32,000 nt of DNA from Pseudodesulfovibrio piezophilus C1TLV30 (GTDB taxonomy: Bacteria; Desulfobacterota; Desulfovibrionia; Desulfovibrionales; Desulfovibrionaceae). Of the stretch, positions 1 to 32,000 are shown in pieces. The stretch's first letter is position 1. The number at the start of each line of letters is the position of its first letter. Under the pieces are notes generated by a model that searched no databases, was not told the origin of the DNA, and saw nothing but the letters and a program-made list of their open reading frames with translations. A program made the translations under genes and the position numbers. Location of the stretch: positions 2,550,001 to 2,582,000 of the forward strand of contig NC_020409.1 in the NCBI RefSeq assembly GCF_000341895.1, written 5' to 3'.

Positions 1-153
1 GGCAAGATAGATGAAAAGAAATGCAGCGCCTCCGTTTTGGCCTGTCATGTATGGGAATTTCCAGATGTTTCCCAGTCCGACAGCGGATCCGAGGGTGGCT
101 GTCAGCACACCGAGTTTTGTCGCGAACCCTTCGCGGCTTTGGTTGATAGACAT
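1..153 (-). CDS. Sodium-dependent transporter, NSS/SNF family, N-terminal 51 codons (gene runs off the window start)
   Basis: Too short for the ORF track. Manual reverse translation from the ATG at 153-151 gives MSINQSREGFATKLGVLTATLGSAVGLGNIWKFPYMTGQNGGAAFLFIYLA. It contains the GLGNIW(K/R)FPY signature of neurotransmitter:sodium symporters. An AGGA-type RBS lies ~9 nt upstream. The frame is open to the window edge. Confidence 0.8.
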   Translation of the reverse strand, partial: MSINQSREGFATKLGVLTATLGSAVGLGNIWKFPYMTGQNGGAAFLFIYLA

Positions 154-346
154 ATGTATGGTCCTTTCGGTTATGAATTATCGCCTCCAGCGGCGTGGGA
201 CCGATAGCGCGCCAGGCGCGTCTTTGCAACCTTTGGGGAAAAGGGTACGGTTTGGCAAAAAGGTTAGGGGGCCTTAAACATGGCGATGTTTTTCGTGCAG
301 TTCCCATGGGATCGTCATGATGGAGTCTCTTTTTCCGGGGTTCTGC

Positions 347-368
347 GGCCGGGGAGTGATCCCCGGCC
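347..368 (-). terminator. Possible stem-loop just downstream of the head-module operon (no U-tract)
   Basis: GGCCGGGGA-GTGA-TCCCCGGCC forms a 9-bp GC stem about 20 nt after the stop of the 389..1228 gene. No T-run follows on either strand, so calling it a terminator is tentative. Confidence 0.3.
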
Positions 369-388
369 AGTCTTTCACGAGGGCGGCC

Positions 389-1228
389 TTACAGACGGCT
401 GCCAGGGATGTAATCGCCGGGATAGAGTGTCTCAAAGCCTTTGCGAACTGTTTTTACATATTCTGGGTCACGCTTGTTCGGGTCGTGATATCGCGGATCC
501 TGCATCATTTCCCTGAGTTTTTCACGGGAGAGTTCCTCGCCCCAGCCTTGGCCCGGAGAGCGCATGCCGCTTTCCAGAACAAGTGGGGCAACCTTGGCAA
601 AGGCATTGATCACGGCGGCGTGATCTCCGGCGCGGGTGGAGTCGAGAGCATGAATCAGTTCCTTGCCGCCCAGTGCTTCGGCTGCCCGCAGAGCCGAGTC
701 GAGCATGTGCGGGGTTCGTCCGCGATGCACTGCCCGCAGGGATTCCAGTTCCCGTTCCCGAAGCTGGTTTGTCTCAGCCTGCATGGTATGGTGGGTGTCA
801 ATGACCAGCGGAAGGAACCATTGGTACAGTCCTGCCACCTGCTCGGCAGTGAGGCCCAGTCGGAACGCCGCATTCTTGAACCCGTTGATCATGTCCTCCT
901 GCATTTCATAGCCATCAGGCAGGTCGATGTCCGGCAAGGTATAGCCCTCAGGGTGATCGGGACGCCCCAGTGCGGAATAAAGGGTATTTCGCTGTTCGTC
1001 GTCTCCCTGACCCTCTGGAACACGAATATATCCTTCCGGGGTTTTGCCGAGCAGTCGTTGGGCGTGGACCAGGGCTTTGACGGCTTCATCCTTGGATGTA
1101 TAATTTTTCAGGGTAGGGTGTTCCCGTAAGGGAATTTCTTCTTCCCGGCCGTCCTCGCGGGCATTTTTGATGGTCCATTCCGCGGGCAGGGTCTGTTGCC
1201 AGTTCTGGGGGATGTTTTGGGTATTCAT
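389..1228 (-). CDS. Phage scaffolding-like protein (call based on position)
   Basis: 279-aa ORF with an AAGGAG RBS and an ATGA start/stop overlap with the upstream gene. The sequence is charged and looks helical. It sits directly after the portal and a small gene, where T7-like podoviruses place the scaffold (gp9). I recognise no diagnostic motif. Confidence 0.5.
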   Translation of the reverse strand: MNTQNIPQNWQQTLPAEWTIKNAREDGREEEIPLREHPTLKNYTSKDEAVKALVHAQRLLGKTPEGYIRVPEGQGDDEQRNTLYSALGRPDHPEGYTLPDIDLPDGYEMQEDMINGFKNAAFRLGLTAEQVAGLYQWFLPLVIDTHHTMQAETNQLRERELESLRAVHRGRTPHMLDSALRAAEALGGKELIHALDSTRAGDHAAVINAFAKVAPLVLESGMRSPGQGWGEELSREKLREMMQDPRYHDPNKRDPEYVKTVRKGFETLYPGDYIPGSRL

Positions 1229-1452
1229 TGGAGTATCTCCTTGTTGATGAAGTTGGTTTCGTCACACATGTGTTTGACATGCAGGACCAGGGATCGTCGG
1301 CCTTCGTTGAAGTCGGTGCGGCCGGGGTCAGTGGAGAAATTAGAGCGCAGGAAACCTGCCCTTTTCTCCAGATCATCCATGATGGCCTGTCCGTCAGGGG
1401 TGTCAAAGATGCGCCTGTATGCGCAATGCAGTTCCAGGGGATCAAACGCCAC
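1225..1452 (-). CDS. Small conserved phage protein between portal and scaffold (possibly Bbp19-like; uncertain)
   Basis: 75 aa with a GTG start preceded by GGAGGG. It overlaps the portal stop by 11 nt and the scaffold start by 4 nt (ATGA). The tight coupling argues that it is a real gene. Confidence 0.6.
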   Translation of the reverse strand: MAFDPLELHCAYRRIFDTPDGQAIMDDLEKRAGFLRSNFSTDPGRTDFNEGRRSLVLHVKHMCDETNFINKEILQ

Positions 1453-3232
1453 GGGGACCCTCCATCTTTTGTGTTTCTGCTGTGCTTTCCGAAAGGGGAC
1501 CAGTCACTTGTTCGGCCATGGAGGAGGGGGGGGATGGTCGCTCTGCTTGGGCAGGCATTTTCTTGGCGAGTTTTCCGGCTCCACCCATGAATAAGTTCCA
1601 GGCTTCGGTGAGTATGTTCGGCCTATCCGTGTATGCCTCGGACAGGGTCTTGGCGATGGCTGCCGCATCCGCGACGGTTTTGGCTGTCATGGCAGATCCT
1701 TGGGATTTGCTTTTTTGCTCCCTGGCTGCGGCAACATCGCCTTCCGGCTTGAGGTAGTCTGCCGGAATGCCGAACAGGTCTGCCACGTGCCGGGCCATGC
1801 GGTCCGTATTGAAGTTGTCCATGATGCCGAAGGCGTCGCCTGTTCCCACCAGTGGAGAGAGGTACTGCATGGCCTGAGGGAGTCCCTGGGCCTCATAGAG
1901 CTTCTGGGCATGGGTGATGGGTGAAGTATACCGCACCTCAATGTCTTCCGGGGTCAATCCTTCCGGGAATGGCGGCAAGGCTCCGGCCCGGAGCATGATC
2001 TTGAAGACGCGCTTGATCAGCGGGCTGAGGAATTCGGTCTGCAAGCGGCCCAGCACAGGACCGAGCACTCGCATCTTTTCCGTTTGGCGAATGACAGCTT
2101 CCGTGGCACTGACGGCAGGGCCTTCCGCCGCCAGTTGGTCACTCATGAAGATGCGCCGAATGGATTCCCTGCGCTGTTGCATCATCGATTCCGTGGCTGC
2201 GAGGTCCACACGCACCGGCAAAGCCTCAATACGGTCACTGGACCCGGCGCGGTAATAGGACAAGCCTCCGGGCCCGGACCGAACCGGACCGAGAAAACCG
2301 TCATCCGGGACCATCAATGGCGGATCAGACATTTTTTCGGCAGCCATGAGCGCCGTCCGGGCCATGGCATTGAGCACTCGCGTATCTGACAGGGCGGTCT
2401 GTCCCGGTCCTCGTCCGTATATCTCTCCCGCTGCCTTGGCCCAACGCGGGACCAGATAGGGCATTTCAAGATAGCCGGATTCTTCCAGGATATTCTGACT
2501 CGCCACCTCCATATAGATTGAAGCGTATGGGAAGTTTGCCGCACCAAGAGCGAATGGATCCCGATCGGTCCTCGGGAACACTGCGTGAAGCATCATGACC
2601 TTTTCGTCGGGCCTGTCTTCACTTTTTTTTCGCACTTCGTCCGAGCACCGTGCGCCCCACTCCTGGACCGCCTGTCGAGCTGTCAGTTCATATCTTCGGT
2701 AGACGGTATCCACTACGCCTCTTGCAGATTCAGAGACATAGACCTCGCCGAGAGGCCTGGTGGAAAAACGGGCAATGGTGCGAGGATCAGCCTCCACATA
2801 CATGACCGCTGTACCCATCAAAGCCACGTCCAGATAGAGTTCATGGACATTGGTCTGGAAGCAGGAATCCTCGGAATTGAACAAGGCGGCGATACGTTCG
2901 CGGGCCTGTTGCAGGAATTCGCGGATTGTCTGCTCATCTCCACGGCCAAAGTCTCGGGCGCGGATATCAAACCACGGCATGGCAGGATTGGTGAGTAATC
3001 CACCCAGAGCCGATGCCAATAACTCAAGGGAGTGCATGGGGGTCGAGTCGAAGATGTGTTCGTCTCGGATTTGCCCTCGGTTCAGTTGCGTTCCACCTGT
3101 CGCAACGAAACTGTTTTTGCGTGGCAGCATGTATTCGGTCAATTCCCGCCATGAATCGACCCATGGTTGGCGTGTTTCCTCCAGCCCCTGAAATCGGGTC
3201 AGGAGGGATTGCGCCAATTCTTTTTTGTCCAT
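1442..3232 (-). CDS. Portal protein, T7 gp8-like head-to-tail connector
   Basis: ~596 aa. Two segments parallel T7 gp8: ELLASALGGLLTNPAMPWFDIRA and TEAVIRQTEKMRVLGPVLGRLQTEFLSPLIKRVFKIMLRAGALPPFPEGL. In gp8 the corresponding stretches are NNLASKLMLALFP and TAEEIRYVASELEDTLGGVYSILSQELQLPLVRVLLKQL. The ORF track starts at 3238. I prefer the ATG at 3232 because it is 6 nt after the GGGAGA RBS. Confidence 0.9.
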   Translation of the reverse strand: MDKKELAQSLLTRFQGLEETRQPWVDSWRELTEYMLPRKNSFVATGGTQLNRGQIRDEHIFDSTPMHSLELLASALGGLLTNPAMPWFDIRARDFGRGDEQTIREFLQQARERIAALFNSEDSCFQTNVHELYLDVALMGTAVMYVEADPRTIARFSTRPLGEVYVSESARGVVDTVYRRYELTARQAVQEWGARCSDEVRKKSEDRPDEKVMMLHAVFPRTDRDPFALGAANFPYASIYMEVASQNILEESGYLEMPYLVPRWAKAAGEIYGRGPGQTALSDTRVLNAMARTALMAAEKMSDPPLMVPDDGFLGPVRSGPGGLSYYRAGSSDRIEALPVRVDLAATESMMQQRRESIRRIFMSDQLAAEGPAVSATEAVIRQTEKMRVLGPVLGRLQTEFLSPLIKRVFKIMLRAGALPPFPEGLTPEDIEVRYTSPITHAQKLYEAQGLPQAMQYLSPLVGTGDAFGIMDNFNTDRMARHVADLFGIPADYLKPEGDVAAAREQKSKSQGSAMTAKTVADAAAIAKTLSEAYTDRPNILTEAWNLFMGGAGKLAKKMPAQAERPSPPSSMAEQVTGPLSESTAETQKMEGPRGV

Positions 3233-3234
3233 TG

Positions 3235-3549
3235 TCATTCTCCCAGCTTGGTCTTGAGTTTGGAGACGCCGACTTCGGGGGAATTGGTCAAGCCTGCCGC
3301 GCCATTGCCCAGAGTACTTTTTGTTATTGCTTCGGCCTTGCGCCGTTTTTCGAGATCGCGGGCTTCCATGACCTTGTCTCGTTCTCGGCGGCGTTCCTCA
3401 GCCTCCTCCTGCCTTTGTTCTTCTTCGCGGGCTTTGCGCTCGGCAACGAGGTTGTTCGAGGGACTGGTTGCCCCGCCGGAGATAACCCCGCCGATAACAT
3501 TGCTGGCGACGCTAGAAAGCGTCTTCATCAGTATTTCAGAGCCTCCCAT
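3235..3549 (-). CDS. Hypothetical phage protein with a Gly/Ser-rich N-terminus and a charged coiled-coil core
   Basis: The track ORF is 3235..3594. The internal ATG at 3549 has a perfect AGGAGG RBS (3560-3565), whereas the 3594 start has none. The stop TGA overlaps the ATG at 3236-3238. Confidence 0.6.
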   Translation of the reverse strand: MGGSEILMKTLSSVASNVIGGVISGGATSPSNNLVAERKAREEEQRQEEAEERRRERDKVMEARDLEKRRKAEAITKSTLGNGAAGLTNSPEVGVSKLKTKLGE

Positions 3550-3583
3550 AGTTGATAGTCCTCCTGTTAAAGTGTTTTCAGGA

Positions 3584-3676
3584 GGATAACCCATGGTTTG
3601 GGAGCAGGGTGAGAACGGGCTTCAACGGGTGTGAACGGGCAGAAGAAGGGTGAAATCAGGTGTTGACAGGGTTTGT
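3584..3676 (-). promoter_or_regulatory. Conserved upstream regulatory module, copy A (head operon)
   Basis: Read on the plus strand, the module runs in this order:
- ggataacccatGGTTTG (GGTTTG at 3595-3600)
- GGGTGAGAACGGG (3607-3619)
- GGGTGTGAACGGG (3627-3639)
- GGGTGAAATCAGG (3648-3660)
- TGTTGACAGGGTTTGT (3661-3676)
It lies 35-127 nt upstream of the head-operon ATG at 3549. The architecture matches copies B and C. Confidence 0.6.
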
Positions 3677-3735
3677 CAGCTCCCCGGAAATGGCCGGAAC
3701 AGAGGAGAAAATGAGCGCATGAAGAGAAAGAGGAC

Positions 3736-3763
3736 TTGACGTTGTTTTTTTCGCGCGTATATT
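3736..3763 (+). promoter_or_regulatory. Sigma70-like promoter for the repeat-protein gene
   Basis: TTGACG (3736-3741), 16-nt spacer, TATATT (3758-3763). It lies ~75 nt upstream of the ATG at 3837. Confidence 0.55.
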
Positions 3764-3836
3764 AATTATATGCCAAATGACCCGGTAGGGTTTTTTTGCG
3801 GACCAGGGACGGTCGGCTTTGGCAGGGAGAAAGACA

Positions 3837-6023
3837 ATGTCTGCCCACGTTACCGATTTCATCATGGCCGGTCCTCCCGGTCATGTGACAGCAGGTCCCG
3901 CAGGGTCATTCAGGGCGAGCGATGCCGGTCGAGCCGTTATTGGCGAGCCGGGCTACGTGCCCATTGATACCACTCCGGCATATATTCCCATCGATACCAC
4001 TCTTCCAAGGATTCCCTATGCTCCGGGCATGGGAATTACCGTCACCGATTCTTCTGTGGGTGTTCATATCACAGGCGGGACCTCTGTAGGCGGTTTTGTG
4101 GAAGGCTCTACACAGGCTCCCATAGGCGGAGGTCATACATCGCCGACTCCGGTCAACGGAGGAGTGGTTAGTATGCCCAACTCCAGCAGTGCGAGTACTG
4201 CTACCGGTGTCGGCAGCACCGGGCTTGTGGGCGGGAATTCCGTTACCACGATCAATAATACGCAGGGTAATGTTTCCATAGGCGGGTCAACTTCCATTGT
4301 CGAATCTGGCAGGACCTCGGTGTCCCCGTCCGGCGGAAGCAGCTCCGGGACATTCGAGCGGGGTGGGTACAGTTCTCCTGAGGGGGGTGGACATGTTCCC
4401 ATTTCAACGGAGCACGGCAACGTTCCGGTTTCCCTTGCCGGTTCCGTTCCGATTACACCACATATCGGGTTCTCCATGCCGACTCTTTCCGGCATCACCC
4501 CCAGTACTCCCAGCGGGCGGGTGCAGGCTTTTCGTCACACAGCTCCGCACGGTTCGTATTTCGGACACACGCAACATTGGCCCAATGACGTCTTTCATCA
4601 CACTACGCATTCCTCCGGGTTTACACCCAAGTCCGTGCCACAGGCTCCATGGGTTCCCACTGTGGATGGCTATGAAGAGTCCAAGTTGCCGACGACTTCT
4701 TTTGATGATTCCATGGGACGTGGCAATCCCATTGACATGTCATCATCTTATTCCATGAATATCGATCAGACGCGGGATATCGATCAAAATCATCTGGTCA
4801 CCTACAACGAAACCGTGGACAGGGCGCTTGATCTTTCCATGAACTCCGTGGTGCAACGCAGCGATTCTGTTCTGAATCAGACTGATCTGGATAATTCTTC
4901 CACGACGAACCTGGATATGAGCACCACGCAGAACGTGGACAATGCCAATACGGTCAATCAAGTGACCAATCAGGATGCCATTTACAACACGACGCAGCAG
5001 AATGTGATGGAGCAGGATAATTCCAGAACCTTCAATAATACTGAAAATCGGGAATTGATCAACGAAAACCAGAATGTGCAGGTTCAGAATGTCGATGCGA
5101 CCCAGTCTGTCACGGAGAACAGGGTGGTTGATCAGAGCGTGTTGGACAATTCCACGGCCAACTATGTCAATCAGCGTGATGTCTCTGTCAGTTATGATAA
5201 TTCCGTGACCAGAGCCGAGGACCATTCCTCGTCCAATCAGGTTATCAATGAGAATACCTATAATGAAGTGGATAACTCCGTCAGCGAACAGAATACGTTG
5301 AGCCAAACAGTGCTTGAAAGCGAATATTCCTCCAATGTGTCCTTTAATGAGACGCATCTCAATCAGAACGACAACTCCACGGATATGGACACTGACATTG
5401 CGTTCGTCAGTCAGACCAATGACAACTCCACGGTCAATTATACATCGGATAATGACGTCAGCTTTGTGGAAAACAGGAACTTCAATGAAACTTCCACGGA
5501 AACCCATATCAACGAGAACGATAATTCGCGGGTTGTGGAACAGAGCACCAACTACAACTTCTCACAGAATGATAATTCCGTGACCAATATTGTGGATAAC
5601 AATTCCACAGTCATCAACGAAAACAGAGAGATGTCCGTCGAGTACAACACGTCTTCGGAAAATGTCTTCGATCAGTCTCGACACATAGATCAATCCACGG
5701 CGTTCAATTTCGTGGATCAGGACAACTCTGTCGTGCAATATGTCAATGACAACGACATAACCATGGTGGAGAACGATAACGTCACGCTGTCCTTCCCGGA
5801 AACACGTCTGCTTGAGATTGATAACTCAAATACAGTGGAAGTGAACAATACGTTCCAGAATCAGCACAATGACAATTCTCAGACCAATTATGTGGATGCG
5901 CGGGAAATGACGGTTCTTGATATCGATCAACCCAGCTACACTGTGGATCAATCAAGCAGCCTGGTCATGAATTTCCAGGCTCCGGAGCGGGCCGGCGGCG
6001 ATCTCATGGTCGGCAATGCCTGA
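3837..6023 (+). CDS. Low-complexity acidic Asn/Asp/Ser/Thr/Gln repeat protein, function unknown
   Basis: - The track ORF starts at a TTG (3819). The ATG at 3837 sits 6 nt after a GGGAGA RBS, giving 728 aa.
- I see no Sec signal peptide.
- The N-terminal third is Gly/Ser/Thr/Pro-rich, with a YVPIDTT/YIPIDTT tandem and a His-rich patch.
- The C-terminal ~430 aa contains about a dozen DNS tripeptides set in degenerate repeats.
- By my reading the protein has only 2 Lys and no Cys.
- The gene has its own promoter and a strong terminator. Confidence 0.8.
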   Translation: MSAHVTDFIMAGPPGHVTAGPAGSFRASDAGRAVIGEPGYVPIDTTPAYIPIDTTLPRIPYAPGMGITVTDSSVGVHITGGTSVGGFVEGSTQAPIGGGHTSPTPVNGGVVSMPNSSSASTATGVGSTGLVGGNSVTTINNTQGNVSIGGSTSIVESGRTSVSPSGGSSSGTFERGGYSSPEGGGHVPISTEHGNVPVSLAGSVPITPHIGFSMPTLSGITPSTPSGRVQAFRHTAPHGSYFGHTQHWPNDVFHHTTHSSGFTPKSVPQAPWVPTVDGYEESKLPTTSFDDSMGRGNPIDMSSSYSMNIDQTRDIDQNHLVTYNETVDRALDLSMNSVVQRSDSVLNQTDLDNSSTTNLDMSTTQNVDNANTVNQVTNQDAIYNTTQQNVMEQDNSRTFNNTENRELINENQNVQVQNVDATQSVTENRVVDQSVLDNSTANYVNQRDVSVSYDNSVTRAEDHSSSNQVINENTYNEVDNSVSEQNTLSQTVLESEYSSNVSFNETHLNQNDNSTDMDTDIAFVSQTNDNSTVNYTSDNDVSFVENRNFNETSTETHINENDNSRVVEQSTNYNFSQNDNSVTNIVDNNSTVINENREMSVEYNTSSENVFDQSRHIDQSTAFNFVDQDNSVVQYVNDNDITMVENDNVTLSFPETRLLEIDNSNTVEVNNTFQNQHNDNSQTNYVDAREMTVLDIDQPSYTVDQSSSLVMNFQAPERAGGDLMVGNA
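5349..5831 (+). repeat. Degenerate ~150-nt (50-aa) intragenic repeats
   Basis: The in-frame anchors ETHLNQNDNS (from 5349), ETHINENDNS (from 5499) and ETRLLEIDNS (from 5799) are spaced 150 and 300 nt apart. Related blocks (DNSTVNYTSDNDVSFVEN and DNSVVQYVNDNDITMVEN) recur between them. Confidence 0.6.
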
Positions 6024-6054
6024 TTCTTTGTAATTGAAAGCCCTTGAAATGCGG

Positions 6055-6083
6055 AGGACACCTGTCAATTCAGGTGTCCTTTT
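6055..6083 (+). terminator. Rho-independent terminator of the repeat-protein gene
   Basis: GGACACCTG (6055-6063), loop TCAATT, CAGGTGTCC (6070-6078), then TTTTT (6079-6083). It starts 32 nt after the stop codon. Confidence 0.85.
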
Positions 6084-6130
6084 TCATTCGCAGAGTCGAG
6101 ATGATCGTGCATTAATCCCGGCTTTCATCC

Positions 6131-6496
6131 TCAGGTTGGGTCAACGTCCATGGACATGGTCTGGAGGACGCACTGGTCAGTGAAACCGTAGATCCGGGCA
6201 AAACGGAAAAGATTGGGATTTAATCCCTCTGCATGACTGATGCGAATGCCGGTGATGCGTTTTTTCCCCAACCGTCTGCTTTCTTCTTTGAGCCAGTGAA
6301 CGTCGCCATGGATATTTCGCCTGATTTGTGGTCCCCATCGGATGAGTGAGACGTGGAGTTCCAGCGCGTCCTCATGTTCCCGAATGGCGGAATAGCCATA
6401 GGGCAAATCATTGTGATGCAGTTCGAGCCATCGGTAGTTTTCTTGTGTGAAATGAGCCAGTTCCCTGGGCTTTTTTTTCAGTTCACGAACGCTCAT
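6131..6496 (-). CDS. Hypothetical protein translationally coupled to TerL (faint GNAT-like C-terminal pattern)
   Basis: The track ORF 6131..6616 overlaps terL. The ATG at 6496 follows a GGAGG RBS and overlaps the terL stop by 14 nt, giving 121 aa. The segment RRLGKKRITGIRISHAEGLNPNLFRFARIYGF loosely resembles an acetyltransferase motif A/B region, which is weak evidence. Confidence 0.55.
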   Translation of the reverse strand: MSVRELKKKPRELAHFTQENYRWLELHHNDLPYGYSAIREHEDALELHVSLIRWGPQIRRNIHGDVHWLKEESRRLGKKRITGIRISHAEGLNPNLFRFARIYGFTDQCVLQTMSMDVDPT

Positions 6497-7769
6497 GGAG
6501 CCTCCCGAATGGATTGTATGTGTTTTCGGTTCTGGGTGGGCGTGGTCCTGCCCCCGGCTGCCGGAATCCGACGGCGAAATAGCGGAAGGCATCGACGGCA
6601 TGGCTGGTCCAATCATGAACCGGTCTCACGCCGAAATCATTCATGCGTTCGTTGAATGAGCGGCGGTAATGACGGAGGGACTCCAGCCCTGCTTCACACC
6701 GAGTCATGTCAAACCAGCAGGATGGCAGGAGGGTCCGGACGGCATTGATGCCATCCTGAATGGGGATATTCGGAGCGATGTCAAAGCGGATTCCCAGCCC
6801 TCGTGCCACTTCGAGTCGGGATTTTCCCGTGCCCAGTTCGCGGACGCGGATATCGTGGGGGGCTATATGGATGCCGTATTTATATGCCTTGTCATCAAGG
6901 ATTTTTGCATAATGATCCAGTCCTTCCCCACAGGCCTCATAATAATCAATGATCGCGTAGGTTCCTCCCGGTCGTGCCTGGACGAACCAGATGGATGTGG
7001 AGTCACTCATGCCGAGGTCCCAGGCTGTGTGAACAGGTAATGAGGGGTCGTGGGAGACCTCTGTGATACGGCCTTCCTTATCTGCTTCGCCCATAAGGTT
7101 GCCAAAGTACGCGCCGCGAATGGCTGCCGAGAATGAACATTCGAATTCTTGTTCGTATTCCTCCGGGGACATTTCCCTTGCGGCTGCGGCCAATTCGTCC
7201 TGGTCGATGATGTTGGTGTCCGATGCGCGGTACATGGCCGCAAACCAGCTCGGGTCGCGCCGGGCTTCTTCCCATATTTCGTATAAGGCGTTTTTCCCTC
7301 GGGGAGTGCCGATGAAGATTGCCCATCCCTTTCTATCTGAAAGGGCCGGGCGGATAACCTCGGTCCATATCCGTTTGGGCATCTGTGCCACTTCATCAAA
7401 AAGAACGCCGTCGAGATAAATTCCGCGCAGGGAATCCGGATTTTCAGCCCCGAAGAGGCGGATACGCGAACCATTTTTGAAATCTGCGCGAAGTTCTGTC
7501 TCGTGAAATTTTGCGAGACATTCTTCGGTCCCAACGCCGCAATATCGTTTGAGTTCATCCCAAACGACAGTCTTGGCCTGTTTATAGAGAGGGGCGATGT
7601 AAGCTCCGCGCCAATCCGGTCGGTCGGTTTCACTCGCTGCCCGGATGAGTTGGTTGATGGAGAGGGCGGTCTTGCCGAATCGTCGATGGCAGACCAACAC
7701 CGAAAATCGCGCCAGTCCGGTTTCGATTTCAGCCTGATGTTTTCGGGGGATATAAAGATTATGACTCAT
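6483..7769 (-). CDS. terL: Terminase large subunit
   Basis: 428 aa. Walker A is HRRFGKT. Walker B is LDGVLFDEV. Nuclease-type acidic motifs are present (HTAWDLGMSDSTSIWF, APHD, HDWTSHAVDAFRY). This is the typical TerL ATPase plus RNaseH-like nuclease layout. Confidence 0.9.
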   Translation of the reverse strand: MSHNLYIPRKHQAEIETGLARFSVLVCHRRFGKTALSINQLIRAASETDRPDWRGAYIAPLYKQAKTVVWDELKRYCGVGTEECLAKFHETELRADFKNGSRIRLFGAENPDSLRGIYLDGVLFDEVAQMPKRIWTEVIRPALSDRKGWAIFIGTPRGKNALYEIWEEARRDPSWFAAMYRASDTNIIDQDELAAAAREMSPEEYEQEFECSFSAAIRGAYFGNLMGEADKEGRITEVSHDPSLPVHTAWDLGMSDSTSIWFVQARPGGTYAIIDYYEACGEGLDHYAKILDDKAYKYGIHIAPHDIRVRELGTGKSRLEVARGLGIRFDIAPNIPIQDGINAVRTLLPSCWFDMTRCEAGLESLRHYRRSFNERMNDFGVRPVHDWTSHAVDAFRYFAVGFRQPGAGPRPPRTENTYNPFGRLHERS

Positions 7770-7823
7770 TGCTTAAAGATCCTTGTTGTTGACGGACACG
7801 ACCTGCGAGCGTATTTCCAAGCG

Positions 7824-8960
7824 ATGCGTCGTCTTGTCCTGATTCTTTTTTGTCTTCCCTTGTTGTTGATGGGATGTTTTGGTTCGCCCAGACCTCTGGG
7901 GACGAGTGCAGGGCTGACTGAGCAGGAAATCGCGCTGCAGCGGCGGGAAGCTTCGGCTTCTGATGCGCTGGCCAAAGCGCTTCAACTCTATCACAATGAA
8001 GAATTTCTTGATGTCGAAACAGCCAAGGAATACCTGGATCAGGCCATTCAGCTTGATCCGACTCTTGTGCCTGCGAGGCAGTATCGGGCCATGCTTCTGT
8101 TGGGTCAGAATCGATTGGATGAAGCTTTGATCGATGCCGAGGAAGTTCTGAAGGTAAAACCGGATCATACCAAAGCGCAATTTACAGTGGGCTTTATCCA
8201 GTACAACAAAGGTGAATACCGGGCCGCTATCAGGGCTTTTTCCAAGGTTGTGAAGCTGGATCGGAATATTTCCGAAGCGTATGCCCTGCGCGGAGCCTCC
8301 TACAGCCGCCTCGGACATTTTCAGGACGCCATCAAAGACTTCAGCCGGACACTCGCCATGAATCCCGCGCATAGGGAAGCGTACTACAACCGGGGTCTCG
8401 CCAATATGCAGCTGGGCAATCTCGTCCGCGCTATTTATGATCTGACCCAAGCTCTGACTCTCGATTCCCAATCCATTGAAACGTTGACGGCGCGGGCCGC
8501 TGCCTATAGCAAGCTCGGTCAGTTTGACAAGGCTGTGGAGGATTTTCAGAGGGCTGTCGATTTGGCTCCTTCTGACAATATGCTCCATGCTCTTCTTGCC
8601 GATACGCAAGCCTCGAATGGGAATTATGAGGCCGCAAAGCAGTCTGCGGACAAGGCCGCTCTGCTCGCTGAAGCTCTTGGCGATGACGAGCTTGTGCGAG
8701 TGTACAAAGGGATGGCTGCCGATTTTGCAGCCAAGGCTCTCTCGCCTCCTGTTTCGCCTCGCTCGAAAACAGGAATCCCCGATAAAAAGGGAGTCCCTGT
8801 TCCGGGACAATCCCTTCTCCCGACGGATGGAGTGAAGGGTAGCCCTGAAGCCTTGGCTGGGAACACATCTCGGAGAGCCATCCAGACGGATTCTGATGCC
8901 GTCTCCGCTGTGGGGTCGAAGTCGAAATTCCGGTCGGCTCCGGGAGCGGAAACGGATTGA
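7824..8960 (+). CDS. TPR-repeat lipoprotein
   Basis: The track ORF starts at 7503 and overlaps terL. The ATG at 7824 gives MRRLVLILFCLPLLLMGC, a signal peptide with an L-L-M-G-C lipobox. Multiple 34-aa TPR units follow (for example AYALRGASYSRLGHFQDAIKDFSRTLAMNPAHREAYYNRG). The C-terminus is Pro/Ser-rich. A TTGACG-17-TATTTC promoter lies at 7790-7818. Confidence 0.85.
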   Translation: MRRLVLILFCLPLLLMGCFGSPRPLGTSAGLTEQEIALQRREASASDALAKALQLYHNEEFLDVETAKEYLDQAIQLDPTLVPARQYRAMLLLGQNRLDEALIDAEEVLKVKPDHTKAQFTVGFIQYNKGEYRAAIRAFSKVVKLDRNISEAYALRGASYSRLGHFQDAIKDFSRTLAMNPAHREAYYNRGLANMQLGNLVRAIYDLTQALTLDSQSIETLTARAAAYSKLGQFDKAVEDFQRAVDLAPSDNMLHALLADTQASNGNYEAAKQSADKAALLAEALGDDELVRVYKGMAADFAAKALSPPVSPRSKTGIPDKKGVPVPGQSLLPTDGVKGSPEALAGNTSRRAIQTDSDAVSAVGSKSKFRSAPGAETD

Positions 8961-8964
8961 GGGA

Positions 8965-9177
8965 TTATTTGAGTATTTCATAAATGACCCTTGCACCGAC
9001 TCCGCCGACAGTGGCCATGCAGCCCCAGACCATCTTCTCCAATGTCGAAATCTTGACGTGATGACTGGCACACCTTCGGGCCAGATTGATTTCCCGGATG
9101 TCTTCCTGAATCGTCTTGACCCGTTCATCTATTCGGATCAGCAGGTCCTGCAGATCTTCCCTTTCCATAGCTGTCAT
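8965..9177 (-). CDS. Small coiled-coil protein with a C-terminal TM helix (XhlA-like architecture; lysis accessory?)
   Basis: 70 aa with an ATGA overlap onto the upstream holin-like gene. The N-terminus is a coiled coil (EREDLQDLLIRIDERVKTIQEDIREIN). The C-terminus is hydrophobic (MVWGCMATVGGVGARVIYEIL). Confidence 0.5.
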   Translation of the reverse strand: MTAMEREDLQDLLIRIDERVKTIQEDIREINLARRCASHHVKISTLEKMVWGCMATVGGVGARVIYEILK

Positions 9178-9581
9178 TTGGGTGCTCCGAAGGCGTCCTT
9201 GATTCCCCTGAGCGTGCTGGGCAGGTAATCGCCTATCTTTTTAACGCCCAGCACGGCTGCCACGATCCAGAAAGTGACCTGAAGAAACCAATCCGGTAGG
9301 TTCTCCCACGCGGCAATGACATGGGCGGCTTGTTCCGGGGCTACCCCGGACCATATGAAGAAGCCGATCCAGGCGAAGAACAGCACGTCGTCCTTCCAAC
9401 CCGCGTTTTCCAATTGTTTCATTTCCCATTCGTGGTTGAATTCCTGATCGCTTTTTGCCAGGCGCATGCGATTTTCCATGACAGTCTGTTTCAACACCTG
9501 TTTTTGTTTCATGTGGCCGGTAATACCTTCCACGACAGTGGTCAGCAGTCCGGCCACGGCTCCGATGATTGGTATGGGCAT
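9174..9581 (-). CDS. Putative holin (architecture resembles the 3TM / GTA-type holin family)
   Basis: 135 aa with an AAGGAGA RBS. The N-terminus is hydrophobic (PIPIIGAVAGLLTTVV). An amphipathic, charged helix follows. Two TM segments come last (VLFFAWIGFFIWSGV and WFLQVTFWIVAAVLGV). The family assignment comes from architecture and memory only. Confidence 0.5.
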   Translation of the reverse strand: MPIPIIGAVAGLLTTVVEGITGHMKQKQVLKQTVMENRMRLAKSDQEFNHEWEMKQLENAGWKDDVLFFAWIGFFIWSGVAPEQAAHVIAAWENLPDWFLQVTFWIVAAVLGVKKIGDYLPSTLRGIKDAFGAPK

Positions 9582-9616
9582 GGCGTCTCTCCTTGTTTTT
9601 CCTCAAGCACGCCGCA

Positions 9617-9709
9617 GTGTATCCCCGGTTTTTGGGCCAGGACACCAGCGGGTGTAGAAGGGATGAAATGGGGTGAAAACGGATGAAAAAAGACGGTTGA
9701 CACGGATTG
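9617..9709 (-). promoter_or_regulatory. Conserved upstream regulatory module, copy C (lysis-like operon)
   Basis: Read on the plus strand, the module runs in this order:
- gtgtatccccGGTTTT (GGTTTT at 9627-9632)
- GGGTGTAGAAGGG (9650-9662)
- GGGATGAAATGGG (9660-9672)
- GGGTGAAAACGG (9671-9682)
- GGATGAAAAAAG (9681-9692)
- GGTTGACACGGATTG (9695-9709)
The repeats are phased ~10 nt apart. The module lies 36-128 nt upstream of the ATG at 9581. Confidence 0.55.
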
Positions 9710-9732
9710 CCTCAAAGGGTGATGTCTCCTTC

Positions 9733-10767
9733 ATGCAAACCACGGAACCATCTCTTGCGACCAGACTGTCCGAGCCGTTGAATATCGGTGGAAAAAAGGT
9801 TGCCAATCGTCTCTGGCTAGCCCCCATGGCCGGACTGGGGCATGTGGCCTATCGTGAAGTTCTGGAAGAGTATGGTGGGTGTGGATTGATGTTCACGGAG
9901 ATGTGCTCGGCCAAGGCTGTGCCCATGGAAAATCGGCGTGTCTCTCCTGTTTTTCGCTGGCGGGACGAAGAACTCCCCAAGCTGGTTTGTCAGATCGTGG
10001 GAGCGACTCCGGATGAGATGATTCCGGCCGCACGGCGTGTGGAAGCAGAGGGCTTTTTCGGTATTGATATCAACATGGGATGTTCGGTTCCGGGGATCGT
10101 CAAGCGTCATGCGGGAGCCGCTCTGCTCAAGTCTCCTGAGAAAGCTCTCGCTGTGATTGAAGCTGTCCGCACCGCAGTGACCCTGCCTCTTTTCGTCAAG
10201 TTCAGGACTGGCTGGATCCCGGATATTCGTCCAGCAGTCGCCCTTGCCAGACAGTTCGAATCAGCCGGAGTGGACTGCCTTGTTTTTCATCCTCGTGTGG
10301 CTCCGGATAAGCGGACCCGCCCAGCCGTTCTCGACCATATCCGTTCGATCAAGGATGCTGTATCGATCCCGGTTATTGGCAATGGAGACGTCGTTACGAG
10401 GGAGGAATGCGCCCATATGCTTGAATCGACCGGATGTGACGGTATCTCCGTCGGACGCATGGCCATGGCCAGGCCATGGCTTTTTGCCGAATGGACTCGC
10501 GGCTATCAGCCTTCTGAAGCAGAGTTCGGTCAGTATGCCATTCGGTTGGCCGATGCCCTGGAAGCTCGGTATGATCCTGTCAGGGCTTTGAAACGTTACA
10601 AATTATTTACCGTTTATTTTGCAGCGAATTTTACCTTTGGTCACAGTCTGCAATCAAAATTCCTGGCAGCCAAGTCCATGGCTCAGATACGGGCGGTTGC
10701 CCGACAGCATGTCCGACCCGACATGCAATTATCCGGCAGACCGAACATGAATCTTTACAACACGTAG
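9733..10767 (+). CDS. dus: tRNA-dihydrouridine synthase (Dus family)
   Basis: Dus-family motifs are present: LAPMAGLGHVAYREV, GLMFTEM, GIDINMGCSVP, VKFRTGW and IPVIGNGDV. The track start GTG at 9673 runs through the repeat array. The ATG at 9733 gives a typical Dus N-terminus. Confidence 0.9.
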   Translation: MQTTEPSLATRLSEPLNIGGKKVANRLWLAPMAGLGHVAYREVLEEYGGCGLMFTEMCSAKAVPMENRRVSPVFRWRDEELPKLVCQIVGATPDEMIPAARRVEAEGFFGIDINMGCSVPGIVKRHAGAALLKSPEKALAVIEAVRTAVTLPLFVKFRTGWIPDIRPAVALARQFESAGVDCLVFHPRVAPDKRTRPAVLDHIRSIKDAVSIPVIGNGDVVTREECAHMLESTGCDGISVGRMAMARPWLFAEWTRGYQPSEAEFGQYAIRLADALEARYDPVRALKRYKLFTVYFAANFTFGHSLQSKFLAAKSMAQIRAVARQHVRPDMQLSGRPNMNLYNT

Positions 10768-10776
10768 GAGAGGCTC

Positions 10777-11412
10777 ATGCGTGTTATTGACCTGACCCAC
10801 GTTATGCGCACGGATATGCCGGTTTATCCCGGTGATGGTCCCGTTCTTGTTCACAAGACTCATATTGTGGACCGAGATGGATTTGCTCAGACTCACCTCG
10901 CCACCAATACGCATGCCGGGACTCATATTGATATCGCATCCCATCTTTATGATGACGCACCTGGACTTGACTGGCTCGGCCCGGATAATTTTACCGGGCG
11001 GGGAGCTGTCGTGGAGTGTCTTGCCTGTGATGGTCGGCTGATTGAGCCTGCTGATATCGCTGTACCAGAGGGGCTGGGCGGGGTGGATTTCATCCTCATC
11101 AGAACGGCATGGGATCGCCATTGGGAGACGGAAAAATACTATGGAGAGTATCCAGTCCTTTCCAAAACAGCCTGCCGCTATCTCGGTGGGCTGGAACTCA
11201 AAGGTATCGGCCTGGATACCCCTTCTCCTGATTCTCTGGGAGCAAATTCCCTTGTCGCTCATGAGACTCTTTTCGCTCATGGATTGGTCATAGTTGAGAA
11301 TCTGTGCAATCTTGAAGAGCTTCCTTCAGAAGGTTTCATCTTTAGTTGTCTGCCGTTGCGACTGAGGGACACGGAAGCCAGTCCTGTTCGGGCCGTGGGC
11401 ATGGTTTTCTGA
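10777..11412 (+). CDS. Cyclase-family protein (kynurenine formamidase-like)
   Basis: 211 aa carrying the HAGTHIDIASH metal-binding motif of the putative cyclase family. A GGAGAGG RBS precedes it, and it starts 9 nt after the dus stop. Confidence 0.85.
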   Translation: MRVIDLTHVMRTDMPVYPGDGPVLVHKTHIVDRDGFAQTHLATNTHAGTHIDIASHLYDDAPGLDWLGPDNFTGRGAVVECLACDGRLIEPADIAVPEGLGGVDFILIRTAWDRHWETEKYYGEYPVLSKTACRYLGGLELKGIGLDTPSPDSLGANSLVAHETLFAHGLVIVENLCNLEELPSEGFIFSCLPLRLRDTEASPVRAVGMVF

Positions 11413-11512
11413 TCTCACAAGTTCGAGCCTTCATGATTCAGCCATGTTTGTGTGTTCAAAAATGTATAGACCTCAGGAGGCTGCGAGAATAGGTTTGCCT
11501 GGGAGAGATGTC

Positions 11513-12397
11513 ATGGAAAAATCATTGTCTTACGTTTATATACTGCTCATCAGCAGTATGGCGTTGTGGGGCGGAACCTGGGTGGCAGGACGTATCCTTG
11601 CCCAGTCGATTCAGCCTATGCCTGCAGCCTTTCTTCGCTTTGCTTTGGCTTCAATTCTCTTGATTATCATGTGTTGGCGGGCTGAAGGACGTATGCCCCG
11701 GATTCGGCGGAAGCAGATTCTGCCACTTGCATTTCTCGGTGCCTCAGGAGTCTTCACCTACAGTTATTTTTTCTTTTCCGGCCTTCAGACTGTCGCAGCC
11801 GGAAGGGCTGCTCTCATTGTGGCCTGTATCCCGGTTTGCATTTCAATTATTTCAGCAGTCTTTTACAGAGAAAAATTTGGTCCGGCACGAGTTGTGGGAG
11901 CTTTGATCTCTCTTGCCGGGGTTTCCATGGTCATTTCTGATGGAAATCCCCTGAATCTGCTTTCCGGTGGTGTCAGTCGAGGGGATTTCATGATCCTTGG
12001 GTGTGTGGTGAGTTGGACTGCCTATTCGCTTGGCGGGCGTGCGGTCATGAAAAGCGTCGCTCCTCTTCCAGCCGTGGCATGGTCGTCTCTTTTCGGGACC
12101 ATGATGCTCTTCCCTGCTGCTCTGGCTGAAGGCCTGATACATGATGTGACCAATGCCCGGTTGCTAGACTGGGGATGCATTCTCTATCTTGGAGCATTGG
12201 CGACCGCGTTGGCCTATTTTTGGTATTATCAGGCTATTGCAACCATTGGGGCCAGCCGTTCTGGGATTTTTATCAACACTGTCCCGGTCTTTGCCGTCAT
12301 TCTGGGGTTTCTTATATTGGGAGAACCCATTCACTTTTCCCTGATTACAGGCGGGGTTATGGTCATTACTGGAGTCTATCTGACTAACCGTCCGTAA
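11513..12397 (+). CDS. EamA/DMT-family transporter
   Basis: About ten hydrophobic helices in two EamA-like halves. The ATG at 11513 follows a GGGAGAG RBS (the track ORF starts at 11444). Confidence 0.85.
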   Translation: MEKSLSYVYILLISSMALWGGTWVAGRILAQSIQPMPAAFLRFALASILLIIMCWRAEGRMPRIRRKQILPLAFLGASGVFTYSYFFFSGLQTVAAGRAALIVACIPVCISIISAVFYREKFGPARVVGALISLAGVSMVISDGNPLNLLSGGVSRGDFMILGCVVSWTAYSLGGRAVMKSVAPLPAVAWSSLFGTMMLFPAALAEGLIHDVTNARLLDWGCILYLGALATALAYFWYYQAIATIGASRSGIFINTVPVFAVILGFLILGEPIHFSLITGGVMVITGVYLTNRP

Positions 12398-12515
12398 CTC
12401 TCTTGAAGCATGGTGGCGATCTTGATGCTCCTTGAGACGACAGGGCGGGTGTTTTTGGTTCAGGAAAAACTATTGACGAATATTTTCCACCTCGTGGTGG
12501 AGTGAGGAGAGTCTC

Positions 12516-12725
12516 ATGGAAGAGCGCGTTGAACGTCTGGAAAATCTGGTAACGCTCCAGGAAAGAACGATTGAGAAATTAAGTGATGCTGTTTTCGAAC
12601 AACACCAGCAGATAGCAACTCTGGAAAAAATGGTGGAACGGCTCGCTGGGAAGTTGCGTGATATTGACGCGGCGTTGGATGATTCCGGGATAGCTGATGT
12701 CCCACCTCCGCATTACAACGGGTAG
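12516..12725 (+). CDS. slyX: SlyX-family protein
   Basis: 69-aa coiled coil, ERVERLENLVTLQERTIEKLSDAVFEQHQQIATLEKMVERL, ending in VPPPHY. This is the typical SlyX layout. Confidence 0.85.
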   Translation: MEERVERLENLVTLQERTIEKLSDAVFEQHQQIATLEKMVERLAGKLRDIDAALDDSGIADVPPPHYNG

Positions 12726-12740
12726 TGTTCGATCACTGTA

Positions 12741-12792
12741 TGAATTCTATATAATTATTTGTTTTATCAAAATAAAATATTTTTAATATAAT
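12741..12792 (+). promoter_or_regulatory. AT-rich island with an orphan sigma70-like promoter
   Basis: Only 4 G/C in 52 nt. TTATCA (12764-12769), 17-nt spacer, perfect TATAAT (12787-12792). A second TATAAT lies at 12750-12755. The island sits between two convergent 3' ends, so no annotated gene lies downstream. Confidence 0.35.
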
Positions 12793-12957
12793 CGGTACCC
12801 AGGGGACACCCTCTTTTGTCTTCTTGATTGATACCTGTTTTCGAATGCCCCAGTTGGGGGTACTGTCGTTGAGAATCTAAAAATGAGCACATGATATCCA
12901 CAGCACAAATGGTTCTTCATGTTCGTGCGTCCCGAGATATTATTTTTTTTTCAGAAA

Positions 12958-12987
12958 AAGAGGCGCCTTCTCATGAAAGCGCCTCTT
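12958..12987 (-). terminator. Rho-independent terminator of the tail module
   Basis: AAGAGGCGC (12958-12966) pairs with GCGCCTCTT (12979-12987). On the minus strand the stem is followed by TTTTTCTG and a further A/T run. It begins 3 nt after the chaperone stop. Confidence 0.7.
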
Positions 12988-12989
12988 GA

Positions 12990-13427
12990 CTATTCTGTCT
13001 CAGGTTGTTCCGGCCATTCTATGAAAGAGGGAAATCCTTCCTGTTGGGGGATATCTCTCAATGCCTGCCTGTAGCTTTGCCATAGAACCATGGCTTCTGT
13101 GTCCAAGCACGAATCGACCAGTTGGGTCCAATCTGACTGTGCCAGCAATCTGTCCCTTTTTTTGCGCGTCAATACGGCTTTATCTGCTGATTGAGCCTCT
13201 TCATCTGTGGTCGTGGCAAGAATTTCTTCCCGGTAGATGAGGTCTTCCCCTTTGACCCATCTCGTTTGATAGGTGGTGTAGGGTTTTCGCGTAATCGGAA
13301 AAGCCTCGTTGTATCCGGCCTCATCCCATTCCGTCCGATTCAGGTCACCGAATCGGCGAGTGTATCCTCGGAAAGTGACCACGGCAGGTGGTGTTGTTTT
13401 GAAGTGTCCATCGTGATAGCGAAACAT
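12990..13427 (-). CDS. Tail fibre assembly chaperone
   Basis: The ATG at 13427 follows a GGAG RBS (the track ORF starts at 13508), giving 145 aa. The C-terminal segment KRDRLLAQSDWTQLVDSCLDTEAMVLWQSYRQALRDIPQQEGFPSFIEWPEQP matches the conserved tail-fibre-chaperone C-terminus (SDW...W..YRQ.LRD.P...GFP..I.WP). Confidence 0.7.
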   Translation of the reverse strand: MFRYHDGHFKTTPPAVVTFRGYTRRFGDLNRTEWDEAGYNEAFPITRKPYTTYQTRWVKGEDLIYREEILATTTDEEAQSADKAVLTRKKRDRLLAQSDWTQLVDSCLDTEAMVLWQSYRQALRDIPQQEGFPSFIEWPEQPETE

Positions 13428-13440
13428 ATTAATCTCCTTT

Positions 13441-15738
13441 TTAAAATGCGTTGCTGTATTTGGTTGATTCGAGCATGGCAAGGCCGACCATAAGGTTCCC
13501 TTCGCCATTGACCTGAGGATTGGTGCCGGTGATTTTTATGCCCTGACTGGAAAAGAGTGTTGAAATGTTGCTTTCCGTTGTCTCAACATCGGTCGAGTCA
13601 GGGAGAAGATAACTCGCAACAATATTTTTTTCATTTCTTGCAGAGTCGAAAAGGAAGTGGTGTCCAACCTCATCTGTGTTCTTTAATGCAAACAGTGCCC
13701 GTGGTTTGCCTCCCAAATGGACAAATGGACCATCTTCAGAGCCGTTGCCGACGTAGCTGAAAGCTTGGAAAATCGCAGAATCGGCAAAAAGATAGGCCAT
13801 ATGTTTTTGGCCGAGACCATTGACTCCAGGGTTACTTCCAACGGTGAAATGAGTGCTTGTGGGTGGAGTGTCATTCCAGATATCGCTTTTTTCTTGAGCG
13901 TTTTCCGTAGAATTGAGGAGGAGGTGTTTTTTTTCACCCAGAGCCGAATGGTAGAGTGCCCATCCCAGAGTGCCCGTTTCAAGATTTTTGACGATCATGA
14001 AAGAGGGAGGCGCTTGGAGTGCATGGGAGATATCTCTGCCGGAGGAGCCGTCACCTGTGTATTCGATCAGTTCAAATCCTTGATACGGAGCGGATTTGAG
14101 GCAGAGATCAAGAAAGGAGTTACCTGACTTGTTAATGAAGCTTGCATACCCTAAGTTGTAGCCGTCATCATTGAAAGCGGTGAGCGAATCCGTAAAGTAT
14201 GATTGGGCGGATGAAGAGTTGGTCCTGAGGTATTTGGTTGTTCCTTGGCACCGATCGAATAATCCCCAGGAATCAACAGCCCATCTGCCTTTGATGTAGA
14301 CAAAATCAGGGGCGAATTCCAATGAAGACACGGTTGTGTCGCCGCCCGTGCCGATCCGAGTCGTGATATCGAAGACTGTCGAAGATCGAAGCAGGGTAGG
14401 CTCGGGATTGGTCTTGATACACAGCGGTTTGAATCCTGTCGGAGGAGAGAAAGCAAAGATTGTTCCGCCGGAGTTCAAGGTGATTTTCTGGTCCATTGCC
14501 CCGGTGGTCACGAATGGGAGTACTCTCTGTGGCAAGCCAGTTATCATCGGGTTTACATGGTTTATCGGGTCTCCATCCTCCAACCATGAACCATTGCGCC
14601 CTATCCACATGTTATTTCCTTTGAGGGCGAATTGGAAAATGTCACCAGCTGAAAAAAATGGTGGATTCACCCATTCCGAAAACACTCCATCGGCATAATA
14701 CCCTGCCGCATCACACGAAAAATGTCCGGCCTTGTTTGCCATGTTGGTCGAAGGGCACCGGGATTCAATGGCTCCCATTGAAAGAGAAGCCGTTGAAGCA
14801 AGTGTCTCAAGGGTGCATTCCCAATATAATCCGCGCTCTGTTGCCATGGGAATGTCACCCATGGCCATGGTAAAAGAATCGTTGTTTGAAGAAATAGTTC
14901 TGTTTCCATTGGAAAAAATCAATTCATTTGTCCTGTCTAGGGAAAGGAGTCTGTTGAACGTACAATGATTGTTTGTCGGGGTATCTCCGCATTGTGCGGG
15001 ATCTCCGATTACCGTCCAGTGGTTTTCCTGTGCACTGTCATGACCGAGATTGGCTGCATCTGAAAATCGCAGATGAAAACCATTTTGCCCCAGAGTGAGA
15101 TCTTTTGATTTTCGGGGAATCCACAGCCCGGTTATAATGGATGAGTATTCTCCGAACTGATGTATGCCCTGGGGTATTCCATCCACAAAAATTATATCTG
15201 AAGCGTAGCCGTTAATCGGTGTCGTTATTAAGTGAAGTTTTCTTCCTATGTACATCTGGTAATTGATGTCGTTAACTGATGTCACTGTGTTCTGAGCGGC
15301 CATTGTGCTCGTTTCCAGTGGTACCAGGCGGTTCCCGTTGTAATAGACTCTGACTCTGTCAAGGGCGGCAGGTGCCGTTGTGTCCACCATGACTGCAAGA
15401 TGGTACCATGCGGTGGGGTCGGAAAAGACGTTCCAATCAAAAGAATATTTGAAAAGGGTGGTTCCGGCTGAGTTCGCTTGAAAAACAGAGAATTGGTTGT
15501 CATTGAGGAATATATGGAAACGAGGTTTCAAACTTGCGCTACCTGCCGTAAAGAAGCAGTGCCCAGCCGCTTCGCATGTCGTTCCCTTGAACCATCCGCT
15601 GAAGGTAAAGGTTTGCGTATTGCCTGTGGTTTGAGGAGTCCGGGCAAGATACTGTCCTGTGGATAAAAGTGCCGAATGTGACAATTCTCTTGGAAAAACA
15701 GGGATTATTTCATGATTATGTTCTTTCGGAGTGAGCAT
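13441..15738 (-). CDS. Putative distal tail fibre / receptor-binding protein with LamG-like and SPRY-like jelly-roll domains
   Basis: The ATG at 15738 sits after GGAGGCGTAAC (the track ORF starts at 15849 and overlaps the upstream gene), giving 765 aa. A LamG/concanavalin-like pattern is present (FTFSGWFKG...WYHLAVMVD...VRVYYNGNRLV). A SPRY-like pattern is present (GLYWECTLE...GDIFQFALKGNNMWIGRNGSW). Confidence 0.65.
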   Translation of the reverse strand: MLTPKEHNHEIIPVFPRELSHSALLSTGQYLARTPQTTGNTQTFTFSGWFKGTTCEAAGHCFFTAGSASLKPRFHIFLNDNQFSVFQANSAGTTLFKYSFDWNVFSDPTAWYHLAVMVDTTAPAALDRVRVYYNGNRLVPLETSTMAAQNTVTSVNDINYQMYIGRKLHLITTPINGYASDIIFVDGIPQGIHQFGEYSSIITGLWIPRKSKDLTLGQNGFHLRFSDAANLGHDSAQENHWTVIGDPAQCGDTPTNNHCTFNRLLSLDRTNELIFSNGNRTISSNNDSFTMAMGDIPMATERGLYWECTLETLASTASLSMGAIESRCPSTNMANKAGHFSCDAAGYYADGVFSEWVNPPFFSAGDIFQFALKGNNMWIGRNGSWLEDGDPINHVNPMITGLPQRVLPFVTTGAMDQKITLNSGGTIFAFSPPTGFKPLCIKTNPEPTLLRSSTVFDITTRIGTGGDTTVSSLEFAPDFVYIKGRWAVDSWGLFDRCQGTTKYLRTNSSSAQSYFTDSLTAFNDDGYNLGYASFINKSGNSFLDLCLKSAPYQGFELIEYTGDGSSGRDISHALQAPPSFMIVKNLETGTLGWALYHSALGEKKHLLLNSTENAQEKSDIWNDTPPTSTHFTVGSNPGVNGLGQKHMAYLFADSAIFQAFSYVGNGSEDGPFVHLGGKPRALFALKNTDEVGHHFLFDSARNEKNIVASYLLPDSTDVETTESNISTLFSSQGIKITGTNPQVNGEGNLMVGLAMLESTKYSNAF

Positions 15739-15739
15739 G

Positions 15740-16732
15740 TTACGCCTCCATGTTCTGCACCGAAAGGATGCTTTTTCGGTTATTGTATTGTTCAACAACA
15801 ATTCTGATTTCCTCAGCACTTGTGCTCGGCAACGGTAGCTTTCCGTCATTGTTGTAGCTTTCAGCGAGGTTCAAGGTATAGCCGGCAGGGTAGACATGGA
15901 AAATATAGGTTCCATCAAAAGGTAAAAGAACGTCGCTGAAGAAGCTTGGAGCTTCCAGAGTCCAGAGGATATGATTGCGTTCCACTTCCAGGGTGAGGAG
16001 ATCGACCCCTGAATAAAGTTGGGCTTCGTCGCCGAAAACCGTTTGTAGGATATCCGGGATATCTGCTTTGAGAATGGTGGTATCAGCAGGTTCAGCATCA
16101 AGAAGAGCCAGAGCGTCGAGGGAGGATTGGGCTGTTGCCATAGCCCGACCTGTTGCGCCAAAACCAAGATTACTGAGCGCCTCTTCGATATCCCTGCCCC
16201 CTGTACCTCCTTCACCGATCGAGAGCGGGATTCCGACCATACCTATATCTCCGGCCTGCTTGTTGATCAGGTTGTCACCGGATTCATTCCACGCGATAAG
16301 ACGCCCGGGGTCTGGTTCAGGCAGTTCAACACCACTCACGGCAGATGAAACACGAAAGGTGATCGTTCGATCCAATCGTTCGGAAAGTGTCTGGCAGATC
16401 ATCGTCAGTTTATCCAGAGCCGCTTCATGTGTGGCTGCGGGAAAGGCGTCGTTTTCTACATAATCAACTTCCTGGACAATGGACGGGTTGCGTCTGATGA
16501 CAAGATGTTCTCCTTTTGCCGGAGCCGAAGTCATGGTGCAGATCCCGCCTGTATGATGTCCAGCCCCGGAAAGTTGATAATCTGTACTGATGGTTTGAAC
16601 TGTTTCGGTGTCCGGAGATGATAGGACGACTTCGAGATCATTATTTTCGAGGAAGAGAAAAGGCACTGCAAACAGTGTTGTTGAGCCATTCCCCATATAT
16701 ATGACCCGTGATTGGGTGGATGAGATTGTCAT
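15740..16732 (-). CDS. Tail fibre protein with a T7 gp17-like N-terminal (tail-attachment) domain
   Basis: 330 aa with an AGGAG RBS. The N-terminus is VIYMGNGSTTLFAVPFLFLENNDLEVVL...TDYQL...GEHLVIRRNPSIVQEVDYVENDAFPAATHEAALDKL. It parallels T7 gp17 (LTYQLDGSNRDFNIPFEYL...TDYRF...IELRRVT...DFTDGSILRAYDLN). Confidence 0.75.
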   Translation of the reverse strand: MTISSTQSRVIYMGNGSTTLFAVPFLFLENNDLEVVLSSPDTETVQTISTDYQLSGAGHHTGGICTMTSAPAKGEHLVIRRNPSIVQEVDYVENDAFPAATHEAALDKLTMICQTLSERLDRTITFRVSSAVSGVELPEPDPGRLIAWNESGDNLINKQAGDIGMVGIPLSIGEGGTGGRDIEEALSNLGFGATGRAMATAQSSLDALALLDAEPADTTILKADIPDILQTVFGDEAQLYSGVDLLTLEVERNHILWTLEAPSFFSDVLLPFDGTYIFHVYPAGYTLNLAESYNNDGKLPLPSTSAEEIRIVVEQYNNRKSILSVQNMEA

Positions 16733-16735
16733 GGT

Positions 16736-17212
16736 TTATCTCCTTGAGTTGTAAATGGTTGATCCCAGGGAAAGAGTGGAAGAAGGCGTCTTTAGGTCGT
16801 TGTTGATGCGGAACATATTTGCTTCACGGCGTCCTTGTTTCAGGGTCTTTTGTGCTGCATGTTCTCCTTCAAAGAGCAAGTCTTCTTCCTTTTGTCTGTC
16901 CTGGAGTTTGTCTGAGTCCCTGATCAATTGTTTCGAACCGCTCATGGCCAGATTGGATTGTCCCCATTTCGTGTTTTTACGGCTTCTGTTCTCTTCAAGT
17001 TCCTCACGGGACTGGGTGGCTTGACCCCGAGCTTGTCTTCGCTGGTCACTGGCCGTTCCTGCGGCGTTCAACTCCATTAATTTCGCTTGCTCCTCGGCCA
17101 TTTTTGAAGGGTCTGCCGATTCAGAACTCGACCCCATGAATTTATCTGTGAGTTTATCGAACATGGTGACCCCCTGTTCAAATTGGTCCATTGCCTGTTG
17201 GTCGATACCCAT
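16736..17212 (-). CDS. Hypothetical charged phage protein (possible internal/assembly protein)
   Basis: 158 aa with an AGGAG RBS. It lies between the nozzle and fibre genes. It is rich in Gln/Arg/Glu and looks like a coiled coil. Confidence 0.55.
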   Translation of the reverse strand: MGIDQQAMDQFEQGVTMFDKLTDKFMGSSSESADPSKMAEEQAKLMELNAAGTASDQRRQARGQATQSREELEENRSRKNTKWGQSNLAMSGSKQLIRDSDKLQDRQKEEDLLFEGEHAAQKTLKQGRREANMFRINNDLKTPSSTLSLGSTIYNSRR

Positions 17213-17239
17213 GGTGTACTCCTTTGTTGTAGTCTGTTG

Positions 17240-19336
17240 TTATTCGTTGGTAATTGAGGTGGGGACAATGAGGAGGATGGTCATGGGCAAGGGTTGCTCC
17301 TGAGTAACGGTCAGAAGACCTTCCCGTGTCCATCCCTTGGGGAAAGTGATGGATTTATCGCCGGAGAAAGCACCGACAGATTGATCCATGGGAATTGCCG
17401 ATGACCGGAAATTCAAGGATTCAAGCTTGTTTGCGCTCGGGCCGATCTTACCCCCCAGAGTCTCGTGAAATCGAACGGAGACTTTGGTGATTCGTTGCCG
17501 TTTTGTCTGGGTCGTTCCGCGTTGGCTTCCGCCTTCAAGTCGCATGGGTTGAACCGAGGAGACATAAGGAAGCCCCGCGTGAACCGTGGACGAAGGGCGA
17601 TCAAGTGTAATGGCTCCGGTATCAGAAACCACCTTGTCCGTTTGTACAGAGCCATCAGCCAAGACTGTCACTGTCCTTCCGGCCAAATGGTCCAGTCCTG
17701 TCAGTTCCGTGATACTTTCGCCTGAGTAGCTCAATCCGCTGTCAACGAAGAAGGCCTCTTCGATCACGCCGGAAAAGCCTTTTTCCAAATATTCAATGTA
17801 GCGCCTGACCTCTCCCTGCACTTCTCGCCGGACAACCACCCACAGCTCGTCTCGTTTGCTGATATCGCTGTATATGGACGTCACCCCTTCCACGACACCA
17901 TCGGTCTCGTGTCGGGACCATGCCGCGACATCCTGAGAAGGATCGTATGTCAAGGCCGCAAGAAGGCCGTCATTGCGGACGCAATACAGAACTGCATCCG
18001 GCTCTTGCACAAAGGCAAGTTGGGTGACGCCAGTCTCAGTGATATGTTCTGACAGGAGGCTCAAGTCTTTGGAAACATAGGCATCAGATTCAAACCGATA
18101 TGCCATTTCTCGAATCTTTCGGCCCGATCGCTGGATGAAAAGAGTCGCGAATCCGACTGATTCCGGTCTGGATCGGGCGGCACCGCAGGTGCCTTCATGA
18201 TTGGCTTTGACATTCTCCGGAGAGAGCGCTTCACTGCTTGCGCCTGAGACCGTCCATTCTCCACCTGCGGTTCCGATCCACAATCGACTTCGAGGAACCA
18301 TGAACTCTATAGCATTGGCCTGCCGCCCGGAAAGCGTGACTTCGATTCCATCGTCACTCAGGGGCGAGTCGCCTGCCTGGGCGTCGGTTCTTTCTCCAAC
18401 CTCGAAGGAGTCCCAATATTGTTCATTGAGCACTCCATCAGACGTCCATATCGGCTCAATGGTGTTTGCGGCAGTTGAATCCTTGAAGGTAATGGTCTCG
18501 TTATCGCCGGATGCCACAAAGCTTTTCGTTCCCTTGTATCGATAGTAACGAGTGATACCGTCGCAGTCCTGGCCTTTGATACCATCCTTGTTTTCGAATC
18601 CGTCTCCGTCCAATAGAGTGAAGGTGTCGCCGCTTTGGCCATTGCGAACGCCATCCGAGTTGGAGTCGAGAATTTCCCGGTCTCGCCATCCATCCAAAGG
18701 GACTTCGCGCGTCTTGAGACGAAAATCCGTCATTTCTCCGGTGCGGGAAAACCAAAGCGTGCCGGGTTCATTCGGGGTCGCGGCCAGAACAAGTCGTTGC
18801 TCAAAGAAACAGACCGCCGAGGGGTAATTCTCTGGTCCCCAGACCTCGGGTTGGCCCATGAATTCCAGCTCTTCCAATGCCCAGTCATCATGGTCGAGGC
18901 GGGTCATCTTGCGAACAGGGTGCGAAGGGTGGATCAGGATCAGAATATCCGCAGTCTGAGCAAAACGCAGATCTTCAAGTTCTTCGGCTTTATATGGAAT
19001 ATCGCGGAGATATTCTTCTCCATCCGAAAGGACGACGCCATGGTCGGCAAAAACACGCATCCTACCCTGACCCGAATCCTCTTCGCCGAATTCGAGCACA
19101 TACGTTTGCGCCCCGTTGAACTCGAAGGGAATAAGCAAGGTCGGTTTGTTTTGACTGATCGCCTGTGCCACAAAACGGAAGCCGGATCTTCGAGTGATGC
19201 CTCCGTGAGGGTGGATATGAAAGTTTTTCAGCTTCCGGCATCCATTATAGTATTTAGAGAGGTCAGTTCGCCCTTCAAGCCGGGGGCTCATCTCTCCGGC
19301 TGTGAAATTGGTCAGTGACGGTGTGGAAATACTCAT
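17240..19336 (-). CDS. Tail tubular protein B / nozzle (T7 gp12-like)
   Basis: 698 aa with an AGGAGA RBS 8 nt upstream. The N-terminus (FTAGEMSPRLEGRTDLSKYYNGCRKLKNFHIHPHGGITRRSGFRFV) and the C-terminus (ITKVSVRF...LTVTQEQPLPMTILLIVP) follow the conserved ends of gp12-like nozzle proteins (T7: GGISQQPD...; ...SDETTPLNIIGCGWEG). Confidence 0.7.
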   Translation of the reverse strand: MSISTPSLTNFTAGEMSPRLEGRTDLSKYYNGCRKLKNFHIHPHGGITRRSGFRFVAQAISQNKPTLLIPFEFNGAQTYVLEFGEEDSGQGRMRVFADHGVVLSDGEEYLRDIPYKAEELEDLRFAQTADILILIHPSHPVRKMTRLDHDDWALEELEFMGQPEVWGPENYPSAVCFFEQRLVLAATPNEPGTLWFSRTGEMTDFRLKTREVPLDGWRDREILDSNSDGVRNGQSGDTFTLLDGDGFENKDGIKGQDCDGITRYYRYKGTKSFVASGDNETITFKDSTAANTIEPIWTSDGVLNEQYWDSFEVGERTDAQAGDSPLSDDGIEVTLSGRQANAIEFMVPRSRLWIGTAGGEWTVSGASSEALSPENVKANHEGTCGAARSRPESVGFATLFIQRSGRKIREMAYRFESDAYVSKDLSLLSEHITETGVTQLAFVQEPDAVLYCVRNDGLLAALTYDPSQDVAAWSRHETDGVVEGVTSIYSDISKRDELWVVVRREVQGEVRRYIEYLEKGFSGVIEEAFFVDSGLSYSGESITELTGLDHLAGRTVTVLADGSVQTDKVVSDTGAITLDRPSSTVHAGLPYVSSVQPMRLEGGSQRGTTQTKRQRITKVSVRFHETLGGKIGPSANKLESLNFRSSAIPMDQSVGAFSGDKSITFPKGWTREGLLTVTQEQPLPMTILLIVPTSITNE

Positions 19337-19385
19337 GTCGCATGTCTCCTCTTTGTTCTCCTGGACGGTTCGGGTATGCGACAGA

Positions 19386-19478
19386 GGCTATCACCGGTTT
19401 GTGCGGCAGGATGAAAAAGGGTGTGAGCGGGCGTGAGCGGGTTCTACAGGGATGACATTCCCTGTTGACAGGGTTTGT
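19386..19478 (-). promoter_or_regulatory. Conserved upstream regulatory module, copy B (tail operon)
   Basis: Read on the plus strand, the module runs in this order:
- ggctatcaccGGTTTG (GGTTTG at 19396-19401)
- GGATGAAAAAGGG (19409-19421)
- GGGTGTGAGCGGG (19419-19431)
- GGGCGTGAGCGGG (19429-19441)
- GGGATGACATTCC (19449-19461)
- TGTTGACAGGGTTTGT (19463-19478)
The last element is identical over 16 nt to 3661-3676. G-triplets recur every 10 nt. The module lies 50-142 nt upstream of the ATG at 19336. Confidence 0.6.
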
Positions 19479-19496
19479 GGGATGGGCAAGCAGGGA

Positions 19497-19547
19497 GCAA
19501 AAAACACCAGTGCCCACCCTTCGGAGTCATCCGAAGAGTGGGCACTG
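19497..19547 (-). terminator. Rho-independent terminator of the TPR-pfkB operon
   Basis: A 19-bp stem spans 19508-19547 (CAGTGCCCAC.CTTCGGA, loop GTCA, TCCGAAG.GTGGGCACTG) with one mismatch. On the minus strand it is followed by GTGTTTTTTGC. It insulates tail-module copy B from upstream transcription. Confidence 0.85.
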
Positions 19548-19573
19548 TGGCTTCCGCCAAAAAGAGAGAACTT

Positions 19574-19831
19574 CTAATTAGCGGTCAGGCGACTGGAATG
19601 CTGATCGTTCTTTTCCCTGTTCAGGCGAATGACCTGCGTGGTGAACGACGTTTCACCGGGATGACATCCGGGGCATCCTTCGGAGAGGATAAGGCACCGT
19701 TCGTCGAGTGAAGCTGCGTCGATCTGGGCCATTGCCAGGAGTTTTGTGGTCAATCCGTTCTCCCAGAGGACCGGCTGGCCGCACTGGTTGCATTCCACGT
19801 ACAGCATTTCTGGATCGAATTGTCTGGTCAT
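19574..19831 (-). CDS. Small Cys-pair (zinc-ribbon-like) protein
   Basis: The track ORF 19574..20080 overlaps pfkB. The ATG at 19831 gives 85 aa with CNQCGQ...CPGCHPG. The RBS is weak, so the call is tentative. Confidence 0.45.
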   Translation of the reverse strand: MTRQFDPEMLYVECNQCGQPVLWENGLTTKLLAMAQIDAASLDERCLILSEGCPGCHPGETSFTTQVIRLNREKNDQHSSRLTAN

Positions 19832-19901
19832 ATCATTATGGTAAACATCCAGAGGCCCGATGACAAGGGCAGTGGGGGTGAAAGAACCGAGGTGTCGCGA
19901 A

Positions 19902-20786
19902 TTATAATGCAGTGATGGTGAGTTGTTTGGGAATCGGTGGCATGGCCCCGGATTGCCCGCAAACATGGGCGGCCACTCGAGTGGCATAGCGATTGATCGT
20001 GTCCAGGTTGTGCCCGTGCAGTGAAGCAAGGGCAACGGCAGCAGTAAAAGAATCTCCGGCACCGATTGTATCCACCACACGAGTCGGGACTCCAGGTAGG
20101 TCTGAGAGCGCGTCTTCGGTCATGAGCAGGCTGCCGTTCTCTCCTCGTGTGAGGACGAGCAGCTCCAGAGCGTACTGCGCGCGCAGGAGTTCAAGGGCGT
20201 CTGTCTCATCTGTCGGCAAGGAGAACATGGCCTTGAGAATGTGCAACTCTTCGTCATTGATCTTGAGGACATTCGCCAGAGCCAGGGAGTCCTGTATCAG
20301 CGTGGGAGAGTAAAAATTCTGCCGTAGATTGATGTCAAAAATTCTCAGAGCTTGTGGTGCAGAGCGCAAGAGATCGGTGATGGCAGTGCGAGATGTTTCG
20401 GAGCGCTGAGCAAGGGTACCGAAACAGATAATGTCTGCGGAGGTCGCACGGTGCCGGGTCAATGTGCTGAAATTCAGATAATCCCAGGCAACATTATCGG
20501 GAAAAAGATAGGTGGCGACTCCTTGGGCATCAATGACGGCATTGACGGTGCCGGTCGGAGCAAAGGGATGTCGGGATATGCAGCTTGTTTCAAGGCCGCT
20601 GCGTTCGAGTACTTCCAGGGTTTCCTCTCCCAAATCGTCATCCCCGATAGAGGATACGGGGATGCCAAGGCCTCCCAAGGCGTTGATGTGATAGGCGAAA
20701 TTTGCTGGTGCACCGCCAAGTTTTCGTCCGCTGGGTAGAATGTCCCACAGGATTTCACCCAAACCGAGAGCACAGAAGGGAGCCAT
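19902..20786 (-). CDS. PfkB-family carbohydrate kinase (fructokinase-like)
   Basis: 294 aa. The N-terminus (GEILWDILPSGRKLGGAPANFA) and the C-terminal DTIGAGDSFTAA ATP-binding motif are typical of ribokinase/PfkB sugar kinases. Confidence 0.9.
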   Translation of the reverse strand: MAPFCALGLGEILWDILPSGRKLGGAPANFAYHINALGGLGIPVSSIGDDDLGEETLEVLERSGLETSCISRHPFAPTGTVNAVIDAQGVATYLFPDNVAWDYLNFSTLTRHRATSADIICFGTLAQRSETSRTAITDLLRSAPQALRIFDINLRQNFYSPTLIQDSLALANVLKINDEELHILKAMFSLPTDETDALELLRAQYALELLVLTRGENGSLLMTEDALSDLPGVPTRVVDTIGAGDSFTAAVALASLHGHNLDTINRYATRVAAHVCGQSGAMPPIPKQLTITAL

Positions 20787-20788
20787 CT

Positions 20789-22141
20789 TTATTTGACCCG
20801 CTCGACAATGGCGCGGAGTTTGGCTTCAGTCAACATACGCAGAGCATCGGAAGTGGGGCGTGAGCCTGTTTTTTCAAGCAGGGTGATATAATTGTCCAAA
20901 GCGGGTTCCAAGAGCGAATGATCCGGTCCCAAAGAAGATTCATAGGCAGCGAGGCCTTGCTCATAGAGGGATGCAGCCTCTGCTTCATGACCGGTTTTGT
21001 CCAGAAAGAGTGCCAGATTGCATAAGGATTGGGCTGTCTCTGGGTGGTCCTCTCCGTAGGTCGACCGACGTACTTCAAGGCTTTCTCGAAAGTGATTTTC
21101 TGCGGCATTTTCATGACCAAGCTCATCCTGAAGCAGGCCTACCATGTTGAGGTCTGCGGCCACTTCCGGGTGATTGTTTCCATAGATATCACGGTTTATT
21201 TCCAGAGATCGTTCTGCCAGGCGAAGCGCTTCTTCCGGCTTGTTCATGGCCTCATAAAGCAAGGCAAGATTACTCAGACAGGCGGCTATGGAGGGATGTC
21301 CATCGCCATGGGTTTGAGTCAGGACTCTCAGGCATTCCTTGAAGGTTGTTTCCGCTTCGTTCCATTTGCCGAGAGCCTGGCGGACTACCGCCAGACTGTT
21401 GAGGATGGGAGCGGTGATTGGGTTTTTATCAGTGAAAATTTCCTTTTGCAGTTCCAGGCATCCCGCAAATGCGGTTTCGGCCCGCTCATGGTCTTGCCCT
21501 GCCCAGAGAACGTTTCCCAGCCCTTCCAGGTCGGCACAAATGTCAGGATGCTGCCGTCCCTTGAGAGCCACGTCCACAGCCAACGCATGATCCAGCAGAT
21601 CAGCGGCCTCGCTGTGACGATTTTGATAATGGAGAGAGAATCCGGCCTGGTGTAATACCCTGTTAGCCGCCGCGCTTGTGATTCCGAGATCCGTGACTAG
21701 TGTGCGGCAGGCCATGACATGGGGCATGAGCCACTCAACTGTCGGCCAATTGGCTGGTTCTGCATCGGGAAGGACGAGGTTGAGGGCGTAAATAGCCCTG
21801 CTTGCCCATTGAATACGTTCCTGAGACGTCATTGCTTCATGCAGGACATGCCGGACATCTTCGTGAAGTTGGAATATCTGTTCATCTGCATCGATTTTGA
21901 TCAGATGTCGTGTGATCAGTGGATTAATGGTTACTGTGGCGGCGAAAAAGGCCGCAGCCGGATTGATGAGAGAAGGATTATGCGGTGTCCCTTCCACTGA
22001 CAGGGCAAAATCATAGGGCAAGGGCGTTTCGGCCAGCATTGCGGCCATGTACAAGGCTTCGGCTGCTCCTGCCGCGTCTTTTTCCACTTCCTTGACAGCG
22101 TTCAGGATTTCCTTGGCGGAACGTGGGAATATATCGGTCAC
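20789..22141 (-). CDS. TPR-repeat protein (kinesin-light-chain-type TPR_12 repeats)
   Basis: 450 aa with repeated 42-aa units of the form A..L.NLA.LY...G....AE.L..R.L.I......HP..A. Its stop lies 2 nt before the pfkB start, so the two are likely an operon. Confidence 0.85.
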   Translation of the reverse strand: MTDIFPRSAKEILNAVKEVEKDAAGAAEALYMAAMLAETPLPYDFALSVEGTPHNPSLINPAAAFFAATVTINPLITRHLIKIDADEQIFQLHEDVRHVLHEAMTSQERIQWASRAIYALNLVLPDAEPANWPTVEWLMPHVMACRTLVTDLGITSAAANRVLHQAGFSLHYQNRHSEAADLLDHALAVDVALKGRQHPDICADLEGLGNVLWAGQDHERAETAFAGCLELQKEIFTDKNPITAPILNSLAVVRQALGKWNEAETTFKECLRVLTQTHGDGHPSIAACLSNLALLYEAMNKPEEALRLAERSLEINRDIYGNNHPEVAADLNMVGLLQDELGHENAAENHFRESLEVRRSTYGEDHPETAQSLCNLALFLDKTGHEAEAASLYEQGLAAYESSLGPDHSLLEPALDNYITLLEKTGSRPTSDALRMLTEAKLRAIVERVK

Positions 22142-22370
22142 GGACGGGCTCCTTTGCTTTCCGGCATTGAGTGTGTCCCCTATCCGTTTTGATGCTTGAA
22201 GACAAGTCGGTGGGTCGTGATTCCCTTCCCCTTTTCAGCTGGAATGGATGTCGCTCACCATGTCAGAGTGTCTATTCGATAGAGTATCGGAAAGTCTCTA
22301 GTCAGCTCAAGAAGGGAGCCATGGGGGGTGACCGTCATCCACGACTCCCTGTGCTTGCGTCTGCCTCTGG

Positions 22371-23999
22371 CTATCGTTTGATGCTGATTGTGGTGTTAAG
22401 CAAGGAATCGGAAGTGGTGATGACCTTGGTGTTTGCCTGGTATCCGCGTTGGGTGATAATCATGGTCGCGAACTCTTCCGCCAGGTCCACATTGCTCGTT
22501 TCCAGATAATTTTGCTGCATGGTGCCACGGCCGTTTTCATTGGCGACACCTTCAATTGGGTCACCGGAGGCATCGGTGGCCAGAAAGTTGGTGGAACCGG
22601 CACGACGAAGACCCCATTCACTATTGAAGCGATACATGGCGATCTGATAAAATTCTTCTGATTGTCCATTGGTAAAATGGCCTGTCAGAAATCCTTCTCG
22701 ATCCACGCTCGTGGTTTCGAGGTATCCCCATGAATATCCGTTCTGGTCTTGGTACAGGGTCACGGACCCGGAGTCATAATCCGTTGTAGATCGCGCATCC
22801 CGTTCTGCCAGATTGGCCATTCCTGCGAGGGCTGCCGTATTCGTCCCGACGGACGCGGCCCCTCCGGCTCCCGATGTCCAGGTTCCGGTACTGGATGAAA
22901 GACCAAAGTCGTAGGCGATAGTCTGAGCAGCTCCAATGGCCGCGCCTTCGCTTCCAAAAGTGTAGTCGAATTCTGGTCTGCCGTCTTCACTGAAGCTGGC
23001 CTGCCCCCAGGAAGACAGGCTCTTGCCGCCGGCCCCGCTGGAAGCATTCAGTGCAAATGCCGAATGGTCCACCAACTCGCCGGATGCGTTGAAAGTCAGA
23101 ATACCGAGTCCTGCCAGTCCGGCTGCCGAAGTCCCATATGCGCTGGAACCGTCAGAAGATGCGGGCATGGCGATCAGATATTCCCAATAGGTGAAACCGG
23201 AGGAGGCATTGGAGATTGCATTGGAGTCCACCGGGTCGAAGTAGATTGTCATATCCTGTTCATTCCCGTCTTCGTCATAGACATTCAAACTCGTTGAATA
23301 GGCGGGCAGGTTATTGCCGAAAGGAGATGAGGCATTTTCATTACTACTGGCGTCGTATGCTTCGAGCATGGCGAAAAAGGGGTTGCTGGAGCTGCTGTAT
23401 GTATCGCCAGCCATTGCATCAAGGTTGGTAACCATCTGGACGCTGGATGTGGCCAGAGGTTCGGACCTGATCAACCGGGTCGCTACACCATCGACAACAA
23501 TATCCTCATAGGGGAGTTGCACGTCCGAAGCTGCTGCCGCCACTTCTCCGGTTTCCCTGTCAACGGCATACCCTTGCAGACGATATCCCTGTGGATTGAC
23601 GAGGTATGCTTCATTGTCAAAGCGGAATGCCCCTGCCCGAGTATAATAGGAAGAGTCAGAACTGCTTCCGGTTCCGTTTGCATCGCGAATTCCGAAGAAT
23701 CCATTGCCTGTGATGGCGAGGTCAGTGACCGTGTTCGAGCTTTCGAGCGCGCCTTCTTCGAAGACATTGCGAATTTCTCCCATGCCCACGCCCATGCCTA
23801 TCTGGCTCGCATACTTGGCACCGGATTGATACTCTGCTCCGCCTCCTGCCATCTGTTTGCTGATCAGATCAGCGAAGAGGGCATCGGATTTCTTGTATCC
23901 GATTGTGTCGACATTGGCGAGGTTGTTACTGACGACCTGCATACGGTCGCCATGGGCAATGACACCTGTTGCGCCTATATACAAACTGGAAAAACTCAT
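22371..23999 (-). CDS. flgE: Flagellar hook protein FlgE
   Basis: The N-terminus is [37 protein letters not shown]. The C-terminus is [40 protein letters not shown]. These are the conserved hook/rod termini. The ATG at 23999 sits 5 nt after GGAGG (the track start at 24011 is a TTG). Confidence 0.95.
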
Positions 24000-24096
24000 A
24001 CCTGCCTCCAATCCGGCCTTAACCCGGATCTGGTTGGGAACGTCCGGGAGACCAATCCCGGCAAATATTTCCCGATTCCTTCTCGGTGTGTAAAAA

Positions 24097-24111
24097 GCAA
24101 TCTATGTGCCA
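24097..24111 (-). promoter_or_regulatory. Sigma54 (-24/-12) promoter of flgE
   Basis: The minus strand reads TGGCAC-ATAGA-TTGC, an exact match to the TGGCAC-N5-TTGC consensus. It lies ~98 nt upstream of the flgE ATG. Confidence 0.8.
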
Positions 24112-24327
24112 GATAAAAAAATCTTGGCAAAAAGCTTGTTTTATTAAGAAAAGTTAATGGAATATATTCCCTGTAGCCTGTTTTAAGAGAAATTCGGGAA
24201 AAAAGATCCTGTGCGAGAGAGTGCCTCTTTGCATCCATTCTTTCTTGCCATGTACCCGAAGCATGGGTAGGGTTGCCCCGACTTTGAGTCCTGTGACATG
24301 AAACCAGTAACGAACGGAGATTATGAT

Positions 24328-24870
24328 ATGAAGCGGATCACTACCCTGCTTGGAGCAACTTTGCTCGGCCTCATGCTTCTTGCCGGTTGCAATCAGCAGT
24401 CCGCAAGCATCACCATTGGCGTGGTCGACGAAGCCGCAGCCTTTCAAAAGAACCAGGCAGCAGCCAAGGCCATGACCTACCTTCAGGAACTTGGCGCACC
24501 TCTCCAGAAAAAGGCTGAAGCCGCTTATAAGGCTATGCAGGCGGAACAGAATGATGAAAACGTAGCCGCTTACAAGGCTGCCATGGGCGATTTGCAGGGC
24601 GTCATGAACGGCGAACAGCAGCGTATTGTTGCACTGATCGATGCCAAGTTCAAAGAAGTGCTTGAGAACTACCGCACGGAAAAAGGGCTGACCCTGATTC
24701 TGACCAAGGAATCTGTCGTTTCTGCAGCTGACACCGTTGATATTACCGACGATATCGTTGCCGCCATGGATAAGCTCGAACTGGACTTCTCCAAGCCTGA
24801 AGCTCCGGCTGCTCCTGAGGCAGCAACTCCTGCTCCCGAAGCTCCTGCCAAGGAAGAAGGCAAAGAATAG
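24328..24870 (+). CDS. OmpH/Skp-family periplasmic chaperone (lipoprotein form)
   Basis: The ATG at 24328 follows a GGAG RBS. The signal peptide carries an LLAGC lipobox. The body is Ala/Lys/Gln-rich and helical, beginning IGVVDEAAAFQKNQ, which is typical of OmpH. The tail is Pro/Ala/Glu-rich. Confidence 0.8.
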   Translation: MKRITTLLGATLLGLMLLAGCNQQSASITIGVVDEAAAFQKNQAAAKAMTYLQELGAPLQKKAEAAYKAMQAEQNDENVAAYKAAMGDLQGVMNGEQQRIVALIDAKFKEVLENYRTEKGLTLILTKESVVSAADTVDITDDIVAAMDKLELDFSKPEAPAAPEAATPAPEAPAKEEGKE

Positions 24871-24896
24871 TTTCTGCCTCATTCGGATTATGAAAT

Positions 24897-24929
24897 AAAA
24901 GGCCTGTTCGCAATGCGAACAGGCCTTTT
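24897..24929. terminator. Bidirectional Rho-independent terminator (skp / hpt convergent pair)
   Basis: AAAAGGCCTGTTCGC-AAT-GCGAACAGGCCTTTT is a perfect 15-bp stem. It is flanked by A-runs upstream and T-runs downstream. Confidence 0.85.
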
Positions 24930-24950
24930 ATTTCATCGGGAAGGAGAAAA

Positions 24951-25295
24951 TCAGCCTTGGCTGAAAGTCTTCATTTCTTCATGAGCTTTATCCAGTTTGA
25001 CAGTAAATTCGGAAAAGTGCGTTTTGGTGGTTTCCAGGTCATTCTCTCTGGCTGAATTCTCCATGAGAAGTGCGACATCAACAAGAGGCTTGGCTCTCAC
25101 CACGCCACACATGCCTTTCAACGAGTGTGCAAGTTTGGAGGCTTTCTCTGCATCGTTTTCATCCAGAGCCTGGGCCAGTGCTTTCTTGCGTTCAGGGCTG
25201 TCTTCCATGAATGCGCCCAGCAGTTCATGCGCAAGTTCTTCATCGCCAGCAAGGCTTTGCAAAAATTGATGTGAGTCGAATATCGAGTCAGTCAT
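24951..25295 (-). CDS. Hpt (histidine phosphotransfer) domain protein
   Basis: Carries the AHSLKGMCGVV phospho-His motif. The ATG at 25295 sits 4 nt after GGAGAG. An alternative start at 25307 has no RBS. Confidence 0.85.
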   Translation of the reverse strand: MTDSIFDSHQFLQSLAGDEELAHELLGAFMEDSPERKKALAQALDENDAEKASKLAHSLKGMCGVVRAKPLVDVALLMENSARENDLETTKTHFSEFTVKLDKAHEEMKTFSQG

Positions 25296-25371
25296 TATGC
25301 TCTCCATTTAATGTCTGGTATGGATGCCTGAGTGGTATCATTCCTGTTAGGTCAATGGAAGTGTTATAACG

Positions 25372-26508
25372 TTATATAATAAGCTCTTCGTATATTTCTT
25401 CATAATGTCTGACCACATGGGAGAGAGTGAATTTTTTTTCGATGTGTTCGCGGGCACGCCTGCCGAGCCGCTCCCGCTCCGAGGGCGACAGCCTGCAGAG
25501 GCGGAGAATGGCCTCAGCCAGTTGCTCTGCATCAGAGGGTGGAATGACTGTTCCTGTTTTCCCTACCAGGAGAGCCGAATCGCCCACATCCGTGACGATA
25601 TTCACGGTTCCACATGCCATGGATTCTCCTACGACATTGGGAAAGCTCTCCCCAATGGATGATGAGACATGGATATCCATGGCTGCCATCAGGCGTGGGA
25701 TATCCCGGCGTTGGCCGAGCAGACGAACGCGATCTGGGGGAAGTCCTGCTTCGGCTATCCATGCCGCAACTTCGAGGTTGTCATGGTCCATGCCGCGTCC
25801 TATCAGCAGCACAGTGGCATCGCATGACGCGACAACTCGTCCTGCGGCCATGATCATGGTTCGCTGATCCTTCATGGTATCAAACCTTGCGACATTGCCG
25901 ACAAGGAGAGTGGAGTCGCTCAAGGATAATTCGGCCCTCACGCTTGGCGAGGCTGTGATATCAGGAGCCATGGTTATGGTGTCAAAGCCATTGGGGATGA
26001 CTTCGAAGCGACGAGGAGTGTAGCCCAACTGCATGTGAAATCGCCTGGCTTCGTGGGAGTTGGTCAGGATCGCATCAGGGAATGAAGACAATGCCGCACA
26101 CGCCCTGAGTGTGATGCCGGTCATGCGCCGGTATTCATCCAGAGCCATGAAAGAGCATCGAATATTCCAAACGACTTTTGGACGTTTTCCTTTTGGAAAG
26201 GCCAGCCGCGTGGCAATCAATCCTGCCAGATCTGCATGATAGAGCCATGTTTGAATCACCTCCGGCCGCCATGAGCGAATCAGACGCATCAGACGAAGCA
26301 ATCCCATGGGAGAAGGTATCCCGCGTTTCATTCCCAGTCCTTCGACCATGAATCCGGCCTCGCGGAGTCGGTCTCCCATTGGACCGGGGTCAAGAAGGCT
26401 GACCACACGGGATGTAAAGCGTTCACGATCCATCCCTGTCATGAGGCGGAAGAGCATTGTCTCTGCGCCACCGACATCGAGGCCTGTAATGATATGCAGA
26501 ATTTTCAT
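25372..26508 (-). CDS. Glycosyltransferase, family 4 (GT-B fold)
   Basis: 378 aa. The N-terminus is MKILHIITGLDVGGAETMLFRL. The C-terminal half has the E-x7-E-type region (SSIGESFPNVVGESMACG) typical of GT4 enzymes. Confidence 0.85.
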   Translation of the reverse strand: MKILHIITGLDVGGAETMLFRLMTGMDRERFTSRVVSLLDPGPMGDRLREAGFMVEGLGMKRGIPSPMGLLRLMRLIRSWRPEVIQTWLYHADLAGLIATRLAFPKGKRPKVVWNIRCSFMALDEYRRMTGITLRACAALSSFPDAILTNSHEARRFHMQLGYTPRRFEVIPNGFDTITMAPDITASPSVRAELSLSDSTLLVGNVARFDTMKDQRTMIMAAGRVVASCDATVLLIGRGMDHDNLEVAAWIAEAGLPPDRVRLLGQRRDIPRLMAAMDIHVSSSIGESFPNVVGESMACGTVNIVTDVGDSALLVGKTGTVIPPSDAEQLAEAILRLCRLSPSERERLGRRAREHIEKKFTLSHVVRHYEEIYEELII

Positions 26509-26638
26509 GGCAAATGTTCTAGCCTGGGTTGGCGAGGTTTCTCAGCCCCTACCATCATCTCTCGTGAAAAACCAGCCGGAGCGATTTCGGTTTTTTGGTC
26601 TCCGGCCAAGATCGGGGTGGTGCTTTGGATCACGCCTC

Positions 26639-28096
26639 TCAATGCCAGACATTGGAGCTCATGAAAAGGACAGCGCCGAAAAGTGTGATCCCGGCCGCTC
26701 CACACAGGGAAAGGGCTGCGTAAAGGACATTGAAAAATTTTCGGTTGACCCCGGAGACCGTGAGCGTGGCACTTCGTGCGGCCACGGCGGCCCAGGCAAA
26801 GAGTGTGGTGGTCAGTCCCATTCCTATGGCCATACTGATTATGGCACCCATGCCTGCCCAGAGAATATCCTGTCCGATGGAAAAGGCGAGGATGACTGCC
26901 GCGCCGGGGCAGGGGATCAAGCCGGTGATGAACGAGACGAGCAGGACACTTCGCAAATGCGGTTTGGCAGGAGTGTCACTCTTTCCTGTCCCGCATGGTG
27001 CTTCCATGAGAATTCCCCCACGGAAGATATCCCGGACAGCCTTGATCAACAGGCAGAGTCCCATGATACCAAGAAGAGCGTAACTGGCCGGTTGAAGAGC
27101 TCGACTGGCAGCGGCAAACCCGCCCATGCCGGTGGAGAAAACAAGGTATGCGGCACCGACGGCCACGGCTGCAGACCCCATATGGACGAAAGTGATGGTG
27201 TTGCCCATGATGGCACCGGAAAGGAACGTGCCAGGGTTGGAAAGAAAATACGAGCAGACAACGGTTTTTCCATGTCCGGGGCCAATGGCGTGGACTATCC
27301 CGTATAAGAAGGAAAAGCCGAGGAACATCCAGAGAGCAGAGCCTATGGGCGTCTTTCGAATCTCCATACCAAAGCCGTTGAGCTTCAGGGTGAGTATCTT
27401 CTGGATATCCCGGACTCTGGTCATCAGGTGTTCGATGGGGCCGGGGCTGTCTTCTTCAGCAGAAACGGCAGGGAGGGACGGGACATCTCCGGGTGTGCCG
27501 GAGACAGAAAGGTGAACCGCCTCGGGAACAATGAATTGCCAGTATGTATGGTCTTTGGCAGGGCGAATAACGTGGCTGACCTGCACCATGCCGTCGATTT
27601 CAAAACGTATTTCGTCCTTGAGCAGCAAAATGTCAGTATAATATTCCTCGTCAAACACCGCGACGCGGAAAGCATGAATTGTCTTGATCGGCAGATGCAG
27701 AGGAATCGTGAAATCGTAAATGAGACGCCCCTCATTGACGGATGCTTTGAAATTTTCCGGGTGCTGGACCGGAAGCTGCTTCCCGTTATTCTCGATGAAA
27801 GTGAAGTACTTGTAATTGGCAAGGTAGGCAAAAGCACCATCTTTGATGGTTGCCTGTCCCTCGGGTGTTGCGAGAAGCGTAGGCGTCAAGTTCAGGTCTG
27901 AAAGTATCGCATTGCTGAAGATTTCGTCAAAAGTCCAGTTCTGCCTGATTGCGGCCAAGCCAGAGTCGTCCAGAACAAATGTTAGAGCTGCATCCACATA
28001 GACATGGGGATGAGCCGAAGCGTTTGAAACTATGAAGGATGTTCCCAAGGTTGCCCATATGATAAAAATCAGGGTCGCTTTTCTGAATTGGTTCAT
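26639..28096 (-). CDS. Fused DUF1007 periplasmic domain + NicO-type nickel/cobalt transporter
   Basis: After a signal peptide comes AHPHVYVDAALTFVLDDSGLAAIRQNWTFDEIFS, the DUF1007 hallmark. The C-terminal multi-TM half carries the HAIGPGHGKTVV motif of NicO/RcnA-type transporters. Confidence 0.8.
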   Translation of the reverse strand: MNQFRKATLIFIIWATLGTSFIVSNASAHPHVYVDAALTFVLDDSGLAAIRQNWTFDEIFSNAILSDLNLTPTLLATPEGQATIKDGAFAYLANYKYFTFIENNGKQLPVQHPENFKASVNEGRLIYDFTIPLHLPIKTIHAFRVAVFDEEYYTDILLLKDEIRFEIDGMVQVSHVIRPAKDHTYWQFIVPEAVHLSVSGTPGDVPSLPAVSAEEDSPGPIEHLMTRVRDIQKILTLKLNGFGMEIRKTPIGSALWMFLGFSFLYGIVHAIGPGHGKTVVCSYFLSNPGTFLSGAIMGNTITFVHMGSAAVAVGAAYLVFSTGMGGFAAASRALQPASYALLGIMGLCLLIKAVRDIFRGGILMEAPCGTGKSDTPAKPHLRSVLLVSFITGLIPCPGAAVILAFSIGQDILWAGMGAIISMAIGMGLTTTLFAWAAVAARSATLTVSGVNRKFFNVLYAALSLCGAAGITLFGAVLFMSSNVWH

Positions 28097-28280
28097 GCGG
28101 GTTTTTAGAGTTTCCTTGTCGGTATGGCAAGCCTCCTTCTCTTCATCATGGGCGATTTTTGCTTCTTTCTTGTCGAGAAGAAGTGATGTACGGCGGAAAA
28201 CGCCTTGTCAAATCGATGTGTTCGTCATACGGTTAAATACTCTCAAAATCGTATAAAATAGGCTTGGCGATACATTGAAA

Positions 28281-29024
28281 ATGAAAAGAGGTGCCCGACG
28301 GGCATGGATATCCAGTCTGTTCTTGTTGACAGTCTTGGCTGTTTTTTCGGCCTCTTCGGTGCATGCCGAATCCGTGAGTGCTGCCACCGTGGCAGAAGCC
28401 CCCTATGGTTTTCTTGCAGGAGGCCATATGGCAGGGATGGCTTTTGATGCGGTGAATCTCATCGCGCGTGAAGCCGGTTATACCCCGACCAATTCTTTGG
28501 TCACGAGGCATAAGGCATTGGCAATGCTGACGACCGGAACAGTGGATATGGTCTGTTTGCCTCCTGACTCTGATGTCGGGGAAGGTGTGGTGAGCCTTGG
28601 CCCTGTCTTTACAGTGGATATAATTGCCGTGGCTCGGGCTGGAAGCGCTCTTCGGTCGATGAAGGACATGCGCGGAAAGCGGGTCGCCGTTGTTCGTGAT
28701 GCGCCTTACCACCAGATAGTTTCCAGAAAGAACGGCATGATTCCCTATCTTGTGAAAGATATGGCCCGAGGATTAAAACTCTTGGTGTCAGGGCAGGTTG
28801 AATGTGTTGTCGGGACCAGGGCGGGTGTGCTGTTCGGTGTTTCCGGTGCGGGCCTTCCCAAAAGGGCATTGGGGCATCCGTTGCTCCTTTCCCAGGGAGA
28901 GGTCATACTCTTTCTTTCGAGGCGAGCTGCGTCGACACCAATGCGACAGCGGATTGCAGAAGCTCTCGCTCGACTGCGGCAGAACGAAGATTTCGCGCGG
29001 CTGCTGGTAAAATATATGCTATAA
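28281..29024 (+). CDS. Periplasmic substrate-binding protein (family 3-like)
   Basis: Signal peptide ...LAVFSASSVHA. Size and pattern (GYTPT...L..G.VDMV; KGKRVAVVRD) fit amino-acid-type SBPs. The ATG is at 28281 (the track start at 28275 is a TTG). Confidence 0.7.
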   Translation: MKRGARRAWISSLFLLTVLAVFSASSVHAESVSAATVAEAPYGFLAGGHMAGMAFDAVNLIAREAGYTPTNSLVTRHKALAMLTTGTVDMVCLPPDSDVGEGVVSLGPVFTVDIIAVARAGSALRSMKDMRGKRVAVVRDAPYHQIVSRKNGMIPYLVKDMARGLKLLVSGQVECVVGTRAGVLFGVSGAGLPKRALGHPLLLSQGEVILFLSRRAASTPMRQRIAEALARLRQNEDFARLLVKYML

Positions 29025-29122
29025 CGTGGGTGACACGCTCAGGGGTATTGTGTAGAAATATCCAAAACTGGAGATCCGGTCACCTCACCGGTCTTTGATC
29101 GATGCTCCCCTTGGGATAATAC

Positions 29123-31051
29123 ATGAGTCCAGATCAGAAAAATAGGCGTCCCTTCTTCACAAATAGGTCCATATCCAGGGACCTGACATTTAGTCTGGTG
29201 GTTATTGTCCTGGTTGTGGCGACGACCATGGGCGGCTATATATACTGGCAGCAGACAGAAGAGATGTGGACCACAGCAGAAGAGAAGGGAGAGGATACGA
29301 TCACCAGTGTGGCCGAAATTCTGGCCGTGCCTATCTGGAATCTTGACTACGACAATGCCCGACTTATCGGCTCCGTCTATACCCACGATGACATGGTGCA
29401 GGGTATCCGGATTTACGGTTCACGTAATGAGGTCGTCTTTGCCCACGAAAAATTTTCCGGGTCTCAGGCGGATTTCAGCAAGGTTCGTTCCATAGTTTTT
29501 GAAGGTCGTACCATTGGCCGTGCTGAAATAGATTTTACCATGGCTAAGGACAAGAAACGACTGAACGAACAGATGATCGTTTCCAGCATGATCATTGTGG
29601 TTGCCATTTCCGTGATCCTGGCTATTACCGGACTTCTTCTCAGGGTTTTTCTCAATAAACCCCTCCATGTATTGCAAAAGGGCATAGCCCGCGTTGCCAA
29701 AGGAGACTTCTCCTATGAGTTTGGGGAAGTGTATCATGCCGAATTGCTCGAAATCGCCAAACGATTCCGCCGCATGTCCGCTGAAATCGAGGCCAGGGAG
29801 AAAAAACTTCAGGCCATGAACAAGACATTGCAGGAGGCCGAGGAAAAATATCGAGGGATTTTCGAAAATGCCATTGAAGGTATTTTCCAGGCCACTCCGG
29901 ATGGTGTCTTGCGCAGAGCCAACCCGGCCATGGCCAGAATTTTCGGGTATGATTCCCTGGATGAATTTCTCTCCAATGTCCGTTCTCTCGGGTCTCGTAT
30001 CATGGTTAACCCCGATTCCATGCAGGATTTTTATGAGCAGGTCCGTGAGCAGGGAGAAGTCAAACGGTTTGAGGCAGAGTATTACCGTCGTGACGGGAAG
30101 ACCATATGGGGGTCTCTCAATGCGCGTGCCATCTATGACGAATCGGGTGAGTTGGTCTTTATTGAAGGTATTCTCGAAGACATTACGGACCGTAAGAAGG
30201 CTGAACACGATCTGGCAGATCTCAATAGGCACTTGGAGCAGTTAATCCGGGAACGAACTGAAGATCTGGTCAATAAAGCGCGTGAACTGGAAGAGGCAAA
30301 CCAGCGATTACGGGAACTGGATGAGATGAAATCCGCATTTCTTTCATCGGTTTCACATGAATTACGGACCCCGCTTACCTCTATTCTCGGGTTTTCCAAA
30401 TTGTTGCATAAAGAGTTCGCCAAAAATTATCTGCCGCTTGCTGGCGAAAATATCCCGTTATTGAAAAAAGGTGAACGTATTCAGGAGAACCTGGCGATCA
30501 TCAGTCATGAAGGGGCCAGGCTTACTCGGCTCATCAATGACGTCCTTGATCTGAACAAGATCGAGTCAGGGAGTATGGGCTGGCGCGATGAAAGACTGGA
30601 TATGAATGAGACCATTGATATGGCTGTTCAGGCAGTTTCCGGTATGTTTACCCACAGTTCTGAAATAGAACTGCTGACTGAGATTGAGCAGGGACTTCCT
30701 GCAGTGGAGGCCGATTCTGATCGCCTGCAACAGGTACTGATCAATTTATTGAATAATGCCGCGAAGTTTACAGAAGAGGGAAGCGTTGTTGTGCGTGCGT
30801 TTCCCCGGTTCGGGCAGGTTCGTATCGAGGTTGCTGATACCGGGCTCGGTATTCCTCCGGAAGACCAGACACAAATTTTCGAAAAATTTCACCAGACCCG
30901 TTCTGATACCATGGAAGACAAACCCAGGGGCACTGGCTTGGGGCTGACAATCTGCCGCGAAATTGTTGAGCATTATGGTGGCAGGATATGGGTCGAATCT
31001 GAAAGGGATAAAGGATCAACCTTTATCTTCACCCTCCCTACGGTTCAGTAA
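29123..31051 (+). CDS. Sensor histidine kinase (2 TM, HAMP, PAS, HisKA, HATPase_c)
   Basis: 642 aa. There are two TM segments around a ~130-aa periplasmic loop. A PAS region begins YRGIFENAIEGIFQATPDG. The H-box is SHELRTPLTSILGF. N and G boxes are present (LINLLNNAAKF, DTGLGIP, GTGLGLTICREIV). Confidence 0.9.
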   Translation: MSPDQKNRRPFFTNRSISRDLTFSLVVIVLVVATTMGGYIYWQQTEEMWTTAEEKGEDTITSVAEILAVPIWNLDYDNARLIGSVYTHDDMVQGIRIYGSRNEVVFAHEKFSGSQADFSKVRSIVFEGRTIGRAEIDFTMAKDKKRLNEQMIVSSMIIVVAISVILAITGLLLRVFLNKPLHVLQKGIARVAKGDFSYEFGEVYHAELLEIAKRFRRMSAEIEAREKKLQAMNKTLQEAEEKYRGIFENAIEGIFQATPDGVLRRANPAMARIFGYDSLDEFLSNVRSLGSRIMVNPDSMQDFYEQVREQGEVKRFEAEYYRRDGKTIWGSLNARAIYDESGELVFIEGILEDITDRKKAEHDLADLNRHLEQLIRERTEDLVNKARELEEANQRLRELDEMKSAFLSSVSHELRTPLTSILGFSKLLHKEFAKNYLPLAGENIPLLKKGERIQENLAIISHEGARLTRLINDVLDLNKIESGSMGWRDERLDMNETIDMAVQAVSGMFTHSSEIELLTEIEQGLPAVEADSDRLQQVLINLLNNAAKFTEEGSVVVRAFPRFGQVRIEVADTGLGIPPEDQTQIFEKFHQTRSDTMEDKPRGTGLGLTICREIVEHYGGRIWVESERDKGSTFIFTLPTVQ

Positions 31052-31165
31052 CCTCTACTGGCTGCTGATACTTCTCAACCCGAACATTCCGCTGGGTGCT
31101 CAAGGGAGCGTGCCCCTCTCTTTCAGATATCTTCTGTCCGGGGGGGAGCTTCTTTCAAGAATGAG

Positions 31166-32000
31166 CTAGCCTTTCTTACCGGTTCCTGAGCATCGGCGGA
31201 CGGCCTGTGCCATGGTTTGTCGTGGCGATGAGTCGTCAAAGTTGGCTCGCTGCCAGATAAGTTCTTCTGCCTTTTCTTTCGACAGAGGCTTGTGGAAATA
31301 GAACCCTTGGACGCTTTGGCAGTTGAGGTCTATCAGTGAACAAAGCTGTTCCTCTTCCTCCACACCTTCGGCAATGACGTCGAGGTCCAGAGAATGAGCA
31401 AGAGCGATAACAGCCTTGACGATTTCCATGTTTTCAGGGTCGGACTTCATACGCGAGATGAACGATCGATCAACCTTGAGCGTGTCCACCGGCAGTTGTT
31501 GCAGTTGCGAGAGTGATGAGTAACCGGTCCCAAAGTCGTCAATGGAGAAGTGCACCCCCTGCTTACGGAGCCGTTCAAGGATGCGTACGGCAGCTTCCGG
31601 GTTCTCGAGGATCGTGGATTCCGTGATTTCGAGCTTGAGAGCCTCGGGCGGGAGGTTGGCATCATGGAGAGCCTTCATGACGATCTTGTCCAGCTCCAGG
31701 CGGGCGAATTGTTTGCTGGAGATATTGACAGAGATGAAAAGTCCCGTTGCTCCGATGGATGCTTTGCGCCAGTCCGCCAGTGTTTTTATGGAGGTGCGCA
31801 GGACCCATTCTCCCAAGGGAAGAATCATTCCTGATTCTTCGGCCATGGGAATGAATTCCGATGGGGATATGGCTCCCCGAATCGGATGGTTCCAGCGGGC
31901 AAGTGCCTCGAAGCCCATAAGATCCTCTCCCCGCAAATCCATGATCGGCTGGAAGACAACAAAAAATTCTCCGGATTCCAGGCCGCGCCGCATATCATTT
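31166..32000 (-). CDS. EAL-domain (c-di-GMP phosphodiesterase) protein, C-terminal part; the N-terminus lies beyond the window end
   Basis: EAL-domain motifs are present: FVVFQPIMDL, GFEALARW, LKLEITES, SIDDFGTGYSSL and EGVE. The frame stays open to position 32000. Confidence 0.9.
   Translation of the reverse strand, partial: NDMRRGLESGEFFVVFQPIMDLRGEDLMGFEALARWNHPIRGAISPSEFIPMAEESGMILPLGEWVLRTSIKTLADWRKASIGATGLFISVNISSKQFARLELDKIVMKALHDANLPPEALKLEITESTILENPEAAVRILERLRKQGVHFSIDDFGTGYSSLSQLQQLPVDTLKVDRSFISRMKSDPENMEIVKAVIALAHSLDLDVIAEGVEEEEQLCSLIDLNCQSVQGFYFHKPLSKEKAEELIWQRANFDDSSPRQTMAQAVRRCSGTGKKG

What the first reader, a model, noticed from the sequence alone, without database searches (positions are those of the whole stretch)
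389..19478. Dispersed but intact T7-like podovirus morphogenesis modules with no mobility or replication genes: candidate domesticated (GTA-like) particle system
SEEN IN THE SEQUENCE
- Four modules all lie on the minus strand: head (389-3549), TerL (6131-7769), lysis-like (8965-9581) and tail (12990-19336).
- Every ORF is full length.
- Genes inside each module are translationally coupled, with ATGA or short overlaps and good RBSs.
- Plus-strand transcription units separate the modules. These include clearly cellular genes (dus, cyclase, EamA, slyX).
- An NSS transporter gene directly flanks the head module.
- Across 19 kb I find no integrase or recombinase, repressor, replication or DNA-metabolism gene, RNA polymerase, att-like direct repeat or tRNA.

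ESTABLISHED KNOWLEDGE
- T7-like phages keep portal, scaffold, capsid, gp11, gp12, core proteins, fibre, holin and terminase in one colinear block.
- Known gene transfer agents (RcGTA, Bartonella BaGTA, Brachyspira VSH-1) are encoded by morphogenesis-only genes, partly scattered over several loci under host control.
- From memory: the short-tailed GTA Dd1 of Desulfovibrio desulfuricans (Rapp and Wall 1987) has never had its genes identified.

INFERENCE
- The gene set looks maintained and co-regulated (see the shared upstream module) rather than like a decaying prophage.
- It could encode a podovirus-derived GTA or another domesticated particle.
Basis: partly seen in the sequence, partly recalled or inferred. 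Interest (0 to 1): 0.85.

Follow-up and report, generated by a model that had tools for sequence, protein, structure and literature searches.

The report
Scattered, host-kept podovirus particle genes
The sulfate-reducing bacterium Pseudodesulfovibrio piezophilus, like most of its relatives, keeps a full set of short-tailed-phage head, tail and DNA-packaging genes scattered among ordinary genes, each group behind the same phage-derived promoter, which is the signature of a domesticated gene-transfer-agent-like particle and not of a dying prophage.

Summary
The window comes from the Pseudodesulfovibrio piezophilus chromosome. It carries four intact minus-strand modules of an HTVC010P-type podovirus, which is T7-like only in portal, gp11/gp12 and fibre:
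- o104-portal-Bbp19-scaffold
- TerL plus a 121-aa gene
- o135-o70
- gp12-o158-fibre-chaperone

Cellular genes separate the modules. There is no integrase, tRNA, att repeat or replication gene.

The "missing" major capsid (plus an 83-aa gene) and gp11 lie 20-24 kb beyond the left edge, behind about 15 housekeeping genes. The whole set spans 43 kb.

Orthologues occur in at least 15 of 19 named Pseudodesulfovibrio species and in several other Desulfovibrionaceae genera. They share host flanks and the same splits. dN/dS is 0.03-0.25, and dN is no higher than in the neighbouring host genes.

Five operons each carry a ~95-bp promoter module, which recurs at orthologous positions in about 40 genomes. 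In related true temperate phages it occurs once, ahead of the late operon.

TerL catalytic residues are invariant. TerS and the internal ejection proteins were not found.

Domestication is strongly supported. GTA function is inferred, not shown. Some related phages nest inside the clade, so the history is not simple.

The parts
389..1228 (-). Scaffold-like protein, 279 aa. It occupies the position of the HTVC010P 293-aa gene between the Bbp19-like gene and the capsid gene.
   Evidence: phrog_3742 3.3e-24; PF05396 2.6e-4, below cut-off. Orthologues 59-75% identical across Pseudodesulfovibrio. dN/dS 0.11-0.15.
1228..1452 (-). Bbp19-like small protein, 75 aa.
   Evidence: PF25181 2.7e-19. Conserved next to the portal gene in about 30 loci.
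1442..3238 (-). Portal protein, T7-type head-tail connector.
   Evidence: PF12236 4.4e-166. 100% identical to the P. piezophilus portal P0001, and 59-82% to portals in Desulfovibrionaceae. dN/dS 0.08-0.12.
3235..3549 (-). o104: small Gly-rich, charged protein upstream of the portal gene. It stays with the portal gene in all genera. Function unknown; by position and composition it resembles T7 gp7.3 (inference).
   Evidence: ATGA overlap with the portal gene. Start set by the RBS and promoter. Orthologues found.
3583..3678 (-). Promoter module copy 1, upstream of o104-portal-Bbp19-scaffold.
   Evidence: nhmmer E 1e-19 and 1e-14. Aligns almost without gaps to the four other copies.
3819..6023 (+). 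o734: Asn/Ser/Thr/Asp-rich repeat protein, divergent from the portal operon. It is a conserved neighbour; whether it belongs to the system is uncertain.
   Evidence: No family hit. Internal 300-375-nt repeats. Same position and strand in L005, L006, L011, L013, L016, L017, L019, L022, L041, L047, L052, L061, L062, L088.
6131..6496 (-). o121: conserved gene translationally coupled to TerL. Function unknown.
   Evidence: 14-nt overlap with TerL plus an RBS. Follows both TerL types in relatives. AF2 pLDDT 62 and no fold match.
6483..7769 (-). Large terminase, 428 aa: ATPase plus RNase-H-like nuclease.
   Evidence: PF03237 2.1e-12; phrog_2 3.5e-40. PDB 4zni 2e-15. Walker A GKT, Walker B DE, and D251, D306, D386, D393 are invariant with the phage TerLs. 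dN/dS 0.04.
7761..8960 (+). TPR lipoprotein gene, antisense between o70 and TerL. It occupies the place where related phages carry TerS. It is a conserved insertion; its role is unknown.
   Evidence: TPR families up to 8e-38. Lipobox LLMGC. Same antisense position in L062, L047, L013, L022, L023, L041. TerS sits at this position in phages L091/L092. The TerS profile finds nothing here.
8965..9177 (-). o70: small helical protein with a hydrophobic C-terminus. It is conserved in the related phages just upstream of TerS.
   Evidence: 69% identical in P. cashew and 53-73% in phages L091/L092. Sequence.
9174..9581 (-). o135: membrane protein with three hydrophobic segments. It is the first gene of the packaging operon and a holin candidate.
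   Evidence: phrog_2524 5e-10. PF11351 only E = 0.55. Hydropathy. Positional analogue of the L054 3TM holin and the L092 159-aa gene. No significant pairwise similarity to them.
9615..9712 (-). Promoter module copy 2, upstream of o135-o70 and probably of TerL-o121 by read-through.
   Evidence: nhmmer 1.2e-20. No separate copy and no strong terminator before TerL.
12990..13508 (-). Tail fibre assembly chaperone.
   Evidence: PF16778 4.9e-27; phrog_4912 9e-20.
13441..15849 (-). Distal tail fibre / receptor-binding protein. Fast-evolving or swapped.
   Evidence: PF24299 1.6e-58, Laminin_G_3, phrog_19943 5e-92. Only 30% identical to the orthologous position in L066/L068, with dN 1.9. GC 0.46-0.49.
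15740..16732 (-). Fibre adaptor carrying the T7 gp17 N-terminal domain.
   Evidence: phrog_1640 2.3e-37; PF03906 1.1e-5. 59-70% identical in L066-L068.
16736..17212 (-). o158: charged protein after gp12, at the position of the first internal or tail-associated protein.
   Evidence: 44% identical in L066-L068. A weak link of the equivalent gene in L017/L019/L023 to the phage L054 208-aa gene.
17240..19336 (-). gp12-like tail tubular protein B (nozzle).
   Evidence: phrog_376 2.2e-181. 69% identical in L066 over 1-698, with dN/dS 0.08.
19385..19479 (-). Promoter module copy 3, upstream of the tail operon.
   Evidence: nhmmer 7.5e-19. Orthologous copies lie before gp12 in L066, L017, L019, L041.
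19508..19547 (-). Strong intrinsic terminator that isolates the tail operon from the upstream small Zn-ribbon gene.
   Evidence: 18-bp stem followed by a T-run.

Best explanation
The window holds most of a chromosomally fixed, host-maintained set of morphogenesis genes from an HTVC010P-type temperate podovirus.

Organisation (shown):
- In P. piezophilus the set is split into at least five operons spread over about 43 kb.
- The tail, packaging and portal/scaffold operons lie in the window.
- The capsid-o83 and gp11 operons lie 20-24 kb to the left.
- Housekeeping genes lie in between.
- Each operon starts with a copy of one ~95-bp promoter module: a TGTCAAC box, then 3-4 helically phased repeats, then AAAACCGGGGnTAnnCT.
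- In related free phages this module occurs once, in front of the late operon and just after a small HTH_17 gene.

Proposed mechanism (inferred):
1. One activator, a phage-derived HTH protein, switches on all five operons together. In some genera it sits next to an S24 CI/LexA-like repressor.
2. Scaffold, portal and the 276-aa capsid protein build a procapsid.
3. TerL, whose ATPase and nuclease residues are intact, fills it with DNA. The sequence-reading small terminase found in the phage relatives was not found here.
4. gp11, gp12, the fibre adaptor, the distal fibre and the chaperone complete a short tail.
5. o135 and o70 help release.

The gene set is larger than the 31-37 kb genomes of the nearest phages, and it has no replication or integration genes. 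The particle therefore cannot propagate itself. It most likely carries host DNA, as a gene-transfer-agent-like viriform.

The internal ejection proteins of the phage relatives were not found. Delivery may therefore stop at the periplasm, as in RcGTA (inference).
For: Identity and completeness:
- The P. piezophilus capsid P0243 and gp11 lie on the same 36.8-kb contig as the window's scaffold gene.

Fixation:
- Portal orthologues at 59-82% identity were found in 54 genome loci, almost all Desulfovibrionaceae and mostly one per genome.
- Portal and/or capsid were seen in 15 of 19 named Pseudodesulfovibrio species.

Shared context:
- pfkB-Zn-ribbon-gp12...flgE in L066.
- scaffold...RlmN-Pkinase-Zip...DsbA-asparaginase-capsid in L061/L063/L064.
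- o734 and the TPR gene at fixed positions.
- The scaffold/capsid split is shared by all Pseudodesulfovibrio loci with enough flank.

Selection:
- dN/dS is 0.05-0.25 in the closest pairs.
- Against the window it is 0.04-0.15, with dN 0.10-0.23. The host genes pfkB, flgE and NSS give dN 0.33, 0.25 and 0.10.
- TerL catalytic residues are invariant.

Regulon:
- The five P. piezophilus copies align almost without gaps.
- A model built only from them finds orthologous copies in more than 25 other loci.
- The iterated model gives 73 hits. Of these, 68 lie directly upstream of a phage-derived module and the other 5 precede TerL or TerS-like genes.
- There is no other copy in the 32-kb window.
- Phages L092 and L091 each have one copy, at the start of the late operon.

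Phage controls are colinear and carry lysogeny and replication genes.

Losses:
- The TerS profile finds nothing in Pseudodesulfovibrio loci.
- The L054 449-aa and 311-aa internal proteins have no homologue in the domesticated loci.
Against: - No particle, packaged DNA, transcript or transfer has been observed.
- The activator and repressor were not found in the 63 kb examined in P. piezophilus.
- No endolysin, TerS or ejection protein was located. They may be elsewhere, or the machine may be incomplete.
- Capsid size is unknown. The 'cannot package itself' step rests on the 43-kb span against the genome sizes of relatives.
- Colinear temperate phages L091/L092 nest inside the clade in rough NJ trees, and their gp11 is 81% identical to that of P. 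piezophilus. Part of the 'vertical' pattern could reflect repeated capture or gene exchange with circulating phages.
- The portal-versus-capsid distance correlation is weak (r = 0.54, not significant).
Confidence: 0.6

Rival explanations
1. Phage-responsive regulon. The dispersed structural genes keep the late promoter of their phage relatives so that the late activator of an infecting or induced relative (L092-like) switches them on. They would then poison or hijack that phage's assembly (defence or piracy), or package host DNA only during infection. They would not be run by the host on its own schedule.
For: - The promoter module is the phage late promoter: one copy in L092/L091, directly after an HTH_17 gene.
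- No resident activator was found near the P. piezophilus genes.
- Closely related temperate phages exist and share 64-81% identical portal, capsid and gp11 proteins, so mixed assemblies are conceivable.
Against: - The direct repeats in the module differ between phages (CCGGATTTAAC) and the resident copies (TTTTCAYCC). Cross-activation is therefore not obvious.
- In the Humidesulfovibrio/Desulfocurvus lineage a resident HTH_17 plus S24 repressor pair is retained among host genes. That argues for autonomous control.
- A complete tail and fibre with a diversifying receptor-binding part is not needed for assembly interference.
Confidence: 0.15
2. A domesticated particle with a function other than gene transfer. 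Examples are a killing or competition particle, a DNA-release and lysis device for biofilm, or a cargo shell. The capsid and terminase would be retained for assembly reasons.
For: - Purifying selection and co-regulation show function but not which function.
- The fast-changing distal fibre fits targeting of other cells.
- A secreted SNase homologous to the phage one lies beside gp11.
Against: - The ATPase and nuclease residues of TerL are invariant and TerL is the most constrained gene (dN/dS 0.04). That points to real DNA packaging.
- Known killing particles (tailocins) have lost heads and terminases.
Confidence: 0.12
3. Inert remnants of an old prophage, broken up by rearrangements and slowly decaying.
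For: - No capsid gene next to the scaffold gene.
- No TerS, endolysin or ejection genes found.
- Modules interleaved with host genes.
- Some relatives have fragmented copies: L049 gp12 in three pieces, and L025, L052 and L053 with frameshifts, some in draft or long-read assemblies.
Against: - All 15 phage-derived genes are intact in P. piezophilus.
- dS is saturated while dN is 0.1-0.2.
- The genes are conserved across genera.
- A conserved promoter is copied in front of every fragment, with indels of exactly one helical turn.
- The capsid is at least 90% identical among four species.
Confidence: 0.05
4. A normal, inducible prophage whose interleaved genes are morons, with integrase and att sites outside the window.
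For: Related intact temperate phages exist (L054, L091, L092, L096).
Against: - The gene set spans 43 kb and includes glnD, amtB, glnB, acs, rlmN, dus and transporters.
- No integrase in 63 kb.
- No tRNA or att repeats.
- The gene order is rearranged and gp11 is inverted.
- The host flanks are conserved between species.
Confidence: 0.02

Closest known systems
RcGTA of Rhodobacter capsulatus, with its multilocus 'genome' (PMC5026251) and RcGTA-like viriforms (PMC9662315)
   Same: - Phage-derived head, tail and packaging genes fixed in the chromosome.
- Vertical conservation across a clade.
- Purifying selection.
- Several loci co-regulated by one activator.
- No replication or integration genes.
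- Terminase specificity subunit reduced or missing.
   Different: - No sequence relationship: RcGTA is an HK97-type siphovirus derivative.
- Here the ancestor is a podovirus with a T7-type portal and gp11/gp12.
- Dispersal is more extreme, down to single genes.
- Every fragment carries its own copy of the ancestral late promoter.
- Activity here is unproven.
HTVC010P-type podoviruses (Pelagibacter phage HTVC010P, NC_020481) and the uncultured temperate relatives L091, L092, L054 and L096
   Same: - Same proteins, and the same order within modules: TerL(423-428 aa)-x-portal-75-78 aa-scaffold-MCP(276-284 aa)-x-gp11(193-195 aa)-gp12.
- Same late-promoter architecture in L091/L092.
   Different: - The phages are colinear 28-37 kb genomes with repressor, CII, replication and nuclease genes, TerS and a block of internal proteins.
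- The window's set is dispersed.
- It lacks all of these functions in the regions examined.
FpGTA of Faecalibacterium prausnitzii (PMC12946183, 2026)
   Same: - A GTA-like element thought to be podovirus-like.
- Encoded in more than one locus.
- Found outside the Alphaproteobacteria.
   Different: - Different phylum.
- Two operons, compared with at least five here.
- Packaging of host DNA was shown experimentally for FpGTA and not here.
- No homology was tested.
Dd1 of Desulfovibrio desulfuricans (Rapp and Wall 1987), with the putative island Ddes_0703-0720 (PMC5701242, PMC6854486)
   Same: - Same bacterial family.
- From my own knowledge, not re-checked here: a short-tailed particle carrying host DNA.
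   Different: - The proposed Dd1 locus is one contiguous island with a TerS directly upstream of TerL.
- D. desulfuricans does not appear among the 120 closest portal or capsid hits.
- Homology between the two was not testable here.

Membership tests
Gene transfer agent (viriform) | Phage-derived structural genes fixed in the host chromosome and inherited with the host lineage | tested here: met
   - 54 genome loci in Desulfovibrionaceae.
- Conserved host flanks and shared module splits.
- Caveat: phages L091/L092 nest within the clade.
Gene transfer agent (viriform) | Genes under purifying selection, not decaying | tested here: met
   - dN/dS 0.03-0.25.
- dN no higher than in flanking host genes.
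- All genes intact.
Gene transfer agent (viriform) | No phage replication, integration or lysogeny functions with the structural genes | tested here: met
   - None in the window plus 31 kb to the left.
- Other genera retain an S24 repressor-like gene and an HTH_17 gene.
Gene transfer agent (viriform) | The particle cannot carry all the genes that encode it | tested here: inconclusive
   - The gene set spans 43.1 kb.
- The nearest phages have 28-37 kb genomes.
- Actual head capacity is unknown.
Gene transfer agent (viriform) | Particles package essentially random host DNA and deliver it to recipients | not testable with these tools
   Needs particle purification, sequencing of protected DNA and transfer assays.
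Gene transfer agent (viriform) | Production under cellular regulatory control | tested here: inconclusive
   - A common promoter lies in front of all five operons.
- It is of phage origin.
- The regulator in P. piezophilus was not found.
T7-like phages (Autographiviridae) | Phage-encoded single-subunit RNA polymerase and one colinear gene block | tested here: not met
   - No RNA polymerase domain in the window or in the phage relatives.
- The genes are dispersed and reordered.
T7-like phages (Autographiviridae) | T7-type portal, gp11/gp12 tail tube and fibre N-terminal domain | tested here: met
   PF12236, phrog_394, phrog_376, PF03906 and phrog_1640.
HTVC010P-type podovirus (as an autonomous phage or prophage) | Complete colinear genome with TerS, internal proteins, lysis, replication and lysogeny modules | tested here: not met
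   Only about 13.5 kb of structural and packaging genes are present, split into five operons.
Integrated prophage (intact or defective) | Integrase, att repeats (often at a tRNA) and a contiguous phage block | tested here: not met
RcGTA-like GTAs | Homology to RcGTA head, tail and terminase genes | tested here: not met
   - No RcGTA family hit.
- The only trace is PF11351 GTA_holin_3TM at E = 0.55 for o135, which is not significant.
Dd1 candidate locus (Ddes_0703-0720) | Homology to the proposed D. desulfuricans island | not tested
- D. desulfuricans is absent from the listed top hits.
Capsid-forming satellites (cf-PICI-like) | A mobile island with integrase, its own head and packaging genes, and no tail genes | tested here: not met
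   Tail genes are present, there is no integrase, and the genes do not form an island.

The most novel reading that the evidence does not exclude
A previously undescribed lineage of podovirus-derived gene transfer agents, widespread in the Pseudodesulfovibrio-Humidesulfovibrio branch of the Desulfovibrionaceae. Its genes have been scattered down to single-gene operons. They are held together as one regulon because the ancestral phage late promoter was copied in front of every fragment. An SOS-type repressor plus HTH activator pair is retained in some genera. The DNA-recognising small terminase and the ejection proteins have been discarded.
Probability: 0.45. Interest if true: 0.9.

Novelty: new variant of a known kind. 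Interest (0 to 1): 0.8.

Why it matters
Only a handful of genetically distinct GTAs are known, and almost all the mechanistic work is on alphaproteobacterial siphovirus derivatives.

What this system would add:
- A candidate podovirus-derived system in sulfate reducers, which matter for sulfur and mercury cycling, corrosion and the deep biosphere.
- An independent example of domestication.
- A clear, testable regulon signature: a 95-bp promoter model that finds the parts genome-wide.
- A series of stages running from colinear temperate phage to compact cluster to fully scattered genes. This series shows how a virus is dismantled and rewired.
- A route to identify new GTA components and regulators. 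Anything behind the promoter module is a candidate.
- A reason to revisit the old Dd1 observation in the same family.

Tried and rejected
1. TerL frameshift or pseudogene. Rejected: the 428-aa plus 121-aa pair, with its short overlap, is conserved in relatives.
2. Capsid gene lost. Rejected: it was hidden as a member of a 90%-identity cluster and lies 20 kb to the left.
3. o135 as the homologue of the L054 holin, o158 as the L054 152-aa gene, o121 as the L054 130-aa gene, and o70 as the L054 95-aa gene. No significant pairwise similarity in any case.
4. Function of o121. The profile against PDB gave only E = 2.3 to a GNAT protein. Single-sequence AF2 gave pLDDT 62. Foldseek found nothing below E = 0.1.
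5. NCBIfam, Pfam and PHROGs found nothing for o104, o121, o70, o158, o734 or the Zn-ribbon gene.
6. A strict regular expression for the heptad repeats found only two sites. It was replaced by an HMM.
7. A conserved RNA structure in the ~150-nt capsid leader. RNAalifold gave only -2 kcal/mol, so there is no support.
8. att-like repeats: none.
9. Literature. No paper on this system was found in six searches. Rapp and Wall 1987 and Lang 2012 are not held.
10. Mantel tests of module co-divergence are inflated by phage outliers, and portal versus capsid is not significant. I give them little weight.
11. Resident activator and TerS in P. piezophilus: not found in the DNA I could reach.

Full report
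**What is in the window**

The window is a stretch of the Pseudodesulfovibrio piezophilus chromosome. Its portal ORF is 100% identical to the NCBI portal protein of that species, which lies on a 3.65-Mb contig. Three JGI samples hold identical contigs.

On the minus strand the window carries four groups of phage-type genes:
- Scaffold-like 389-1228, Bbp19-like 1228-1452, portal 1442-3238 (PF12236, 4e-166) and a small gene 3235-3549.
- TerL 6483-7769 plus a 121-aa gene 6131-6496.
- o70 8965-9177 and o135 9174-9581.
- Fibre chaperone 12990-13508, distal fibre 13441-15849, a fibre adaptor with the T7 gp17 N-domain 15740-16732, o158 16736-17212 and a gp12-like nozzle 17240-19336 (phrog_376, 2e-181).

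Between the groups, on the plus strand, lie a 734-aa repeat protein, a TPR lipoprotein gene, dus, a cyclase, an EamA transporter and slyX. An NSS transporter gene follows the scaffold gene directly. The window has no tRNA, no Rfam match, no att-like repeats and no integrase, repressor, replication or RNA-polymerase domain.

One correction is needed: the 'TerL' block is two translationally coupled genes. This arrangement is conserved in relatives, so it is not a frameshift.

**The missing parts exist elsewhere**

The major capsid protein of this phage type is a 276-aa PF19821 protein. I found it first in Humidesulfovibrio mexicanus. I then found it in nearly all Pseudodesulfovibrio species.

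The P. piezophilus copy (CCH49608.1) was hidden inside the 90%-identity cluster of the P. cashew protein. It lies on the same 36.8-kb contig as the window's scaffold gene, about 20.1-21.0 kb beyond the left edge and on the same strand. An 83-aa gene follows it.

A 195-aa gp11-like gene (phrog_394, 2e-51) lies 2 kb further on, inverted.

The genes between the scaffold and capsid genes are NSS, rlmN, a Zip transporter, a Ser/Thr kinase, a thioesterase, acs, an acetyltransferase, a glycosyltransferase, amtB, glnB, glnD, dsbA and an asparaginase. The complete set thus spans about 43.1 kb, from window position 19479 to about 23.7 kb left of position 1. Roughly 13.5 kb of that is phage-derived coding sequence.

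**Ancestry**

The nearest cultured phages are HTVC010P-type pelagiphages:
- Portal 42.9-45.5% identical.
- Capsid up to 43% identical.

HTVC010P has the same order and gene sizes: TerL 423 aa, two small genes, portal, a 78-aa gene, a 293-aa gene, the major capsid protein of 284 aa, two small genes, gp11 of 193 aa, then gp12.

The set is T7-like only in its portal, gp11/gp12 and fibre N-domain. No RNA polymerase is present.

Much closer uncultured relatives are colinear temperate phages:
- L054 and L096.
- Especially the IMG/VR genomes L091 (28 kb) and L092 (37.5 kb).

L091 and L092 carry AAA_24, SNase, an S24 CI-like repressor, a CII-like gene, VRR-NUC and a small HTH_17 gene. One late operon follows: DUF5675, a 159-aa gene, o70, TerS, TerL, portal, Bbp19, scaffold, capsid, o83, gp11 and gp12.

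**Evidence for domestication**

*Distribution.*
- A portal-based scan of one genome per species returned 54 loci. Almost all are Desulfovibrionaceae: Pseudodesulfovibrio, Salidesulfovibrio, Desulfocurvus, Humidesulfovibrio and several misnamed 'Desulfovibrio'.
- Portal and/or capsid were seen in 15 of the 19 named Pseudodesulfovibrio species.

*Shared context and shared breaks.*
- In a relative with 69% gp12 identity, the tail operon sits between the same pfkB/Zn-ribbon genes and flgE.
- In the closest relatives the scaffold gene is again followed by host genes, including rlmN and the kinase. The capsid gene again follows dsbA and the asparaginase gene.
- The 734-aa gene stays divergent from the portal operon.
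- The TPR gene stays antisense between o70 and TerL, in several genera.
- In H. mexicanus and D. aminophilus the portal gene and its small upstream gene sit alone among chemotaxis, tRNA-synthetase and signalling genes.

*Selection.*
- The closest locus pairs give dN/dS of 0.05-0.25 for portal, scaffold, Bbp19, o104, TerL and o121.
- Against the window, dS is saturated. dN is 0.10 for TerL, 0.15-0.20 for portal and 0.23 for gp12.
- The neighbouring host genes give dN of 0.33 (pfkB), 0.25 (flgE) and 0.10 (NSS).
- The TerL Walker A and B motifs and four nuclease aspartates are invariant between the resident genes and the true phages.
- Only the distal fibre is essentially unrelated between relatives (30% identity, dN 1.9, lower GC). 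That is what one expects of a receptor-binding part still under diversifying pressure or cassette exchange.

**The shared promoter**

The five operon starts of P. piezophilus align almost without gaps over about 95 bp. They lie before gp12, o135, o104/portal, capsid and gp11.

The module has three parts:
- A TGTCAAC box, often the palindrome CCTGTCAACAGG.
- Three to five T-tract/CCC repeats with a 10-11-bp period.
- AAAACCGGGGnTAnnCT, whose end fits a -10 hexamer without a -35.

An HMM built only from these five copies finds the module at orthologous positions in more than 25 other loci.

The iterated model gives 73 hits in about 1.3 Mb:
- 68 lie 0-530 nt upstream, on the same strand, of a portal, capsid, gp12, gp11, o135, Bbp19 or TerL gene.
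- The other five led me to a second TerL type and to a TerS-like gene, both preceded by the module.

Further observations on the module:
- The window has exactly three copies and no others.
- Genera outside Pseudodesulfovibrio lack exactly one 10-nt repeat, which keeps the helical phase.
- Phages L092 and L091 each have one copy. It lies between the HTH_17 gene and the first late gene, and its repeat sequence differs.

The module is therefore the ancestral late promoter, copied in front of each fragment as the gene set was dispersed. That is hard to explain without selection for joint expression.

TerL-o121 has no copy of its own in the window, and no strong terminator precedes it. It is probably read from the o135 promoter, across the antisense TPR gene. 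This is an inference.

**Regulator**

In the Humidesulfovibrio/Desulfocurvus-type loci, a highly conserved ~65-aa homologue of the phage HTH_17 protein sits next to a divergent S24 repressor-like gene. The pair lies 6.5-9 kb upstream of the portal gene, with host genes (TauE, a PPDK-like gene) in between. This suggests a repressor-activator switch of phage origin, possibly responsive to DNA damage.

I found no such genes in the 63 kb of P. piezophilus that I could reach. Control in this species is therefore open.

**What has been lost**

- The phage TerS is 136 aa with an N-terminal HTH and lies between o70 and TerL. A profile search does not detect it in any Pseudodesulfovibrio locus. The antisense TPR gene sits in its place.
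- The block of internal proteins that follows gp12 in the phages has no counterpart. In all resident versions gp12, o158 and the fibre adaptor are adjacent.
- No endolysin was found.

Loss of sequence-specific packaging initiation and of self-sufficient ejection both parallel RcGTA (PMC11841831, and my own knowledge of RcGTA uptake). Either could also mean that the parts lie elsewhere in the genome.

**Caveats**

- Nothing here shows particles, packaging or transfer.
- In rough NJ trees, phages L091/L092 fall inside the resident clade. Their gp11 is 81% and their capsid 64-77% identical to the P. piezophilus proteins. Their scaffold is only 24-28% identical. Repeated capture, or gene exchange between resident genes and circulating phages, has probably occurred.
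- Within Pseudodesulfovibrio the clade is coherent and shares its breaks. At least a genus-level fixation is therefore well supported.
- A few relatives show fragmented copies.

**Comparison with what is known**

- Functionally the closest analogue is the multilocus RcGTA system. There is no homology to it.
- A podovirus-like GTA-like element was reported only in 2026, in Faecalibacterium, and was called the first of its kind (PMC12946183).
- The Desulfovibrio GTA Dd1 has a proposed contiguous island, Ddes_0703-0720 (PMC5701242, PMC6854486). I could not test its relation to this system.
- I found no paper describing the present system.

**Verdict**

I rate this a new variant of a known kind: a candidate podovirus-derived, extremely dispersed, promoter-linked GTA-like system.

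- About 0.9 confidence that it is a domesticated, selected and co-regulated gene set.
- About 0.5-0.6 confidence that it makes DNA-carrying transfer particles.

Noticed in passing
window 3819-6023 (+): A 734-aa protein made of Asn/Ser/Thr/Asp/Val-rich repeats, with internal 300-375-nt DNA repeats and GC of 0.455. Only its N-terminal ~65-100 aa are well conserved, and its length varies (734-849 aa). It stays divergent from the portal operon in many genera and matches no family.
   Followed up: partly
window 7761-8960 (+): A TPR lipoprotein gene lies antisense between o70 and TerL. Its start overlaps the TerL start by 9 nt. The same arrangement occurs in at least six other genomes from several genera, at the place where related phages encode TerS.
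   Followed up: partly
window 9673-9712: The upstream end of promoter module copy 2 overlaps the first ~40 nt of the dus ORF as called (GTG at 9673). The Dus domain starts only at residue 49, so the true dus start may be further downstream.
   Followed up: no
window 19574-19867 (-) and terminator 19508-19547: A small Cys-rich (Zn-ribbon-like) gene lies directly upstream of the tail operon. It is 69% identical at the same position in L066 and is followed by a very strong terminator. The 168-aa ORF listed mechanically is probably too long.
   Followed up: partly
window 13441-15849 and 15740-16732: The fibre adaptor ORF and the distal fibre ORF overlap by about 110 nt in different frames. The overlap recurs in L066 and L068. 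It could be two proteins or a programmed frameshift fusion.
   Followed up: no
L064 9857-10000 (capsid leader), also L061, L014, L057, L016, L023, L022: The capsid gene has a 118-159-nt leader between the promoter module and the start codon. The leader carries recurring CCGGCCCGG and GGAYAYCC(A/G)C motifs. No convincing conserved secondary structure was found.
   Followed up: partly
L064 12233-12760 (+): A secreted staphylococcal-nuclease homologue lies between the capsid operon and gp11 of P. piezophilus. It is 49-51% identical to the SNase of temperate phage L092 and may be another phage-derived gene.
   Followed up: partly
L015, L018, L020, L023, L052 (for example L018 6980-8431): These lineages use a different, 483-aa large terminase in front of the same o121-like gene. 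It is preceded by a TerS-like gene and, in L018, by the promoter module. This looks like a non-orthologous replacement of the packaging enzyme within the same system.
   Followed up: partly
L028 8464-8667, L035 6828-7004, L043 14308-14583: A small Ala/Phe-rich membrane protein, followed by the TerS-like gene, sits behind a promoter module in Humidesulfovibrio/Desulfocurvus-type genomes. It is a possible holin.
   Followed up: no
L058 2435-9687: In a second H. mexicanus-like genome, an unrelated integrative element (tyrosine integrase, Toprim/DUF927 primase) is inserted immediately upstream of the o101-portal promoter. It replaces the host genes seen at that place in L057.
   Followed up: no
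L016, L017, L019, L023, L041 and window 10777-12725: The cyclase and slyX genes recur next to gp11, gp12 or the fibre chaperone in several genera, despite rearrangements. They may be old passengers of the integration site or recruited partners.
   Followed up: no

Follow-up and report, generated by a model that had tools for sequence, protein, structure and literature searches.

What arranges for phage-like operons, separated from one another by host genes, to be preceded by much the same array of short repeats? The question is raised by a stretch of 32,000 nucleotides of the chromosome of Pseudodesulfovibrio piezophilus C1TLV30 (NC_020409.1:2550001-2582000; hereafter, the window), the phage-like operons of which are pieces of the structural gene set of an HTVC010P/T7-like podovirus, split by host genes (Dus, cyclase, EamA, SlyX). 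The structural genes have T7-family Pfam matches, and the nearest cultured phages are HTVC010P-type podoviruses; neither integrase nor replication genes were found in the window. An earlier note on this DNA had proposed that the arrays are a shared cis-regulatory element co-regulating the phage-like modules, and this core inference is strongly supported by the comparative data assembled here. We found no published description of these arrays.

Three homologous arrays and the modules behind them

Arrays A, C and B were confirmed at 3583-3676, 9616-9709 and 19385-19478, in the single shared orientation reported previously, and each lies in front of one module (Table 1). They are homologous: the alignment (MAFFT) is near-gapless over about 100 columns, pairwise identities are 62/93, 56/93 and 56/93, and in leave-one-out nhmmer searches a model built from two copies recovered the third with E values of 1.1e-9 (A), 2.4e-9 (B) and 3.7e-6 (C). 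The 16-nt identity claimed for A and B is real, the 16-mer TGTTGACAGGGTTTGT being the same in both copies. No fourth copy was found in the window by nhmmer, all other matches there having E > 1, and there was no Rfam match in the window.

Table 1. Coordinates of the arrays, modules and neighbouring features in the window (promoter regions and their elements are predictions)
Feature	Position	Strand	Remark
Head module	389..3549	-	behind array A
Head: small protein	3235-3549	-	
Head: portal	1442-3238	-	
Head: Bbp19-like small protein	1086-1445	-	
Head: scaffold/protease-like protein	389-1228	-	
Array A, predicted head-module promoter region	3583..3676	-	box-to-hexamer distance 86 nt
Array A: -10-like TATCCT	3583-3588	-	
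Array A: spacer box (CCAAACCATGGG)	3589-3602	-	
Array A: five 10-11-nt units	about 3603-3657	-	each ending CCC
Array A: distal TGTCAA box	3663-3668	-	flanks to 3676
Divergent gene, 734-aa low-complexity protein	3736..6023	+	canonical sigma-70 promoter of its own
Divergent-gene sigma-70 promoter TTGACG-16-TATATT	3736-3763	+	
Lysis/terminase module	6131..9581	-	behind array C
Lysis/terminase: holin-like orf135	9174-9581	-	
Lysis/terminase: small membrane protein	about 8965-9264	-	
Lysis/terminase: orf451	7773-9128	-	
Lysis/terminase: large terminase	6483-7769	-	
Lysis/terminase: orf161	6131-6616	-	
Array C, predicted lysis/terminase-module promoter region	9616..9709	-	box-to-hexamer distance 87 nt
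Array C: -10-like TACACT	9616-9621	-	
Array C: spacer box	9622-9635	-	
Array C: five units	between spacer and distal boxes	-	TCATCC / TCACCC type
Array C: distal TGTCAA box	9697-9702	-	
Tail module	12990..19336	-	behind array B
Tail: gp12-like tail tube protein B	17240-19336	-	
Tail: orf158	within 12990..19336	-	
Tail: T7-fibre-N protein	15740-16732	-	
Tail: DUF7483 fibre	13441-15849	-	
Tail: tail assembly chaperone	12990-13508	-	
Array B, predicted tail-module promoter region	19385..19478	-	box-to-hexamer distance 86 nt
Array B: -10-like TAGCCT	19385-19390	-	
Array B: spacer box	19391-19404	-	
Array B: five units	between spacer and distal boxes	-	
Array B: distal box	19465-19470	-	within palindrome CCCTGTCAACAGGG
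Intrinsic terminator of upstream host operon (PfkB + 85-aa ORF)	19498..19547	-	18-pair stem, then T-run

The layout proposed earlier required some correction. Phasing at about 10 nt stands, with a top CC Fourier period of 10-11 nt in A, B and C that is equalled by 0.6-2.2% of shuffles, but the spacing of about 20 nt ascribed to A does not, that array also having five units spaced by 10-11 nt. Phasing of T-tracts and of A/T is significant in A and C, and not in B. The -10-like hexamers are present, but their frame had been set off by one or two nucleotides, and the first start codons (3549, 9581 and 19336) follow them by 32-45 nt, where the earlier note had put the arrays 35-140 nt upstream. 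On the plus strand of all three arrays, GGG runs lie 7 nt apart.

The terminator near B had been ascribed to an operon on the opposite strand. The hairpin (19547-19508, then a T-run) is in fact on the minus strand and ends the same-strand host operon upstream (PfkB), a position from which it would insulate array B from read-through. The 85-aa CxxC...CxxC ORF of that operon was considered as a candidate regulator; it belongs to no family and has no relatives in the loci. The 734-aa protein of the divergent gene, the N terminus of which is conserved beside head or capsid modules of other genomes, is probably part of the system, although it is not array-driven.

Anatomy, distribution and phage relatives of the arrays

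The anatomy and spacing of the arrays are conserved. Read on the gene strand, the order is: a CCTGTCAA box; units of 10-11 nt, four or five in number, each combining a T-tract with ..CC; a AAAACCGGGG box; and the hexamer TAnnCT, followed by a leader of 25-40 nt. In the window, the leaders to the RBS and start codon measure 32-45 nt. Near-invariance is limited to about 13 positions across the arrays. The regular expression that seeded both profile and distance measurements demanded TGTCAA and TAnnnT, features that later, non-training matches also had; on this basis, the distance from the distal box to TAnnCT is solely 77, 78, 86 or 87 nt. The T, A and last T of the hexamer are 100% conserved across 43 distinct arrays, with which the window hexamers agree. 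In the same 43 arrays position 5 of the hexamer is C in 93%, and conservation in the spacer box is 84-95% for GGG and CC. The invariant T, A and final T are the signature of a sigma-70 -10 element, but no -35/-10 pair was found on either strand of A, B or C, and 16-17 nt upstream of the hexamer the sequence is (T)CATCC(T/G)G, which is not TTGACA-like.

The units are more variable. Their A/T periodicity, at 10.5-11 nt, has six times the power of that in shuffled sequence, and each array has at least three direct repeats one helical turn apart, as do arrays of the excisionase/Cox/Apl type, the number being four or five in chromosomal arrays and six in phage L188. Their sequence differs widely between lineages, yet is near-identical inside one array, as illustrated by 6 x GCTCAAAnAn in L188, ACCGGATTTA in L116 and the CA(C/T)CC endings of the window arrays; the tandem units of L116 and L188 are near-exact.

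The arrays stand before podovirus-like modules, and nowhere else in the sequence scanned. In 606 kb of Desulfovibrionaceae loci the profile gave 48 matches at E < 0.01, every one of which (48/48) is co-oriented with a podovirus-like gene and at most 900 nt upstream of it, the genes in question being those for head, scaffold, capsid, gp11, tail and lysis/terminase; every module type, in many genera, is preceded by the same architecture. No array was found before host genes in the profile scan of these 0.6 Mb, and there were 0 matches in 1.2 Mb of alphaproteobacterial loci, so that a generic REP-like repeat is rejected. The earlier note had reasoned that arrays of regulatory function should be kept upstream of the modules in relatives and should not turn up as a generic intergenic repeat, and so far as the scans could be run both expectations are borne out.

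Module contexts vary from genome to genome. The four-gene head module likewise follows an array in L001, L003, L006, L008, L014, L027, L190-L192 and others, and a single MAG contig (L037) has four arrays, before head, scaffold, capsid and gp11 genes. The arrays seen to be conserved in other chromosomes were solely those of head, capsid, scaffold and gp11 genes: scans of viral contigs with gp12, TerL and orf135 for B/C orthologues returned only distant phages, and the capsid locus of P. piezophilus itself is absent among the matches listed for the contig scan with the capsid alignment. In P. cashew, the terminase module begins just past the end of the locus examined.

Six phage contigs (L115, L116, L135, L185, L188 and L189) carry one array each, between a small winged-helix (wHTH) gene and the late operon. 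The order in L115 and L116 is RepO, VRR-NUC, small wHTH gene, array and DUF5675, then holin (scored only in L115), TerS-like, TerL, portal, capsid, gp11 and gp12. These late operons, with DUF5675, the holin, TerL and a small membrane protein, may be set beside the lysis/terminase module of the window, relatives of the holin-like orf135 being found after a DUF5675 gene in phage contigs L193 and L195. The late genes of L185, L188 and L189 are unrelated to the podovirus set despite the pairing of small gene and array, and the TGTCAA and spacer boxes are kept even between phages whose late genes are unrelated and whose small proteins diverge. The array of L189 comes directly after a large-terminase gene, and the replication-origin iterons of the phages lie elsewhere, inside repO. 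The comparison indicates that the arrays descend from a single late-promoter region of related phages.

The small phage proteins (66-88 aa) form a single family matching phrog_66, 'excisionase and transcriptional regulator', with a Pfam HTH_17 match that is below threshold. Only three database relatives of the small wHTH protein were found, all on phage-like contigs; a PDB sequence search returned nothing meaningful, and the structure model obtained from the single sequence is poor (pLDDT 61). Neither the window nor the chromosomal loci examined yielded a homologue.

A candidate late promoter and its rivals

On balance, we think it probable that the arrays are all copies of a single activator-dependent promoter region of phage-late type; that they act as promoters, that they are activated rather than repressed and what kind of protein binds them are all things that we infer. 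Host RNA polymerase with a sigma-70-type factor would take the invariant TAnnCT as -10 element, a usable -35 being absent. The spacer box (AAAACCGGGG) would then fall at about -23 to -14, on the same helix face as the units and the distal box, the four or five direct-repeat units (10-11 nt) would span about -35 to -80, and the near-invariant CCTGTCAA box would sit near -90. Units and distal box are putative sites for a dedicated DNA-binding regulator, which may oligomerise along the phased repeats, aided by intrinsic curvature, and so recruit or stabilise polymerase at the -35-less promoter. The ancestral phage would have had one such promoter, after a small winged-helix (excisionase/Cox-like) gene and before a lysis-head-tail operon. 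In the Desulfovibrionaceae this operon would have been broken up and its pieces scattered among host genes, with every piece keeping or acquiring a promoter copy, such that the whole podovirus-like set would still switch on together. The presence of the same array before each scattered piece marks the pieces as one co-regulated system, possibly one that resembles a gene transfer agent (GTA).

Two features fit this picture less comfortably. Given their sequence variation between lineages, the units could work chiefly via curvature. A spacer box conserved this strongly is unusual in a simple activated promoter, and is equally compatible with an antiterminator-loading or an operator site.

A rival that we consider unlikely is a promoter of curved DNA that has no regulator of its own. 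Its phased T-tracts would form an intrinsically bent or UP-like element, through which the alpha subunits of polymerase, or else a general host factor at the TGTCAA box, would stimulate the -35-less promoter, and timing would be set by global physiology. A/T-tract periodicity is indeed the sole feature of the units common to all lineages, the conservation of the TGTCAA and spacer boxes across unrelated phages would fit conserved host machinery, and the chromosomal loci yielded no regulator gene. However, curvature alone does not require the units within an array to be near-identical, a small DNA-binding gene adjoins the array in 6/6 phage contigs, and lethal particle and lysis genes would hardly be left without a specific switch.

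That a processive antiterminator of the Q/AlpA/GafZ type is loaded onto polymerase at the AAAACCGGGG box, the upstream part serving an accompanying activator, seems to us quite unlikely, though compatible with the activated promoter that we favour. The small phage gene is placed like Q on the lambda map, just before the late promoter and the lysis genes. The spacer box is among the best-conserved parts of the arrays, and its position matches both the AlpA binding element, at -25 to -20 (PMC9371919), and the GafZ element in the GTA promoter of Caulobacter (PMC11150451). Against this, the leaders are short (32-45 nt) and terminator-free, an informal look revealed no conserved -10-like pause element downstream, and the phage proteins, at 66-88 aa, are far below Q or AlpA in size, with no ring-forming N-terminal part evident.

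It is improbable that the arrays serve as silencers, over which a protein polymerises, covering repeats and core promoter and keeping the modules off until de-repression, like P2 Cox at Pc. Cox- and Apl-type proteins provide a precedent, as they repress via filaments formed along direct repeats that are spaced by one helical turn (PMC3936717, PMC7498355), and the last unit and spacer box overlap the core promoter. However, a promoter that has no -35 element should be weak unaided, which leaves the architecture unexplained by repression alone, and the strict classes of box-to-hexamer distance point instead to stereospecific contact with polymerase.

The alternative raised in the earlier note, terminase recognition (pac/cos-like) repeats, has to be abandoned as extremely improbable, and the same is true of replication iterons. 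Small-terminase binding sites do typically have phased repeats with bent DNA, and the L189 array lies just past a large-terminase gene. However, 16 kb of the window contain three copies and contig L037 has four, each at a fixed distance from a -10-like hexamer, an RBS and a start codon and pointing the same way as the genes that follow it (48/48 in the profile scan), so that the pac-like alternative fails, and the origin iterons of the phages are those inside repO.

We give next to no credence to a promoter for a T7-like single-subunit RNA polymerase, a generic intergenic repeat or a G-quadruplex. The T7-family matches of the structural genes, and the loose resemblance by eye of AAAACCGGGGCTATA to the T7 promoter layout (AT-rich, specificity region, TATA), are offset by the nearest cultured phages, which to our knowledge lack a phage RNA polymerase, and by invariant positions that are exactly the T, A and final T of a sigma-70 -10 with a variable middle; no phage RNA polymerase gene was seen in the annotated parts of L115 and L116. 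A generic repeat is contradicted by zero copies outside modules in the profile scan and by the lack of an Rfam match, and the GGG runs of A, B and C that might suggest a G-quadruplex lose their phasing in most other lineages (e.g. L185, L188 and the L018 type). Other candidates were rejected individually: a divergent sigma-70 promoter built on the distal-box TTGACA, because no conserved -10 follows, as the earlier note had anticipated in holding the box to be more than a divergent -35, and because many arrays have no divergent gene; a sigma-54 promoter (TGGCAC-N5-TTGC, GG/GC 10 nt apart), because by eye the consensus CCtGgCCCcAAAACCGGGGCTAT has no GC at -12; and an IHF site or LexA box, neither of which fits by eye. 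A TGGC-like -24 element occurs in some arrays.

A possible gene transfer agent and comparison with known systems

We advance more tentatively the proposal, with the balance still somewhat against it, that the arrays mark out the regulon of a previously undescribed GTA, derived from a podovirus, inherited vertically and common to the Desulfovibrionaceae, which may underlie Dd1-type particles. Dd1 of D. desulfuricans, only cursorily characterised, is the only reported Desulfovibrio GTA (PMC11841831). An ancestral late operon would have been shattered into at least five modules, each keeping the same late promoter, and one regulator polymerising on the helically phased repeats would switch all of them on. 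As expected of a GTA, the window contains dispersed phage genes for structure, packaging and lysis but none for replication or integration. Across Desulfovibrionaceae genera, portal identity is 57-82% and, among the matches listed, capsid identity is 63-94%; for the portal gene dN/dS is near 0.1, dS being saturated. These values argue for long-term vertical maintenance under purifying selection.

GTAs beyond the Alphaproteobacteria are barely characterised, and the conserved array offers a sequence handle with which to list the parts of the system in each genome, to pull down the regulator and to build reporters for the timing of particle production in sulfate reducers. Were the GTA reading true, the array profile would find every component, including lysis genes and regulator, in any genome of the family. 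The evolutionary picture would be one of a late operon broken during domestication, each fragment travelling with a copy of the late promoter, the design of which (distal box, phased repeats, spacer box, no -35) is common to several otherwise unrelated temperate phages.

Several known systems offer points of comparison. The tandem sites of OmpR/PhoB-type proteins (ompF F1-F2-F3) and those of phi29 p4 at the -35-less late promoter A3 are helically phased, lie at about -40 to -100 and support activation with a poor or missing -35 in the context of curved upstream DNA; the proteins and motifs are unrelated to those considered here, and the analogy is functional only. The Cox boxes of P2, the Apl sites of 186 and X1-X1.5-X2 of lambda Xis share with the arrays four to six direct repeats at helical-turn spacing, covering about 50-70 nt beside a promoter; in the phages, the gene adjoining the array encodes a product of 66-88 aa matching the 'excisionase and transcriptional regulator' family. 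Cox, moreover, activates the P4 PLL promoter (PMC3936717, PMC7498355). The TGTCAA box, the spacer box and the fixed distance to the -10 are features of the arrays and not of Cox or Apl sites, and, in contrast to those systems, the P. piezophilus window yielded no small protein of this kind.

Lambdoid late control (Q, PR') and the L115/L116 contigs have in common the succession of small regulator gene, regulated promoter and genes for lysis and morphogenesis, and a conserved element in the promoter spacer is found in AlpA/PalpB, PR' and the arrays alike (PMC9371919, PMC7969949). The arrays differ in having no promoter-proximal terminator, a much smaller protein and a long upstream repeat array, which is absent from PR' and PalpB.

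Judged by its genes, the particle here would be that of a podovirus, whereas the Caulobacter GTA is siphovirus-like. The GTA promoter of Caulobacter crescentus, PgtaT (GafY element, IHF site, GafZ element), has no sequence similarity to the arrays; its bend is provided by the IHF site, and theirs would come from phased repeats without a recognisable IHF site. PgtaT heads one 14-kb cluster, whereas the arrays are copied before many dispersed modules (PMC11150451). Yet both stand before domesticated phage structural genes (PMC11150451), and both are tripartite, with a distal element about 90-120 nt upstream, bent DNA and a conserved element in the -35/-10 spacer.

Arrays of the window

The three arrays of about 93 nt that the earlier note placed before phage-like operons, all in the same orientation, were confirmed on the sequence. 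A, B and C align (MAFFT) almost without gaps over about 100 columns, and their pairwise identities over the 93-nt core are 62/93, 56/93 and 56/93. In leave-one-out nhmmer searches, each two-copy model recovered the third copy (E = 1.1e-9 for A, 2.4e-9 for B and 3.7e-6 for C), with every remaining window match at E > 1. The likeness is far beyond chance. A three-copy model found no fourth copy in the 32-kb window. The 16-mer TGTTGACAGGGTTTGT is, as described, identical in A and B, and the -10-like hexamers are present, although in a shifted register. The unit spacing of about 10 nt holds for B and C, but A too has five units at 10-11 nt rather than a 20-nt spacing. The first start codons, previously put 35-140 nt from the arrays, lie 32-45 nt past the hexamers. 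The terminator beside B had been assigned to the opposite-strand operon; it is a minus-strand hairpin that terminates the same-strand host operon upstream, and B must therefore bring its own promoter.

Coordinates of features in the window and, where a locus is named, in fetched loci
Feature	Position	Strand	Details
Array A	3583-3676	minus	TATCCT 3583-3588; first start codon 3549
Array C	9616-9709	minus	TACACT 9616-9621; first start codon 9581
Array B	19385-19478	minus	TAGCCT 19385-19390; first start codon 19336
Head module	389-3549	minus	small protein, portal, Bbp19-like protein, scaffold-like protein
Lysis/terminase module	6131-9581	minus	holin-like, small membrane protein, orf451, large terminase, orf161
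Tail module	12990-19336	minus	gp12-like tail tube, T7-fibre-N protein, DUF7483 fibre, tail assembly chaperone
Small hydrophobic protein	8965-9264	minus	hydrophobic C terminus
Terminator upstream of B	19547-19508	minus	hairpin + T-run
Zinc-ribbon-like ORF	19577-19831	minus	85 aa, two CxxC pairs
plus734 gene	3819-6023	plus	734 aa
27-nt tandem repeat in plus734 gene	3948-4001		
Promoter of plus734 gene	3736-3763		canonical sigma-70
Split large terminase and its upstream region, L003	833-2088 and 785-875		overlapping ORFs
FecR/HemolysinCabind protein, L003	2544-5996		
FecR/HemolysinCabind protein, L190	3022-6714		
FecR/HemolysinCabind protein, L191	2792-6940		
Internal array, L037	4311-4393		weaker
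11-nt tandem repeats, L116	5368-5431		RepO-matching region
11-nt tandem repeats, L135	2197-2244		corresponding upstream region (unannotated)

Read on the gene strand, 43 distinct arrays give a common anatomy. The distal box, CCTGTCAA(G/C), is often part of a short palindrome (CCCTGTCAACAGGG in B). Four or five 10-11-nt units follow, each with a T-tract ahead of a G/C-rich part ending in CC (TTTCACCC / TTTCATCC in the window). In both length classes, 21 nt separate the start of TGTCAA from the end of the first unit; the last unit, (T)CATCC(T/G)G, occupies the position of a -35 element. Next come a spacer box, AAAACCGGGG(C), with two C's conserved at 74% and 93% and the three G's nearest the hexamer at 84-95%, and the hexamer TAnnCT, whose T, A and final T are invariant (100%) and whose C reaches 93%. 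A short leader, RBS and start codon complete the layout. The invariant T-A-...-T with its variable middle is, judged by pattern, a sigma-70-type -10 signature; no -35/-10 pair was found on either strand of A, B or C. Only four box-to-hexamer distances occur, counted from the first base of TGTCAA to the last base of the hexamer: 77 or 78 nt in 29 arrays with four units and 86 or 87 nt in 14 with five, including A, B and C. One extra unit, roughly a helical turn, thus sets the longer class apart from the shorter. A/T content has a period of 10.5-11 nt, with six times the power of shuffled sequence.

Arrays in relatives and in phages

The comparison set comprised metagenome portal loci, genome capsid loci and several named genomes. 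The same layout precedes the head module in P. indicus, S. onnuriiensis, P. cashew, P. sediminis and about 20 metagenomic relatives. A profile seeded by a regex requiring TGTCAA and TAnnnT was trained on 24 head-module upstream arrays and applied to all other loci; the capsid, gp11, scaffold and named-genome arrays lay outside the training set, yet contain both motifs. Among the matches listed, an array precedes the capsid gene by 120-250 nt in 12 of 14 Desulfovibrionaceae capsid loci, and one locus (L019) has an array ahead of a separate gp11-like gene. The MAG contig L037 has four, ahead of its head, scaffold, capsid and gp11 genes. In L037, the array inside the head module, between the portal and Bbp19/scaffold genes, is a weaker, extra copy, so modules can acquire internal promoter copies.

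Altogether, the 606 kb of Desulfovibrionaceae loci searched gave 48 profile matches at E < 0.01, and every one of them closely precedes a podovirus-like gene of its own orientation; 1.2 Mb of alphaproteobacterial loci carrying a related capsid gene gave none. Across these loci, the arrays do not behave as the generic repeat against which the earlier note had warned, and relatives keep them ahead of head, scaffold, capsid and gp11 genes; both of its sequence-based tests thus favour the finding. Identity is 0.51-0.74 between arrays of one genome and 0.48-0.66 between window arrays and their best matches elsewhere, and this near equality indicates that the arrays are old copies under common constraint. 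The same capsid family is widespread, at 52-57% identity among the matches listed, in alphaproteobacterial chromosomal contigs (L047-L112; Rhodospirillaceae, Ca. Enterousia, Oleispirillum, Roseospira), with two copies in the genome OY764545.1 (L048, L049).

Two phage contigs, L115 (the same contig as L013) and L116, contain exactly one array each, of the 87-nt class, and both carry a RepO replication gene. RepO, VRR-NUC and a 66-71-aa gene precede the array in that order; DUF5675, holin (scored in L115 only), a small membrane protein, TerS-like, TerL, portal, scaffold, capsid, gp11 and gp12 follow it, in what is, from gene order, a contiguous late operon. Further phages, L185, L188 and L187/L189, came from a DNA-pattern scan of viral contigs; they have these boxes at this spacing, with unrelated late genes. 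L135, located via its terminase, behaves likewise. In each of the six independent phage contigs, 5-125 nt separate the end of the small gene from the TGTCAA box downstream. The gene products align as one family; two of them hit the PHROG family 'excisionase and transcriptional regulator', and three have weak Pfam HTH_17 matches, under the curated cut-off. Unit sequences differ between phages and are nearly exact repeats within each array (ACCGGATTTA in L116; 6 x GCTCAAAnAn in L188; TTTTTnnGTC in L185). The TGTCAA box, spacer box and hexamer are common to all. Because boxes, spacing and hexamer are shared with these single late-operon arrays, the P. piezophilus arrays are, by sequence, descendants of a phage late promoter; the late operon is split in the chromosome, and each piece has its own copy. 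The 11-nt tandem repeats of L116 and L135 look like origin iterons of the kind found in the lambda ori, distinct from the late-promoter arrays.

A dispersed podovirus-like gene set

The minus-strand operons of the window are pieces of a podovirus structural set, separated by host genes (Dus, cyclase, EamA, SlyX, PfkB), and the window lacks integrase and replication genes. The portal matches an NCBI protein of Pseudodesulfovibrio piezophilus exactly; by portal sequence, the nearest cultured phages are HTVC010P-type pelagiphage podoviruses (44-45% identity). Across Pseudodesulfovibrio, Salidesulfovibrio, Paucidesulfovibrio, Humidesulfovibrio and related MAGs, identity is 57-82% for the portal and, among the matches listed, 63-94% for the capsid. 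Together with a portal dN/dS of about 0.1 (dS being saturated) and host contexts that differ from genome to genome, these values point to an element domesticated and vertically kept, not a decaying prophage. The pattern is GTA-like, a reading drawn from gene content and conservation.

Several further genes deserve mention. In S. onnuriiensis CP040751 (L003), the large terminase gene is apparently split and is preceded by only a shortened array-like stretch (CGTCAA - 34 nt - TATGTT); this module may be decaying. A very large FecR/HemolysinCabind-domain protein (1150-1382 aa) comes after the terminase module in L003 and L190 and, in L191, where no terminase was seen, between a very large ORF and a plus734 homologue; it is absent from the P. 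piezophilus window. The plus734 protein itself is N/D/S/T-rich, of low complexity and internally repetitive, without a family match, and its gene has a sigma-70 promoter in place of an array. Its first ~70 residues are 55-73% identical in seven loci (L003, L006, L008, L037, L113, L190, L191), where the homologues adjoin head or capsid modules; in L016, whose copy lies 5 kb downstream from the portal gene, the figure is 38%. The plus734 protein is probably another part of the putative particle system. The small hydrophobic protein of the lysis/terminase module is a homologue of the gene after the holin in L115. The similarity runs upstream of the listed ORF's first ATG/GTG/TTG and overlaps the annotated orf451 start, making both start codons uncertain.

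Proposed promoter mechanism and known systems

The best reading of the sequence is that the arrays are activator-dependent late promoters, a helper being required because the sigma-70-type -10 element stands without a -35 element. The predicted protein would cover the phased direct repeats, which span from the -35 position to about -80, and the distal box at its stereospecific distance, and once bound would supply that help. Units identical within arrays and lineage-specific, and the constant adjacent small winged-helix gene in phages, suggest a Cox/Apl/Xis-like protein that would polymerise along repeats spaced by one helical turn. Polymerisation of this kind is established for such proteins, and it is how P2 Cox activates the P4 late promoter (PMC3936717, PMC7498355). 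The window and all chromosomal loci fetched yielded no homologue of the phage small winged-helix protein, and the chromosomal system may thus rely on a diverged or host-encoded factor. The zinc-ribbon-like ORF just ahead of B, flanked by the PfkB gene and the terminator, has no significant family match and no relatives among the fetched loci; as small zinc-finger late activators exist, such as P2 Ogr, it is a weak candidate regulator.

An attractive rival reading, itself compatible with the activator model, is that the spacer box would load an antiterminator, by analogy with AlpA and GafZ (PMC9371919, PMC11150451), although there is no promoter-proximal terminator. Another rival is a repressor filament over the array. 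DNA curvature only is possible, but leaves the sequence-identical units unexplained. A pac site, phage-polymerase promoter, G-quadruplex or generic repeat carries very low weight.

Functionally, the nearest described system is, by analogy, the Caulobacter GTA promoter, with its distal GafY element, IHF bend and GafZ element in the spacer (PMC11150451). The layouts are parallel, but sequences and proteins are unrelated, and only the arrays are multiplied across dispersed modules. Full-text literature searches found no paper on the dispersed podovirus-like set of Desulfovibrionaceae or on its promoter. Dd1, a podovirus-like GTA, carries about 13.6 kb of DNA. It is the sole Desulfovibrio GTA on record and has been called cursorily characterised (PMC11841831). 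Since the nearest system is parallel yet unrelated and no published description was found, we class the arrays with the activator-dependent phage-late or GTA promoters, as a new variant.

Follow-up and report, generated by a model that had tools for sequence, protein, structure and literature searches.

A long gene of unusual composition lies on the plus strand of the 32,000-nucleotide stretch of Pseudodesulfovibrio piezophilus DNA analysed here (the window), where a first-pass annotation made from the sequence alone had placed it between a phage-type portal on one side and TerL on the other, both on the opposite strand. Our analysis bears out this arrangement. What does the gene encode, and does it belong functionally to the phage-derived genes that enclose it?

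A rare protein family of Desulfovibrionaceae

The open reading frame (3837..6023, +) encodes 728 aa plus a stop, has no internal stops and has homologues. Its start is the ATG at 3837 rather than the TTG at 3819, because homologues all begin M/V-S-x-x-V-T-D-F. The protein contains two lysines and no cysteine and is rich in asparagine (11.5 %), serine (12.8 %) and threonine (10.7 %). Its C-terminal 428 aa contain 17.5 % Asn and 16.5 % Asp plus Glu, and the "about a dozen" DNS tripeptides noted earlier number 12. The 19 other ORFs of the window differ in this respect (3.6 % Lys, 1.0 % Cys and 3.7 % Asn), so the composition is atypical for the genome, contrary to a possibility that the first-pass annotation had raised. 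Local G+C is 0.455 at 5001-6000, compared with ~0.54 around it. As noted before for a Sec signal, we found no signal peptide, nor any transmembrane segment, in the 728-aa protein.

Searches of Pfam, PHROG, PDB, NCBIfam and PADLOC families returned no match, in keeping with the earlier failure to recognise a known family. Homologues are scarce: six among 5.8e9 proteins, and 43 among 1.84e9 cluster representatives, one of which is a compositional false positive, leaving ~40 genuine members. All are unannotated, and each named host belongs to the Desulfovibrionaceae. The protein is thus a member of a rare, nameless family of these sulfate-reducing bacteria. No homologue was found among 50,697 phage genomes, and the single homologue in IMG/VR lies on a contig that is itself a chromosomal remnant. 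Cysteine is absent from 11 of 11 homologues, lysine is at 0.3-2 % (3.6 % in the window background), and net charge ranges from -19 to -64.

Family members range from 65 to 903 aa. Full-length members have 415-903 aa, and mini-members (65-167 aa) consist of the N- and C-terminal ends only. These include a 76-aa copy in Pseudodesulfovibrio, with synteny exactly as in group A, and a 103-aa copy (L054) between portal and TerL blocks. P. mercurii ND132 also carries the family (DND132_2082) and is a genetically tractable host.

Conserved ends flank a variable middle

The N-terminal module (aa 1-64; 3837..4028, +; alignments A1, A2 and A6) comprises, in order, MSxxVTDFI(V/M)AGP, xGPxGxxx octapeptides and two VPIDT..IPY motifs. 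Across the family, the module spans ~45-65 aa and runs from TD(F/N)IVAGP into the octapeptides. T6, D7, I9, A11, G15, P21 and A27 are invariant in 17 diverse members, and identity within the module stays at 61-70 % even where it falls to <30 % in the remaining protein. A Gly/Ser/Thr-rich low-complexity spacer follows (aa ~65-180; 4029..4376, +; delimited by alignment A1 and composition) and differs in length among homologues. Next come VP(I/V)xT motifs and a His/Trp core, HGxYFGHTQHWPND...APWVP (aa ~181-300; 4377..4736, +; A1). Invariant columns of this core in A1 are G227, G239, H244, Q246, W248, P249, W272 and P274. It is the only region that reaches pLDDT 70-76 in AlphaFold2 models, and it is missing from the mini-homologues.

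The acidic Asn/Asp/Ser/Thr beta-strand repeat region (aa ~301-700; 4737..5936, +), delimited by composition and periodicity, has a unit of 8.38 aa, a super-repeat of 50 aa, 12 DNS turns and 0.7 % Gly. Copy number varies between homologues through indels of 50-250 aa (A1), and no DNA-level tandem repeat was seen in the region. The C-terminal tail (aa ~701-728, ...NFQAPERAGGDLMVGNA; 5937..6020, +; A1) carries a ~20-aa motif, F-x-APER-x-GG-D-hydrophobic. F713, A715, P716, E717, R718, G720, G721 and N727 are invariant in A1, and G721 is nearly invariant in 42-sequence alignments. Because members of 65-167 aa keep this tail and the N-terminal end only, the repeat region is dispensable. The functional core of the family is two short conserved ends, and a hypervariable middle (~640 aa here) is inserted, expanded or deleted between them.

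The family, with this unusual grammar of fixed ends and a disposable repeat middle free of Cys and Lys, has no name in the databases. PE_PGRS-type proteins have a conserved N-terminal module and expandable Gly-rich repeats with few Lys and Cys. The family resembles them in its short conserved N-terminal module followed by low-complexity repeats of varying copy number. Sequence, taxon and secretion system are unrelated, however, and the present family has a conserved C-terminal tail.

Periodicity of the repeat region

The 50-aa periodicity described in the first-pass annotation is recovered by autocorrelation at lags 50 and 100 (z ~7 vs shuffles). The hydrophobic pattern has periods of 2.0 and 8.38 residues (z = 12.6 and 8.1), and periods of 2 and 8.36-8.39 are kept in seven or eight homologues at 40-50 % identity. 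This conservation points to short beta-strands in a solenoid. The repeats probably stack as a two-sided beta-solenoid, with ~16.8 aa per coil and three coils per 50-aa super-repeat. From residue 479 on, all DNS positions share one phase of the two-unit coil. In the predicted solenoid, Asp-Asn-Ser would form a ladder along one edge that might bind cations.

An acidic beta-solenoid or fibre-like protein, or a disordered one, had been proposed earlier, with AlphaFold as the suggested check. Periodicity fits the solenoid better, but AlphaFold2 gave no confident fold: two runs reached pLDDT 28.6 and 41.3, and a 42-sequence alignment yielded almost no secondary structure.

Two known repeat folds invite comparison. 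The T4 gp5/VgrG beta-helix (VxGxxxxx) and fibre shafts have a similar ~8-residue periodicity with alternating hydrophobics. The 8-residue xGPxGxxx of the N-terminal module and the phage-derived surroundings also recall them, but the period is 8.38 rather than 8.0, and neither Gp5_C nor any fibre family of Pfam or PHROG is matched. A gp5/VgrG-type triple beta-helix was rejected on these grounds. RTX beta-rolls are similar in their repeat length (9 aa, compared with 8.4), two repeats per coil, Asp-containing turn, acidity and lack of Cys. They are unlike the present repeats, which have no GGxGxD, 0.7 % Gly, no Pfam match and no linked type I secretion genes. Membership among RTX/type I secretion substrates is likewise disfavoured, as neither HemolysinCabind repeats nor, in the annotated neighbourhoods, linked transporter genes were found.

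An autonomous cassette with a structured leader

The first-pass annotation described a self-contained unit with its own promoter, ribosome-binding site and strong terminator, and all three were found. The near-consensus sigma70-type promoter (3736..3763, +) consists of TTGACG (3736-3741), a 16-nt spacer and TATATT (3758-3763). In almost every homologous locus, TTGAC(G/T)-N16-17-(C)GTATAxT stands ~100 nt before the start, and this element is common to phage, flagellar and ordinary host contexts. The Shine-Dalgarno sequence is GGGAGA at 3825-3830 (AGGGAGA at 3824-3830). Downstream of the gene lies an intrinsic terminator (6055..6085, +) with a G+C-rich stem of 10-11 bp, a 6-nt loop and TTTTC (-24 kcal/mol, z = -4.6); a simple terminator scan left this hairpin unlisted and folding identified it. 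An analogous 13-bp terminator follows the mini-gene of Maridesulfovibrio frigidus. Promoter and ORF, usually together with a terminator, travel as one autonomous cassette.

Folding with RNAfold (-26.8 kcal/mol, z = -2.2) and covariation define a structured 5' leader (3772..3830, +). It comprises helix P1 (3772-3777 with 3818-3823), hairpins P2 (3779-3792) and P3 (3798-3817), and the Shine-Dalgarno sequence. The three-helix shape is reached independently by 12 of 16 distinct homologous leaders, and the P1 duplex forms in all 16, with differing sequences. Leader cells are paired in 85 % of cases, compared with 23-42 % in slid controls, and 5 of 13 pairs have compensatory changes. The P3 loop, A(G/U)GGA(A/C) at 3805-3810, is invariant in the 16 leaders.

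Two A-N-GGA sites, one in the hairpin loop and one at the Shine-Dalgarno sequence ((A/G)GGGAG), give this leader the sequence features of a CsrA target, and we infer that they form a CsrA binding pair. CsrA-controlled flagellin leaders have a similar layout. The structured leader is limited to closer relatives of the window gene; neither M. frigidus nor the 76-aa copy (L056) has it, and no Rfam family matches it.

Genomic contexts across the family

Co-location with portal and TerL, which had made a functional link seem plausible, recurs in several divergent lineages, but phage-free loci also exist. At least four divergent lineages have the gene between portal and TerL blocks (the window, L014, L026 and L011; L004 and L049; L054; L034 and L038), although their copies of it are only 28-50 % identical to one another. 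L004 and L049 also hold a capsid gene and TerS, and at L029 the family gene adjoins a capsid gene. Phage-derived neighbours are the commonest context. In Pseudodesulfovibrio, the gene is found beside TerL with no portal or capsid gene close by. At least five context classes have no phage gene within 10 kb. Homologues at unrelated loci with an established function had been named as grounds for refutation; unrelated loci do occur, but no homologue there has a known function.

In independent lineages, the family adjoins three different flagellar gene clusters. The gene follows fliLNOPQ in one arrangement and fliQPONL-uvrA in another, and in a further case flgE, an OmpH-like gene and a glycosyltransferase precede it. 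In M. frigidus and relatives, a mini-gene stands directly upstream of flgFGAHIJNK. It has its own terminator and flgF its own sigma54-like promoter, so the two are neighbours and not an operon. In Pseudodesulfovibrio, acidic FlxA-like proteins are encoded just upstream of the family gene. Phage and flagellar genes are both lacking from several contexts. In phage contexts and at L050, a gene for a secreted TPR or Sel1 (lipo)protein is nearby, and its product is a possible periplasmic partner.

In Pelagibacter phage HTVC010P, a real relative, TerL, two small genes, portal, Bbp19-like, scaffold and major capsid genes follow one another on one strand with nothing inserted. In lambdoid phages, a moron is an independent transcription unit between conserved phage genes. 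The 728-aa cassette is likewise an independent transcription unit between TerL with one small gene and the portal with another, which are contiguous and on the same strand in HTVC010P, with its own promoter and terminator, the opposite orientation and a lower local G+C. We conclude that the cassette was inserted between TerL and portal in the manner of a moron and is not a canonical virion gene. It differs from phage morons in that the same cassette also lives outside phage contexts, the element around it is a vertically inherited remnant and not an active prophage, and the insert is ancient, being found at one and the same position in lineages with copies that are <35 % identical.

Phage-derived surroundings and selection

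The phage-derived head block (389..3594, -), assigned by Pfam/PHROG-type matches, encodes a scaffold-like protein (389-1228), a Bbp19-like protein (1225-1452), a T7-type portal (1442-3238; Pfam Head-tail_con, E 4e-166) and a 119-aa protein (3235-3594), all on the minus strand. It ends at the left, where the next genes are SNF, RlmN, Zip and others (L009). The packaging block (6131..9581, -) encodes a protein of ~120-161 aa (6131-6616), TerL (6483-7769), a 70-aa protein (8965-9177) and a 135-aa protein (9174-9581), again on the minus strand. Inside it, on the plus strand, lies a TPR lipoprotein gene (probable start 7824, end 8960). The packaging block is syntenic in at least 10 loci, and its orientation to the 728-aa-type gene varies.

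Positions 12990-19336 encode a tail protein and a T7-type fibre with its assembly chaperone, and the ORF at 15740-16732 has a Phage_T7_tail adaptor domain. The tail-fibre role is therefore already taken by a genuine set elsewhere in the window. Pfam detects no Phage_T7_tail N-terminal adaptor domain in the 728-aa protein, and we rejected its identification as a T7-type tail fibre. With portal, scaffold, TerL, tail protein, fibre and chaperone present, neither a capsid gene nor TerS was found in the 32-kb window plus 10 kb to the left (42 kb).

At the three Pseudodesulfovibrio-type loci to which our dS and dN/dS estimates for phage-derived genes are confined, TerL and the 70-aa and 135-aa proteins have dN/dS of 0.06-0.22, like flanking host genes (0.09-0.17 for TerL), and their dS is close to that of the host genes ACS901 and CBS. 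These loci thus show the vertical inheritance and purifying selection expected of a gene transfer agent. The surrounding gene set is an old, vertically inherited, partly domesticated podovirus-type remnant. Purifying selection and vertical inheritance suggest that its genes are probably still used. To our knowledge, the Dd1-type gene transfer agent is genetically uncharacterised, and the identity of such particles in sulfate reducers has long been open. TerL and neighbours that evolve like host genes bear on this identity and may be the more valuable lead. The 728-aa protein itself would be of modest interest if it were only a fast-evolving surface protein in a dead prophage.

The 728-aa gene is under purifying selection, with dN/dS of 0.26-0.43 between close homologues, above that of neighbouring genes. 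Within the repeat region, dN/dS is <1 in each 100-codon window of unsaturated pairs. The Gly/Ser/Thr spacer is the sole stretch with one pairwise window at dN/dS >1. Each Asn codon is one transversion from a Lys codon, and the ORF has 84 AAT or AAC codons and two AAA or AAG codons. The absence of Cys and the ~ten-fold avoidance of Lys despite the 84 Asn codons indicate that the middle is under selection too.

Possible functions

Co-location with both flagellar clusters and a podovirus-derived set raises a concrete question: where does the protein go, and where do its ends dock? Our best guess, a tentative one, is a display protein exported independently of Sec and anchored by its ends. It would leave the cytoplasm without a Sec signal, possibly through the flagellar type III pathway, to which the gene neighbourhood points. 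Its ends would attach it to, or insert it into, a larger assembly associated with the envelope, and the middle would be displayed and evolve fast. Against export stand the lack of a demonstrable signal for any secretion system and of secretion genes linked to the gene in the window.

Among single assignments, a role associated with the flagellum is the most likely. Like flagellin and other flagellar type III substrates, the family has conserved termini around a middle of anything from nothing to hundreds of residues, lacks Cys and a Sec signal, is rich in Asn, Ser, Thr and Gln, and adjoins flagellar clusters. It differs from them in having Gly/Pro octapeptides instead of heptad helices at its termini and in lying in no flagellar operon; the promoter is sigma70-like and not sigma28 or sigma54, which counts against a flagellar reading. 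Pfam searches of 20 members (E up to 1) found no Flagellin_N/C, Flg_bb_rod, Flg_bbr_C or Flg_hook domain, and flagellar axial protein, flagellin and FliK were rejected as identities. Pfam did detect the window's real FlgE (22371-24011).

With somewhat lower probability, the protein may be a component of a phage-derived particle, either gene-transfer-agent-like or a defective podovirus. Its ends would bind capsid, portal or tail, and its middle would serve as a head fibre, a decoration, or a packaged internal or ejected protein. Its recurrent position between portal and TerL blocks, the capsid neighbour at L029 and the conserved surrounding phage genes favour such a role, and phage fibres, too, usually combine a conserved N-terminus with a distal part that varies and evolves fast. 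At the C-terminus, GGD(L/I)xVG loosely recalls encapsulin cargo-loading peptides, but a shell gene is absent. Against a particle component stand the opposite strand and own sigma70 promoter and terminator, with the same promoter in phage-free copies. The family is also absent from sequenced phages and from real relatives of the head module. The phage-free context classes, the Pseudodesulfovibrio loci with TerL alone, the capsid gene missing from the window and the 10 kb to its left, and the fibre set already present weigh in the same direction.

We consider it unlikely that the protein stays inside the cell as a largely disordered chain, such as a regulator or scaffold, with ends that bind a partner and a middle of neutral low complexity. 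The low AlphaFold2 confidence and near-absence of predicted secondary structure, the lack of a signal peptide or transmembrane segment, the complete loss of the middle in mini-members and a dN/dS above that of neighbouring genes would all fit such a protein, and the mini-members are like FlgM, a small disordered regulator, in size and in position by flagellar genes. Neutral low complexity would not, however, preserve a non-integer period of 8.36-8.39 together with period 2 at 40-50 % identity. The repeat dN/dS and the avoidance of Cys and Lys argue in the same sense, and a Cys-free, acidic, Ser/Thr/Asn-rich composition is more typical of exported proteins.

A more elaborate version of the display protein, which we regard as improbable as a whole, would join these threads and make the family a new type of modular display protein. 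Its end-modules would plug an expandable beta-solenoid into an envelope machine tied, in Desulfovibrionaceae, to both the flagellum and a domesticated podovirus-type particle, under a CsrA-type leader. That particle might be the Dd1-type gene transfer agent, and the protein, for example, a flagellum-binding or flagellar-exported fibre for particle-cell contact.

Least probable is secretion by a type I system, with the protein as an RTX-like, calcium-binding beta-roll adhesin whose secretion signal lies at the C-terminus. Acidity, lack of Cys, repeats near the C-terminus, a tail with D then hydrophobics, a ~16.8-aa coil similar in length to that of RTX rolls (18 aa) and 903-aa homologues that adjoin large RTX proteins are consistent with it. 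None of 20 members, however, contains a GGxGxD nonapeptide (as noted earlier for the window protein) or matches HemolysinCabind, and in annotated neighbourhoods the gene is not flanked by genes for an ABC transporter, membrane fusion protein or TolC. The RTX proteins next to family members have no C-terminal motif in common with them, and the mini-members lack repeats. Conservation is highest at the N-terminus, which is unexpected for a substrate recognised C-terminally. As a separate observation, an unrelated RND efflux pair is encoded ~3.5 kb away at L003.

Composition and expression signals

The repeat-protein gene (3837-6023, + strand) encodes 728 aa. Translation reproduced the two lysines and zero cysteines reported in the first-pass annotation, and its roughly dozen DNS tripeptides number exactly 12. 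The C-terminal 428 aa contain 17.5 % Asn and 16.5 % Asp+Glu. Mean contents in 19 other ORFs of the window are 3.6 % for Lys, 1.0 % for Cys and 3.7 % for Asn; the odd composition is thus peculiar to this gene, and the suggestion that it might be common in the genome is rejected. Asn and Lys codons are one third-position change apart. Since the gene uses 84 Asn codons and 2 Lys codons, lysine avoidance reflects selection and not base composition. Cysteine is also absent from 11/11 homologues examined, with Lys at 0.3-2 %.

In the repeat region (5001-6000), G+C content drops to 0.455 from about 0.54 on either side and AT skew becomes positive, both because AAT and AAC codons are heavily used. An Ile/Val/Leu/His-rich antisense ORF of 254 aa (4743-5507, - strand) inside the gene is most likely a by-product of the sense-strand Asn/Asp/Ser/Thr codons and not a gene.

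The signals proposed earlier held up as well: a TTGACG-16-TATATT promoter is present at 3736-3763, a GGGAGA ribosome-binding site lies upstream of the start, and the strong terminator is a hairpin at 6055-6085 (-24 kcal/mol, z = -4.6). In nearly all loci, whatever their neighbours, a TTGAC(G/T)-N16-17-GTATAxT promoter precedes the start by about 100 nt, and a strong terminator also follows the gene in Maridesulfovibrio frigidus. Promoter, ORF and usually a terminator form an autonomous cassette.

A 60-nt leader adopts a three-part fold in 16 distinct leaders of closer relatives (window 3764-3836 and 15 homologous loci in A3, our alignment of 5' leaders). The closing helix P1 is GCCAAA/UUUGGC in the window and GCCGG/UCGGC, CCAGAA/UUCUGG or CCGGAA/UUCCGG elsewhere, P2 is a G+C-rich hairpin, and P3 is a hairpin with the invariant six-base loop A(G/U)GGA(A/C). 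Directly after P3 and P1 comes the Shine-Dalgarno sequence (A/G)GGGAG, where a second AGGGA is found. RNAalifold on a MAFFT alignment missed the helices through register shifts and was replaced by per-sequence folds, duplex checks and pair counts. These counts give 85 % of cells paired, compared with 23-42 % in slid controls, and compensatory changes occur in 5 of 13 pairs. No Rfam family matches the leader. In the classical CsrA/RsmA arrangement, one A-N-GGA motif occupies a hairpin loop and a second lies at the Shine-Dalgarno sequence; by analogy, the pair of such motifs in the leader is a putative CsrA/RsmA-like binding arrangement. This leader is absent from M. frigidus and from a 76-aa copy of the gene. 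Literature on the gene's locus tag and on Desulfovibrio CsrA/FliW yielded nothing useful.

A family restricted to one lineage

We identified six homologues in a word-indexed search of 5.8 billion proteins. Searching 1.84 billion representatives exhaustively with a profile gave 43, including a compositional false positive. Scans of genomes, viromes and metagenomes added about 45 further loci. The named hosts are all Desulfovibrionaceae, namely Pseudodesulfovibrio mercurii (strain ND132, gene DND132_2082), P. karagichevae, P. sp. JC047, Desulfovibrio caledoniensis, M. frigidus and MAGs, and every copy is annotated as hypothetical. A search of 50,697 phage genomes returned zero homologues. The one match in IMG/VR lies on a 6-kb contig whose scaffold gene is followed by an aldehyde dehydrogenase, and this contig is thus a chromosomal remnant.

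Neither the protein nor its family matches anything in Pfam, PHROGs, NCBIfam or PADLOC, and a PDB sequence search with the protein found nothing. In a profile search against the PDB, the sole matches (huntingtin polyQ and scFv Gly-Ser linkers) were rejected as low-complexity artefacts. The family is an orphan confined to one lineage. It is undescribed; as a moron or as an exported repeat protein of hypervariable sequence, it would be of an already known kind.

Phage-derived surroundings

Both flagellar loci and a domesticated podovirus head module recur as neighbours of the family. As the first-pass annotation had it, the window copy lies between portal and terminase genes: a T7-type portal (1442-3238) and TerL (6483-7769), both on the opposite strand. 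The order on the - strand is a 135-aa protein, a 70-aa protein, TerL, a protein of about 120-161 aa, the position of the repeat-protein gene, a 119-aa protein, portal, Bbp19-like and scaffold-like. Among sequenced relatives, Pelagibacter podophages come closest (their portal is 44-45 % identical); in them, TerL is followed on a single strand by two small genes, portal, Bbp19-like, scaffold and major capsid protein. Because these phages have no insertion between the TerL-side and portal-side genes, the repeat-protein gene is a moron-like insertion; as an independent transcription unit between genes that adjoin in related phages, it behaves like a phage moron in the window.

The TPR lipoprotein gene beside TerL (7824-8960, + strand; lipobox, e.g. 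LLLMGC) is also a moron-like insertion. It invariably belongs to the phage-derived element (window and loci L001, L003, L004, L049, L054 and L056) and, like the repeat-protein gene, always lies on the strand opposite to the structural genes. At L050, a secreted Sel1-repeat protein is encoded downstream of the gene in its place. The TPR lipoprotein, or the Sel1 protein at L050, may be a periplasmic partner.

Host genes (SNF, RlmN, Zip and others) lie left of the scaffold gene, the window has no capsid or TerS homologue, and the phage-derived element falls short of an intact prophage. Three host genes (Dus, cyclase and EamA) separate it from a second phage-derived block (12990-19336, - strand). 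This block encodes a tail-fibre assembly protein (172 aa), a fibre or structural protein with DUF7483 and Laminin_G_3 (802 aa), an ORF with a T7 tail-fibre N-terminal domain (330 aa), a small ORF (158 aa) and a tail protein (698 aa; phrog_376, E = 2e-181). A tail-fibre role for the repeat protein was rejected, since the window already has a T7-type fibre set (12990-16732). Together with the head block, this block looks like a scattered podovirus gene set lacking a local capsid gene and TerS, which may be a multi-locus, gene-transfer-agent-like element. The gene set may be related to Dd1, the gene-transfer-agent-type particles of D. desulfuricans. Passages in two papers mention Desulfovibrio gene transfer agents and a putative TerS, Ddes_0720 (PMC11841831, PMC6854486). 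The putative Dd1 region of D. desulfuricans ATCC 27774 surrounds Ddes_0720 (PMC6854486).

In Pseudodesulfovibrio, the conserved order is glycosyltransferase, ACS901, the FlxA-like p152, the repeat-protein gene, the TerL block and CBS, where ACS901 and CBS are host flank genes. The TerL block occurs in either orientation, and portal and capsid genes are absent nearby. At three related loci with this order, phage-derived and host genes have equal dS (about 0.2-0.4, with single pairs of the 70-aa p70 reaching 0.68), and dN/dS for TerL, p70 and the 135-aa p135 is 0.06-0.22, like that of ACS901 and CBS. The remnant is thus vertically inherited with its packaging genes under purifying selection, and these rates indicate domestication and not simple decay.

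The block at 6131-9581 (TerL, p70, p135, a faster-evolving 120-161-aa protein and the TPR lipoprotein) is syntenic in Pseudodesulfovibrio spp. (L001, L005, L020 and about 10 other loci). The TerL block (p135, p70, TPR, TerL and the 161-aa p161, together with CBS in some loci) has opposite orientations with respect to the gene in different genomes: L001 and L020 form one group, and L005, L008, L022, L037 and the window the other. At L017, portal block and gene share a strand. The inversions are repeated, with breakpoints beside the gene.

The insertion between the portal and TerL blocks is consistent with a fibre, decoration or internal protein of a phage-derived particle. We consider such a role rather doubtful, given the flagellar and other loci at which the family also occurs and the phage genomes, which returned no homologue.

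Conserved ends and a variable, periodic middle

The ends of the protein are conserved; its middle is dispensable and hypervariable and has a beta-like periodicity, and the gene is under purifying selection. In alignments, the N-terminal module runs from M-x-x-x-T-D-(F/N)-I-V-A-G-P through xGPxGxxx octapeptides to VPIDT..IPY, and the C-terminal tail consists of F-x-A-P-E-R-x-G-G-D followed by hydrophobic residues. They flank a Gly-rich spacer, a small His/Trp core (HGxxxxHTQxWP...WxP) and N/D/S/T repeats in variable copy number. Full-length members range from 415 to 903 aa; members of 65-167 aa have both ends and nothing else. One of these, the 76-aa copy, has synteny identical to the long Pseudodesulfovibrio copies (ACS901, p152, gene, p124, TerL, TPR, p70, p135, CBS). 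Such ends-only members identify the repeat region as an accessory insert and the ends as the conserved part.

Between close homologues at three related loci, dN/dS is 0.26-0.43 with unsaturated dS, and nearly all 100-codon windows are below 1, the exception being one Gly-rich window in one pair. These values indicate a functional, fast-evolving protein. A decaying pseudogene is ruled out by an intact ORF in >40 loci together with dN/dS <1.

Tandem Repeats Finder found no repeat at the DNA level. The previously claimed 50-aa periodicity of the protein is significant (z about 7 at lags 50 and 100), and hydrophobicity has periods of 2.0 (z = 12.6) and 8.38 (z = 8.1). A period of 8.36-8.39 recurs in seven other long homologues that are merely 40-50 % identical, which argues for structural constraint. 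This pattern suggests short beta-strands of about 5 residues with turns of about 3. From residue 479 on, every DNS lies at an odd multiple of the 8.38-residue unit from the DNS at residue 437, and hence in a single phase of a two-unit coil. The DNS tripeptides would then stack along an edge of a solenoid with two strands and about 16.8 aa per coil, of which the 50-aa super-repeat would represent three coils.

AlphaFold2, the check recommended earlier, gave a mean pLDDT of 28.6 with 7 sequences and 41.3 with 42, reaching 70-76 in residues about 240-290 only. Such values would be compatible with a cytoplasmic disordered regulator; the conserved period argues for a structural constraint, and we regard this role as unlikely. 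The repeats may form a solenoid or a conditionally folded chain.

The plan of conserved termini and variable middle resembles that of flagellin, and the repeat length resembles those of RTX rolls and gp5-type beta-helices. The protein fails the defining sequence tests for flagellar proteins, RTX proteins, T7 fibres and gp5 repeats, and is thus placed in none of these four classes.

Flagellar and other chromosomal contexts

Outside phage-derived surroundings, the gene follows motAB-fliLNOPQ at L002, and at L012 and seven similar loci the order is fliQPONL-uvrA, gene, methyltransferase, OmpH-like gene. At L050 it is ArgS, SPOR protein, gene, Sel1-repeat protein, methyltransferase, OmpH. The gene adjoins flgE, an OmpH-like gene and a glycosyltransferase at L017 and L021, adjoins RTX proteins at L025 and L027, and lies between DUF2959 and hisG at L024. 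In M. frigidus and relatives, a mini-gene is immediately upstream of flgF-G-A-H-I-J-N-K.

In the window, flgE (22371-24011; 546 aa, 0 Cys), an OmpH-like gene (about 24298-24870, + strand) and a GT4 glycosyltransferase (25372-26508) lie 16-20 kb from the gene. At L017 the three directly abut the gene, and in other genera a methyltransferase and an OmpH-like gene follow it. These arrangements suggest an old chromosomal neighbourhood.

Mini-homologues of 90-107 aa lie between rimP-nusA-infB and flgFGAHIJNK at L052, L048, L046 and L047. The M. frigidus copy (L052, region 7938-8533; 107 aa) has its own promoter and a 13-bp terminator. Its neighbour flgF has a sigma54-type promoter of its own (TGGCCT-N5-TTGCA); given this promoter and the separate terminator, the two are neighbours and do not form an operon.

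Three different flagellar clusters lie beside the gene in independent lineages; the context classes may not be fully independent. By a rough estimate, so short a distance to a flagellar cluster is found for about 1 % of genes. The recurrence is far above chance placement, and the flagellar link is thus probably real as a neighbourhood signal.

One or two acidic FlxA-like proteins (pI about 4.1-4.2) are encoded immediately upstream of the gene in Pseudodesulfovibrio, as a paralogous pair at L001 (8707-9165 and 9323-9757) and also at L005, L006, L008, L009 and L056. They contain a GDTV(T/S)ISEE(G/A)(R/K)AL motif and, C-terminally, a coiled coil. The E. coli gene for FlxA is carried by a prophage and belongs to the flagellar regulon.

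We tentatively favour, as possible and still short of probable, an exported protein. The product would leave the cytoplasm without a Sec signal, most likely by the flagellar export pathway; its ends would dock onto an envelope-associated assembly, and its acidic, solenoid-like middle would be displayed and diversify. What is new in detail is that the ends alone can make up a member, that the leader is conserved, and that the family is associated both with flagellar genes and with a domesticated podovirus set. The family would gain in interest if it proved to be tied to the flagellum or to a particle resembling a gene transfer agent. A type I-secreted calcium-binding adhesin, which the RTX neighbours might bring to mind, is very improbable, as type I secretion was rejected on finding that those proteins share no C-terminal motif with the repeat protein.

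The longest homologues (903 aa) are convergent to RTX-repeat proteins of 1534 and 1680 aa (L025 12419-22271, L027 7300-11929) and have GGDEF/EAL signalling genes and an amino-acid permease upstream of them.
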